Shown piece by piece: positions 1 through 64,000 of a stretch of DNA of 64,000 bases. Every line of letters starts with the position of its first letter. The stretch's first letter is position 1. The notes under the pieces were generated by a model, which saw only the letters and a list, made by a program, of their open reading frames with translations, was not told the origin of the DNA and ran no database searches. The DNA comes from Gekko japonicus. Lineage: Eukaryota. The stretch spans positions 370,692 to 434,691 of the forward strand of contig NW_015167073.1 in assembly GCF_001447785.1 (NCBI RefSeq), given 5' to 3'. The translations under genes were made by a program, and so were the position numbers.

Positions 1-345
1 TTGAGTAGGAGCCGCCGCCGCCACTATTACCACCATCGTGTACTGCAGAGCAGTTCCGCTGGGATGGGCTGATTAGCCACCCAGAACATCTTCAGCCATG
101 GCATTCCCCCCTTTCTTCTGATCTCACTGTGATATACAATAATGAGTATTTTAATCACCAATGTATCCTGTAAAATATGAATTTTGGTTTTAAGTGGTTA
201 ATCTGTGTAGTTTTATCACACCTTGGGTGCCTTAATTGTTTTAATCCTGTTGTATTTTATTGCACGGTTGTGCCTATGTAAGCCACCCTGAGTCCGCGCG
301 CGGGGAGGGCGGGGTATAAATGAAATAAAATAAATAAATAAATAA
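1..345 (+). mobile_element. L2-type LINE 3' UTR fragment
   Basis: AT-rich UTR ending gtaagccaccctgag...gggagggcggggtataaat-(TAAA)n; the same terminus follows L2 coding remnants at 26805 and 40350. Confidence 0.55.
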
Positions 346-482
346 TATTGCTTTGGAGCACACAGGGATTTTGAGTGGTTTTAAAGGGTGAAAAGGGCAC
401 CTTGAATTGGACCTAGGAACAGGCAAACAAAGTAAAGCTCTTAGAATCTATGCTAGATGTGCAGAGTGGTTAATCCCTAGCT

Positions 483-879
483 AAGGCCAAGCGCCAAAGA
501 ATAGAGGCTTTGGAACTATGGTGCTGGAGAAGCCTCTTGAGAGTCCCTTGGACTGCAAGGAGATCCAATCAGTCAATCCTAAACGAAATCAACCCTGACT
601 GTTCCCTGGAAGGCCAGATACTGAAGCCGAAGCTCAGATACTTTGGCCACCAAATGAGAAGGGAGCACTCACTGGAGAAGACCCTGATGCTGGGAAAGAT
701 TGAAGTCAACAGAAGGGGACAGCAAAGGATGAGATGGTTAGAAAGTGTTACCAATGCAATGAACATGAAGTTGAGCAAACTCTGGAGGACAACGGAAGAC
801 AGGAGGGCCTGGCATGATGTGGTCCATGGGGTCGCGAAGAGACGGACTTGACTATGCGACTGAACAACAACAACAACAA
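483..879 (+). mobile_element. RTE-BovB LINE, 5'-truncated 3' end
   Basis: ORF 510-851 (ELWCWRSLLRVPWTARRSNQSIL...LRYFGH...SLEKTLMLGKIE) is the BovB RT C-terminus; ends cgactgaac(aac)n. Confidence 0.9.
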
Positions 880-945
880 GGCTGCGCTGATATATTTTAG
901 ACTAATTAGGGTTTCTGGGTGGTCATCAAGAGCAGCCCCACATAT

Positions 946-1165
946 CCCTGACCTGGATAGCCCAGGCAAGCCAAGTATCATCAGATCTCGGACGCTAAGC
1001 AGGGCTGACCCTGGCAAGTACTTGGAAGGGAGACCTTCAAGGAATACCAGGGCTGGGATGCAGAGGCAGGCAATATCAAGCCATCTCTCTGAAATGTCCT
1101 TGCCTCCCAGCCCCACTAGGGGTTGCCAGAAGTCAGCCATGACTTCCAGGCATGCAAGCACATAC
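946..1165 (+). mobile_element. 5S rRNA-derived SINE
   Basis: Head gatctcggacgctaagcaggg...agtacttggaagggagacc matches the 5S internal promoter region, followed by a non-5S body and RTE-like tail. Confidence 0.75.
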
Positions 1166-2128
1166 ATACACACATACATGCACAAAATGCTCAGAAAGAA
1201 AGAAAGAGAGAGAGAGAGGGAGGGAGGGAGGGAGGGAGGGAGGGGCCCCACATAGAGTGACTGGTAAAAGGCCACCCAGTGAGTTGTATGGGTAACTGAA
1301 CCCAGTACTGTTGTTGGGTTCTAGTCCAGCTCACTAACCCCTGTATTGTATTGGCAGCTGGTAAGCTAAATGCTTGAATTTTTATTCTGAGTCTGGCCTT
1401 CCGAACAGCTTGACCCAAACCCCCATTGATACCCTTGTTCTACAGGGAGTCTGTAAGAGGGTCGAGCAGAGGGGTGAGAACATGGTAAAACCCACTAATT
1501 GTCTAGACAGAATTAAGAGCTGTTCCAGACCTAGGTATGCAAATATGGAGGCACTGTAGTCTAAACTGTTATTGTAGCTCATAAAACCACATGATGTCCA
1601 AATCAAGGATCTTTTCACATCTGATCTGGTTTCACCTTGTAATCAAGGTGTCTTTGTAGCTACCATCTCTGTCTTCCCCCAAGGCAGACAGACATGGATT
1701 AGCAAGTAACCACACCATTTATTTACTTTAAATTTCTCATCCCACCTTCTTCCCAGTGTGGATCTGAAGAGACTTACAAAGAAGATGAAACCATAGCACC
1801 TCATAATACATAGAACAGCAAGAAAACAAACTATTTATAAGCAGTGCAAAGTAGCATACACATTTTACCAAAGATCAGCTATCTAATTGACTAGCTAGCT
1901 GTATCGGTTGGCATACATTAACCCTCAAGTGCCTTCAAAAGGAGTTTTAAAAAGTGGTCCTTTGTAAAGTGTTCAAACTTTGTTCCATCTGACGAAAAAA
2001 GTCAAGGACATGATCACAGTATGTTTTAGCTGGCCTTGTCTAATCACTGTGAACTTGGAACCTGTCAGTATGAAGATTATCCCCAGAACATACAGTTCAT
2101 CAGGAATGGACTGAGTTATAGACAGGGC

Positions 2129-2334
2129 CAATGGTCCCTCTAAGCTGTGGAGTCTTGCGTGCAAAAATTCTACTTCGTGAGCTACTGGCACTAAAGCTGC
2201 GAGCGAGCAATTTGAATACTGCATACATTAGTTTGCTCTGGAGCCCTCCTTCCTGAGCTAAGACAAAAATGTGTGAGCTGGAGGCTAAAAAACTGTGAGC
2301 TAGCTCACATTAACTCAGCTTAGAGGGAACACTG
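2129..2334. mobile_element. hAT-type MITE, family A (~205 bp)
   Basis: TIR CA(G/A)TGTTCCCTCTAAGCTG; 8-bp TSD gacagggc. Confidence 0.9.
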
Positions 2335-3643
2335 GACAGGGCTATGAAGGTTATGTGTGCATTTGTCAGAAAGAACATTTTGGGGGCTGCGGCAAGAGAT
2401 GCTGAGAGTATCTAGGAGGAGCCGGGTCGAAACTTGGAGTCTTCTGTGGAAGTTTGAGCATTTGCTGCCTAATGAATCTGATGCAGCATTAGTGGTTGCG
2501 CCATTAGCATAGGTACCTATAGCTAAGGCACATATAACATAGATTCTATTAAGTCTCCCTAACAAAACCATATGGTGAAACTCCTGTAATTTCTCACTGT
2601 TTGTAGCAATAAGAACTGTTACATTATCCTAAACACAGGTCCATAATGCAGATCAGGGCAAATGGCAGATATCATAAATACCGCTACATGTGTTTTATAG
2701 CTACGCAAAAATTAAATCGCCACTGTCCAAACTGAACATTTCACTGAAACTAGGAAAGTGGCTGGCAGGTCCTAAGCAATTCCTCTCTCTTTTTTGTATG
2801 AAATAAATGGTGAGAGTCTCGGGTTTGAAACAGACAAGACACCAGAAGAGCCGGAAGCAGTTCTTCCTACCATTTCAGGATGCGAAAGGAAATTGTTGCA
2901 TCAACTGGTTCAGCTTAAACCACAAGTCCAACCACGAAGCAAAGAGTCCCCATGAGCAGCAGGAGAGGCTGACGATGCCAGGAAGAGGCTGATGGAGAAC
3001 CTACAAATGCCCAAGACCCCGCACACCGCCGGTGGTGGCGTGGCCCCAGGCCTACAGGGCCGCCGCCGGCATAGCTCCAACCACACCCAGGCCGTAGGGA
3101 CGGCGTCGGAGCTTATTACAGAGGGCGGGGCTGGGAGGACTGAGAGGGAGGCGGGGACGGGAGATGGTGCTAGGAGAGGGAGCTGGGTATAAAGGACAGG
3201 GAAGCGAAGGGGCTGGGGAGGAAGGACGTGCTCAGAACTACCTGATGCTGGCAGAGAGAGAAGGAGTCCAGCGAGGACGCTGAGAGGCTGGGGAGCTGAT
3301 GCACGAAGGTAGAGGGGCTTACAGAGTGCCAACTCTGTCCCCTACCCATCTGAGGCCCGAACGCTCCCCCTCTTCTTTATAGGCCTCATCTTCCAGGGCC
3401 GTTGGACACCCCCCATCTTGAATGGTCACGGCCATGGGAGGGTCTATGCCTGGAACCCAGGGCTGGCTTGACACCCTCTGACCCCTTCTCTCTCTCTCTC
3501 TCTCTCTCTGTCCTCTCACTCTCCCTTCACATAGTGTTCCATGGAGACACATGTCCCTGCAGGTCCCTCCTGTAGAGACAGTGCCCTCACGCTCCCACAC
3601 ATATCATGCCGGATTAGCTGTCCATTTGTAATAGGGGAAGTAC

Positions 3644-3893
3644 NNNNNNNNNNNNNNNNNNNNNNNNNNNNNNNNNNNNNNNNNNNNNNNNNNNNNNNNN
3701 NNNNNNNNNNNNNNNNNNNNNNNNNNNNNNNNNNNNNNNNNNNNNNNNNNNNNNNNNNNNNNNNNNNNNNNNNNNNNNNNNNNNNNNNNNNNNNNNNNNN
3801 NNNNNNNNNNNNNNNNNNNNNNNNNNNNNNNNNNNNNNNNNNNNNNNNNNNNNNNNNNNNNNNNNNNNNNNNNNNNNNNNNNNNNNNNNNNNN
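3644..3893. other. Assembly gap (others at ~7649-7835, 20417-20441, 34902-35055, 41399-41570)
   Basis: Runs of N. Confidence 0.99.
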
Positions 3894-4418
3894 GTGTGCC
3901 CATGCCTGGAAGTCATGGCAACCTCTGGCGACTCCTGCTGGGGCCTGGAGGACATTCAGAGAAGTGGCTTGCAAGCCTGCCTCTGCCTCCCGACCCTGGT
4001 ATTCTTTGTAGGTCTCCCATCCAAATACTTGCCAGGGCTGACCCTGCTTATTTATTTTATTTATTTTAGGTATTTTTACCCCGCCCTCCCCGCAAGCGGG
4101 CTCAGGGCGGCTTACAGGGGCATAAGCCCATACATAAAAACAATAAAATCCAATAAAATCACAAATCACAACCAATAATATCCTATTAAGAATAAAGTGC
4201 TTTAAATTTCCAAGATGGTCTAAGTTATTACTATCGTCCAATAAGTAGTCCGAGCCAGTCAGCTAGTCTTGCTGCCCTGTGGTTCACATGGCTGCCGGGA
4301 TGTCGCGGATACTTCCGAGATCTGATGAAATCCAGCTTAGCTTCCGAGATCTCATGAAATCCAGCTTAGCTTCTGAGATCTGATGAAATCCAGCTCGCCT
4401 GGGCTATCCAGGTCAGGG
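3894..4418 (-). mobile_element. 5S-derived SINE split by an L2 3' fragment (~4050-4310); a ~29-bp head unit is triplicated
   Basis: ggtctcccatccaaatactt...ccctgctta resumes as cttccgagatctgatgaaatccagc x3 ...ctatccaggtcaggg. Confidence 0.7.
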
Positions 4419-4723
4419 TACTTCTCTCTCTCCTTTTGTCTGAAGCCTGAATGTGAACTGGATCTACCTGAATAAATGTAAGTCTGTCTTTTTTGCAATA
4501 TACTTCTTGGAAGCTTTATTTACTGCACTCGGTATCACACTTCTAGGACTGGGGGGAAACTCTGTTATATTAACCAAAAATCCCAATACATTTTACTACC
4601 ACAACAGTCATATGTTCAAAGCTCTGGGGAAAGTTCTTTAGCTTACACTGACAACATGATGCCAAGAACGAGTGGGGAAAGTGTATTAGTATGAAGACAG
4701 CGCCATCTTAAAGACCACAGAGT

Positions 4724-4986
4724 GAACATAAGAACATAAGAACATAAGAGACGCCAATGTTGGATCAGGCTAAAGGCCCATCCAGTCCAACACTCTGTGT
4801 CTCACAGTGGCCAGAAATACCAGTGCCATCAGGAGGTCCACCAGTGGGGCCAGGACATTAGAAGCCCTCCCACTGTTGACCCCCCCCTAAGCACCAAGAA
4901 GATAGAGCATCACTTGCCCCAGAGCCCCTATCTATACCTTGTGGTTAATAGCCACTGATGGACCTCTGCTCCAGATGCTTATCTTA
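4724..4986 (-). mobile_element. CR1 LINE short 3' end
   Basis: (AAGAACAT)n tail and UTR nearly identical to 35831-36080. Confidence 0.85.
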
Positions 4987-5328
4987 CAGGGGTCATTTCG
5001 TGGAAAAAGAGCTAGGGGAACTCATTAGCATAACTCATTAGCATATGTCACACCCCCTGACATCATAAGGCCCGGCGGTGGACCTTCAAGGCCGGCGGGA
5101 GTGCGAGGAAGCCCCGCCAAGGCCCTCCCTGGCCCCATGCAGGCAGGGGTGGGGAGAGGCGGGGAGGAAGCAACTTACCCTCCCTCTTCTCCTGCCTCCT
5201 CCTGGCTGAATGAGGGCCGGAAGCGAGGGGGCCAGAAGCAGGGTGTGTGGCTTTGTCGTGTGCCCCGCCTCCCACACCTCACCTGGGGGAACTGTGATCC
5301 CCCACGATCCCCCCCGAAATGACATCTG
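4987..5328. mobile_element. hAT-type MITE, family B1
   Basis: TIR CAGGGGTCATTTC; near identical to 54853-55205; CTCATTAGCAT subterminal repeats. Confidence 0.8.
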
Positions 5329-5482
5329 CTTATCTATAAGAACATAATGAGTGGATATCATGGATGAGCACAGACATGCTCTCACATGTCCAAACCCAAT
5401 GATGAAGCCATTCTGGAAAAGTATTCACAGTAGGTATCCACAGTACCCAAATGAAACCAGTCCATGACCAGCAAGTGATACA

Positions 5483-6427
5483 TCAGTATTTTTGTTCCAG
5501 ACCTTTCCTTTGCAGCATCTTAGTTGCCGCTCTGTGGATATCCTTGTTCCGCAGAGTATAAATGATCGGGTTGAGGAAAGGGGTGACCACCACATAAAAT
5601 ACAGCCGTTTGCTTATCACGGTCAGGGGTTGTGTCTGACCTGGGTTTCATGTACATGGAAATGATGGTGCCGTAGAACATGGTGACGACTGCCAAGTGGG
5701 AGGCGCAGGTGGAGAAAGCCTTGTGGCGTCCTGAGGCAGACTGCGCTCGTATCACGGAGGACAGGATGAGTCCGTAAGAAGTCAGGATAACAGACAGGGG
5801 GACCAGGACAGCCAGCATGGCCGCCACAAACAGGATGGCTTCTGTGATGTGAATGTCACCGCAAGCAAGTTTCATCACCACCGGCAGCTCGCAGAAAAAG
5901 TGGTTGAGATGGTTGGGGCCACAGAAGGGGAAACGCAATGTGCACATCACATTTATCACAGCGAGGGAAAACCCTCCTGCCCAGGAAGCTGAGGCAAGGT
6001 GCAACTGGCGCCACCTGCCCATAGCAATGGCATAGACCAGGGGGTGGCAGATGGCCAAGTAGCGGTCGTAGGCCATGACACCCAGCAGAAGGCATTCGGT
6101 GCAACCTAGGGACAAAGCAATGTACATCTGGATGACACAACGAGTGAAGGAGATGGCTCCATTTCCGGACAGGAGGTGAGCCAGCATCTGGGGCAAGGTG
6201 CTGGTGACAAAGCAGATCTCTAGTCCCGAGAGGTGCGTCAAGAAGAAGTACATGGGGGTGTGGAGGTGGGAGTCTGCCCGCACCAAGATGATGATCACCA
6301 GATTCCCCATAAGAGTAAACGAATATATGAGGAGAATTATGGAAAAAAGCACAATCTGTGTCTTCCTGTGGTCGGTGAGTCCCAGTAAGATGAATTCTGT
6401 CACGGAAGTGAGGTTCTCAGTTCCCAT
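5483..6427 (-). CDS. Olfactory receptor, class II, OR2D-like (OR-1), 314 aa
   Basis: MGTENLT (N-glycosylation site), LHTPMYFFL, MAYDRYLAICHPL, HFFCE..KLAC, KAFSTCASHL, PFLNPIIYTLRNKD; acceptor ttcccttccattgcAG at 6441-6442 sets the start at 6427. Confidence 0.96.
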   Translation of the reverse strand: MGTENLTSVTEFILLGLTDHRKTQIVLFSIILLIYSFTLMGNLVIIILVRADSHLHTPMYFFLTHLSGLEICFVTSTLPQMLAHLLSGNGAISFTRCVIQMYIALSLGCTECLLLGVMAYDRYLAICHPLVYAIAMGRWRQLHLASASWAGGFSLAVINVMCTLRFPFCGPNHLNHFFCELPVVMKLACGDIHITEAILFVAAMLAVLVPLSVILTSYGLILSSVIRAQSASGRHKAFSTCASHLAVVTMFYGTIISMYMKPRSDTTPDRDKQTAVFYVVVTPFLNPIIYTLRNKDIHRAATKMLQRKGLEQKY

Positions 6428-6844
6428 CCTGGTGCCCTGCCTGCAATGGAAGGGAAATTTATGGAGGACATAAGAACATAAGAGCCCTGCGGGATCCGAC
6501 CAGTGGTCCACCTATTGCAGCCTACTGTCACATACAACGACCAACCAGTTTCTACACAGGGCCAACAGTGTAGGTTCGACGGTTCAGTAATGACACAACA
6601 CACAGAGATCTGTTGAAGCTCTCTGACCAAGTTCTCAAGCTGTCTCTGTGTCCCAAGCTGTTCTTCCGAACTGGGTGTCAGTAGCGTTTTATTATGCTCA
6701 CACATTTCTCCCTCCCTCTGCCCTGTACAGTGAAAACAAAAACAAAGAAAAAGCCTCTAACCAGAATCACAGTATGTTCTTAACAGAATGTTCTTGGTTC
6801 TCATCCTGGTGCCCTGGCCTGCAATGGAAGGGACATTTATGGAG

Positions 6845-7410
6845 AACATAAGAACGTAAGAGCCCTGCTGGATCAGACCAGTGGTCCGCCTATTGCAGCC
6901 TACTGTCTCATACAACGACCAACCAGTTTCTACACGGGGCCAACAGCATGACATAGAGATGAAGGCCTTCCCCTGATGTTGCCTCCTGGCTCTGGGATCC
7001 AGGGGTTTATTGCCTCTCATGGTGGAGGTGTGAGTAGGAAGTTTCCCTGTGATAGACCTATCCTCTATGCATTTGTCTAATCCCCTTTTAAAGTTGTCTG
7101 TGCCTATAGCCCTCATTACATCCTCTGCCAGCAAATTCAACATTTTAATCACCCACTGAGTAAGGCAGTAATTTCTTTTGTTCATCATTCCCATCAACTT
7201 CATTCTAGTATTTTGGAAGGGGGGGGGTTCTATCTGTCCACTCTCTCTAATCTGTGCACAGTTGTATAAACCTCTATTATGTCCCCCCCTTAGTTGTCTC
7301 TTTTCTAAATGGAGAAGTCCTAGACTCTTCAGCCTTTCCTCATAGGAAAGATGCTCCAGTCCCTTAATTGTCTTGGTTATTCTCTTCTGTACTTCTTCAG
7401 TTTCTACAGT
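6845..7410 (-). mobile_element. Older CR1 3' fragment (its end is duplicated at ~6465-6567)
   Basis: Degenerate TQWVIKMLNLL...FKRGLDK translation; aacataag tail. Confidence 0.75.
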
Positions 7411-7560
7411 GTCTGTAGAACATAAGAGAACATAGCCATAACAGGGAGATATAGATTACAGCAAGAAAATAATTGGAAACATTGGAAGAGTACAATTGAT
7501 AAATATAACATGACAGTCCCGGCTATTAACTATTCTTGCTATGTTAACTCTATGTGGACC

Positions 7561-7642
<82 letters not shown>

Positions 7643-7648
7643 CATCAT
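7561..7648. repeat. (CAT)n microsatellite
   Basis: About 29 units, abutting a gap. Confidence 0.95.
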
Positions 7649-7835
7649 NNNNNNNNNNNNNNNNNNNNNNNNNNNNNNNNNNNNNNNNNNNNNNNNNNNN
7701 NNNNNNNNNNNNNNNNNNNNNNNNNNNNNNNNNNNNNNNNNNNNNNNNNNNNNNNNNNNNNNNNNNNNNNNNNNNNNNNNNNNNNNNNNNNNNNNNNNNN
7801 NNNNNNNNNNNNNNNNNNNNNNNNNNNNNNNNNNN

Positions 7836-8030
7836 NTGCCCATAGCCTTGAGAACTTCGTGTGTGGTGTGATATTTGATGGCAGAGACCTTTGGTTTAAA
7901 TCTGCTATTTTGGCCATGACAAACTGTTCCCAGAGCTTGTCATGCCATACCGTAAGCGTTGGTGGGGTGGGAGATTTCCAAGCGGCGGCTATTGTTAACC
8001 TGGCTGTTGCAAGTAATATTGACGTAAGGA
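7836..8030 (-). mobile_element. L1-clade ORF2 C-terminal fragment
   Basis: ILLATARLTIAAAWKSPTPPTLTVW parallels ILTNARIAVAKCWKSDRLPS in the L1 at 14422-16035. Confidence 0.7.
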
Positions 8031-9030
8031 CCCTCTTTTTTGAGACGCAGTGGCCAGAACTGTGCATAGTATTCCAAATGAGGCAGCACCATAGATCTAT
8101 ACAGGGGCATTGTAATATTGACTGTTTTATTTTCAATCCCTTTTGTAATAATCCACAGTACAGAGTTTGCCTTTTTTTCTCTGCTGTAGCACACTGGGTT
8201 GACATTTTCACTGAGCTATTCACCATGACCTGCCATGACCCTTTCCCCCCTCGGTCTCAGCACATCCAGACCCAGTAGCATGTCCATGAAGTTGGGATTT
8301 GTTTGTGCATCACCTTCCTCTTACATACATTGAACTTAATTTGCCACTTCCTTGCCCACTGCCCTAATTTGTAGAGATCCTCCTGGGGCTCTTCGCAGTC
8401 ATGCTTTTCACAGTCCTGAATCATTTGGTGTCATCTGCAAACTTAGCCACTACAGTGCCCACCGCCAGTTCCAGAAAATCTATGAACAAATTAAATAGCA
8501 CTGTACCCAATACAGATCCTGTTACTACCAGTCATTGACAGAACTGTCCATTTATTCCTACTCTCGGCTTCCTTTTGTTTCACTGGTTTTAATCCATAAA
8601 AAGGACCTGTTCTCTTAACCCATGACTGCTAAACTCAATTCGGAGTCTTTAGTATGGTACTTTGTTGAAAACCTTTTGAAAGTGCAAGTCTTTCAGGCAT
8701 ACATTGGTCCTCTGTGTGCCTAATGATTCTGTCTTTGAGTACAGTTTCTACTAATATGACTTGTGACAGGTGTTAGGCTAAAGAACCTGTAATTTCCTGG
8801 TTCCCCTCGGGACCTTTCTAAAAATCAGTGCAATATTTGCTACTGTCCGGTCCTCTGGTACAGTGCCTGTTTGTAGTAACAAGTACCGATACTGGTAACT
8901 AGGTCAATAATTTCTCATTTGAGTTTTCTAAGAATCCTTGGATGCCACTAGGACCTCGAAACTTACTGGTTTTTTAAATTAGTCCAATGGTCCTAGAACT
9001 TCATCTTGGCACCACAATTTGACTCAGTTC
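8030..9030 (-). mobile_element. Old degenerate CR1 RT fragment
   Basis: KKANSVLWIITKGIENKTVNITMPLYRSMVLPHLEYYAQFW; remnants of FADD and QKVFNKVP. Confidence 0.8.
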
Positions 9031-9339
9031 ACCACGGTCTCAAATAGATGTCTTATAACGTTAATTTTTCTGACTCGAGATGGCAGGGAGCCTATCCATG
9101 CAAAGCACCTACTCTGACAGTAGCTTGGTTCCTAACCAGATTTGACATGCTCCTCCAAGCAACCTGTCAGTTCATCTTAGGTGGCAGTCAATGGAACCCG
9201 GTTTGTTCAAATCCCTCTCCATCCCGGTTAGCACAAGAGTTTCATTATCTTACCTTTCTTCTTCTGACGAGATGGCAGAGACCTTAGGCACCTGCACTCT
9301 ACTTTTAAACCTTAGTTTCTCACCAGCTTTAATAGGCTG

Positions 9340-9560
9340 CTTCCAAGCAGTGCTTAAACCCTTCTAAGGTGATGGTCAATGTAATCTGCTTTGTCCAAAT
9401 CCTGAAGTATTCTGAATGGTACTGAAGTAACTATATACAATCCCTTTGTTTCTCTGATTGTCAAACACTTGAGGATTCAGTACAATTACGGACTGTGCAC
9501 GTGGTCCACTAGGGTAGCTCCATTCCCTCTGGGTCATTAACAAAGGCACCAAGGGCGTCA
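9340..9560 (-). promoter_or_regulatory. Candidate OR promoter module, copy P1 (upstream of OR-1)
   Basis: ggtgatggtcaatgtaa (9368) and ctctgggtcattaa (9527-9540) align with P4 gggtgataatcaatataa and ctgtgggtcattaa; TAATGA site at 9534-9539; donor AAG|GTAAGA at 9253. Confidence 0.5.
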
Positions 9561-9774
9561 CGTAGACGGATGGAAATATTTCATAAGTTTGCCTCTTTCC
9601 CACTGTTTTTATGATGCAAGTTTTCAAGTACTCATCAAGGCCTGTACAAAGGAATAAATGGCAAAGAGGAATTTACCATTCATTTATTTTGTCTGTTATC
9701 TCGTCATAGCTCTAAGAAGCCATGAATGGTCCTTTAGTCTCATAACAAACCCTTTGAGATAGAGTAGGTCAAGG

Positions 9775-10690
9775 GGGGGGGTTGGTGGAAGAGCCTCTCC
9801 TTCCCATGCAGAAGGTCTCAGGTTCAATCCCTGGCATCTCCAGTTAAGGATCAGGTAGTAGGTGATGTGAGAGACTTCTTCCTGAGACTTGGTCTTTACT
9901 CTGCTTAAACAGAGGCTTATTGATATAGAGTTGCAAGAGCTCAGAGCCCTTGCCTCCGGAAGGTGCTCCTCAGTAAGGTGGGCCTATCCCCTTTCTGGTG
10001 CTCTACCATATTACTTTTTCTGCCTGACTTCACTGCAAATGTGTAGAGCTTATCTGTTGGCCCGTCTTAATGTTCTCCCCTCTGCTATTCTTGAGGGGAG
10101 ATATAAGCAAATTCCTTATTCAGTCAGGTTCTGTGGATGTAATAGAAGAGAAATAGAAACTGTTGAGCACGTACTCTTACACTGTAAATTGTTAAATGAC
10201 ATTCGAGTGGAATTTATAGAAGCCCCCCTTAGGTTGGTAGCAGGCCAATCGAATAGAATCAAGGTACAATTTCTCCTTGCTTCACGAGATCCGGAGATCA
10301 TTGAACTGACCGCTAAGTTTCTCCATGGTTTTATAAAACGGAAGAGTGACCCTGATCATATTAATGATTCTTAATTTATAAGTCTAAAAACTTAAGTTTA
10401 AAAGTTTAGAATGCCAATTTATTTTATGATTCAGGCATCTTTTGTCTGGTCAAATCTAGCTTGTGACTACTTGAGTTAGGCCTGACATAGCCACAACTAT
10501 CTATTTTATAATTTCTTTTGGATTGCATTATTAATGCTTCTAATATTGTATGCCAATAAAAGGTATTTGAGTTTGAATTGACTTCTTCCTGAGACTCATG
10601 AGAGCCACCGCCAGTCTGAATAGACAATACTAAACTTGATGGACCCAGGGTCTGATTCAGTACAAGGCAGCTTCATATGTGCTCACGTGT
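9775..10690 (+). mobile_element. tRNA-derived SINE (CR1-like tail) interrupted by RTE-X
   Basis: B box ggttcaatccc; halves join across the TSD; a related uninterrupted copy lies at 42628-42826. Confidence 0.7.
9890..10579 (+). mobile_element. RTE-X-like LINE 3' fragment
   Basis: ORF RAYLLARLNVLPSAILEGRY...RFCGC...ETVEHVLLHC (C-terminal zinc knuckle); 17-bp TSD gacttcttcctgagact. Confidence 0.75.
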
Positions 10691-11123
10691 ATATATATAT
10701 GTCTGTGTGTGTGTTTCCCAAGGCCACACAAGTGAGCACCTTATAAGAATATGCACACAATTCTGGATTTCCACATTCAATCCAATGTTCTAATTGTTAC
10801 ATTGCCTCAAAAAAAGGGAACGATGAGGGAGGTTTTTCTGTCCCCCCCTACCCCACCCCCCGATGCTGAAAATAAGAAACTTGGGTTTTTGCATTAGATA
10901 AAAGCTGAGAGTCTCAGGCTGAAAACAGACAAAACTGTGGGAGATCCATCATCTGTTCTTCCGACCGTCTCAGGATAGCAATGGAAATTCTCATATTCAC
11001 TGGGTCCAGTCAAATCCCAGTGTTTTGAATGGTTTCCTTCTACCACAATAGGGAGCGAGCCCAATCCAAAGATGTCAGAATCCCATGTCAAACTTTGAGT
11101 AAAAGTAGGCTTCTGTCTTATGC

Positions 11124-11415
11124 AGAGGCAGTTTGGTGTCGTGGTTAAGTGTGCGGGCTCTAATCTGGGAGAACCAGTTTTGATTCCCCCCCTTCTCTAC
11201 ATGCAGCTGCTGGTGTCACCTTGGGTCACTTACAAGTTCCTTCAGAGCTGTTCTCTGAGGAGCAGCTCTCTCAGAGCTCTCTCAGCCCCACCTACCCCAG
11301 TCACAGAGTGTCTGTTGTGGGAAGGGGAAGGGAAAGAAGATTGTAAACCACTCTGAGAGTCCTTCGAGTATTGAAGGGCTGAGTATAAATCCAATCTCTT
11401 CTTCTCTCTCTGTCT
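11124..11415 (+). mobile_element. Squam3-type tRNA SINE with (CTT)n tail
   Basis: Head gtttggtgtcgtggttaag...ttgattcccc; L2-like 3' end; aaatccaatctcttcttc. Confidence 0.85.
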
Positions 11416-11459
11416 CTCTTCTCCCTCTCTCTTTTTTTTTGGGGGGGGGGGTTTATTTG

Positions 11460-11750
11460 CAGGGCAATTTTTGGGTAGGAACGCACAGGAACGGAGTTCC
11501 AGCTGGCTTCAGTGTTGGCCACGCCCACTGCAGCCAAAACCTCTGCATGCATGGCAACTCCCCCCAGCAACTCCGAGGCGGGCAGGCCAGGGCCCCCCTG
11601 GAAGGATCGGGGAGGCATTTAAATGCCTCCCCGTGCCTTCCCTGGCCTGTCCAAGGATTGGCTTGCCTGCGCAAGCCAAGGGATGACATGGGGGTGTGGC
11701 CTATTATGCTAATGAGTTCCTCCTGGACTTTTTCTACTTAAAAAGCCCTG
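11460..11750. mobile_element. hAT-type MITE, family C
   Basis: Termini CAGGGC...aaaagccctg; ends shared with 24261-24653 and 43890-44290. Confidence 0.7.
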
Positions 11751-11764
11751 GGTATTTGTCTGTG

Positions 11765-11980
11765 TGCATGTGTGCGCGCGCACATGTGTGCCTAAAAGTC
11801 ATGGTTCTGGTGACCCCTAGTGGGGCTTGGATATTAGAGAAGTAGCTTGCCATTGTCTGCCTCCGCATTCTGGCCCTGGTATTCCATGGAGGTCTCCCAT
11901 CCAAGTACTTGGTAGGGTTGGCCCCACTTGTCTTCCAAGATCTGACGAGATCAGGCTTTCCTGGGCTATCCAGGCCGGGG
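11765..11980 (-). mobile_element. 5S-derived SINE
   Basis: ggtctcccatccaagtact...agatctgacgagatcaggc is the reverse complement of the 5S-like head. Confidence 0.75.
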
Positions 11981-12326
11981 CTGCGTCTATCTCATTTTTA
12001 TTCTCAGTTGTGAAGGCGTTTGGCCTTCCTGCGCTTCTGAACACACTTTGAATTTTGAGGACGGAGAGCGGTTGTCAGACAGTCACCACACAATTGCCCA
12101 TCAAAGCGAGTTGCTCGGCATCATGGAGAGGACTAGCAAGTTAAGGGTTATGAGTAAATTAAAGACGAATCCAAGGGATCCAACAGGCATGGAAAGCCTA
12201 TCTATAATGATCAAGAGAGCTGTCCATCCATCTGTGACAAGCGTAACGCCTCCAAAAATAAAGTTGTGCGCGTCAAAACTTGCTGCTGGTTCCAGGTGTC
12301 AAATGTGAAAGGGATCAGAACATTCT

Positions 12327-12889
12327 GGGCTTGACTCCTTCCCTGCAGATGTTTTTAGAAAGTGTCGTCTTAAATTCGGCTGATAGAAAAGAGCTTGAAC
12401 CTGACCTCAAGATCAAGAAGCCTGTGAGATGCCACTGGGCCCCGAGGATGAGACCAAGAAGGAAGAGGCTTAAGATTGGCAGTGCTATCCCATTGGAGAC
12501 GGAGGAGGGTTGCAGAATTTCAAGTGAACGTCTAAGAAGCCATCAAGACTTTAGAGAGCTTAGATGTAAAGGCGGAAGGACTCTGAAAATTGCCCTTACG
12601 AAGAGAGCTGGAGGAGATGCTCTGAAAACCTTCTCATAATAAGTAATAAACGAACACATAAGCTTAGAAAGACAGGATCTCACAAAGTATATTGTTTATT
12701 AACAGGTTTTTTTTTCATTACTAACTGCAGTTTAACAGGGTAATGATCTCCTACTCTTGGGTTTTTAGTTTAGTGTGGGTTACTTTTCTTTCTCCTTAGT
12801 TGTAGTTCCCCTTCCCTTCTTTTCTTTTGTAGTTTATGTAGTATTATAAAAAATAAAACAAATCCCCTATGGGGGTCTTTAAAAAAAAG
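12327..12889 (+). mobile_element. Poly(A)-tailed retroposed insert of unknown family
   Basis: TSD agaacattct; AATAAA, short hairpin (cccctatggggg), A-tail. Confidence 0.6.
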
Positions 12890-13610
12890 AGAACATTCTT
12901 GGCTACACAGTCCCTAAAAATCCCGAACCCCATTGTGTGTGTGTGTGTGTGTGTGTTTTCCCAATGGAAGCTATGGTTGTCTCTGACAGGCATAACTCAT
13001 CCAAAAATAAAGCTAGGAGCCTCAAGATTGGCCACTGGCTTTTGGATGATTTGGCAGTTCCAGCGGCAAATACGAAAGGAATTGGAATAGCCTGTCCCAT
13101 GCAATCCGCCACCACTCACAGTTTTGCAGTAGGAACTATGTGGCAGACAGAACTCATCTGAGAATACAGCTGGGGGGGATACAAAACTAAGCACCCATTT
13201 CAGACAATGGTGGCTCTGGCAGTGCCCAGAATCAAGGGGATTGTATCTCCCTGGCACAGATTTCCACCCCAACCACCCTCTGTTATTTCAGTGGAAGAAA
13301 AGGTTTGCTCACAGAAGCCAGCAAGAGCAGTCGGCACAAGCAGGGAGAGTGGGAAATATTCCCTCTCTGACAAAGCAAAGGGGATTTAACTGTTTGCCTG
13401 ACCTTTCAGAGCCTGTCTAGTACAGTGGTCAGAATGATGGAGGAAGGTCAAGGAGATCTAGATTCAACTCCCCCCCCCCCTTTCATTTAACGTTTCTGGC
13501 TGAATTTGGGCCAGTCAGACCTTTCAGATGGACCCCACCCTCATAGAGCTGTTGTGAGTGCAAAATGGAGAAGAGGAGAACTGCGAGAGGGTAGGGAGAC
13601 ACAGATGGCT

Positions 13611-13962
13611 TAAAGGTAAAGGTAAAGGTTTCCCTTGCTCGAAAGCCAGTCGAATCCGACTCTAGGGTTGCGGTGCTCATCTCCGTTTCAAAGCCAAAGA
13701 GCCAGCGCTGTCCGAAGACGTTTCCGTGGTCATGTGGCCGGCATGACTAAACACCAAGGCACACGGAACGCTGTTACCTTCCCACCGAAGTGGTACCTAT
13801 TTATCTACTTGCAATTTCTTGCTTTCGAACTGCTAGGTTGGCAGGAGCTGGAACTAGAGACGGCAGCTCACTCCGTCATGCAGCACAGTAAGGTCTCGAA
13901 CTGCTGAACTACTGACCTTCCACAGCCTGCAGTTCAGTGTCTTAACCACTTTAGCCACCGCA
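13611..13962 (-). mobile_element. Sauria SINE, full length
   Basis: (ACCTTT)n tail and tRNA-like head gcggtggctaaagtggttaag. Confidence 0.88.
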
Positions 13963-14099
13963 GAAGGCTCAGGGGTGGCCATTTGTCCATCGTGCTCTCA
14001 AACTGTTCTTGCAGCAGGAACCAGATGGAGGCCACCAGGTGTAGCTGTAACACTGTTTAATTCACAGTCCAATTCGGTTTACCGTCAGAATCTTCCAGC

Positions 14100-16360
14100 T
14101 AGCACTTACCAACCTGCTCAGCTTCCTGCAATCCGCTCTAAGGTTTTAGAAGGAAAATATAGAAAGATGCCATGTGAAGACAGGTGCTGCCCACGTGCCT
14201 TGGGAGAAGTGGAATCGATGTTCCACATGTTCTTTCGCTGCCCTTTTCATCAGGTTTATAAGGATAAGCTTATCGCCCCCCTCTTGGATAGACCAGCGCT
14301 TGATGCAGAGAGTGCCGATCTAGAGAGGCTTTTTTTTTTTTGTAATATTTTATTTTGGTTTTTAAGTCATATACAGATCACACAATAAATACATTGGATA
14401 TTGCATCATTTTTGGAGTGTCTTATCTGTAGATATCTAACCATCTATCTAGTTTCTGCCATCTATTTTTGAACACAGTGTCAAGTTTTCCTGCAAGTAGC
14501 ATATTTACTTTGTCCATTTCCTTTAGATCTATAATTTTTATAATTAATTCTTCTCTACTTGGCAATCTGTCAGACTTCCAGCATTTGGCTACAGCTATCC
14601 TGGCATTTGTGAGAATGTATAATATCAGACATGCATCATTATATTTTATCCTTTCTGGCAAGATATTTAGCAAGTATATTTCTGGTTTCAACGGTAGATC
14701 AATTTCTAGTATATCTAAGATGGTTTGTTTTATACTTTTCCAGAATTTTACCACTCTTTCACATCTCCACCAAATGTGAAAATAGGAGCCAACATTTCGC
14801 TCACATCTCCAGCAATTTCCGGATACGTTTTTATAACATTTTAATGCTTTATCTGGCGTCCAGTGCCATCTGTGAAACATTTTGAAGATGTTTTCTTTAT
14901 AAGCAGTGGCTCTTAGTATCTTCATTGAATTCCACATTTTTGACCAATTTACCTCAGTTATGGAATTTCCTATATCTTTCTCCCAGGCCTTCATACAGGG
15001 TTTTATTTGTTCTGTTTGCATCTCATCATTTAAGAGGAAGTTATATAGTTTTTGTATTAACTTATTTGCGGAGGGTAGCCAAATTTTATCGAGACTCGTA
15101 TATGTTGTGGTAAAGCCTTTTATCTTATCTTTCGCAAATCTTGATTTTAATTGTAATTTCTCCCAGGCTGATAGATTGATGTTCAATGTCTGTAAAGCTT
15201 CAAAGTTTTTCAGCTCGTTTTCTTTAGTGAGTAGTATTTCGTAGCTGGCGATCTTATTGTCCGTCATTAAGTTTGGTAATATGAAGGCTTCCAGAGGGGA
15301 CACCCATTTCGGTATTTTATTGTAAAATTTCTTTTTTATCGGCCTCCATATCCTTGTTAAAGAATCTCTTAGGATGTGCCTGTGGAAATGTTTTTGTCTT
15401 TCCTTTTCATCGTACCACACATAGGTGTGCCAACCCATGTGTAGGTCAAAGCCTTCCAATTTTAATGTTCTTCTGTCTTCTAATAAAACCCATTCACATA
15501 TCCAACTCATTGCTGCTGCTCTGTAGTAGAGTTTCCAATTTGGTACACCTAAACCGCCTCGCTCTTTTTTTTCCTGTAACGATTTAAGTCTTATTCTGGC
15601 TCTCTTCGCTTGCCATATAAATTTTCTCGTGATTTTATCTAGTTCTTCGCATATTTTTTCATTTTTTAATATCGGAATTGTTTGGGCCAGGAACAAGAAT
15701 CTCGGTAAGATATTCATTTTTACAGTGGCCGTTCTGCCAATCAATGATATGTGGAGATCCTGCCATTTTTCCAAGTCTTTTTTAATTTCTTGTAGCAGTG
15801 GTTTATAATTATTTTCATACAGATGTAAGTTATTACTTGTCATATTAATGCCTAGATATTTGACTTTATTTGTTATTTCCATTTTGCTAATTGTTTGGAG
15901 CTTATTTATTTCTTCTTTGGAACAGTTTTTTGTTAGGATTTTAGTTTTCTTCACATTAATCTTTAGACCTGCCAAGCTGCCATATTCCTGAATTTGGGAC
16001 ATTAGGTGTGTTATTGATATTATAGGATCCTCCAAGATAAAGACTAGACCGATCTAGAGAGGCTTTTGATAGAGGAGAATCAGCAGATCTCCAGGCAAAT
16101 AGCAAAATTCTGCCGGCAACTGGTAAAATCTCACAATAAGAAGCAGATCAAGTAGAATCCTCATTTACCTTTGCATGACTCATAAGTCGTTTCGTTTTAA
16201 ACATAATTATCTTGATATACTGGACCTTTAAACATTTCTCCTTTTAACATTTTAATGATGTTAAGGTTATGTGTTTATTTTTGGAGCTGAAAGCTAATTT
16301 GCTTGTCTCGAATGAATATGTAATATTTTGATAAATGGTCTGACCGCAAATAAATATCAT
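14100..16360 (+). mobile_element. RTE-X-like 3' fragment split by the L1 insertion
   Basis: SKVLEGKYRKMPCEDRCCP...ESMFHMFFRC; resumes after 16049. Confidence 0.6.
14331..16048 (-). mobile_element. L1-clade LINE, 5'-truncated, with a 537-aa uninterrupted ORF2 C-terminal part
   Basis: GLKINVKKTK, KYLGI, GGLGVPN, CWRC...HIWWRC; poly(A); 19-bp TSD ccgatctagagaggctttt at 14315 and 16049. Confidence 0.92.
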
Positions 16361-16960
16361 TGAGTCAGCTTTCTGCAGCCTTCTCCACAACCCCCTCCTG
16401 TCTCACTGAATGCCTCTTTTATATGCTTAGCTCCAACCTCAGGCCAAAATTGTCTTCCATCATGATAACCTCACCCAATTCTCCCAGGTCAGGTCTTCTA
16501 TTCCTCCCATCACCCCCCGAGGATCCTTGCCAGCAGCTTTTTTCTAATGGGCTTCCTGGCTGACAAGTTCCACTGGTTCCAGGGCCCAGGCTAACTCTTT
16601 TGGCTCTCTTGCTGATAAAGGTGGTCCCTACTCGTGAGTTTCCATCTGGAGTTGCAGTGGTGTCCCTTCTGACCCCTTCCTCCCATGTTGGCCTGTTGGG
16701 AACCTCCCTGCCATGAGAACCACATCAGCTGTTGTTTTCCCACTGGGGAGAATGGAGGGGTATAACGTTTGTTATAAATCAAATTTTGGCTAAAATTTGC
16801 AAAAAAAAAAAAAGGTGATGATTAATCTTTCTGTTGATTCATCTGGTGTTGCTGCAACTTTTATGGCAGGGTACAAAATTGCTCATTCAGAATGCAAACT
16901 ACTTTGAATGTTGCTTTGGAACACACAGGGATTTTGAGTGGTTTTAAAGGGTGAAAAGGA

Positions 16961-17389
16961 GCTGCGGTGGCTCAAGTGGTTAAGACGCTGAACTGCAGGC
17001 TGTGGAAGGTCAGTAGTTCAGCAGTTCAAGACCCAGGTGCCGCATGATGGAGTGAGCTCCCGTCTCTAGTTCCAGCTCCTGCCAACCTAGCAGTTCGAAA
17101 GCAAGAAATTGCAAGTAGATAAATAGGTACCACTTCGGTGGGAAGATAACAGCGTTCCGTGCGCCTTGGTGTTTAGTCATGCCAGCCACACGGAACGCTG
17201 TTACCTTCCCACCGAAGTGGTACCTATTTATCTACTTGCAATTTCTTGCTTTCGAACCGCTAGGTTGGCAGGAGCTGGAATGAGAGACGGGAGCTCACTC
17301 CGTCATGCGGCACCCGGGTCTCGAACTGCTGAACTACCCACCTTCCACAGCCTGCAGTTCAGCATCTTAACCACTTGAGCCACCACAGC
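16961..17389. mobile_element. Fused inverted pair of tail-less Sauria SINEs (200-bp arms, 29-bp spacer)
   Basis: 16961-17160 is the reverse complement of 17190-17389 with scattered mismatches. Confidence 0.9.
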
Positions 17390-17533
17390 AGGTATCATAA
17401 AGACCGCTAAATGTGTTTTATAGCTGAGCAAAAATTAAATCACCACTGTCCAAACTGAACATTTGGCTGAAACGAGGAAAGTGGCTGGCAGGTCCTAAGC
17501 AATTCCTGGCCTGATGAAGCAAGACAGCACTGC

Positions 17534-18478
17534 TCAGTTCTTTTGTCCCAACCCTGGTCTTCTCAATACCTTGACCACTGCCCTGTGGATCTCTTTGTTC
17601 CGCAAGCTATAAATGATGGGATTGAGCATGGGTGTCACCACTATGTAAAGGATGGCGGTTTGCTTGTCACGATCAATAACTGCATCCACACCAGGTCGCA
17701 CGTACATAAAGATGAGGGTACTGTAGAAGAGGGTGACCACCACCAGATGGGAGGTACAAGTGGAAAGTGCCTTTCTCCATCCAACCCTTGATGGCATCCA
17801 AAACACAGAGTAGAGAATAAGACCATAGGAGGTTAGGATAACAAAAAAGGGACCCACAAGGATCAACGTAGACACCATTAAAATAATGGGCTCTGTGTAG
17901 CGGGCTTCTTTACACGTATATTTAAACACAACTGGCTGCTCACAGAAGAAGTGGTTGATGCGGTTGCTCCCGCAAAAGGGGAGGGAAATAGTGCCGGTCA
18001 CATTGAGTGAAGCGAGGAGAAACCCAGCTGCCCAGGAAGATGAGGTGAGCTGCCATTGGCGTTTCCTGCTCATAACGGCTGCATATGCCAGGGGGTTGTA
18101 AATGGCCAAACAGCGGTCATAGGCCATGGCACCTAGAAGAAGGTATTCGGTGCATCCCAGGCATGTAGTCGCATACATCTGGGCTGCACACCGGGTGAAG
18201 GAGATAGCCCCATTTCCAGTTATCAGGTGAGCCAGCATCTGCGGCATGGTGGTCGTGACAAAACAGATCTCAAGACCAGAAAGATGGGTGAGGAAGAAGT
18301 ACATGGGTCGGTGGAGGCATGGGTCGGCCCGCACAAGTATTATGATCAGCAGGTTCACCACAATAGTAGCCAAGTACATAAGGAAGAACACCACAAAGAG
18401 CAGAATCTGAGTCTTGCGACGGCTGGAGAGACCCATCAAGATGAACTCTGTTACAAAGGTGGTGTTCTCAGGCCTCAT
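17534..18478 (-). CDS. Olfactory receptor, class II, OR2D-like (OR-2), 314 aa
   Basis: MRPENTT, LHRPMYFFL, MAYDRCLAIYNPL, HFFCE, KALSTCTSHL, PMLNPIIYSLRNKE; acceptor ttcattctctctgcAG at 18492-18493. Confidence 0.95.
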   Translation of the reverse strand: MRPENTTFVTEFILMGLSSRRKTQILLFVVFFLMYLATIVVNLLIIILVRADPCLHRPMYFFLTHLSGLEICFVTTTMPQMLAHLITGNGAISFTRCAAQMYATTCLGCTEYLLLGAMAYDRCLAIYNPLAYAAVMSRKRQWQLTSSSWAAGFLLASLNVTGTISLPFCGSNRINHFFCEQPVVFKYTCKEARYTEPIILMVSTLILVGPFFVILTSYGLILYSVFWMPSRVGWRKALSTCTSHLVVVTLFYSTLIFMYVRPGVDAVIDRDKQTAILYIVVTPMLNPIIYSLRNKEIHRAVVKVLRRPGLGQKN

Positions 18479-18557
18479 CCTGGCCTCTTGGCTGCAGAGA
18501 GAATGAAATAGTTAGACTCTCCACTGCAACCTTACAACACACTAAGGTAAACCCCAA

Positions 18558-18902
18558 AAGGTAAAGGTTCCCTTGCTCGAAAGCCAGTCGAGTCCGACTC
18601 TAGGGTTGCGGTGCTCATCTCCGTTTCAAAGCCGAAGAGCCAGCGCTGTCCAAAGACATTTCCGTGGTCATGTGGCCGGCATGACTAGATGCCGAGGCGC
18701 ACAGAACACTGTTCCCTTCCCACTGAAGTGGTACCTATTTATCTACTTGCAATTTCTTGCTTTCGAACTGCTAGGTTGGCAGGAGCTGGGGCCAGAGACG
18801 GGAGCTCACTCCATCATGCGGCACACTTGGGTCTCGAACTACTGAACAACCGACCTTCCACAGCCTGCAGTTCAGCATCTTAACAACTTGAGCCACCGCG
18901 GC
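18558..18902 (-). mobile_element. Sauria SINE, full length
   Basis: Same family as 13611; flanked by accccaaaa on both sides. Confidence 0.88.
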
Positions 18903-18931
18903 ACCCCAAAACAACCTGTCAAATTCACCAT

Positions 18932-19820
18932 TAGGGGTGTGCACAAAAATAATAATTTAAAAATTATGTTTTCAGATTTGGGTATGTTTGACCCCAAAAA
19001 TATGAGTATTCCTGTTATTCCCAAATTCTAATACTGGTATGGTATTTGGGTTTGTGACTTTTTGTGAAATCCCGATGTTTTTCAACTCCATTATACCCCA
19101 CAGGGACCATTTTAGTCAATGCAGAATCAATCTGGGGGTATCCTGGGGGGTCTGGGAGACTGTGTTTTGAGGTAGAGACACCAAATTTGCCTCATAGCTG
19201 TTGGTGTCTCTTCTCAGATGAACCACCAAGTTTCAAAAATATTGGACCAAGGGGTCCAATTCTATGGGCCCCCAAAGAAGGTGCCTCATCCTCCATTGTT
19301 TCCAATGGAGGGGGAAATAGCAAAAAAAGCAAGGGTAATAGAAGACCAGCAAAACAGAATCAAAGTCTCAGAGAATCTCTGCATTAGAAACTGGGGGGGG
19401 GGCATTTTTGCAAGCCCAGCAGAACTAGTGCAATGTACAGAGTGCCCAGCAGAACCCAGTGTCATTGTGGCAATGCCAGTGAAACAGAACTGATATCAAG
19501 CACAGAATCACAATCCAAACAATGGGAGAGGGATTACAAACCCAGCAGAACCAGCTGAATGTAGTGCCTAGCCAGCAAAACCCAGTGCCACTGTGGCAAT
19601 GCCAGCTCTACAATGAATCCAAGCACGGGAGGGGAGCTGCAAGCCCAGCAGAACCAGTGCAATCTACAGTTCCCAGCAGAAACCAGTGTGAGCTCAACAG
19701 GACTAATGTCAAGCACAGAATCACAATCCAGGCGTGGGAGGGAGGTTGGAAGCCCAGCAGAACCCAGTGCCATTATGACAATTCCATAATGAAGCGGAAT
19801 CACAGCCAATATAACATGTA
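18932..19820. mobile_element. Old non-autonomous DNA transposon with degenerate internal tandem repeats
   Basis: Terminus TAGGGGTGTGCAC (related to tgtgcccatcccta at 59870); repeated gcccagcagaacc(c)agtg units at 19410-19770. Confidence 0.5.
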
Positions 19821-20518
19821 AAGTGAGAACAAGAAACTGATATACAAACTAATAAAGAATGTAAAACAAAAGTCACAGAAAAACCAAAAGTGTTATTTTT
19901 TCTTATAATTAGAAAATATTTAAAGTGCTAAATACAAAAATAGTTTTAGGTAGAAAGAATTGTGTACAATTCATAATTACCAAATAACATAAGAGAGACC
20001 AATTCATAATGAATATGGAATAAATTCCAGTGAATGGTACTATTCTCATGATGGATAAAGTCCTATAATCCAAACATAAATATTTTTATGAAGAGTCCAA
20101 TCCAAGTGCTCTGCAGGCAACCAGATGAGTAGGGACGGGATATCTAGATTACATCGTAGCTCATTTCAAGTAGTAGAACTTTTCTTCAGCCAAAAATCCA
20201 AGATGGATTGATGTATAAAATTAGGGGTGTTACCCCTCCTTATACAAAATCGATTTTATGTCACAAGAAATCTTACAGGGTCACCATGAAGAATACTGGG
20301 ACACAAAGGACATATTTTTCTCTAGTTATAGGTAAACCTGCAAGCTTAAAAGAACTGATCTCAAAGCAGAGTCATAACAAATCCAAGCCCGGGGGGGGGG
20401 GGGTTGTAAGCTCTGTNNNNNNNNNNNNNNNNNNNNNNNNNGGGAGCACAAAAGGATATGGGCGGGGGGGGGGTCAGTCTCTTGAAACTGGCAAGGCTAG
20501 TTTGAAACTGACAAGAAT

Positions 20519-20730
20519 CTAGCTGTTGTAGATTTTCTGGGTTGTATGGCCGTGGTTTTGGCATTGTGGGACCTGATGTTTCACCAGTAAGACATCTTTC
20601 TGTGCAATACCTCTGAGGATGCCAGTCACAGCAACTGGCAGAGCGTCAGGTCCTACAATGCCAAGACCACAGCCATACAGCTCAGGAAATCTACAACAGC
20701 TAATGAACTCCGGCCCTGAAAGCCTTTGAC
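20519..20730. mobile_element. Penelope-like inverted terminal fragment (palindrome)
   Basis: tagctgttgtagattt...ggacctga pairs with tcaggtcc...aaatctacaacagcta; contains a hammerhead-like relic. Confidence 0.65.
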
Positions 20731-21084
20731 GACATAGTGACAAGAATCTATTTTTTTGTTTGTTCCTTTTATTTGAAAGTGCTATACAAAAGCAGTCATG
20801 ACCCGAGGAACTCAGTTTTAAGATAAGGGAAAAAGAACACAAACTGAGCTTTTGTTAGCATGGATAGTTAAATTGTCCAGTGTGTGAATGGTGTGGAGAA
20901 TACAAATTAAACACTTCCATGAAGAGCAAAGGGCAGGAAAATGGCCAGGTTGGGGAGAGTTTCTAAAGCTCTTGCAATATGATTGCTTTCAGTAGATATT
21001 TGTTTTCTCGAGTGCTTATTGATGAGGAAGTATGTTACGGGATCGAGACATAGTTCTGCACAAGTTGAATGTGTTCTGTATATA

Positions 21085-21260
21085 TGTGCTGTTAAGTTGT
21101 GAGCAACTTATGGCGACCCCAGCAAGGGGCTTTCAAGGGAAGTGAAAAGCAGCGGTCGTTTGCCACTGCCTTCCTCGGCAGAGTCTTCCTTGGCGGTCCC
21201 CCATCCAAGTACGGACCCTGCGTTGCTTCTGAGATCCAATGAGACTCGGCTATACCATAC
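21085..21260 (-). mobile_element. 5S-derived SINE, short variant
   Basis: cccatccaagtac...gcttctgagatc; RTE-like tail. Confidence 0.6.
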
Positions 21261-21859
21261 CATTCCAGTTCCCCTGAATTAGTTACTAGAATATTATTTT
21301 AGAACGAACCATTTAAAAATTGGACACTGCAAGAGTGCAAGTTGGGATTTTCCCCCCCTCCCTCCTCCCAAGAACGTCTGAAGTATTTTCACCCTGGGAG
21401 AATTTTAAAGAAAAGTTAACTCCCCCCCCCATTTTAGCATTAGTGTTTATGTGCTACAGACCAACAACTGCAGTCTCCAACCCACCTTATGAAACAGAGC
21501 CTTACCTTTGTACTCCCCCTTGGCAGTCTTCAACAACCAAGATTTTTGTTTTTTAAAAAAGGTCTATGTTAATACATAAAAAAGTCGGCTAAGTCTCAGC
21601 TTTCTTACGCAACATACTGAAAATGGATTTAGAAGTTCCCTGGACCATCCACAACTTTATGGGGAGACGTGCACCATCTCTACCGAGCACTGCTGATGGG
21701 AGTGTTGGATCACCACTCTGTGGTGCAATTGTGCCTGTGGCAGGATCTCGGAGCCAAATAGGCAGAGGCTCAGCACAGGAGCAGAAAGCGTCTAGAATTT
21801 TCTAGCTTACCATGGCAAGAAGCATTGCACATTAATATGGATGCAGAACTGCAGCATAA

Positions 21860-22095
21860 AAAGGTAAAGGTAAAGGTTCCCTTGCTCGAAAGCCAGTCGA
21901 GTCTGACTCTAGGGTTGCGGTGCTCATCTCCATTTCAAAGCCGAAGAGCCAGCGCTGTCCGAAGACATTTCCGTGGTCCTGTGGCTGGCATGACTAAACA
22001 CCTTCCCACCGAAGTGGTACCTATTTATCTACTTGCAATTTCTTGCTTTTGAACTGCTAGGTTGGCAGGAGCTGGAACTAGAGATGGGAGCTCAC
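21860..22095 (-). mobile_element. Sauria SINE, 5'-truncated with an internal deletion
   Basis: (AAAGGT)n on + strand; flanked by a 28-bp direct repeat. Confidence 0.85.
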
Positions 22096-22504
22096 AATCA
22101 ATCACAAATCACAAATTAATATGGATGCAGAACTGCAGCATACAGATACCTACATCATTATTTAACATCTTAGAAATGTGCTCCATAGCTTGCTGTTGGT
22201 GATCATTAGACTCTCCATTAGAAGGAAATTGGAAGGAAATCGGGACGCCCAATTTTCCCAAGCACCTATAAGACCGTAAGAGTTGCATTGTGCAATGATA
22301 AGAGTCACATTGTGCAGCAGATGATAAATCTGTGCAAGCAGTATTGCCCTTGACGGGCTGCAGCTCTCTGGGAGCTCAGGTGTGTGTCACTCCATGTCCT
22401 TTTCACTGAGCTCCTTCCACCAGAACGACCAGAGATTCTTTAATCTTCTGACCATATGCTCTAGCTCACCAAGCCCATGTTCTTCAGCCTCCTTGACAGA
22501 TGTT

Positions 22505-22765
22505 TCTCCAACCAATTTTAAAGCTGCACAAAGTGGTGGTCAATATAGCCTAACTATTTTCTGTGTTTGATGATGGAGAGGCAGCTTTTCCTCCTTATGA
22601 TGTTAAAGGCATGAGGGTTTGGGAAGGTAATAAGAACTATGGAACTCCTTCACAGGAACTGGTTTGATCCCTGTGGTACTTTCACTGCATTATTAACCTT
22701 TTCTCTTTTATGACTTCAGCATCTCATCGGGTCTCAAGAGTTTAATGACGTATGCAATATGGGGT
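22505..22765 (-). promoter_or_regulatory. Candidate OR promoter module, copy P2 (upstream of OR-2)
   Basis: Collinear matches to P3/P4: aaccaattt-aaag, gtggtggtcaatata, gtttgggaaggtaataagaactatg, tgatccct, ttcagc...gggtct, gcaatatg. Confidence 0.55.
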
Positions 22766-22994
22766 GTGTGTGTGTGTGTGTGTGTGTAAGAATCGGTGAA
22801 TTGTTCAAAGAAAGTAGTGGAGAAAACCATAAGGTGTGCCTCACCAAACTCTTTCCAACAATTGGTACGGTGTGGATTTTTCATTCAGACACTTCCTCTG
22901 CCTTAGCTTTCTTTCTGCGGTGAATCTCTTGACAGTGCGGAATAGGGAGATAAAAGGAAACATTAATTCTTATACATTTCATTTATATCACAAG

Positions 22995-23200
22995 CAATGC
23001 TCCCTCTAAGTTGTGGAGTCCTGTGAGCAAAAATTCCACTTTGTGAGCTACTGATGTTAAAGTTGCGAGCGAGCGGTTTGGCTACCGCATAAATCAGTTT
23101 GCTCTGTAGCCCTCCTTCCTGAGCTAAGACCAAAACCTGTGAGCTGGAGACTAAAAACCTGTGAGCTAGCTCACACAAACTCAGTTTAGGGGGAACACTG
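22995..23200. mobile_element. MITE family A
   Basis: TIRs; TSD atcacaag. Confidence 0.9.
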
Positions 23201-23435
23201 ATCACAAGTTTCCTCCCAAGAGAAGTGAACGATGTTTTGATCTCACAACAATGCCTCTGAGATAAGCTAGGCTGGGATCTCTGGCAGGTAGCTCACGCAT
23301 TACTGGTGTAGCTGACCGGCTTCTGTAGAGTAGCTCATGCATCCTCTGGGAGAACCAGGAAAGGATCATGAAAAGCTCTGTTCCAGCCCTTTAAAAATAA
23401 AGCTTTTGTTTCATAAGTTTTTTCTCTGTCCTTCT

Positions 23436-23849
23436 CAGGGGTTGTTTCCTGCAGGAGCGCACAGGAGCGGAGCTCCGGCAGTAAAGAGCCCAGGGGGTGG
23501 GCACATGCAACAAGCCCCACCCCCTGCTCCCAGCAGCCCTCAGTTGGGCCGCAAGAAGCAGTCAGGTAAATTGCAGAGCTCCCCCCGCCCCCCTATCCAA
23601 AACAGTCCAGTGGCACCTTTAAGATCAAGTTTTATTCAGGTATAAGCTCTCCCTCCTCTGAGAGGACAGATCTACACGTTTCCCCCCTCCAATAGCTAGC
23701 CATCCAAAACAGTCCAGTGGAGTCTGAGCGGTGGGTGTTGCCTTCTGACACACTTCCAGTGATGTCAGGGTGTGTGGCATATGCAAATGTTATGCTAATG
23801 AGTTATGCTAATGAGCTCCTGCACCTCTTTTTCTACGAAATGACCCCTG
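23436..23849. mobile_element. hAT-type MITE, family B2
   Basis: TIR CAGGGGT...; TSD gtccttct. Confidence 0.88.
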
Positions 23850-23912
23850 GTCCTTCTTAAAGGATGGTTTCGTTTCTGGTGCTTCTATCCACATCTGTTT
23901 TGGGGACAGAAC

Positions 23913-24118
23913 CAATATTCCCTCTAAGCTGTGGAGTCTTGTGCGCAAAAATTCTACTTTGTGAGCTACTGATGTTAAAGTTGCGAGTGAGCGATTTGGC
24001 TACTGCATAAATTAGTTGGCTCTGGAGCCCTCCTTCCTGAGCTAAGCCAAAAATGTGTGAGCCGGAGGCTAAAAAACTGTGAGCTTGCTCACACTAACTC
24101 AGCTCAGACGGAACACTG
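23913..24118. mobile_element. MITE family A
   Basis: TIRs; TSD gacagaac. Confidence 0.9.
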
Positions 24119-24260
24119 GACAGAACAAACCTTGGGACATGCTGGGGGGATTAACTTGGGATAGTTTTCATGACTCAGAAGTAGTTCTCTTTAATGAAAA
24201 AAGTTGAGAGCAATGATGAAGCCACCCCTGCCGAGCATTGGAGGTAACTATAGATTTTAT

Positions 24261-24653
24261 CAGGGCTTTTTTTGTAGAAAAAGCCTAGCAGGAACTCATT
24301 AGCATAATAGGCCACACCCAACAGCAGGAACTCATTAGCCTATTAGGCCACACCCCTGACAACACAGCTCATTAGCCTATTAGTCCACACCCCACATTTT
24401 ACCAGAAGTGTGGTCATCCAGCCACACCCACCTTTTGCTTCTTATTCTGTTTACTTTGTTGTCAAAACCCAGGGCTTTTTTTGTAGCAGGAACTTCTTTG
24501 CATGTTAGGCCACACACCCCTAATGTAGCCAATCCGAATGAGTTTCTGCTGTTGGGTGTGGACTATTATGCTAATGAGTTCCTGCTGGGCGTGGCCAACT
24601 CAGGAGCCAGCCGGAACTCCGTTCCTGTGCGTTCCTGCCCAAAAATAGCCCTG
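24261..24653. mobile_element. MITE family C (composite, with an internal second CAGGGCTTTT end)
   Basis: Highly similar to 43890-44290; repeated ctcattagc-(n)-aggccacaccc. Confidence 0.8.
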
Positions 24654-25006
24654 GATTTTATTGTACTGACCTTTATCTACTTGTACTGACCTTCCAAGAA
24701 AGGTGCCACACTGCCATATTTCTTTAGGTTGCTGAGAATGAAAAACTATTTTCCCCCAGTTAGAAAGGTGAGATTCTCAGAATTCTGTATTCTGTAACAG
24801 ACATTAGTCTTGGAAGCATGGTTTTGATTAGCCATACCAAGCTGGCTTGAACACTTAAATGCCTCCTTCCCTTCTCCGGTGGCCCCAATCCATTTTACAG
24901 TGATGTATACAATTTACTTTTTGGGTATTTTGTGTGTGTGTGTGTAATAAATCCATTTACAAAGCAGTGATAACGGCTTCTACACAGTTCAATGAAGACC
25001 AGGTCA

Positions 25007-25246
25007 ACCTGGTGTAGTGGTTAAGTGTGCGGACTCTAATCTGGGAGAACCGGGTTTGATTCCCCACTCTTCCACTTGCACCTGCTGATGTGACTTTGGG
25101 TCAGTCACAAGCTCTGGCACAACTGTCCTTGAAAAAGAGCAGTTTGTGTCTGTTGTGGGGAGGGGAAGGGAAAGGAGTTTGTAAGCCACTCTGAGGGTCC
25201 AAGTGAAGGGCGGGGTATAAATCCAATCTCTTCTTCTTCTTCTTCT
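25007..25246 (+). mobile_element. Squam3-type SINE (internally deleted)
   Basis: tRNA-like head and (CTT)n tail. Confidence 0.85.
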
Positions 25247-25419
25247 ACAGGACTCACTCTATCCCCTTTCTCAATCCTGATTTCCACAAGCAGCAGTATC
25301 AACCCCTTGAGATGTTATAGCGAGGTGTATTTGGGGCAGATCATTTGTTACTGGTCCTCCAAGTTGGTGAAGGGGAAAAAAATCTTGCTGATATAAAATG
25401 GAACAGCAGGGAAGAAAAT

Positions 25420-25639
25420 GGTAGCCAAGCCCTGTTACTGCGGTACTCCTTTTCTACTTAGAACTAAAACTGATCTCCAGACCACAGAGATCAGTTCCCC
25501 TGGAGAAAATGGCTGCTCTGGAGGGTGGACTCTATGGCATTTAACCTTGCTGAAGTCCCTCCCGTGCCCAAGCTCTGCCCTCCATAGGCTTCATTCCCAA
25601 ATCTCCAGGCATTTCCTAGCCTTGAGCTGGCAAACCTAA
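25420..25639. mobile_element. Old MITE family E (TAGGGTTGCCA-type TIR); also 39874-40093 and 42123-42340
   Basis: Shared core cccctggagaaaatggc...ggtggactct. Confidence 0.65.
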
Positions 25640-26600
25640 TTTAGAGGGAGTGTTTCTGAAAGCCTTGATTTATTAATAAATGTGGGGGATTTGAATATTA
25701 AATGGCAATAGGCATATAAGGGAGCAATAACCTATGTGTACAGGAGTCCTGCTTAGTCCAATATTTCAGAGATAGACACAGAGACCAGATCTTAGTGAAA
25801 TGGTATATTTATGGGAAGATTTGCACACATACAAATAGATCTCAAGCACACACTCAACAATACAGAGCTAGGAAAAATAGACTGAAAAAGTACAGAGACA
25901 TTTGCATTAGCAGGAGTTCGTTGGTTGGGTGATACTGACCTGTACGTCATGATGAAGCGATCCTACAGTGAAAATAAGGGAGACTAAAAGGAAAAGGGGC
26001 CGTGTTCTGAACCAGCAGAGCACACGGTAGACTCTGGGCAGTGCTTAAACTGAGACAAAAAGGTAGGATGGGATCAGGTAAAGAGGAAGTGAGAGAGAGA
26101 GCATAGCGAATCCTGCTCTTTTTATACTTTAATTGGGCTAGGGGTGTGTGTCCTCTAGTCATGTCCTCTAGTCATGTCCCCAGAAAGTTTCAACACAAAA
26201 ACTGGTTTCTTCCCCAGCCATACTGGCACATTTCATTCAATCACTGCAGAATTCTCTTCCTTTTCATCCAGTTGAATGAGTGTAGTCAACCTTTGGTTAT
26301 GTATTCTGTTCTCTTTCAGCCATAGCCAAAAGGTTGTATCCTACCACTCAGCTGAGTACAAAATATTTCTCCAAAGAAGGAGCCTCTTACTTCAGAGAAG
26401 TCCCTTCTGCTGGAAGAGGTCTCTACACATAGCTGAGTTGTACAGTAGGATACAAACTGGTATTTCTTTCAGGTCTTCCTGATTCTGTTTTGCTTCCAAT
26501 GCAATGGAGTTAAAATATGTACCCAACACAAGTTCCAAATAGAGATTTGGGTGAGAGATAGGATTCTCCCCAGAAACCTCAAAAATCCTGTGATAATCTT

Positions 26601-26743
26601 AGGTAAAGTAAAGGTAAAGGTTTCCCTTGCTCGAAAGCCAGTCAAATCCAACTCTAGGGATGTGGTGCTCATCTCCGTTTCCAAGCCGAAGAGCCAGCAT
26701 TGTCCAAAGATATTTCCATGGTCATGTGGCCGGCATGACTAGA
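26601..26743 (-). mobile_element. Sauria SINE 3' part
   Basis: (AAAGGT)n tail and 3' body. Confidence 0.8.
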
Positions 26744-26804
26744 CCATTGATATTATTCCCCCCCCCCGGAGGCTACTACAGTCCTGGGTTAATTTCTATA
26801 TTCT

Positions 26805-27262
26805 CGAGGGAGGCCAGGCTAGCTGCTACTAGGGCTGGGGCCTTTTTGGTGGTGGCCCCTACCTGGTGGAACGAGCTCCCAGGGGAGATCAGGGCCCTGC
26901 GGGACCTTTTGCAGTTCTGAAGGGCCTGCAAGACGGAGCTCTTCCGCCAGGCATATAATTAGGGGCAGCTGCCATAGTGCATGGCCCGCAAAGTCATCAT
27001 TGAGCAGCTGCCATAAGAGTGACGAGCAGAATAACATCTAAGCACTTTATGCTGGGAGCTTGAAACCCATCTGAAAGCATTCCTTCTGATTGAATTTTAA
27101 CTGCTGCCAGTACTTTGTAATGTATTAATTTTAAATGTTATGTTTTAATTTGTAGTATGTATGTTTTTATCATGTATTTATGTCATTGGAAGCTTCCCTG
27201 AGCCTGCTTTGCAGGGAGGGCGGGGTAGAAATCTGACAATAAATTAAAAAAATAAAAATAAA
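26805..27262 (+). mobile_element. L2-type LINE 3' end
   Basis: ARLAATRAGAFLVVAPTWWNELP; 3' terminus with A-rich tail. Confidence 0.75.
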
Positions 27263-27586
27263 GATGAAACTACATGTCAGTGTATGGCCATCAGATTCTA
27301 TCTGTCTCTCACTCATCCCTGGTTTTATCAGAGTTCAGCTCACGACAGAAATACCTTTCATTTATCTGTTTATCCCAGGACAGGTGTGGGGCGAAACTGG
27401 GGTGACCTCAATGTAATGTGGAAACAAAAAATCCCCCAAGATAATTACAGGGGTGAACTCGCGTGTGGTGTAGAATGTAAGTTCGGGGACAGGGTTGAAC
27501 CAGGATTTAAGGTCTAGTGTGGAATCCCATTATCTCTGTGTATAAAGCCCTCCTCTTACTCCTTCCCTGAATCTAAATACCTCAGT

Positions 27587-28256
27587 GAAGAAGAAGAAGA
27601 AGAAGAAGAAGAAGAAGAAGAAGAAGAAGAAGAAGAAGAAGAAGAAGAAGAGATTGGATTTATACCCCGCCCTTCACTACCCAAAGGTGTCTCAGAGCGG
27701 CTTACAAACTCCTTTCCCTTCCCCTCCCCACAACAGACACCCTTTGAGGTAAAAGAAGAAGAGATTGGATTCATACCCTTCCCTTCACTACCCAAAGGTG
27801 TCTCAGAGCGGCTTACAAACTCCTTCCCCTTCCCCTCCCCAAAACAGACACCCTGTGAGGTAAAAGAAGAAGAAGAGATTGGATTTATACCCCGCCCTTC
27901 ACTACCCAAAGGTGTCTCAGAGCGGCTTACAAACTCCTTTCCCTTCTCCTCCCCACAAGAGACACCCTGTGAGGTAAAAGAAGAAGAAGAGATTGGATTC
28001 ATACCCTGCCCTTCACTACCCAAAGGTGTCTCAGAGCGGCTTACAAACTCCTTTCCCTTCCCCTCCCCACAACAGACACCCTGTGAGGTGGGTGGGGCTG
28101 AGAGAGCTCTTGACAGAAAGTGCTCTTTTTCAAGGACAGCTGTGCCAGAGTTATGGCTTGCCCAAGGTCATCCAGCCAGGTGCAAGTGGAGGAGTGGGGA
28201 ATCAAACCCGGTTCTCCCAGATTAGAGTCCACGCACTTAACCACAACACCAAACCA
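27587..28256 (-). mobile_element. Squam3-type SINE with four tandem copies of its ~112-bp 3' module and a long (CTT)n tail
   Basis: Repeat unit gagattggattta/cataccc...caccctgtgaggta. Confidence 0.9.
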
Positions 28257-28438
28257 CTACTCCAAACTGGCTCTCTCCATGAACTGGGATCTATGCACAA
28301 GAAAAGCTCGCTCTTGTAATGCTTGCGCCCAGGCACATGGACAGAAAAACTGGCGATGGTCTGAGTCAGACCATCTGGTACTGACCACCAGCAGTGCTTT
28401 GAGGCCGTGAGTTGAGGAGTGATGGAAATGGGGCCTTT

Positions 28439-28692
28439 AGAAGAAGAAGATATTGGATTTATACCCCGCCCTTCACTACCCGAAGGAGTCTCAGAGCGGC
28501 TTGCAATCTCCTTTCCCTTCCCCCTCCCCACAACAGACACCCCATGAGGTAGTTGGGGCTGAGAGAGCTCTTGACAGAAACTGCTCTTTTTCAAGAACAG
28601 CTCTTACTAGGTGCAAGTGGAGGAGTGGGGAATCAAACCCGGTTCTCCCAGATTAGAGTCCACGCACTTAACCACTACACCAAACTGGCTCT
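28439..28692 (-). mobile_element. Squam3-type SINE
   Basis: Same family. Confidence 0.85.
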
Positions 28693-29170
28693 CAGTGAGG
28701 GTGGGATGGGAGGTTTCCATCCTTCATTAAATAATTTTTTTTGCACAGTTCTCAGATTCACAGGGATTAATTTAGCCTTTCATTTTCTGTAGGTTTACTT
28801 ATGTGTGGCTGCCCCCCCCCATTCAGAGGATTCTTTCTGGTGACTGTCTGGAGTCCACACTTGTGTCCCCCTGAAGATACCATGAGACGTGTGCTCACGT
28901 GGGCAAGCAGAAAATGGATTTCAACTTCTTTCCCCCTTCCTTGTCTATCTGTTTGACCTGTCCTTTCAGCAGTGCACCCGAACAACATGGGTTAGATTCT
29001 CCCACAGGGTCCTGTCTGTTTAACCCAGGGATCCTGGGTTCAACAAAACTTTTTCAACTACACATAAACTCTAGAAAAACACAGATTTGGGGGGGCTATC
29101 TCTCTCTGTGTGTTTGTGTGAGTGTGTAAAGTGCCATCAAACAGAAGCCGACCTATGGCATCCTCATAAG

Positions 29171-29557
29171 CAGGGGTCATTTCCTGCAGGAGCGCACAGG
29201 AACGGAGCTCCAGCAGTAAAGAGCCCAAGGGGGCGAGCACATGCAACAAGCCCCGCCCCCTGCTCCCAGCAGCCCTCAGTCAGAGCAAGAAGCAGCCAAG
29301 TAAGCTGCAGAGCCCCCACCCCCGCCCTCTAGTCCAAAACAGTCCAGTGGCACCTTTAAGACCAAGTTTTATTCAGGTACAAGCTCTCCCCCCCCCAATA
29401 GCTAGCAATCCAAAACAGTCCAGTGGAGCCTGAGCAGTGGGTGTTGCCTTCTGACACACTTCCGGTGACATCAGGGGGTGTGGCATATGCAAATAGGTTA
29501 TGCTAATAAGTTATGCTAATGAGCTCCTGCACCTCTTTTTCTATGAAATGACCCCTG
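29171..29557. mobile_element. MITE family B2 in the OR-3 3' flank
   Basis: TSD ctcataag. Confidence 0.88.
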
Positions 29558-29750
29558 CTCATAAGGTTTTCAAGGCAAGTGATAAAGCCAAAGTTGTTTG
29601 CTATTGCCTTAGTTTGCAAAGACTAAAACACACTCACATATACAAGGATCCATTTAAACATTCTATTCAAATCTTTTTCTCCCAGCTGCAGACACTGAAA
29701 TCTGAATGAAGGCTGTTTATTTAGACGTCACATATCAATTTCATCTGTCT

Positions 29751-30674
29751 TCATCTTCGCAATATTTTGGCCACTGCCGCATGGATGTCCTTGTTGCGCA
29801 GGGTGTAAATGATCGGATTAAGAAGTGGGGTGATCACTACATAAAAGACTGCAATGTGTTTGTCTACATCAGAAGCTGAGCTTGACCGGGGTCTCATAAA
29901 CATGGAAACAACAGTGCCATAGTACAAGGAAACCACCAGCAAATGGGAGCCACATGTGGAGAAGGCCTTGCGCCTTCCAGCAGTTGACTTCATTTGTAAC
30001 ACAGTGGAAAGTATTTGAATATATGAGGTCAGGATAGCTGCAAGTGGACCTGCGAGGAGTACTCCTGCCAACACAAAAATGATGGCCTCTGTGATGTGGG
30101 TATCTGCGCATGCTAGTTTCAGCACGAGGGGTAACTCACAGTAGAAGTGGTTGATGTGGTTGGGTCCACAGTAGGGGTGGCGAAGGACGCAGGCCACGTA
30201 TATGAGAGCAGAGAAGAAGCCCCCTGCCCAGGAGGCTGAAGCCAGCTGCAGCTGCCGACCCCGGCCCATGGCAATGGTGTATACCAGGGGATAGCAGATG
30301 GCCAAGTAGCGGTCGTAGGCCATGACACCCAGCAGAAGGAACTCAACAGTGCCCAGGCATGTACTGACGTACATCTGGGCTGTGCAATGTCTAAAAGAAA
30401 TGATTCCATTTCCAGCCTGGAGGTGAGCCAGCATCTGGGGCATGCTGGTGGTGACGTAACAGATCTCCAGGCCTGCAAAGTGCTTTAGGAAGAAGTACAT
30501 GGGTGTGTGGAGATGAGGGTCAGCCCGGATGACCATGATGATCCCCAGATTCCCCGTGACTGTAAGTGTGTAGATGAGAAGGATTATGACAAAGAGCAGG
30601 ATCTGGGATCTTCGGTGGCTGGTGAGTCCCACCAGGATGAACTCGGTGATAGATGTGAAGTTCTCAGATCTCAT
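29751..30674 (-). CDS. Olfactory receptor, class II, OR2D-like (OR-3), 307 aa
   Basis: MRSENFT, LHTPMYFFL, MAYDRYLAICYPL, HFYCELP..KLAC, KAFSTCGSHL, PLLNPIIYTLRNKD; acceptor ttctttctctacAAGCAG about 10 nt before the ATG. Confidence 0.96.
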   Translation of the reverse strand: MRSENFTSITEFILVGLTSHRRSQILLFVIILLIYTLTVTGNLGIIMVIRADPHLHTPMYFFLKHFAGLEICYVTTSMPQMLAHLQAGNGIISFRHCTAQMYVSTCLGTVEFLLLGVMAYDRYLAICYPLVYTIAMGRGRQLQLASASWAGGFFSALIYVACVLRHPYCGPNHINHFYCELPLVLKLACADTHITEAIIFVLAGVLLAGPLAAILTSYIQILSTVLQMKSTAGRRKAFSTCGSHLLVVSLYYGTVVSMFMRPRSSSASDVDKHIAVFYVVITPLLNPIIYTLRNKDIHAAVAKILRR

Positions 30675-30859
30675 GCTGGCTTCCTGCTTGTAGAGAAAGA
30701 ACAGCAGTGAAAGAAAGCAACATTCACTGGCTACCGGAGAGCCCTTAAAACGGCAAGTTTACTTACACCACTAGCATAGTCAATCCAAAAGCCAGCTCTT
30801 AACACTCAAGCCTGATGATCTCTGTTCAAATGGTTGCAGGATTCTCCCTGATTTGCATT

Positions 30860-32140
30860 ATGATTTGCTCAAGTGAACAGCTAGACCATCCTTTGGAGGG
30901 AGACTGAACCTTGGAACTGCTCAGATGCAAGTAAAATCTTTCAAATATCTGGGGGTAACCTTCTCATACAATGGCAGTCCATCATCTCACATCATATCTG
31001 CAATTAATATAGCAGAGAGAAGTGCCAACGCTATTCTTACATTTTTAAAGAAATGAGGGCTGAGGTTTAGTCCTCGGCAGCTTTAAAGCTTTTTTTCTGC
31101 CAAAGTGTTGACCCAGCTTACCAATGGGTGCAAATAATTTTAGATAATAGTAGTAACTATAAGACACTAGAGAGAGTACAATCTAAATTTCTCAGAGCAC
31201 TGTTTAATGTACACAGCTAATGTGGTCTTAACACAGGAGGCTGGCGTATCAAGAATGAAACTGAAAATTTGGATAATTTCGGTCTACTATTGGTTGAGAA
31301 TCCACCTGAAGCCTACAGGACTGACCCCCCCCCCCCCGCTTTTAGTTTTCACTCCATACCCCATACCCAGACTGGTTCATCAGAATAACGAATAAGTTAC
31401 ATACCATTGGGTTATGCCCGGTAAATCTTTTGGAAATGGGTATGAGTAAAGCAAAAATTTTAGTTCATCAGCGCTTGATCGATATTGAGGCCCAAAGTGA
31501 TGGAGCGCTATTACCCAAGATGTATAATAACCTAAAATCTTGGTCTGGATTTGCAGTAGCACCATATCTCTCGAATATCACGTATGAAAAATACAGACGG
31601 GCCTTTTTTAGAGTGCATTTTGATGCCATCCTTTCCAGACTGAGCCCGTGTAGCGGGGAAAGTGGGGTATAAATTGAATAAAATAAATAAATAAATAAAT
31701 AAATAATATATTGCAAGGAAGGTATCTCTGCTGGCCTATCCATCAAAGATGTTGTCTGTGATCAGATAAAGAAGTTGAAACAATTACGTTCTTTTACACT
31801 GTAAACTTTATTCCAAAGAGAGAGACCAGTTAATATTTCCTTTACTTTCTTGGATAATTATCTGAAATTTGTAGATACTGTGCTGCTGAAATATTTGTCA
31901 GTAACCTTGGTAGCAGCAAAACATTATTTTTTAGTAATAAATAAGCAGAAGTTTTTAACAAAAAGCACAGACTGAGGAAGGTTCTTGTCTGGGATTTAGG
32001 ATTTGGGGTTATAATTACTGTTTTAAAGTAGATGGGGCTTCTAATTGTACTGTTTTATTTTATTTTTGTACTGCTGGTTAATTTGCCATAGTAAATTTGA
32101 AATTGAAATTGGAACTGCTCAAATGTGATGATGAAGAAGC
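30860..32140 (+). mobile_element. Old degenerate RTE-X-like LINE fragment
   Basis: FKYLGVTF, LERVQSKFLR, QRLIDIEAQ, YLSNITYEKYRRAF remnants; short (TAAA)n insert at ~31636-31705. Confidence 0.6.
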
Positions 32141-32236
32141 CCAAGCAGTATACTGGCACTTCAGTGCCCACATAATGGGTGAAACCATGGGGAGAAGATA
32201 TGGTGGTGGGAGGCAGTCACAACATCTGTAAATATA

Positions 32237-34660
32237 GCAGTGGAAGCCAGTGTTGAACCCATTCAAGCCAAATTGGACTCTCTCACCCAGCAAATGACTA
32301 CTCAAACTGAAGAAATCAAAAAGCAGATTACAGACAACAAACACGAGATCTCTGGTCTGGTAAAAACAACAAATAACCTGGAAACTAAATCAGAAGAAGT
32401 AGACATACAAATGTGGGCAATGGGGACTAAACGGAATTCCATGGAAGATACACTTCTAAAGCTTGAAATTGATAAAGCAGTTTACATATTAAGATTCCAG
32501 AACATTCCAGAGAAGAAGGATGAAGATATTAAAATGGACATGGCTCACATTTTAGCAAAATATATGGAAGCAGAAAGTACAGAAGAAGTATATAATGAAA
32601 TTGATGTGGCTTACAGGATGAACGCAGCATACGCAAGAAGAAATAAACTACCCAGAGAGGTGCATGTCAGATTTCATAAGAGAGCTATGAGAGATGGAAT
32701 TCTTAAAACAGCAAATGAAACATCCCTTCAAATAGAAGAAATAGAGATAAAATACTAAAAGAAGTTCCTTGGAGAGTAAGAGAGAAAAGACAAGACTATA
32801 TGGATCTCACAAGCCTTTTAAGGAAAAATGGAATTTCATATAGATGGCTACTTCCAGAAGTCATCCTATTCATTTTTAAAGGGAAAAGACACAGAATCAA
32901 TTCAGTTTTTAAAATAGAAGATTTTATCAAACCTTATGGAGACGAACTGGAAACTCAAGAGAGAAACTCACAAGATACAGAAGAAGAATGTCAAGAGCTA
33001 CAAGGAGCAACAGGATCTACTGGACAAAACCAAAGAAACAAAAAGAAAGCAATAACGATTGTACCATCTTAGCCTGTGGTCACACACACTACATAATCCA
33101 CTGTCAATCCACTTTCAATGCACGTTCCAACTGGATTTTTACTGTGTGAACTGGCAAAATCCAATTCAAAAGTGCATTAAAAGTGGATTGAAAGTGGATT
33201 ATTTAGTGTGTGTGACCACAGCCTCAAATTGTCATGAGATTCCAACAGAAGAACAAAAATGATACTGAAAAGTCAATGCAAGATGGATAGGAGAAAGATA
33301 AGAATAATTTCAATAAATGCTAATAGATTGAATGCACCCCCAAAAAGAAGACAGGTATTTCAACAATTGAAGAAGATGCAATTAGATGTTATATGTTTAC
33401 AAGAAACTCATATTAAACATTCAGATCAAAAATACTTGAAAATGAAGAGACTTGGTAAATATTTTATTTCTGCAGATAAAGAGAAGAAGAAAAGGGGAGT
33501 AGTGACATATGTTAAAGAGCATTTACGTCCTGAACTAATATATGGCTCTGAAGATGGTAGAATTCTGAGGTTCCAAATACAAAAACAAGCCAAAACAACT
33601 CTGATTGTTAACATATATGCACTCAACCAACATCAAGAAAGTTTTTACAAATTATTGTAAGAGCGTGTTTCAAAACAAAATGTTGAAGAAATCTGTATGA
33701 TTGGAGATTATAACGCAGTGTTTGATAGAACTTTGGAGAGAAAAACAGAAACTGGAAAGCAGAAGCAAGGTAATGAATTGCTCAGCTCGTTTCTACAATT
33801 TGTAGAAGAACATAATTTGGTGGACTCCTAGAGAACTAGAAATCTTAATAAGAAGGACTTTACATACTTCTCAGCAAGACATAAGTCATGCTCAAGAATA
33901 GATATGGGCTGGATTTCAACAGCAATTATAAATAATTTATTGGAAGTAGAGATATTACTGGCAACTTTTGCAGATCACAACCCTTTTCTTCTTTCATTAT
34001 AAGATACACCAAAGAAAAATAGATGGACTATGAACACGTTGCTGTTAAAAAATGGAAAATGGCTCTTTTTTCATGTGGTGGGCCTGTGATAAAAGTAAAA
34101 AATACTGCGCCGGGGTCATGAAATGTTGCAAAAAAATTTAGAAACTAATATACCTTTTGTACCAGCATTGTTTTTATTGAACATCGTTCCAGAAAATTAT
34201 AAAAAAACAGGACTCCTATTTGATTATACATGTTGTTACAACTGCTAGAATATTGTATGCTAAATATTGGAGAAGAAAAGAGACACCATCAAAAGAAGAA
34301 ATAATAAATAAATTACTGGAGACTGCCGAGATGGATACATTGACTTTGATTTTGAAAGGACAGAAAGAGGAGGATTTTGAAAATATATGGTCAAGACTTT
34401 ACAGGTGGACTGAAGAATATATTAAATTAACTGTGTATACAACCGAGACAAAACATAATAAGAACATTGATAGCAATACATGCAAAAGTTTAAATGGACA
34501 TGTTAAGGTGTAGAAATTTACCTTTGTTTAGAGAAAAAAGAGATAATTAATGGATTGATTCTCCCATTGAATGTTTGTTTGTTACATTTGTTTGGGTTTT
34601 TTGTTGTTTAGTTTGTTTGCTGTTGTTATAAAATAAAAAAAAAGTTCGTTAAAAAAAAGA
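32237..34660 (+). mobile_element. L1-clade LINE remnant: broken ORF1, APE endonuclease domain, large internal deletion, ORF2 C-terminus, A-tail
   Basis: ORF1 coiled coil plus LRFQNIPE...PREVHVRF; EN ISINANRLN...DVICLQETH...GDYN...DHNP; C-terminal TTARILYAKYW. Confidence 0.88.
33071..33224. mobile_element. Palindromic MITE family D (possibly Harbinger-like); also 39431-39571 and 45616-45769
   Basis: Nearly the whole element is an inverted repeat: ctgtggtcacacacacta...tagtgtgtgtgaccacag. Confidence 0.8.
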
Positions 34661-35830
34661 GAGAGAGAGAAGATAGGGTGGCTGTTTGTGTTATGGGTTT
34701 TATTATGACATGTTCCTCCAAGATCTTTGTCAGCATTTGCAGAGAACCGGAGGTGCCTGTGGATACTGGAAATCAAAATTTCTGTCAATTGTTGCTGTTT
34801 TTAGGAATTTTAACTTTGAATGCATTAGTATTTGTATCTGGATTTATTGCTGTGTTTGTATTTGAACTGTTGTGACCCGCCCTGAGACCACTTTCAGGGA
34901 ANNNNNNNNNNNNNNNNNNNNNNNNNNNNNNNNNNNNNNNNNNNNNNNNNNNNNNNNNNNNNNNNNNNNNNNNNNNNNNNNNNNNNNNNNNNNNNNNNNN
35001 NNNNNNNNNNNNNNNNNNNNNNNNNNNNNNNNNNNNNNNNNNNNNNNNNNNNNNNCCCGCTTTGGTGTGTTGTGCGAGAAGACAGTGAAGGAGAAGCAAC
35101 TTTCTGAGGGGCTGAAAGTTAAAAAAGGAAATTGACAGTGCAAAATATAACCTTACCTCTGTGTGTCTTTCAGGGAATCCTGATCAACCAGTTAAGAGTT
35201 TGTCATGTACTCGGCTCCTGAGAAAACAGTCAACAGCTTCAATCCGTTTCAAAGTTTCTAATGCAAAATGTTGGTTCGCAGGACTTTCAAAGCAATTGTG
35301 AGGAAACTGATGTCACCACTGATGAGTCCCCGTGCTCTTTAAGAAAGATTGCCCAGATGAAATGTGTAGCCTTTCCTACCTCAATATTGGCAACGATCAT
35401 CTGAAAATGGTCTGAAACGATTTACATGAATGAATGAATGAAGCACACACAGCTAAATATGTGGATCATGAAAATCACTAAAGCCACTAAGCTTGCTAAT
35501 GTTGTCTTCAAAGCCTCCATTAGAAGGAGGGTGATGTCCAGCTTTTTCAGTGAGGTCTCTGACTTCCTGGACTGGGATAGAAGCAACTTTATACGAAGAC
35601 ATACAAATGGTCCATCCAGTCTGGCACTGTCTGTTTTGGTTGGCAGCACCTCTTCAGACCTTTCTGTGCCCAAATCGTTCAGCTGGAGGTGCTAGGGACC
35701 TTCAGTCACAGGCCTGTAGCTACAGTGGGGAATCTCGGGCCCTGGGCCCCTGACTTACTACCAAGGCCCCCTGACTTCCCATCCAGTCCAGGCCCACTGA
35801 CTTCCAATTTTTTATTTGTGGTGCTCCTTT

Positions 35831-36836
35831 AAGAACATAAGAACATAAGAGACGCCAATGTTGGATCAGGCCAAAGACCCATCCAGTCCAACACTCTGGG
35901 TCACACAGTGGCCAGAAATACCAGTGCCATCAGGAGGTCCACCAGTGGGGCCAGGACACTAGAAGACCTCCCACTGTTGACCCCCCCCAAGCACCAAGAA
36001 GACAGAGCATCACCTGCCCCAGAGCCCCTATCTATACCTTGTGGCTAATAGCCACTGATGGACCTCTGCTCCATATGCTTATCTAATTCCCTTTTGAAGC
36101 CGTTCATGCTTGTAGCCGCCACCACTTCCTGTGGCAGTGAATTCCATGCGTTAATCACTCTTTGGGTGAAGAAGTACTTCCTTTTATCCGTTCTAACCCG
36201 ACCGCTCAGCAATTTCATGGAGTGCCCACGAGTTCTTGTATTGTGAGAAAGGGAGAAAAGTACCTCTTTCTCTACCTGCTCTTTCCCATGCATAATCTTA
36301 TAAACCTCGATCATGTCACCCCTCAGTCGTCGTTTCTCCGAGCTAAAGAGCCCTAAGCGCTTTAACCTTTCCTCATAGGGAAAGTGTTCCAACCCTTTTA
36401 TCATTCGAGTTGCCCCTTTCTGCACTTTTTCCAAAGCTATAATATCCTTTCTGAGATATGGTGACCAGAACTGCACACAGTATTCCAAATGAGGTCGCAA
36501 CATTGATCTATATAGGGGCATTATGATATTGGCTGATCTTTTTTCAATACCCTTCCTAATATTCCCCAGCATAGCATTGGCCTTCTTTATTGCAGTCACA
36601 CACTGTCTCGACATTTTCAGTGAGTTATCTACTACAACTCCAAGTTCTCTCTCTTGATCAGTCTCTGCCAGTTCAGACCCCATCAACGTGTATTTATAGT
36701 TAGGATTTTTGGCTCCAATGTGCATCACCTTGCACTTGGCCACACTGAACCCCATTTGCCATGTTGACGCCCACTCGCCTATCCTTGACAGATCCCTTTG
36801 GAGTGCCTCACAATCCTCACTGGTTTTCACCACCCT
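35831..36836 (-). mobile_element. Young CR1 LINE, 5'-truncated (~1 kb)
   Basis: 262-aa open RT C-terminus (KCKVMHIG, PHLEYCVQFW, RRLRGDMIEVYK, WNSLP); (TTCTTATG)n tail. Confidence 0.93.
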
Positions 36837-37288
36837 GGGAGGGGTTGTGGGGATGTCTGTGTGGGGTGCCCCCCGACTTATTTAAAGGCCTCCCAAATTA
36901 AAAAAATCCTGGCTATGGGTCTGTTCAATCATGCAAAGCATCTGCTCTGCCACTCACCTGAGCCACTTGGAAAGGTACACCTTCAGCTGATTCTTCAAGC
37001 TGTTGCCAAGGATGGTAAATGCAACCTAAGCACTCTCTGCTAGAAAAAAGAGCTGCTCCGTCTCCCGGTGGCTTCTCATACTTAGTGGGAAAGATGCAAG
37101 GAGTGACTAAGCTAAAAAAGACGATGGCTTTCCTCCGCAGGGACTGCTCCAATCCCTTTGCTCCTTTCTTCTGGCTCATTAAGAGCCTTTCGTCAGTTAC
37201 TTAATTTTGTTTTCTTCAAATAAGAAATGATGAAATACAAATGGCCACCTTTGACTACGTGATGCGGGTATATAATTAGGGTTGTATG

Positions 37289-37707
37289 AGGGGGTCATTT
37301 CCTGCGGGAGCGCACAGGAGCGGAGCTCCGGCAGTAAAGAGCCCAGGTGGCAGGCACATGCAACAAGCCCCACCCCCTGCTCCCAGCAGCCCTCAGTCAG
37401 AGCAAGAAGCAGTCAGGTAAGTTACAGAGCCCCCCCCCCGGCCCCTCTGGTCCAAAATAGTCCAGTGGCACCTTTAAGACCAAGTTTTACTCGGGTACAA
37501 GCTCTCCCTCCTCTGCGAAGACAGATCTGCACATTCCCCCCCCCACAATAGCTAGCAATCCAAAACAGTCCAGTGTAGCCTGAGCAGTGGGTGTTGCCTT
37601 CTGACACACTTCTGGTGGTGTCATGGGGTGTGGCATATGCAAATAAGTTGTGCTAATGAGTTATGCTAATGAGCTCCTGCACCTCTTTTTCTACGAAATG
37701 ACCCCTG
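37289..37707. mobile_element. MITE family B2
   Basis: Similar along its length to 29171-29557. Confidence 0.85.
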
Positions 37708-37775
37708 CTTAACAAACCCTATGCTAGGCTTTGTTGGATGATCCTTTACCTGCAGGTGGAAAGTGTGCTCTTCTG

Positions 37776-38988
37776 GGCTTCCAGTCCGGCTTCCGCGAAT
37801 GGCGGACGCATCCTCGGGGTGCTCCCGCCCGCGGCCAAGGGGGGGATCCGTGCAAGCGGAGACCCGGACGAGCCCCAGAAGGGGCTCCGACTCGGGGCGC
37901 GCGAGGGGAGAAGCCTCTTTCTCGACCGAAAGGTCGGAAATTGAGGCTCCCCTCATGCCCTAATGAACCTCGCCGCGTTCGCGGCCCCGCACGGGGCTTA
38001 GCGGAGCCGCCAGACGCCACCTGAGTGATGAAGCGAAAAATTGATGAACTGAAAAGGAGTGGCTGAAACTGTGAGTTGTCAATCGATATAATGAAAAAAA
38101 AAGCTAAGCATGTTCCCCCCCCTAGCGAAAGAGGAGATACTCTAGTACTCCCGTTTAAAAGAGATTTTAAAGGAGAAAAGGGGGGGAGAGACTGAAAGTC
38201 GAGGAAGGTGGTGTCACCGGGCGATTGATTTGCTGAAAGAAAATGATGCTGATTTATCTTCCAAGTGCACCCTGTGAACTTTGATTAATGTAAACAAAAT
38301 GAAAAAGATGTCGGAGCTGAAATAAGAACTACGCAACAAGAAGGGCGGATCTTCCGGTTTGAGTGACTGTCTCTTGCGGGCTTGTTCCTGAAAAGCGAAA
38401 GCAGTGATGAAAAAGGAAAATGCCCTTAAAGCGGAGATGTGGATAAATGACCTAGCTATGTGAACGACAGCGTTTATTTTAAAGTCGAATGACAAAAAAA
38501 GAGAGAAAAAATCGTTCTGGAAGCTTGGGACTTTATCGGGAAGGCGGATCGGAAGTTGCAAAGTGACAAATGCATGCTGTGACCTGAAAGCAATGACCCG
38601 GAAGAGAAGCGGTGAAACGGAGAGGAGCGCGTAGAGGAGGACCTCCCCTGTCGTTTGGGAGAAGAAATCAGCCCGAAGATGGAAGAACTAATTCGCAGGG
38701 TGTCTGAAAAGCTTTTTACTAACAGTTTAACAGTTTAACAGTGGGACACTACTAATTCCTTCTTTTTTAACATTCGTTTTTTTTTCACCGTAACTGAGAT
38801 GATGAAAGACGATTGACCACCACAATGAAGCCAAAGAAGAATTTTTTAAATTAATATTAACAGACTAACAAATTAATGGAAACATCACTCGACCTTTTCT
38901 TTACCCCGCTATATACCCTCCCCTTTTTCTAATATAAAAAGCAATAAAGTTCTCTCCTTTTTAGGAGAGTTTATAAACGAAAAAAAAA
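37776..38988 (+). mobile_element. Non-coding ~1.2-kb L1-type retroposed element
   Basis: Perfect 17-bp TSD gaaagtgtgctcttctg (37759-37775, 38989-39005); CpG-rich 5' end with aatggcgg; AATAAA, hairpin, A-tail. Confidence 0.8.
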
Positions 38989-39751
38989 GAAAGTGTGCTC
39001 TTCTGCTCAGTGCTGGTTCCTCAACAACCTTCAAATATACTCCTTCTTCTGAGCTGTGGGTCACTACAACCTCACTTCTAGGACTACTTAAGTATCTCAG
39101 ACACTTGGCAGCATGCCGGCATTGCTTCTTTCAGTTTATTCAATCCATGCAATCCGGTAACAAACCCTGTGGGTCTACTGCAAAGGGGACTACTGTGATT
39201 GTTGTGGTGCTGTTGTTACTCAAATAGGCGGCCTCCTAATCAGTTGGGGGAATTAGCTTAAAGGAGACAGAGTGAGAGGAGGTAGCTGCGATTCTCCCCA
39301 AATGTTTCATGGGGATTTTTCCCTTAAGAGAACTCTCAAAATAAACCAGGTGAACGTTCAACTGGAAAGGGTGTTTTTTTTTATTGAAAGAAAATAAAAA
39401 TGACTGAAGACACATACAAGGATTGTATCTAGGGCTGCGGTCCCGCACACTAAATAATCCACTTTCAGTCCACTTTCCAATTGGATTTTACTGTGTGAAC
39501 TGGCAAAATCCAGTTGGAAAGTACATTGAAAGTGGATTGAAAGTGGATTGTTTAGTGTGCGTGACCGCAGCATAGCTGTATCTGAAGAAATGAGCAGAGG
39601 GTCACAAAGACTCACGAAACCCACAAATGATGTCTCTTTGAGGTGCTACAATTCACCTGAAGAAATAGACTGTACTCCATAAAACCTCATGCTAGAATAA
39701 TTTAGGGGGGGGTATTGTTGTGGCAGGGGAAATATTCCCTGGTCTTCCTGT

Positions 39752-40212
39752 AGAGCCAGTGTGGTGTAGTGGTTAAAGCGCTGGGTCAGGATCTGGGACA
39801 CCCAGGTCTGAATCCCCACTCTGCTCTGGAAACTTGGTGGGGGACCCTGCACCAGCCACCCACTCCAAACCAGGTAGAGTTGCCAGCCTCCAGTTGGGGC
39901 CTGGAGAGCCCCTGCTTTTACAACTGATCTCCAGCTGACGGAGCTCAGCTCTCCTGGAGAAAATGGCCACTTTGGAAGGTGGACTCCATGGTATTGTACC
40001 ATGCTGAGGTCCTTCCCCTCCCCAAACCCCACCCTCTCCTGGATCCACCCCCAAAGTCTCCAGGTATCTTCCAACCCAGGGCTGGTAACTCTAAAACCAG
40101 GCCTACCTTACAGAATTGTTGTGGGGATAAAATAGAAGAGAACAGAATGAGGGAAGCTACCTTGGGCCCCCACTGGGGAGAAAGGTGGGGTCTTAATTAA
40201 GTAAATAAATAA
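39752..40212 (+). mobile_element. Older Squam3-type SINE with (TAAA)n tail, carrying a family E MITE
   Basis: agagccagtgtggtgtagtggttaa head; resumes near 40094. Confidence 0.65.
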
Positions 40213-40349
40213 CAGCCCAGGGTGGTCTCCTTCAGTTGGTCATTGTCTCCAGTCCCTGGTGGACAACGTAGGGACTGGATTGTTCTGGATTAGGTAGGGT
40301 TACTGTGTCACTTTTGTGGTATAGTCCAAGCTGTGTAGGTAGGCCTCAA

Positions 40350-41398
40350 TACTGGCTGCCGATAGCATAACCAAATTTGCTTCAAGGTGTTGGTTCTCAC
40401 CTTTAAAGCCTTTTATGGTCAGGGACTGATATACCTGAGGGACCGCCTTTCCCCATATGTTCCCCAGAGAGCACTGCGGTCAGGGTCCCAAAATCGTCTG
40501 GCCCTCCTGGGTCCCAAGGACGCCAGGCTGGCTACAACCAGGGTCAGGTCCTCCTTGGTGGTGGCTCCATACTGGTGGAATGAGGTCCCAGAAGAGATCA
40601 GGGCCCTGTGGGACCTTCTCAGAGGTCATTTCAGGGGGGATCACAGTTCCCCCGGGTGAGGTACGGGGGACGGGGCACATGACGAAGCCCCGCCCCCTGC
40701 TTCCGGCCACCCCGCTTCCGGCCCTCATTCAGCCAGGAGGAGGCAGGAGAAGAGGGAGGGTAAGTTGCTTCCTCCCTGCCTCTCCCCACCCCTGCCTGCC
40801 TGGGGCCAGGGAGGGCCTTTGTGGGGCTTCCTTGCACTCCCGCCGGCCTTGCAGCTTCACTGGGCGGCGGCAGCCAGGACCATTGGGGGCGGGGTGTGTG
40901 GCCTTATGACACACTTCTGGTGATGTCAGGGGGTGTGGCTTTATGACACACTTCCGGTGATGTCAGGGGGTGTGGCATATGCTAATGAGTTATGCTAATG
41001 AGTTCCCCTAGCTCTTTTTCTACGAAACGACCCCTGGTCCTTCTACAGTTCCACAGGGCCTGTAAGACAGAGCTCTTCCACCGGGCCTTCAATTAAGGAG
41101 CTGCCGCCAACAACAACTGGAAGCCCCGTCCCCTGGTTTTGCCACCTACAGCTTGTTTCTGCCAAATATATAAGGAATGATCAATGAGCTGACTATCTAG
41201 ACAGGCCATCGAATGCATTCATAGGATTGCTACCGCCATCGTTAAGCAATTGTATTAATATAGATACTGCTAGCACTTTATGAGATTGAATGGTTTTATA
41301 ACCTGAATTGTTTTAGACAGTTTTATGTTTGTCCCAATTGTTATTTATGTGTTTTATCTCTCCTGTAAGCCGCCCTGAGCCTGCCTTGGTTGGGAGGG
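40350..41398 (+). mobile_element. L2-type LINE 3' fragment interrupted by MITE B1 (40620-41036)
   Basis: FKVLVLTFKAFYGQG..YLRDRL...VVAPYWWNEVP; MITE TSD g(a/t)ccttct. Confidence 0.8.
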
Positions 41399-41570
41399 NN
41401 NNNNNNNNNNNNNNNNNNNNNNNNNNNNNNNNNNNNNNNNNNNNNNNNNNNNNNNNNNNNNNNNNNNNNNNNNNNNNNNNNNNNNNNNNNNNNNNNNNNN
41501 NNNNNNNNNNNNNNNNNNNNNNNNNNNNNNNNNNNNNNNNNNNNNNNNNNNNNNNNNNNNNNNNNNNNNN

Positions 41571-41809
41571 GCTTCACTCAGAGCAGCTCACAAACTCCTT
41601 TCTCTTCCCCTCCCCACAACAGACACCCTGTGAGGTAGGTGGGGCTGAGAGAGCTCTGAGAGAAACTGCTCTTTTTTCAAGAACAGCTCTTATCAGAACT
41701 GTGGCTTGCCCAAGGTCATCCAGCAGCTGCAAGTGGAGGAGTGGGGAATCAAACCCGGTTCTCCTAGATTAGAGTCCACACACTTAACCACTACACCAAA
41801 CTGGCTCTC
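41571..41809 (-). mobile_element. Squam3-type SINE
   Basis: Same family; tail runs into the gap. Confidence 0.85.
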
Positions 41810-42627
41810 AGTTTGATCACAATATTCAGAAGTAGGGAACCACCCCTTCCAGATGTCTCCAACATCAGAGGGGCAGGTGAGTTAGCCTCTTTGCTTTCTC
41901 ACAGATCATGGAATGAATTGTGACTCTTCCTCCTCCCTTTCATCCATGCTCATTGAGTATAGAAGGAGAAAATTTCCACCTCAGTTACCTGCCCTGCCTC
42001 CCAATAAACAAAGTGCAGAAATCTATGCAGGCTCCAAAACAGCCGCCCAGTGTTATTGAGAGAAGCAATTCTCATAAGGGCTCAGGGCCCTGCCACACTA
42101 CCTGACAACTTCTCTCCAAATGGTAGGGTTTCACCTCTGGGTTTGAAACTTCCAGGAGATTTGGGGACACAGTCTGTGAAGGGCAGGGTTTAAGGAGGTG
42201 AAGGACCTCATCAGGGAACGATGCTGTAGAGTCCACCCTCCAAAGCAGCCATTTTCTCCAGGGGAACTGACCTCTAGTGTCTGTACATCAGCTGTAATAT
42301 CAGAAGATCTCCAGGCCCTGCCTGGAGGTTGGCAACCCTATGAATTGACAATGTGCCCTTTTTGGCTCTGGTATGGTGGTTTTCCTGCCTACCTTCTGGT
42401 GCTGTTACCTTCAAATTGGCCCAACCCCATTCCAAGTTGGTGCTGAATGGAGATGATTAGCTTGGTACCCTTGGGACAAGAAATTTGTTTCTACTGAGTC
42501 TTATTGAGTTCTGTTTAACCCAATGTTCTGAGTTTGAATGTCAGCAGGACTCCAAAGCCCCATCCTCTCTTATCTAAGATACTTCAAGCGGACATACTAG
42601 TTACCTCATACATGAAAAGCAGGAGAG

Positions 42628-42826
42628 GAGGGGCCAGTAGCTCAGAGAATCTGGTTGGCATGCAGAAGGTCCCTGGTTCAGTCCCCATCATTTCCAGTTA
42701 AAATGTCCAGGTGATGTGAAAGACTTCTACCTGAGACCTTGGAGAGCCCCGGCCAGTCTGAGTAGATAATACTGACTCTGAGGGACCAATGGTCTGACTC
42801 AGTATAAGGCAGCTTCATGTGTTCAT
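42628..42826 (+). mobile_element. tRNA-derived SINE (CR1-like tail); partial copy at ~47850-47940
   Basis: gggccagtagctcag...ggttcagtccc; tail cttcatgtgttcatg. Confidence 0.7.
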
Positions 42827-43239
42827 GAATACTATCTCTCCTTATATATAATTGAATAGTGGGTGCCAAAGTTCTAATTCTAAAATGCACTCCCTTAGTG
42901 TATGGCTGATGGCACTGCTCCTCAGCATATATCGCCACCAATCAGAAGGCAAAGCCCGGGTCCCGCCCACACCACAACTGCTGCGACAACCTGGTCTTTT
43001 GCATATGGAAGCTGATTGGACTTCACTCCATTCCACACCTCAAACTCCCCCCCCCCCGCAAGGCAGTTGGAATGTCAGTTGCATATGGAACCTGCTGTAT
43101 TCTGGTGGTGTGCAGGTCCCAGGTTCATGTTTTAAAAGCAGACTGACACTGTTTGCCCCAAACCAGAGCACTCTCCCAGAGCCTCTTTCTAGCTCTCGTT
43201 GTATTTATTTCCACAACGGGCCTTATTTCTAGTCCCCGA

Positions 43240-43562
43240 TATATACGGTAATTCCACAACATTAAGAGGTCCTCTTCCAGCCAATTTGTGAAGACCTCTA
43301 CAGTGATAACCAACATAACTTGGCTTCTGCATCTGCCTGACTATTCTCCATATTAGAAGGCTTGACAGTGTGTTGATTTTTCCCCCGTTTGAGATGTAAA
43401 AGGCTGCAGATTTCAGCAAGATAATTTAAAAAGTGCCTCTGCTCCACAAAAATTGCTCTGATTCCCTTGGCATTTTTTTAACTGGATCATTAATATTTGT
43501 TGTTTGTTATTTCAGCCTCTTGGGTCTTCAACACTGAACGTAGCAATATGAGGGAAATGTAC
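43240..43562 (-). promoter_or_regulatory. Candidate OR promoter module, copy P3 (upstream of OR-3)
   Basis: ~300 bp collinear with 53825-54130, including an identical 23-mer gttatttcagcctcttgggtctt; TAATGA at 43487-43492; O/E-like ttcccttgg and cctcttggg. Confidence 0.6.
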
Positions 43563-43889
43563 CTGAACTTGGGGGTCGGAGGAATCCATACAGGGTAGAT
43601 TGCCAAGCCCTTGATTCTGATTTGATTTGATTGATTTGATTTATATCTCGCCCTCTGTTTCCATAACACAGCTTTTCCATTCACTTTGCAATTTCTTGAC
43701 AAATGAGAACAACAGGAGAGTATTTAATGTTTTAAAATGTTTATTTAATCTTCCCTCCCAGGAGTTGAGAACAGTGCTGCAGAGCCCAGTCTATCTCTGT
43801 TCAGTCTGAAATAAGTCCCACTGAGTTCAGTGACCCTTACTCCCAAGTAACTGAGCATACCACCGCAACCATAGTCAGATAAGAACCAC

Positions 43890-44290
43890 CAGGGCTCTTT
43901 TTGTAGAAAAAGCCCAGCAGGAACTCATTAGCATAATAGGCCACACCCAACAGCAGAAACTCATTAGCACATTAGGCCACACCCCCTGACAGCAAAGCTC
44001 ATTAGCACATTAGGGCACACCCCCATGTTACCAGAAGTGTGGTTACCCAGCCACACCCACCTTTTGCTTGTTATTCTGTTTACCTTGTTTGTTGTCAAAA
44101 CCCAGGGCTTTTTTTTGTAGCAGGAACTCCTTTGCATGTTAGGCCACACACCCCTAATGTAGCCAATCCGAATGAGTTTCTGCTGTTGGGTATGGCCTAT
44201 TATGCTAATGAGCTCCTGCTGGGCGTGGCCAACTTGGGAGCCAGCCGGAAGTCCGTTCCTGTGCAACATTCCTGCCCAAAAATAACCCTG
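43890..44290. mobile_element. MITE family C
   Basis: Copy of 24261-24653. Confidence 0.8.
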
Positions 44291-44676
44291 AAAACCACAC
44301 AAGAATTCCATGGATGGAGGAAATGTTAGTTCAGAGGAAAATCATTCCTCCTTCCCATGCAACCCTTCAAGTGGCTTTCCCACCTCCGTTTGTTGAAAAC
44401 CAGGAGAACCAGATATGGATCATGATGTACCCTATCCAGCTGGACCCTTTATCTTGATGGATAAACAAGAGCAGTGCCACTGTAACAACTTGCAGTAAAC
44501 ATTTAAATAAATCTAATCGAGCACAACCATAAATCATTTTAAAGTCTGTTTATATATAATGTGATTTTTTAAATATATAGCAAATAACAGAATCGTGTAA
44601 CAAATCAAATATTTATATCCGCAAACATCAGTGTAGAACATTCCAGACAAGATGGGTTCCAATGACAAAATCAAAA

Positions 44677-44955
44677 AGAAGAAGAAGAAGAGAAGAGATT
44701 GGATTTATATCCCGCCCTTCACCTGGAGTCTCAGAGTGGCTTACAAACTCCTTTCCCTTCCCCTCCCAACAACAGACACCCTGTGAGGCAGGTGGGGCTG
44801 AGAGAGCTCTTTCAAGAACTGCCCTTTCAAGGACAGCTGTCAGAACTATGGCTTGCCCAAGGTCATGCAGCCAGGTGCAAGTGGAGGAGTGGGAAATCAA
44901 ACCCAGTTCTCCCAGATTACAGTCTGTACACTTAACCACTACACCAAACTGACTC
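44677..44955 (-). mobile_element. Squam3-type SINE
   Basis: Same family. Confidence 0.85.
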
Positions 44956-45330
44956 TCTTTTATTCTTTTAGCACAAATTGTTACAGTGGTACTGTTCTTG
45001 TTTATACATTTGTATTATACATGGTAATCCTCCTAGTGGGTGAACCCTTTATCTCTACATTTCCTTGTTTCTCCAGTAAAAAAGACTGCGGATCTTTTCT
45101 TTTTATTGATCGCCATAATGATGAGAGCTAGAAACTTGCTTGTTTTCAGTAATCTGTTTAGATACTCAGAATGCCCAGTTCTCCACCGATTGAAAGATAC
45201 TGCTGTTGTGGAACAGATATACACTGAGCCCTCCAACCCTATAGTTGCAAGACAAAACCTTGGAAGTGGAATTTAAATTTCTTGTGTTACTTTTCACTGT
45301 ACCTTGCTTGTTGCAAAATAATAAGTCTGG

Positions 45331-45488
45331 TTCCGTGCGCCTTGGTGTTTAGTCATGCCGGCCACATGACCACGGAAACGTCTTCGGACAGCGCTGGCTC
45401 TTCGGCTTTGAAACGGAGATGAGCACCGCAACCCTAGAGTCGGATTCGACTGGCTTTCGAGCAAGGGAACCTTTACCTTTACCTTTAC
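45331..45488 (+). mobile_element. Sauria SINE 3' part
   Basis: (ACCTTT)3 tail. Confidence 0.85.
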
Positions 45489-45881
45489 CATAACTGAAGG
45501 CCTGATCACACACACAAAACCTCTTCACTGCCTACATCATCCTTCCACCTGATTGTCACAACAGGCTTCCACAACACTCCATTCTGTTGCTAATATTTAT
45601 TTACTACAGAGACTTGGGCTGTGGTCACACACACTAAATAACCCACTGTCAATCAACTTTCAGTCTACTTTCCAACTGGATTTTGCCAGTTCGAAGCAGT
45701 GAAATCCAGTTGGAAAGTGCACTGAAAGTGGATTGAAAGTGGATTATTTAGCGTGTGTGACCTCAGCCTTTGTCTCCTGCATCCAAACGCAACACTACGA
45801 TCACTCAAGCTAAGCAACCATAGTTGGCAACTGGCAACTGTAGTGCAATACAGGGAAACCCTTTTAGGAAGATGTCAATAC

Positions 45882-46829
45882 TCAGATTTTCGGCTCTAAA
45901 TGATGTCTTCGCAGCACTTTGGCCGCTGCCCCGTGGACATCCTTGTTCCGCAGGGTATAAATGACAGGGTTGAGCAGAGGGGTGACCACCGTGTAAAACA
46001 CAGCAATCCGTTTATCATGATTGGAAGGGGGGTTTGACCGGGGAATTAAGTACATAGAAATGACAGTGCCATAGAACACAGTCACAACAACAAGGTGGGA
46101 AGCACACGTGGAGAAGGCTTTGCGCTGACTGGTGGTTGATCGCATTTTTACCACCGAAAACAGTATGAACCCGTAGGAAGTCAGGACGACAAAGACAGGA
46201 ATCACAAGGACAACAGCCGCCATGATGAAAACAATGGCCTGTGAAACACGAGTGTCATCACAGGCGAGTTTCAGCACCACCGGCATCTCACATATGAAGT
46301 GGTTGATGTGGTTAGAGCCGCAGTAGGAGTGGCGAAAAGTCACGCACACATATATCATGCTAAAAAGGATGCCCGCTGTCCAACAAGCACAGGCAAGTTG
46401 CCACTGGCGATACTTGCTCATGGCGACGGCATACGTCAGGGGATGGAAGATGGCCAAAAACCGGTCATAGGCCATGACGCCCAGCAGAAAGCATTCTGCA
46501 GTGCCCATGATCAATACAGCAAACACCTGGAGTGCACAGCCAGTGAAGGATATGATTCCATTCCCTGCCAGGAGGTGAGCCATCATCTGTGGCTCCGTGC
46601 TGGTAGCATAGCAGATCTCTATGGTTGATAGGTTCATGAGGAAGAAGTACATGGGCGTATGGAGGCGAGAGTCAGACTGGACGAGCAAGATGACCGCAGC
46701 ATTCCCCGCTACGGTGAGTAAATATGTCAGAAGGATGACCCCAAAGAGTAGAAACTGTGTCTTGCGGTGGTTGGACAATCCCTCCAAGACGAACTCTGTG
46801 GCAGAGGTGGAATTCTCAGCCCCCATCAT
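45882..46829 (-). CDS. Olfactory receptor, class II, OR2D-like (OR-4), 315 aa (314 from the second Met)
   Basis: MMGAENST, LHTPMYFFL, MAYDRFLAIFHPL, HFICEMP..KLAC, KAFSTCASHL, PLLNPVIYTLRNKD; acceptor ccctctctttgcAG at 46840-46841. Confidence 0.95.
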   Translation of the reverse strand: MMGAENSTSATEFVLEGLSNHRKTQFLLFGVILLTYLLTVAGNAAVILLVQSDSRLHTPMYFFLMNLSTIEICYATSTEPQMMAHLLAGNGIISFTGCALQVFAVLIMGTAECFLLGVMAYDRFLAIFHPLTYAVAMSKYRQWQLACACWTAGILFSMIYVCVTFRHSYCGSNHINHFICEMPVVLKLACDDTRVSQAIVFIMAAVVLVIPVFVVLTSYGFILFSVVKMRSTTSQRKAFSTCASHLVVVTVFYGTVISMYLIPRSNPPSNHDKRIAVFYTVVTPLLNPVIYTLRNKDVHGAAAKVLRRHHLEPKI

Positions 46830-46867
46830 GTTATCCTGTCTGCAAAGAGAGGGCAACTGTAACACAA

Positions 46868-47402
46868 GAAGAAGAAGAGGAAGAAGAGGAGGAGGAGGAG
46901 GAGATTGAGATTGGATTTATACCCCGCCCTTCACTACCCAAAGGTGTCTCAGAGTGGCTTACAAACTCCTTTCCCTTCCCCTCCCCACAACAGACACCCT
47001 GTGAGATAGAAGAAGAAGAAGAGATTGGATTTATCCCCCGCCCTTCACTACCCAAAAGAGTCTCAGAGCGGCTTACAAACTCCTTTCCCTTCCCCTCCTC
47101 ACAACAGACACCCTGTGAGGTAGAAGAAGAAGAGATTGGATATATACCCCGCCCTTCACTACCCAAAGGTGTCTCAGAGCGGCTTACAAACTCCTTTCCC
47201 TTCCCCTCCCCACAACAGACACTCTGTGAGGTAGGCGGGGCTGAGAGAGCTCTTGACAGAAACGGCTCTTTTTCAAGGACAGCTCTTATCAGAGCTACGG
47301 CTTGCCCAAGGCCATCCAGCCAGGTGCAAGTGGAGGAGTGGGAAATCAAACCTGGTTCTCCCAGATTAGAGTCCGCACACTTAACCACTACACCAAACTG
47401 GC
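46868..47402 (-). mobile_element. Squam3-type SINE with three tandem 3' modules
   Basis: Same unit and junction as 27587-28256. Confidence 0.9.
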
Positions 47403-48130
47403 ACCAAACATGGTTATAATGCTTTTGGAGTTTTTTTTGCAAAGAACAATCCTAAAACAAATGATCCTTTCCTCTATGAAATAATGAAGCATCAAGGCAT
47501 CAAATGCAAGCCAAGGCATCAAAATCAGTCAACTTCAAATGCTTTATGGAAGCAATTGCAAGATATTCTGCTTCAGTCATGAGTGTTCATTCATCTGAAT
47601 AGACCACTTATGGTGATCCACTTTAACATTTCTTCACGTTATGCTCCATTACCCTTGAGAAGTTCTGCACTTTGACTCTGTGTAGTGGTCCCATTACACC
47701 ATGGTCAGCATTAGTAGTGGGTCATTGTTTCAACCATGGATGAGATTCTCTATATAAAGGGCAGCCATAGTTTGACTGAACCAGGTCGCCTGAAGCCCTA
47801 CTGGGAAGATTACAGCAAGAAGTATCAGGAAAACATCTGAGAATCATGACAGGCAACTGCCAGTCCAAATAGACAAAACTGAAATTGATGGACCAACGGT
47901 CTGATTCGGTATAAGGTAGTTGCATGTGTTTCTACTATGTTTCTCAAAACAACCTTGATTAGAACAAAAATAGCTCCAACCCCAGAATTCTGAACTGCTA
48001 TTTTCCATACCTCTTTTGGCAGCACAACATCCAACTTGCTTCAACCCCCTGTAAGGAAAAAGTATGGGTCCAGTCCCAATGAGCATTATTAAGAGGAATT
48101 TTCTTCGTTTCTTTTATCTAGTTTCTCCCT

Positions 48131-50801
48131 AAGAACATAAGAACATAAGAGACGCCTCTTTCTTTACCTGTTCTTTCCCATGCATAATCTTATAAACCTC
48201 GATCATGTCACCCCTCAGTCATCTTTTCTCCAAGCTAAAGAGCCCTAAGCACTTTAACCTTTCCTCATAGGGAAAGTGTTCCAACCCTTTGATCATTCGA
48301 GTTGCCCTTTTCTGCACTTTTTCCAAAGCTATAATATCCTTTTTAAGGTGTGGTGCCCAGAACTGCACACAGTATTCCAAATGAGGTCTCACCATTGATT
48401 TATATAGGGGCATTATTATATTGGCTGATCTGTTTTCAATACCCTTCCTAATAATCCCCAGCATAGCATTGGCCTTCTTTATTGCAGTCACACACTGTCT
48501 CGACATTTTCAGTGAGTTATCCACTACAACTCCAAGATCTCTCTCTTGCTCAGTCTCTGCCAGTTCAGACCCCATCAATGTGTATTTATATTTAGGATTT
48601 TTGGCTCCAATGTGCATCACCTTGCACTTGGCCACATTGAACCCCATTTGCCATGTTGATGCCCGCTCGCCCATCCTTGACAGATCCCCTTGGAGTGCCT
48701 CACAATCCTCACTGGTTTTCACCACCCTGAACAACTTTGTATCATCCGCAAATTTAGCCACTTCACTGCTTACTCCCATCTCCAAATCATTAATGAACAA
48801 GTTAAAAAGCAGTGGACCAAGTACTGATCCCTGCGGTACCCCACTGCTTACCACCCTCCACTGAGAAAATTGCCCACCTACACTCACTCTCTGTTTTCTA
48901 TGAACTAGCCAGTTTTTGATCCATAAAAGGACTTGTCCTTCTATCCCATGATTTTTGAGCTTACTTAGGAGCCTTTGATGAGGAACTTTATCAAAAGCTT
49001 TCTGGAAGTCAAGGTAAATAATATCTATTGGATCCCCCTTGTCCACATGTTTGTTCACCCCCTCAAAGAACACTAACAGGTTAGTGAGACAAGATCTTCC
49101 CTTACAGAAACCGTGCTGAGTCTGCCTCAATAGGTTTTGTTCATCTATGTGCCTACTAATTCTTTCCTTAATAATGGTTTCCACCAATTTACCCGGTATC
49201 GACGTCAGACTGACTGGCCTGTAATTTCCCGGATCTCCTCTGGAACCCTTTTTAAAGATGGGAGTGACATTAGCTACCTTCCAATCCTCAGGAATGGAGG
49301 CAGATTTTAAGGAAAGATTACATATCTTTGTCAGGAGATCTACAAGTTCACATTTGAGTTCTTTCAGAACTCTCGGATGTATGCCATCTGGGCCTGGTGA
49401 TTTTTCAGTTTTTAAGTTGTCTATCAGTTTTAGGACCTCCTCTCTCATCACCTCAATCTGACTCAGGTCTTCCAACACCCCTCCTGAAATCAGTGGTTCT
49501 GGAGTGGGCAAGCACTTCTCATCTTCCACAGTGAAGACGGAGGCAAAAAATGCATTTAGCTTCTCAGCCATTTCCCTATCATCCTTCAATACTCCTTTTA
49601 CCCCTTGGTCGTCCAAGGGCCCCACTGCCTCCCTGGCTGGTTTCCTGTTTCTAATGTATTTGAAGAAAGTTTTATTGTTGGTTTTTACGTTTTTTGCTAT
49701 ATGCTCCTCATATTCCCTTTTTGCCTGCCTGACCTCAGACTTGCATTTTATTTGCCATAGCCTGTGTTCCGTTTTATCAGCCTCACTGTGACTAGCTTTC
49801 CACTGCTTAAAGGAATTCTTTTTACTTTTTACAGCCTCCATTACTCTGTTTGTTAACCATGCAGGCTTTTTCCTATACCTGTTTGTGCCTTTCCTAACCT
49901 GCGGAATATATATTTTTTGAGCTTCTAGGATCGTAGTTTTAAATAGATCCCAAGCTTCCCCAATTGTTTTGACCCTTTCTACTTTTCCTTTCAGTTTCCT
50001 CCCCACGTGTCCCCTCATATCAGAGAAATTACCCCTTTTAAAGTTAAAAATGGTTGTGTGAGTCTTTTTGGCCAATTCTCTATTTGTACAAATGATGAAC
50101 TCAACAACATTATGATCACTGTTTCCAAGCGGTGCAATCACTTTTACATCTCTCACCAGGTCTTGAGTGTTACTTAGGACCAAATCAAGGATCGCCTCTC
50201 CCCTGGTAGGTTCCGTGACCATCTGCTCCATAGCACAGTCATTTAGAGTGTCTAGAAACTCAATCTCTTTTTCCCGACTAGAACACATATTGACCCAATC
50301 AATGTGTGGGTAGTTAAAATCACCTATTATTACACAGTGTTTTTGTCTAGTTGCTATCTTTAAGGCATTCATCATTTTATAATCCTCCTCTATCTTTTGA
50401 TCTGGTGGGCGATAACAAACTCCCAGTGTTAAGTTTCCTTTTGGCCCCCCTATTTCAACCCATAGAACTTCCAGAAGCGAATCCAATTCACTTAGCCTCT
50501 CAATCTTTCTAGACTTTATACCCTCTCTGACATACAGAGCTACCCCACCTCCAACCCTTCCCCCCCTATCCTTCCGATATAATATATAACCGGGAATCAC
50601 TGTGTCCCACTGATTTTCCTCATCCCACCAAGTTTCAGAAATACCCACAATGTCTATTTTTCCCTCCGACACCAAGCACTCCAACTCCCCGATTTTACCT
50701 CGGACACTTCTAGCATTTGTATAGAAACAGCTGTAATTTCCCTTACAAGTTAAGCCTGCATCCTTCCTCTTGCTATCTCGAGTCGTTGTCCGGCAGTCCA
50801 T
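48131..50801 (-). mobile_element. Young CR1 LINE with an 860-aa open ORF2 (APE endonuclease + RT), a premature stop and a 3' internal deletion
   Basis: YTNARS, SETWW, GDFN, SDH, PGPDG, YRPVSLTS, QHGF, DFQKAFD, GVPQGS, FADD; (TTCTTATG)n tail. Confidence 0.95.
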
Positions 50802-50803
50802 GT

Positions 50804-51520
50804 CACCAGATGACAGAGAATCACTTGCCCCAGAGTCCCTATCTATACCTTGTGGCTAATAGCCACCGATGGAACTCTGCTCCAGATGCTTATCTAATTC
50901 CCTTTTGAAGCCATCCATGCTTGTAGCACCCACCACTTCCTGTGGCAGTGAATTCCAAGTGTTAATCACTCTTTGGGTGAAAAAGTACTTCCTCTCATCT
51001 GTTCTAACCCGACCGCTCAGCAATTTCATGGAGTGCCCACGAGTTCTTGTATTGTGAGAAAGGGAGAAAAGTACCTCTTTCTCTACCTGCTCTTTCCCAT
51101 GCATAATCTTATAAACCTCAATCATGTCACCCCTCAGTCATCATTTCTCCAAGCTAAAGAGCCCTAAGCGCCTTAACCTTTCCTCATAGGGAAAGTGTTC
51201 CAACTTTCATTCGAGTTGCCCTTTTCTGCACTTTTTCCAAAGCTATAATATCCTTTTTGAGGTGTGGTGACCAGAATTGCACACAGTATTCCAAATGAGG
51301 TCTCACCATTGATTTATATAGGGGCATTATGATATTGGCTGATCTGTTTTCAATACCCTTCCTAATAATCCCCAGCATAGCATTGGCCTTCTTTATTGCA
51401 GTCACACACGGTCTCGACATTTTCAGTGAGTTATCTACTACAACTCCAAGATCTCTCTCTTGATCAGTCTCTGCCAGTTCAGACCTCATCAACGTGTCTC
51501 TGCCAGTTCAGACCCCATCA
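50804..51520 (-). mobile_element. Second CR1 3' fragment lacking the tail, joined to the 5' end of the long copy
   Basis: MIEVYKIMHGKE...WNSLP; frameshifted upstream. Confidence 0.9.
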
Positions 51521-52136
51521 TGCTGACTTTGGCTAGATTTGAGCCCTTAGTTATGTGGGCTGAAGTCCATTTATTTAAAAAAATAGTTGTGCGTTTACCC
51601 AATTAATAAATGAACGAAAGCAGACCCAAAGTCACAAGTCTATGGTGAGGAGGAAATTACGGAGTGTCAAAGTCACAAGTAAGAGAGAGTGCTGTGCAGT
51701 GGTTAGGACTGGATAAAGGCTACGGTCACAGTTATGGAGTTCCTTGATTGACCTTAGGGCACCCACTTCTCTCTGCCTGACTTAGCACATGGGGTTTGCT
51801 GTGATGATAACAGTGGGGAAGTGAAAACCATCTAGGTAACCCTGAACTCCTTTTAGGAAGGGTGGGATAAACATGTGACGGATATTAAGCATTTGAACAT
51901 GAAGGAGGCGATTACACAATTCCCTACTTAGAGCATGCCATGTACAGAGGAAGAGGGGCAGGAAGTCCGGATTAGACAAGGATTCCGTTTCAGGGAAGGG
52001 TGCGAAGATAGTTACTCAGACCTATTGTCAGCATGGTGAGGCGTGAAGAAGGCAAAAGGAATGCAAAGGGACATGTTCTCGGGGGCCCTCTAAAGGCAGA
52101 GCAGGAAGAATGAACAAAACACCATGCACTTGTGAG

Positions 52137-52344
52137 CAATGTTCCCTCTAAGCTGTGGAGTCTTGTGAGCAAAAATTCTACTTTGTGAGCTTCTGTGGCA
52201 TTAAAGCTGTGAGCGAGTGATTTGGCTACTGCATAAATTAGTTTGCTCTGGAGCCCTCCTTCCTGAGCGAAGACAAAAATATGTGAGCCAGAGGCTAAAA
52301 AATCATGAGCTAGCTCACAGTAACTCAGCTTAGAGGGAACACTG
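52137..52344. mobile_element. MITE family A
   Basis: TSD cttgtgag. Confidence 0.9.
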
Positions 52345-52422
52345 CTTGTGAGTTCCTGACTGATAGAAGCAGGTGAACTTTTAAGGCAGAATACAGAGCA
52401 TACACACAAGTGTGGTCAGCAG

Positions 52423-52598
52423 CAGTGTTCCCTCTAAGCTGAGTTAGGGTGAGCTAGCTCACAGTTTTTTAGCCTCCGGCTCACACATTTTTGTCTCAGC
52501 TCAGGAAGGATGACTCCAGAGCAAACTAATGTATGCAGGAGCCAAATCGCTCGCTCACGACTTTAATGCCAGTAGCTTAGAGCTTAGAGGGAACATTG
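52423..52598. mobile_element. MITE family A (opposite orientation, internal deletion)
   Basis: TSD gtcagcag. Confidence 0.88.
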
Positions 52599-52728
52599 GT
52601 CAGCAGTATTAGAAATCGAACTTTTTCAAGGTAGAAAATGCTCACCACTTTAGCAACTCAAGTGAGAGGGAGACACACAATACAGATGAAAAGGGTGAAC
52701 AGTGTGATGTAATCTAGCAAACATAGAA

Positions 52729-52768
<40 letters not shown>

Positions 52769-52957
52769 TCTCTGTAACATGCACATACGAACACAGAATC
52801 TGAGTTCCATACCGACAGACATAATCTTACCTTCATTCTTCTCCCTGGTAATCCTCAAAAAGTAAGATCCCCCCCCCCCCATTACCCTGGTTTATGTACA
52901 AAAGCTCAGTGAATGTCAGTCACCTTTCTAATGCAAAAAGTTTTAAAAACACAATGC

Positions 52958-53310
52958 AGGCATGTCCAACTTCGAACAGGTGGTGATCTATTTTTTCCGG
53001 CCAAAAGTGCCGGTGATCTACCACCAGGAAAATAAAGTTTCAAATTAGTTTCAAATTAGATTTTAACCCACTAAAGTTGGGTTCCACCACACACACACAC
53101 CCCTTTATAATGTACCTTCTGTCACTTACTGGTAAGCAAAATAAGCAAAAACAAAACAGAGAGACGACGATCCAGAAAGGACTGCGAACATTTTTTACCA
53201 CCAAACAATCATCAAAAAAAAACCAAACACCTGTCCAGCAAACCAGGAGACCAAGTGGGGTTGGTGATCTACCTCTGACCCCTCCATGATCTACTGGTTG
53301 GACATACCTG
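52958..53310. mobile_element. hAT-like MITE
   Basis: TIR caggcatgtccaac / gttggacatacctg; repeated ggtgatcta subterminal motifs. Confidence 0.7.
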
Positions 53311-53824
53311 CAATAAGGTGTTTCGGACTGTGCACAGATTTCAACAGGGAAGTTATACCTCTTGTGTGCGGGTCAAAGTTAGAGAACTCTTCTTTCCTGT
53401 TCTGGAAAAGAATCCTGTAGCAAGATACAGGTACCCTCATGCCTATTGTCTCCAGTAGAAAGGCAGAGAAACATTTAGGATTCCTTAGATGCAGAGGACC
53501 TAGGCCAGAAGATAGTTACAACTTTGGATACACACACACATCCAAATAAAAATACGGATAGTGCATGTTACTTTTTGCTAGTTTGCTGTTGTGGGCTATT
53601 AGAAGAGAGGAAGGAAATAACGACTTCTAAGCCTTTCCATCACCTCTTGGACTTCTTTTATATTCCATCAGACAAATGATTTATTTCTCCTAGTATTCTT
53701 TCTTTTGACTGGCAGCACCTCACCAAGGCCAAATGTAGATGCCCTCTGATATATCTGAGATACTTTGAGTGGGCACACACGGGACCTCATGCATGCAAAT
53801 GCAAAGCATGAATACTACTACTGG

Positions 53825-54130
53825 TATATAATTCCACAACCATCTTAACCAATTTGTAAAGACTTTTAGGGTGATAATCAATATAACTTGGCTTCTGCCC
53901 TTCTCTGCCTGTTCTCAGTGTTAGGAGACATGACAGTATGCTGAAATTGCTTTCTCTTTGAGGTGTGAAAGATTGACAGTTTGGGCAAGGTAATAAAGAC
54001 TATGATGGTACTCCGCAAGGATTGCTCTGATCCCTTTGCTGCCTTCCTGTGGGTCATTAATATCTGTTGTTGGTTATTTCAGCCTCTTGGGTCTTAAGCA
54101 TTGAACCTAGCAGGATGAGGGGGAAATGCA
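53825..54130 (-). promoter_or_regulatory. Candidate OR promoter module, copy P4 (upstream of OR-4)
   Basis: Collinear with P1-P3; TAATGA at 54054-54059 directly followed on the minus strand by CCCACAGGA. Confidence 0.6.
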
Positions 54131-54330
54131 TTTTAGCTTTCCCACACAGAGAAAGGAAGGCAACTGTATAGTGCAAGTCACAGACACCTGACTTGTGTTT
54201 ACCTGATGGAGGCTGATAAATAATGTTTCCCATTTCTTGTCTAGTGACATGGATGGAGAAATAATAGGTTTGGTATTTAGGTGACCTTACTGACTAGTAT
54301 GAGAGCGTGTAGTGGCCAGTAACATACATT

Positions 54331-54630
54331 AGAGCCAGTTTGGTGTAGTGGTTAAGTGCGTGGACTCTAAGCTGGGAGAACCGGGTTTGATTCCCCACTC
54401 CTCCACTTGCAGCTGCTGGGTGACCTTGGGCAAGCCATAGTTCTGTCAGAGCTCTTCTTGAAAGAGCAGTTTCTGTCAGAGCTCTCTCAGCCCTACCTAC
54501 CTCATAAGGTGTCTGTTGTGGGGAGGGGGAGGGAAAGGAGATTGTAAGCTGCTCTGAAACTCCTTTGGGTAGTGAAGGGCGGGGTATAAATCCAATCTCC
54601 TCCTCCTCTTCTTCTCCTCCTCCTCCTCCC
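54331..54630 (+). mobile_element. Squam3-type SINE
   Basis: Full head, CCT/CTT tail. Confidence 0.85.
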
Positions 54631-54852
54631 CCTTCAGAGAGCACAGCTCTAACCCTTGACGAGTTGCTGGACATTACCTTAAAAGGTCCTCATACCAATC
54701 AAAGTACATCTCCTGATCCACTTGCATGCCCCAGCTATGTTCTTCAGACAGCCCTCTCCACATGGCGCCCTTTCCTAACATTGTCCATGTGGCAGCAGAT
54801 AGGACATGGGCTTTTTCTGTGGTAGATCCGCTCCACTGGAATTGCCTACCAG

Positions 54853-55205
54853 CAGGGGTTGTTTCGTAGAAAAAGAGCTAGGGGAACTCATTAGCATAAC
54901 TCATTAGCATAACTCATTAGCATATGCCACACCCCCTGACATCAGGGGCCCGGCGGTGGACCTGCAAGGCCGGCGGGAGTGTGAGGAAGCCCCGCCAAGG
55001 CCCTCCCTGGCCCCAGGCAGGCAGGGGTGGGGAGAGGCAGGGAGGAAGCAACTTACCCTCCCTCTTCTCCTGCCTCCTCCTGGCTGAATGAGGGCCGGAA
55101 GCGGGGTGGCCGGAAGCAGGGGGCGGGGCTTCATCATGTGCCCCACCCCCCGCACCTCACCGGGGGAACTGCGATCCCCCGCGATCCCCCCCGAAATGAC
55201 CTCTG
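54853..55205. mobile_element. MITE family B1
   Basis: TSD cctaccag; CTCATTAGCAT x3. Confidence 0.9.
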
Positions 55206-55271
55206 CCTACCAGAGTGGGCCAAATGGTGCTTTCACTTGTTGTCTATAGGAAGGTGTGTCAGACAGTTTTG

Positions 55272-55690
55272 CCCTGACCTGGACGGCCCAGGCCAGATGG
55301 ATCTTGTCAGATTCCAGAAGCTGAGCAGGGTCAGCCCTGGGTCGTACTTGAATGGGAGACCACCAGGAAAATCCAGGGGGACTGCCCAGAGGCAGGTAAT
55401 GGCAGCCCCCTTCTGCTCATCTCTTACCTCGCCAGGCCACCATAAGTGGGCTGTGACCAATGCTCCCTCTAAGCTGTGGAGTCCTGTGAGCAAAAACCCT
55501 ACTTTGTGAGCGACTGGCATTAGAGTGGTGAGCAAGCCATTTGGCTACTGCATAAATCGGTTTGCTCTGGAGCCCTCCTTCCTGAGCGAAGGCAAAAATG
55601 TTGTGAGCCGGAAGCTAAAAAAAAACGGTAGCTAGCTCACACTGACTTATCTCAGAGGGAACACTGGCTGCAACTTCATGACACTTTCTA
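55272..55690 (+). mobile_element. 5S-derived SINE with MITE A (55458-55666) inserted in its tail
   Basis: 5S-like head gaagctgagcagggtc...tacttgaatgggagacc; MITE TIRs. Confidence 0.7.
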
Positions 55691-55895
55691 CCACCACTGT
55701 GAGACCGTCTTATTTCAGAGGGTGTTCAGTGGAGGGTCAGCTATGTGAGCAAATTGGGCTGCATATTTAATCTGTGCCTTTTTCTAACCTGTGTGCTGTT
55801 CATATTTTGTTAATGGACCGTTAACGGTGTTTTTGTGTCCGTGCAACCTGTTGTGTCACTGGGTGCCTTGAGTCTAAGGAGAGAAGGTGGGATAA

Positions 55896-56247
55896 AAGGT
55901 AAAGGTAAAGGTTCCTTTGCTCGAAAGCCAGTCGAATCCGACTCTAGGGTTGTGGTGCTCATCTCCGTTTCCAAGCCGAAGAGCCAGCGCTGTCCAAAGA
56001 CATTTCCGTGGTCATGTGGCCCTCATGACTAAACACCAAGGCGCACGGAACGCTGTTCCCTTCCCACCGAAGCGGTACCTATTTATCTACTTGCAATTTC
56101 TTGCTTTCGAACTGCTAGGTTGGCAGGAGCGGGAGCTAGAGACGGGAGCTCACTCCGTCATGCGGCAGACCCGGGTCTCGAACTGCTGATCTACCGACCT
56201 TCCACAGCCTGCAGTTCAGCGTCTTAACCACTTGAGCCACCGCAGCC
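55896..56247 (-). mobile_element. Sauria SINE, full length
   Basis: TSD approximately gtgggata. Confidence 0.88.
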
Positions 56248-56874
56248 CCTTGTGGGATACAAATGCTTTAAAGAAAGAAATAAGCCACCAGTTTGGGTAC
56301 TTCCTTCTTTAAGAAGGATAACTTGGCTTAGTGATGAGCTAACCTGATACTTTTGGTTGAGGGGCAGCAGTGACTTCATTTGGGCCACTTTCCACCTTCA
56401 CAGCCTCTTCTCCATGGAATTAATTATAACCCCCCCCCCAAACAACATCCCATTATTCCCACTCCCCTCTGTATTTCCATTACTTGTGTGTATGTTTTAA
56501 CGTGTGTTTTATTTCTGTATGTCTGCATTTTATTAGGATTTTTTCTTTTAATAAAAACAACCCTTTTGGTTAAGCCGCTGCCGGCTTCGTTTCTGAGAGT
56601 TTCTCTAAGGGGTGCTGTAAAATGGGGGTGTTCTACTCCATATTGCCTCTCACTAAAGAGAGGGGGTCTACCTGCTTTGGTGTTCTGTGGTGCTAAATCC
56701 AGGCATCCACTAGACTCAGTGGGGCTGCTCATGCACCCATTAAAGATCCACTCACCAGCCAGCAGATTATTGACAGCTGGCCCTTTAATGGTCAGTCATC
56801 TGACAATCAGCTGCCCAGTTGCTCCACCCTCAAGGCGAGGAAGCGGAGTGGCAGGGAAGATGTTATTCCAAGGC

Positions 56875-57370
56875 TTGGTGTAGTGGTTAAGTGCACGGAC
56901 TCTAATCTGGGAGAGCCAGGTTTGATTCCCCACTCCTCCACTTACACCTGGCTGGATGACCTTGGGCAAGCCGTAGCTCTGATAGGAGCTATCAGAGAGC
57001 CAGTTTGGTGTCATAGTTAAGTGCGTGGACTCTAATCTGGGAGAACCGGGTTTGATTCCCCACTCCTCCACTTGCACCTGGCTGGATGACCTTGGGCAAG
57101 TAGGGTTACCAAGTGCTTTTCGAGGTGCAGCGGGGGACTCCCGGCTGGCGGCTGGAGCGTGCGCGTCATAGAGTTTTCCCCCGGGTGACTGTGGCCCCGC
57201 CCCCAGCGTGCCCAGCGTGGTCACGTCACTTCCAGGTGACGTGCACGTCGGGGTGGGGTTCCCCCAGAGGCCCGATCCGCCAGCGGCGGGGAATGGGCCT
57301 CTGGGGCGGGGGTTTCCCCGCCCCCCAGGGGGACTTGGCAAGCCTATGGGCAAGCCGTAGTTCTGATAAG
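56875..57370 (+). mobile_element. Two tandem Squam3-type heads; the second is interrupted by a GC-rich hAT MITE (57101-57346)
   Basis: MITE TIR tagggttaccaagt / acttggcaagccta; 8-bp TSD tgggcaag. Confidence 0.75.
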
Positions 57371-57431
57371 AGCTTCTGGGTAGAGGAAGGCCGCAGCATG
57401 GCTAGAACCTTAGAAGAGAGTACATCTAGGG

Positions 57432-57628
57432 TAGCGGTTCTCAACCTGTGGGTCATGATCCCTTTGGGGGTCAAACAACCCTTTCACAGGGGTCGCCTAA
57501 GACCATTGGAAAACACAAATTTTTGATGGTCTTATGATAGCAATGAAAATAAGTTTATGGTTGGGGGTCACCACAACGTGAGGAACTGTATTAAAGGGTC
57601 GCGGCATTAGGAAGGTTGAGAACTACTG
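57432..57628. mobile_element. SPIN (Space Invaders; URR1-like) hAT MITE
   Basis: Ends gcggttctcaacctgtgggtc...ccctttcacaggggtcgcctaagacc and tatggttgggggtcaccacaac.tgaggaactgtattaaagggtcgcggcattaggaaggttgagaac; TSD atctaggg. Confidence 0.85.
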
Positions 57629-58091
57629 ATCTAGGGGGGAAGGGGGTCCTCTTCCCTAAGAACAAGCTGGTACTCTGTTCCGCACCATCTGAGCCCCATT
57701 GGAGGGTGGTGGGCGCTAGTGTGCAATAGCTCTGGCCTGGTACCCAACAATACCTTTTGATAGGGATGATGGAAGTCTTTCCAGAGTTTAGATCTTGCCT
57801 TTCCTTACATGGACTGGATTTCGCCTTTCCCTGCACCATTAAATAGATCCTGCTCTTGCATAAAAACATATTGCATATTCAGGTCCGCCAACCAGGTGCT
57901 TGCTAGTTGAAATTTTGGAAATAGGGTTTTAGCAGAGGCAGACAGATTCTGTATGTCATATAGCTAGACATAAATTATTGCAGGATAATGATTCACTGCT
58001 CAACTGAAGTATCATAATTAAAGATTTAATGGCAAAAGCATAATCCTTTACCTGTTAAACCCTCCTCCCAATAACATTACCACAATAACTA

Positions 58092-58304
58092 TTAGCCACA
58101 AGGTATAGATTGGGGCTCTGGGGCAAGTGATGCTCTGTCTTCTTCGTGCTTGGGGAGGCCAACAGTGGGAGGGCTTCTAGTGTCCGGGCCCCACTGGTGG
58201 ACCTCCTGATGGCACCTGGTATTTTTGGCCACTGTGTGACAGAGTGTTGGACTAGATGGGCCTTTGGCCTGATCCAACATTGGCGTCTCTTATGTTCTTA
58301 TGTT
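58092..58304 (+). mobile_element. CR1 short 3' end, ~60 bp downstream of the OR-5 stop
   Basis: cttatgttcttatgttc tail; matches the other young CR1 UTRs. Confidence 0.85.
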
Positions 58305-58365
58305 CCCAAAACCCACATCTGCAGTTGTTGCAACATCAGGGGTCCTTTCAGGTAGATGCACACAC

Positions 58366-59310
58366 TCAACTTTTTTGTCCAAGGCTCCGTCTCCACAGCA
58401 CTTTGCTCACTGCTCCGTGGACATCCTTGTTCCGCAGGGTGTAAATGATTGGGTTGAGCAGAGGGGTGACCACAACATAAAACACAGCAATTTGTTTGTC
58501 ACGGTTAGAAGATGTGCTCGACCGAGGAACCATGTACATCGAAATGACAGTGCCATAGAACACAGTAACGACCATGAGATGGGAAGCACACGTGGAGAAG
58601 GCCTTGTGCTGTCCGGAGGTGGAGCGCATTTTTAACACAGAAAACAGAATGAGTCCATAGGAGGTCATTATAAGAGAAATGGGAATCATGAGGCCCAGTC
58701 CTGCCATCACTGATATGATAGCCTGTGTGGTGTGGGTGTCATCGCATGCTAGTTTCAACACCAATGGCATGTCACAGATAAAGTGATCGATGTGGTTGGG
58801 GCCGCAGTATGAGTGACTAAAGGTGCAGCATACATACGTCAGACTGAACAAGAAGGCTGCCGCCCAGCATGAACAAGCAAGTTGCCATTGGCGGCATCTA
58901 CTCATGGTGATGGAGTACAGCAGAGGATGGAAAATGGCCAGGTAGCGGTCGTAGGCCATGATTCCCAGCAGAAAGTTTTCCGCAGTGCCCATAAACAATA
59001 AGACAAATATCTGGGCCACACAGCCGGTGAAGGATAGGATTCCTTTCCCATCCAAGAGATGAGCCAGCATCTGTGGCTCCGTGCTGGTGGCATAACAGAT
59101 CTCTGTGCCTGAAAGGTGCGTGAGGAAGAAGTACATGGGTGTGTGGAGGCGGGAGTCAGACCGCACCAGCATGATGACCCCTAGATTCCCCACTATGGTC
59201 AATGTGTAGATCAGAAGAATGGCCATAAAGAGGAGCGTCTGTGTCTTGCGGTGTTTGGACAGTCCTTCCAAGGTGAACTCGGTGACAAAAGTGAAATTCT
59301 CAGCCACCAT
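58366..59310 (-). CDS. Olfactory receptor, class II, OR2D-like (OR-5), 314 aa; closest to OR-4
   Basis: MVAENFT, LHTPMYFFL, MAYDRYLAIFHPL, HFICDMP..KLAC, KAFSTCASHL, PLLNPIIYTLRNKD; acceptor tttcatttcctctgcAG about 14 nt upstream. Confidence 0.96.
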   Translation of the reverse strand: MVAENFTFVTEFTLEGLSKHRKTQTLLFMAILLIYTLTIVGNLGVIMLVRSDSRLHTPMYFFLTHLSGTEICYATSTEPQMLAHLLDGKGILSFTGCVAQIFVLLFMGTAENFLLGIMAYDRYLAIFHPLLYSITMSRCRQWQLACSCWAAAFLFSLTYVCCTFSHSYCGPNHIDHFICDMPLVLKLACDDTHTTQAIISVMAGLGLMIPISLIMTSYGLILFSVLKMRSTSGQHKAFSTCASHLMVVTVFYGTVISMYMVPRSSTSSNRDKQIAVFYVVVTPLLNPIIYTLRNKDVHGAVSKVLWRRSLGQKS

Positions 59311-59379
59311 CTTCTCATCCTGCCTGCAGAGGAAATGAAATTATAATAGATGATAATATCCTCTGGGCACAGAACAGTT

Positions 59380-59870
59380 CTAAAACTAGCTAAGGTTTGT
59401 TCCCGGGAAGATTTGCTGAGGTAAATTGTAAACTAGCACATCAAGGCGAGCCATTATCATGATCTCCATCCAACCACTAGCAAAATGTTCTCCCTGAAGG
59501 CTCCTCTACGCGCCCTCCAAGTTTGGTGAGGACTGGATTTACAGGGGTCCAAGTTGTGGCCACTCCAAAGAAGATGCCCTTAGGAAAGCACTTTCTGGGG
59601 CAACTACTTGGGGGGGGCATAGCTCAGACCCCATAAATCCAATCCTCACCAAACTTGGAGAGCAGATAGATGAGAGTCAGCTGGAGACCCCTGTGAGTTT
59701 GGTAACTCCTGCATGCCAGGAGGGGTGTTCTATTGCCTCACGAACCAAACGGGTTTGTGAGGAGGCTAAGAATTCATGACGGTCCGTGGTTCGTGAATGG
59801 GGCACGCCACAAACCACAAACCGAACTGAACTGAACTGAACAGCATTTTTCCAGTTTGTGCCCATCCCTA
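59380..59870. mobile_element. Old DNA transposon fragment
   Basis: End tgtgcccatcccta; caccaaacttgg and cgaacc subterminal motifs. Confidence 0.5.
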
Positions 59871-60092
59871 TTACACACACACACATGTCCCCATCACCCC
59901 TCTTGATTACCCAGCCTCTAGCAACATATGGATGTTGATTTTTAGGGGGAAATTGCATGGCAGGGGGAGGGCGAGAATTAAAATGTTCTTCCAGTCTCCT
60001 GTTCTCCCCTACACTCCCTGACTCTCCATCTACCTAACTCTTCACCCTCTACAGGCACTGGTCTCCTCCTCCATATTTGCAGCCCCGATGAC

Positions 60093-60296
60093 CAATGCTC
60101 CCTCTAAGCTGTGGAGTCTTGTGAGCAAACATTCTCCTTTGTGAGCTACCGGCATTAAAACTGTGAGCGAGAGATTTGGCTACTGCATAAATTAGTTTGC
60201 TCTGGAGCCATCCTTCCTGAGTTCAGACAAAAATGTGTGAGCTGGAGGCTGAAAACCTGAGCTAGCTCACACTCACTCAGCTTAGAGGGAACACTG
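60093..60296. mobile_element. MITE family A
   Basis: TSD cc(g/a)atgac. Confidence 0.88.
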
Positions 60297-60666
60297 CCAA
60301 TGACTATAAACTGTAACCGCGTCTTTAAAATGCTCACAGAGCTATGTGGAGTGAGCAGTCCCATTATTTACAATGACAGCAATGCACTTTTTGTCAACAG
60401 AGTGGTCACTATTGGCAGTCCTGGGTATTGAACGACGGTTGCCAACTGCCCCAAAAGATTAAGGTGACAGCCAACTAAGGATTAAACACTTTAATGAAGG
60501 AGAAGGCTGCAAGTGGAAGACGTCCGAATGGAGAGGGCTTCTTCTGGCAAAACACATTCCAGTAGGAATGGTACCTATTGCCTAAGTTTTGTGTGTGTGT
60601 TTTAAAGGAATGTGGAATTAGATTGTGGATTGGAACCGGAATCCAAATTGGCACAGACCGCTTTCA

Positions 60667-62045
60667 GTACTACTACTACTACTACTAATAATAATAATAA
60701 TAATATACTTTATTGTCATTGTACATAGTACAACGAAATTAAAGGTGCAATCATTCGGTGATCTACAACCATACTCATACATGTTACCAGAGGCATCCAT
60801 TTTGGACTATGTTATGAGTTATGCCTTGTGACTTTAAGCTTGACATAGAACAGGTTAGTGAAGAGACTGTGGAACTCAGAGTTCAACCAGGGGGCAAACC
60901 AAGACAATGACAGCTGCATAGGATGATCATCACCTAGCCAGCGGGGCCCTCAGAGTCGTTAAGCTCTTCATGTATGCAAACATTAAGGTTGATCACCTAC
61001 ACAGAAGCTCATCAGCCAAGCCCAGACCGAGTGTCTCCACCTGACAAGCTTAACAATACAAGTCCTCCCGTGCCAGACCAACAATAGAAGTCCATTACAC
61101 ATAGCAACCATCACGTCAGCGCTACTGGTGACCCGGCACGTACCTCTTGCCCCCGCTCAGACACCTCCCCTTTAGTTAATCGATAGATTGAATATTGACA
61201 TCATAACCAATCACTGACCTTCGGGGTCGGGCTACCTGGTAATCCGTTTGAGTCCACCCCCTCCCCTCACAGCCGAGACCTTAAAACATCTTGCACAGAG
61301 CCAAGAAGGCTACCAACCCCCTTCTTCATACCAACGACCTCTCCCTGTCTGCTTGAACCTCTCTTGACCCACTTGCTATACCAAACTCCCGATAACCGCT
61401 TTGCCTTAGTCTACAGCTAAGGTCAATCCACATGTTCCCGGCTGGTCTGGATTCATGTGTTTTCTACCCCATTTTCTTCCCCTTCCGCCCTCCCATCCAG
61501 CTGGAAGTTTTCGGAGCTGAGCCACGCTATTGGTAAATATACCCCACCAACGATATTCCTGCTAATGCGACTGTGCTGTGATATCTAACTCGTTTTCCTA
61601 GTACTTGTATGCCTGTGTGGTTTTATTATTATTATTGTGTGATTGAACTATATACTCAGTAAAGAAAGTTTTGTTTAACTTCTGTTTCGTCTCGTCATTG
61701 AAACGTAACGGCATAGCCCATCCTGCGTAAACATAGACCTGAATCCCGATTATTAAACTGTTCCAATTGCCTCTCATAAAGAGCAATTCGGCTAACAGAT
61801 CCTCACACAACCATTCACAACCATCCCATAACTCCCTTAAGGTTCACATTGCAACTTAAACCACCAATGTCCCCCAAATTCCAATTTCATACAGCATTTA
61901 AAGCAATAATAGCTCTCGAATAAAAACTATTTTTTAATCTGTTTGTCCTTGTTTTAATTGTCCTATATCTTCTACCCGAAGGCAGCAGTTCAAACAGGGA
62001 GTGTTCAGGGTGTGACAAATCCTGCAGAAATGCGTCTCTAAAGAA
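60667..62045 (-). mobile_element. Rex1/Babar-like LINE 3' end, interrupted by an LTR-like element
   Basis: DLSHPEHSLFELLPSGRRYRTIKTRTNRLKNSFY; (ATT)n(AGT)n tail at 60667-60705. Confidence 0.75.
60782..61797 (+). mobile_element. Probable solo LTR (~1 kb)
   Basis: TGTTA...TAACA termini; CCAAT (61207), TTAAAA (61281), AGTAAA (61658); TSD not resolved. Confidence 0.5.
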
Positions 62046-62698
62046 ACCCAGGGTTCTTCTCCTATACACACACCAGTCTCCCCCAGAGTATTGCAGACCC
62101 AGCAGCATACTTGTGAATCTTGTAAATAAACAGTTCTAGCCATTAAAATGAGCATCAAGGGGACAAAATGCCGAGGACTCTGATCACACTACAAGCCTCA
62201 GGAACGAACCAATGGTGTATCCTTGGCAGTAAGAAGATCTGGGCACTCGGCTCTCCTGCTTTTCACCTTTTTTTCTTAGATATATTTTTATTTTACCGTT
62301 TAAAGGACTACAGAATAAAAAAGAACAAAAGGGAATGTGAGAAGCATAAAGCATAATTTATTTTTAAGGACATTGCATTTTTAAGGGCACTGCATAATGT
62401 AAGAATATAAAACATGGGGAAAACAACATGACATGTCAGAATATGGTAAGAGAATCAATACTTTGATATAATCTATTTCCACATATATATTTCCATCATT
62501 TCCTGTCTATAGGGCTAGGTGAAGAAGCTTGTAGGCAAGGAACATAAGAGAAGAAATACATAAAAAAGCAGTGTTTTTCACCTGCTTAAAGGCTGTCAAC
62601 TTTGATCAGATGAGCTCTAGTTATCATACTGAAAACAGCATTGATTGAAGTATATGCACCTTTGCCCACATGTACCCCCCCCAGTCAACCCATGTTCC

Positions 62699-63103
62699 CA
62701 GGGGTCATTTTGTAGAAAAAGAGGTGCAGGAGCTCATTAGCATAACTCATTAGCATAACTTATTTGCATATGCCACACACCCCTGACATCACCGGAAGTG
62801 TGTCAGAAGGCAACACCCACCGCTCAGGCTCCACTGGACTGTTTTGGAATGCTAGCTATTGGGGGGAGGGGAACGTGATCTGTCCTCGAAGAGGAGGGAG
62901 AGCTTGTACCTGAATAAACCTTGGCCTTAAAGCTGCCACTGGACTGTTTTGGAGGGGGGGCCCTCTGCAACTTACCTGGCTGCTTCTTGCTCTGACTGAG
63001 GGCTTCTGGGAGCAGGGGGCAGGGCTTGTTGCATGTGCCCGCCCTCTGGGCTCTTTACTGCCAGAGCTCCGCTCCTGTGCGCTCCTGCAGGAAATGACCC
63101 CTG
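62699..63103. mobile_element. MITE family B2
   Basis: TSD catgttcc. Confidence 0.9.
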
Positions 63104-63435
63104 CATGTTCCCATGGCTACTGTGATGATAAAATGGAGAGGTGGCTCCTGAAAGAAGGGTGGGGTCTAAATGAGATAGATATTAAATGCTGATTAAGTGC
63201 TATAACATTTATGTGGTGCTGGACAGGATGATGAGAAGCCCCTTTACCTCATGACACCCCGTGGACAGGGAAAGAGAGGAAATAAGGATGAGTCAAGGGT
63301 TGCGCTTAATTAAAGACTGGTAAGATAGCAGTCCCTGAAATGCGCTGCCAGCCATGATAGATGCTAAGGAGGCAAAACTGAGGAAAAAGGGAGTTTTCTT
63401 AGGGTCTTCCTAAAGTAGAGAATATAGAGGCAAAA

Positions 63436-63942
63436 AGAAGAAGAAGAGGAAGAGATTGGATTTATACCCTGCCCTTCACTACCCGAAGGCATCTCAGAGC
63501 GGCTTACAAATGCCTTTCCCTTCCCCTCCCCACAACAGACACCCTGTGAGCAGTGTTTCCTCTAAGCTGAATTAGTGTGAGCTAGCTCACCGTTTTTTTA
63601 GCCTCCGGCTCACACATTTTTGTCTTAGCTCGGGATGGAGGGCTCCAGGGCAAACTAATTCATGCAGTAGCCAAATAGCTCGCTCACAACTTTAATGCCA
63701 GCAGCTCACAAAGTGGAATTTCTGCTCACAAGACTCCACAGCTTAGAGGGAACATTGCCTGTGAGGTGGGTGGGGCTGAGAGAATTCTTGAAAGAAACGG
63801 CTCTTTTTCAAGGACAGCTGTGCCAGAGCTTGTGACTGACCCAAGGTCACATCAGCAGGTGCACGTGGAGGAGTGGGGATCCAAACCCAGTTCTCCCAGA
63901 TTAGAGTCCGCACACTTAACCACTACACCAAACTGGCTCTCC
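63436..63942 (-). mobile_element. Squam3-type SINE interrupted by MITE A (63551-63757)
   Basis: MITE TSD cctgtgag. Confidence 0.9.
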
Positions 63943-64000
63943 TACACCAAACTGGCTCTCTTACACCAACAATACAGCTCCTTCCCTTTATCCTGGCAGG

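What the first reader, a model, noticed from the sequence alone, without database searches (positions are those of the whole stretch)
9340..54130. One conserved non-coding module per OR gene: candidate squamate OR promoter with homeodomain and O/E-like sites
Seen: four diverged, collinear, same-orientation copies of a 220-320 bp non-coding block with no transposon hallmarks, at ~9340-9560, 22505-22765, 43240-43562 and 53825-54130. There is exactly one in each intergenic interval, about 3.1, 4.2, 12.8 and 7.2 kb upstream (minus strand) of OR-1 to OR-4. Similarity peaks at short motifs: (g)gtgrtrrycaayrta, a tccc/tcca box, TCATTAA, and ttcagc.tct..gggtct (a 23-mer identical between P3 and P4). 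Established: mouse OR promoters and enhancers rely on TAATGA-type homeodomain (Lhx2) and O/E (Ebf) sites and lie kilobases upstream, across 5' UTR introns. Inference: this is the promoter/first exon, co-duplicated with each gene and preserved while the surrounding DNA was turned over by transposons. That would extend the Lhx2/Ebf promoter code to a reptile OR clade.
Basis: partly seen in the sequence, partly recalled or inferred. Interest (0 to 1): 0.8.

Follow-up and report, generated by a model that had tools for sequence, protein, structure and literature searches.

The report
Conserved upstream module of gecko OR genes
Each smell-receptor gene in this lizard cluster keeps a ~300-base non-coding block a few kilobases upstream that ends in a splice donor, so it is most likely the gene's promoter and first non-coding exon, as is already known for mouse receptor clusters; no RNA evidence was available.

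Summary
The repeated block is real. A profile built from any four copies finds the fifth (E 1e-8 to 2e-42) and nothing else in 64 kb on either strand. The extra copy, Px (36922-37204), puts two copies in the OR-3/OR-4 interval, and a partial tandem duplicate lies beside P1.

All five ORs keep a splice acceptor 9-13 nt before the ATG. P1, P2, Px and P4, the copies nearest upstream of OR-1 to OR-4, share a homologous strong minus-strand donor (YWG|GTGAG) where the deep homology ends. The redundant copy P3 has lost this donor and is split by a ~600-bp transposon. A TAATGA homeodomain site is conserved in four of the five copies. The "O/E-like" sites match no better than chance.

The three RNA runs of this species showed no reads on OR-4 or on P3, so transcription is untested. 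A genome-wide scan and orthologous loci could not be obtained.

Best reading (about 0.55): a subfamily-specific promoter plus non-coding exon 1. This is the squamate counterpart of the RACE-validated paralogue-conserved promoter islands of mouse V1R genes, so a new member of a known kind. The scan had not recorded this block on other DNA.

The parts
9300..9570 (-). P1: module copy 2.9-3.1 kb upstream of the OR-1 ATG; the most diverged copy
   Evidence: Leave-one-out nhmmer hit at 9320-9540, E 1e-8. TCATTAA at 9534-9540 lies only 5 nt from ATTCCCT at 9522-9528.
9318..9326 (-). P1 predicted exon-1 splice donor, CTG|GTGAGA
   Evidence: PWM score 9.4. It lies 56 nt after the conserved ATTGACCATCAC motif.
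9058..9235 (-). Partial tandem duplicate of the low-coordinate (exon/donor) part of P1
   Evidence: nhmmer E 3.5e-8 to 4.7e-7. 9058-9198 matches 9252-9386 at E 1.4e-6.
22480..22775 (-). P2: module copy about 4 kb upstream of OR-2
   Evidence: Leave-one-out hit at 22506-22763, E 1.9e-20. TTATTAA at 22690-22696 and ATCCCT at 22667-22672.
22464..22472 (-). P2 predicted donor, TTG|GTGAGC
   Evidence: Score 7.9. It lies 74 nt after the motif and is homologous to the P4 and Px donors.
36922..37215 (-).
   Evidence: E 1.5e-12. Leave-one-out hit at 36922-37204, E 1.4e-19. TCATTAA at 37176-37182.
36952..36960 (-). Px predicted donor, CAG|GTGAGT (perfect consensus)
   Evidence: Score 13.1, above the 12.6 of the textbook CAG|GTAAGT. 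It lies 62 nt after the motif.
43225..43617 (-). P3: module copy 12.6 kb upstream of OR-3 and 2.3 kb downstream of OR-4; probably a decaying, redundant copy
   Evidence: Leave-one-out E 2e-33. No strong donor before the transposon. RNA depth is 0 over 43370-43546.
42625..43225 (.). Transposon insertion of about 600 bp that splits P3 from its low-side flank (limits approximate)
   Evidence: P3-P4 homology stops at about 43225 and resumes at about 42625. High-copy RNA and DNA read pile-ups over 42662-43250. In-window copies at 9765, 10557 and 47837.
42547..42556 (-). P3 counterpart of the donor, mutated to TTTG|GAGTCC (GT lost)
   Evidence: Aligned with the P1, P2, Px and P4 donors.
53689..54160 (-). 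P4: module copy 6.9-7.3 kb upstream of OR-4; the only pairing without an assembly gap
   Evidence: Leave-one-out E 1.7e-42. Identity to P3 is 54-86% in 50-column steps across the whole range. TCATTAA at 54054-54060.
53718..53726 (-). P4 predicted donor, TTG|GTGAGG
   Evidence: Score 8.4. Homologous to the P2 donor (GGCYTTGGTGAG). It lies about 95 nt further from the motif than in P1, P2 and Px.
6441..6460 (-). OR-1 splice acceptor (Y-tract TTGCAG|); exon 2 starts at 6440, ATG at 6427
18492..18511 (-). OR-2 splice acceptor; exon 2 starts at 18491, ATG at 18478
30684..30703 (-). OR-3 splice acceptor (shifted: ..ACAAGCAG|); exon 2 starts at 30683, ATG at 30674
46840..46859 (-). OR-4 splice acceptor; exon 2 starts at 46839, ATG at 46826 or 46829
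59324..59343 (-). OR-5 splice acceptor; its module is expected beyond base 64000 and was not seen
   Evidence: No profile hit in 59310-64000.
5483..6427 (-). OR-1 coding exon
   Evidence: 7tm_4, E 2e-53.
17534..18478 (-). OR-2 coding exon
   Evidence: 7tm_4, E 4e-51.
29751..30674 (-). OR-3 coding exon
   Evidence: 7tm_4, E 4e-51.
45882..46826 (-). OR-4 coding exon
   Evidence: 7tm_4, E 2e-46. RNA depth 0.
58366..59310 (-). OR-5 coding exon
   Evidence: 7tm_4, E 1e-47.

Best explanation
The block is the proximal promoter plus the non-coding first exon of this OR subfamily, read on the minus strand.

The high-coordinate half holds the most conserved stretch. It carries a TAATGA homeodomain-type site, 17-19 nt from a TCCC half-site, inside a ~30-nt conserved segment (minus strand AGCAAAGGGATCAGAGCAATCCTTGCGGAG), followed by an A/T-rich box. 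Transcription would start downstream of these. The low-coordinate half would be a 5' UTR exon of about 100-200 nt that ends at a YWG|GTGAG donor. A 2.9-6.9 kb intron, filled with transposons, would be spliced to the conserved acceptor 9-13 nt before each ATG.

Predicted pairings are P1->OR-1, P2->OR-2, Px->OR-3 and P4->OR-4. P3 is a redundant copy that lost its donor and took a transposon insertion. It was left either by an offset duplication unit or by loss of a gene between P3 and Px.

Shown: the homology, the copy number in the window, the orientation, the conserved acceptors, the homologous donors and the conserved homeodomain heptamer. Inferred: transcription, the TSS position, which factors bind, and which block serves which gene.
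For: 1. Every copy is recovered by a profile of the other four (E 1e-8 to 1.7e-42). There are no other hits on either strand of the 64 kb apart from a local partial duplicate.
2. An all-against-all tile search shows that this is the only low-copy, same-strand, non-transposon, non-coding homology shared by the intervals.
3. Synonymous divergence between the ORs is 0.76-1.56 and fourfold-site identity is 0.36-0.62. Neutral DNA of that age should not align, yet block distances are about half of dS.
4. All five ORs have a conserved acceptor just before the ATG.
5. Strong minus-strand donors lie 56-74 nt after a conserved motif in P1, P2 and Px, and a homologous one lies in P4. For three of five random points to have a donor this good within +-25 nt, P is about 0.001 (a post hoc test). 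No such pattern exists on the + strand.
6. The only copy without the donor is the redundant one, which is also split by a transposon.
7. The architecture fits mouse OR and V1R genes. Those have an intronless CDS, 5' UTR introns and promoters kilobases upstream carrying homeodomain sites (PMC3247239, PMC12547500). In mouse V1R subfamilies, ~500-bp islands of paralogue homology about 3 kb upstream hold the TSS by 5' RACE, and a second homology peak lies over the acceptor (PMC1955453).
Against: 1. There is no transcript evidence. The three RNA runs of the species gave zero reads on the OR-4 CDS and on the P3 core, so they are uninformative.
2. No canonical O/E site was found. Matches are 6-7 of 8, at the chance rate.
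3. GC content (40-46%) is barely below the window's 45%.
4. Block distances (P3-P4 much closer than the rest) scale with the OR on the block's high-coordinate (3') side, not with the OR it would drive. This needs an offset duplication unit, a lost gene or gene conversion.
5. P3-P4 similarity is not sharply peaked: the flank is 57-66% identical against 54-86% in the block.
6. Whether the profile hits many non-OR loci in the genome could not be tested.
7. The donor PWM was written from memory, and the donor test is post hoc.
Confidence: 0.55

Rival explanations
1. The block is a non-functional relic. It would be an ancient interspersed repeat or a piece of the ancestral duplication unit, copied along with the ORs. 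It looks conserved only because the surrounding DNA was replaced by transposons, or because gene conversion homogenised some copies.
For: - The size (~300 bp) is like that of a SINE.
- The P3-P4 flank is nearly as similar as the block, and the P3-P4 distance is close to the neutral divergence of OR4-OR5.
- Gene conversion between paralogous promoters was proposed for V1Rs (PMC1955453).
- Genome-wide copy number was not testable.
- P2 is flanked by a 22-nt imperfect direct repeat.
Against: - All five copies have the same orientation and are collinear with the genes. None lies on the other strand, whereas the real SINE families in the window occur on both strands.
- There is no tRNA-like head, tail, terminal inverted repeat or consistent target-site duplication.
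- No reads or contigs at 92% likeness or more fell on the P3 core, while known repeats pile up by the thousands.
- The deep copies (P1, P2, Px) are still recognisable at dS above 1.
- The donor is kept in exactly the four copies that precede an intact OR.
Confidence: 0.2
2. The block is a cis-regulatory element such as an enhancer or choice element, and not the promoter or first exon. It would be bound by homeodomain and other factors, act without regard to orientation on a neighbouring OR, and the true TSS would lie elsewhere.
For: - It has a patchwork of conserved 8-30-mers, including TAATGA and a TCCC half-site at a fixed 17-19 nt spacing in four copies.
- P1 has the two sites nearly juxtaposed, somewhat like the mouse composite motif (PMC5608512).
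Against: - Mouse OR enhancers number about 63 for more than 1000 genes, not one per gene, and are defined by juxtaposed Lhx2/Ebf sites, where inserting 2 bp already impairs binding (PMC5608512). Four of the five copies fail this.
- The conserved donor at the block's edge and the conserved acceptors point to an exon.
Confidence: 0.13
3. The block belongs to the OR on its high-coordinate side, as the end of a long 3' UTR, a 3' exon or a downstream element (P1 with OR-2, P2 with OR-3, P3 with OR-4, P4 with OR-5).
For: - Block distances scale with these pairings. P3-P4 is the closest pair, as is OR4-OR5, and P1 is the most distant, as is OR-2.
- P1 and P2 are joined to OR-2 and OR-3 without an assembly gap.
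- With transposons removed, P3 lies under 1 kb from the OR-4 stop codon.
Against: - No conserved polyadenylation signal on the minus strand.
- No block lies downstream of OR-1.
- The conserved element at the block's end is a splice donor, not an acceptor or a poly(A) site.
- The tree topology fits both assignments equally.
- An offset duplication unit or a lost gene explains the distances.
Confidence: 0.08

Closest known systems
Paralogue-conserved promoter islands of mouse V1R 'promoter subfamilies' (Stewart & Lane 2007, PMC1955453; it cites Lane et al. 2002)
   Same: Tandem chemoreceptor paralogues with an intronless CDS. There are two homology peaks. One covers the CDS plus the acceptor just upstream. 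The other is an island of a few hundred bp several kb upstream, separated by low-homology, repeat-filled intron. The homology is shared only within a subfamily.
   Different: In mouse the TSS was mapped into the island by 5' RACE, whereas here nothing is mapped. The mouse islands are 500-1000 bp and mostly young. Here the block is ~300 bp and far more diverged (dS 0.8-1.6). The gene family (OR, not V1R) and the host (gecko) also differ.
Mouse OR proximal promoters (Young et al. 2011, PMC3247239; review PMC12547500)
   Same: 5' UTR introns, a promoter kilobases from the ATG, no CpG island, a homeodomain-type TAAT site, an A/T-rich box, and a ~200-300 bp functional unit.
   Different: 78% of mouse OR promoters have a conserved O/E site within 200 bp of the TSS. 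No convincing O/E site was found here. The AT-richness is marginal.
Greek Island OR enhancers with the composite Lhx2/Ebf motif (Monahan et al. 2017, PMC5608512)
   Same: A homeodomain site close to a TCCC-type half-site.
   Different: The spacing is 17-19 nt rather than juxtaposed (only P1 is close). There is one block per gene rather than about one per cluster. There is a splice donor at the edge.

Membership tests
Paralogue-conserved chemoreceptor promoter island (V1R type) | Island of non-coding homology kilobases upstream of the coding exon, shared by the subfamily members | tested here: met
   Five copies, leave-one-out E 1e-8 to 1.7e-42. It is the only such homology in the intervals.
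Paralogue-conserved chemoreceptor promoter island (V1R type) | Second homology peak over the acceptor just upstream of the CDS | tested here: met
   Conserved Y-tract/AG 9-13 nt before all five ATGs.
Paralogue-conserved chemoreceptor promoter island (V1R type) | TSS maps inside the island, and exon 1 is spliced to the coding exon | not testable with these tools
   The RNA runs gave zero reads on OR-4 and P3. Indirect support only: a homologous strong donor in 4 of 5 copies.
Mouse-type OR proximal promoter (O/E + homeodomain) | Homeodomain (TAAT-core, Lhx2-type) site near the TSS | tested here: met
   TCATTAA (+ strand) at 9534, 37176, 43487 and 54054, and TTATTAA at 22690. It is aligned in four copies and shifted in P1. 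Binding was not tested.
Mouse-type OR proximal promoter (O/E + homeodomain) | O/E (Ebf) site TCCCNNGGGA within about 200 bp of the TSS | tested here: inconclusive
   Best matches are 6-7 of 8, one or two per block, against a background of 3.8 per kb for 6 of 8. The two 7-of-8 matches lie at different aligned positions. Only the TCCC half is conserved.
Mouse-type OR proximal promoter (O/E + homeodomain) | AT-rich, no CpG island | tested here: met
   GC 0.40-0.465 against 0.454 for the window, and 1-5 CpG per block. The difference is small.
Greek Island enhancer | Juxtaposed (composite) Lhx2/Ebf motif with rigid spacing | tested here: not met
   The homeodomain site and the TCCC half-site are 17-19 nt apart in P2, Px, P3 and P4, and 5 nt apart in P1.
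Interspersed repeat (SINE, MITE) | tRNA- or 5S-like head, tail, terminal inverted repeats or target-site duplications | tested here: not met
   ARAGORN found none, Rfam found nothing on the blocks, and there are no consistent terminal repeats.
Interspersed repeat (SINE, MITE) | Many dispersed copies in both orientations, away from the gene family | not testable with these tools
   In the window there are 5 copies, all on the + strand. No pile-up at 92% likeness or more on the P3 core.

The most novel reading that the evidence does not exclude
Squamate OR promoters of this subfamily keep the homeodomain site but have replaced the canonical O/E site. In its place is a different, strongly conserved ~30-nt element (everted GGGAT..ATCCC half-sites) held at a fixed 17-19 nt from TAATGA. 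This would point to a reptile-specific partner factor or grammar in OR choice. In addition, tandem duplication with breakpoints inside the 5' introns would shuffle promoters between neighbouring ORs, so that P4, a copy of the module ahead of OR-3, now drives OR-4.
Probability: 0.15. Interest if true: 0.55.

Novelty: new member of a known kind. Interest (0 to 1): 0.4.

Why it matters
OR transcription start sites are hard to predict and are unmapped in reptiles. If the reading holds, the block gives a sequence handle (a profile plus donor and acceptor coordinates) for annotating first exons and promoters of one gecko OR subfamily. It also gives a non-mammalian test of how much of the mouse homeodomain/O-E promoter logic is shared. 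The principle of paralogue-conserved promoter islands upstream of 5' UTR introns is already established in mouse, so this extends known biology and does not add a new mechanism.

Tried and rejected
- RNA evidence. The look-up of sequencing runs found no run on record as RNA that holds the stretch, and three RNA raw-read runs were added under the same species label. Read laying on 41600-46900 showed reads only on transposons, with depth 0 on the OR-4 CDS and the P3 core. This is uninformative and does not count against the hypothesis.
- Structured RNA. The RNAalifold consensus energy is only -5.6 kcal/mol over 391 columns, and Rfam has no hit on the blocks.
- Coding exon. There are 2-8 stops in every frame of every copy.
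- tRNA-derived SINE. ARAGORN found none.
- Transposon ends. No consistent inverted or direct terminal repeats.
- Tree congruence, to decide between the upstream and downstream gene assignments. The ML topologies fit both. My earlier distance-based impression that OR-1 pairs with OR-3 was not borne out. Only the relative distances favour the 3' neighbour.
- O/E enrichment. Matches are at the chance rate.
- Plus-strand promoter reading (CCAAT box, then a TATA-like CAATATAAC). The motifs are present in P2, P3 and P4, but there is no consistent plus-strand donor. I left it as unsupported motif-gazing.
- Earlier notes of the scan. Searches by sequence and by words found nothing on this block.

Full report
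**Setting.** The window holds five intact olfactory receptor genes on the minus strand, all Pfam 7tm_4 with E 1e-46 to 2e-53.
- OR-1: 5483-6427
- OR-2: 17534-18478
- OR-3: 29751-30674
- OR-4: 45882-46826
- OR-5: 58366-59310
- An OR C-terminal fragment also lies at 1377-1538.

Earlier notes of this scan call the genome a gecko; I did not check that. The intervals between the genes are full of transposons: SINE families on both strands, L1 and other LINE pieces.

- In leave-one-out tests each copy is recovered by a profile of the other four. E is 1e-8 for P1, 1.9e-20 for P2, 1.4e-19 for Px (extended to 36922-37204), 2e-33 for P3 and 1.7e-42 for P4.
- With filters off, nothing else in the window reaches significance on either strand, except a partial tandem duplicate beside P1 (9058-9235).
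- 'Exactly one per interval' is therefore wrong, because the OR-3/OR-4 interval has Px and P3.
- The 23-mer shared by P3 and P4 and the stated distances are correct.
- An all-against-all search of 400-bp tiles shows that this block is the only low-copy, same-strand, non-transposon, non-coding homology shared by the intervals.

**Assembly gaps.** No block, gene, donor or acceptor touches an N run.
- The gaps at 7649-7836, 20417-20441 and 34902-35055 lie in the predicted introns of OR-1, OR-2 and OR-3. The gap at 41399-41570 lies between Px and P3.
- Only P4-to-OR-4 is free of gaps.
- P1 and P2 are joined without a gap to the genes on their other side (OR-2, OR-3).
- Continuity across the gaps was not tested and nothing was filled in. 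Distances are estimates.

**Is it conserved beyond neutral?**
- Synonymous divergence between the ORs is 0.76 (OR-4/OR-5) to 1.56, and fourfold-site identity is 0.36-0.62. DNA evolving at that rate should be unalignable for all pairs but the youngest.
- ML distances between blocks are roughly half of the corresponding dS. They are probably underestimated by alignment bias.
- For P3-P4 the case is weaker. Their homology spans about 470 bp (P4 53689-54160), at 57-66% in the low-side flank and 54-86% in the block. That is close to the 62% fourfold identity of OR-4/OR-5.
- The argument for constraint therefore rests mainly on the deep copies P1, P2 and Px.

**What it is not.**
- There is no open frame: 2-8 stops in every frame.
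- There is no consensus RNA structure: -5.6 kcal/mol over 391 columns.
- There is no Rfam hit on the blocks.
- There is no tRNA-like sequence.
- There are no consistent terminal repeats.
- In the laid reads, known repeats pile up by the thousands, while the P3 core (43370-43546) has depth 0 at 92% likeness or more in all four runs. It is therefore not a young high-copy repeat. An old repeat cannot be excluded without a genome scan.

**Gene structure.** All five ORs keep a polypyrimidine tract and AG 9-13 nt before the ATG (TTGCAG|GCAGG..ATG). Homology between the paralogues ends just upstream of it. Each gene therefore needs an upstream non-coding exon, as in mammals (PMC3247239).

**The donor.** This was the most informative result.
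- On the minus strand, strong donors lie at the low-coordinate edge of the block:
  - P1, CTG|GTGAGA, last exon base 9324
  - P2, TTG|GTGAGC, 22470
  - Px, CAG|GTGAGT, 36958
- They lie 56, 74 and 62 nt after the conserved motif ATTGACCATCAC.
- Donors of this quality occur about once per kb on that strand. The chance that three of five anchor points have one within +-25 nt is about 0.001. This test is post hoc, and the PWM was written from memory.
- P4 has a homologous donor (TTG|GTGAGG, 53724; GGCYTTGGTGAG shared with P2) about 95 nt further on.
- In P3 the counterpart reads TTTG|GAGTCC, so the GT is lost. P3 is also cut from that segment by a ~600-bp transposon at about 42625-43225.
- So the copy nearest upstream of each intact OR (P1, P2, Px, P4) keeps the donor, and the one redundant copy has lost it.
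- No comparable pattern exists on the + strand.

**Motifs.**
- On the minus strand the high-coordinate half reads TTAATGA, then 17-19 nt, then a ~30-nt segment that is the most conserved part (AGCAAAGGGATCAGAGCAATCCTTGCGGAG in P4), then an A/T-rich box (TCTTTATTACC).
- The homeodomain-type heptamer is kept in four copies. It lies about 210-220 nt upstream of the donor in P1, P2 (as TTATTAA) and Px.
- The O/E claim does not hold. The best matches to TCCCNNGGGA are 6-7 of 8, and the window has 3.8 such matches per kb. The two 7-of-8 matches are at different aligned positions.
- GC content is only slightly below the window mean.

**Which gene does a block belong to?**
- The ML trees are (P1,(P2,Px)66,(P3,P4)77) for the blocks and ((OR1,OR2),(OR3,(OR4,OR5)100)84) for the genes.
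- The topology fits both the upstream and the downstream assignment.
- The relative distances (P3-P4 much smaller than P2-P3, which is smaller than P1-P3) match OR4-OR5, OR3-OR4 and OR2-OR4. That is the gene on the block's 3' side.
- This does not refute a promoter. A tandem duplication with breakpoints in two neighbouring 5' introns would copy [CDS + next gene's promoter] as a unit. Alternatively, a gene once driven by P3 may have been lost between P3 and Px, or may be hidden in the gap at 41399-41570. Gene conversion, proposed for V1R promoters (PMC1955453), is a further possibility.
- Against a 3' role: there is no conserved poly(A) signal, there is no block downstream of OR-1, and the conserved edge element is a donor.

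**RNA.**
- No listed holder of the query stretch is on record as RNA. Three RNA raw-read runs were added under the same species label.
- On 41600-46900 they covered only transposons. The OR-4 CDS and the P3 core had depth 0.
- The samples evidently do not express this OR, so the result says nothing about the block.
- The follow-up note on another window of this genome also reported no RNA for ORs.

**Comparison with known systems.**
- The closest precedent is the mouse V1R gene block. It has one homology peak over the CDS and acceptor and a second island of a few hundred bp about 3 kb upstream. That island is shared within a subfamily and shown by 5' RACE to hold the TSS (PMC1955453).
- Mouse OR promoters lie across 5' UTR introns and carry O/E sites (78% have a conserved one), homeodomain sites and often TATA-like sites. 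About 300 bp is enough to drive OR-like expression (PMC3247239, PMC12547500).
- Greek Island enhancers need juxtaposed Lhx2/Ebf sites and number about one per cluster (PMC5608512). The block fails both criteria.

**Verdict.**
- The finding is a real, conserved, gene-associated non-coding module.
- The most likely function is promoter plus non-coding exon 1 on the minus strand (about 0.55). It is a new member of a known kind.
- The two decisive tests could not be run here: TSS mapping in olfactory epithelium and a genome-wide profile scan.

Noticed in passing
window 11868-11974 (-), with related copies at 940-1189, 3898-4050, 21061-21261 and 55251-55449: An Rfam 5S rRNA match (41.1 bits, gathering score 38) sits inside a repeat that has at least five diverged copies on both strands of the window. 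It looks like a 5S-rRNA-derived SINE family and not a 5S gene.
   Followed up: partly
window 14425-16035 (-): A 537-aa ORF with no Pfam hit aligns to residues 708-1251 of human L1 ORF2p (E 7e-53). It is the C-terminal part of an L1 element lying between P1 and OR-2.
   Followed up: yes
window 48222-50801 (-): An 860-aa open LINE ORF with endonuclease and reverse transcriptase domains lies in the predicted OR-4 intron. Fragments at 36263-36837 and 51074-51497 are about 95% identical, so the family is young.
   Followed up: partly
window 6413-6568 and 6790-6946: A local 156-bp duplication (92% identical) includes the OR-1 start codon, its acceptor and about 130 bp upstream. A second acceptor/ATG copy therefore lies 380 bp further up in the predicted intron.
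   Followed up: no
window 1377-1538 (-): An OR C-terminal fragment (about 54 aa, 40% identical to OR-4) with no detectable rest of the gene and no module between it and OR-1. It is a beheaded pseudogene at the low end of the cluster.
   Followed up: no
window 22451-22472 and 22826-22847: P2 is bracketed by a 22-nt imperfect direct repeat (77% identical). Both copies read TTGGTGAG on the minus strand, and the low-coordinate copy is the predicted P2 donor. This may be chance or a small local duplication.
   Followed up: no
window 46907-47234 and 27639-28089: Tandem arrays of a ~114-bp unit (93-97% identical between units) belong to the abundant SINE-like family. One array starts directly upstream of the OR-4 acceptor.
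   Followed up: no
window 59324-59339 (-): The OR-5 5' UTR just after the acceptor holds an out-of-frame upstream ATG (GCAGGATGAGAAGATG). OR-4 has two adjacent in-frame ATGs.
   Followed up: no
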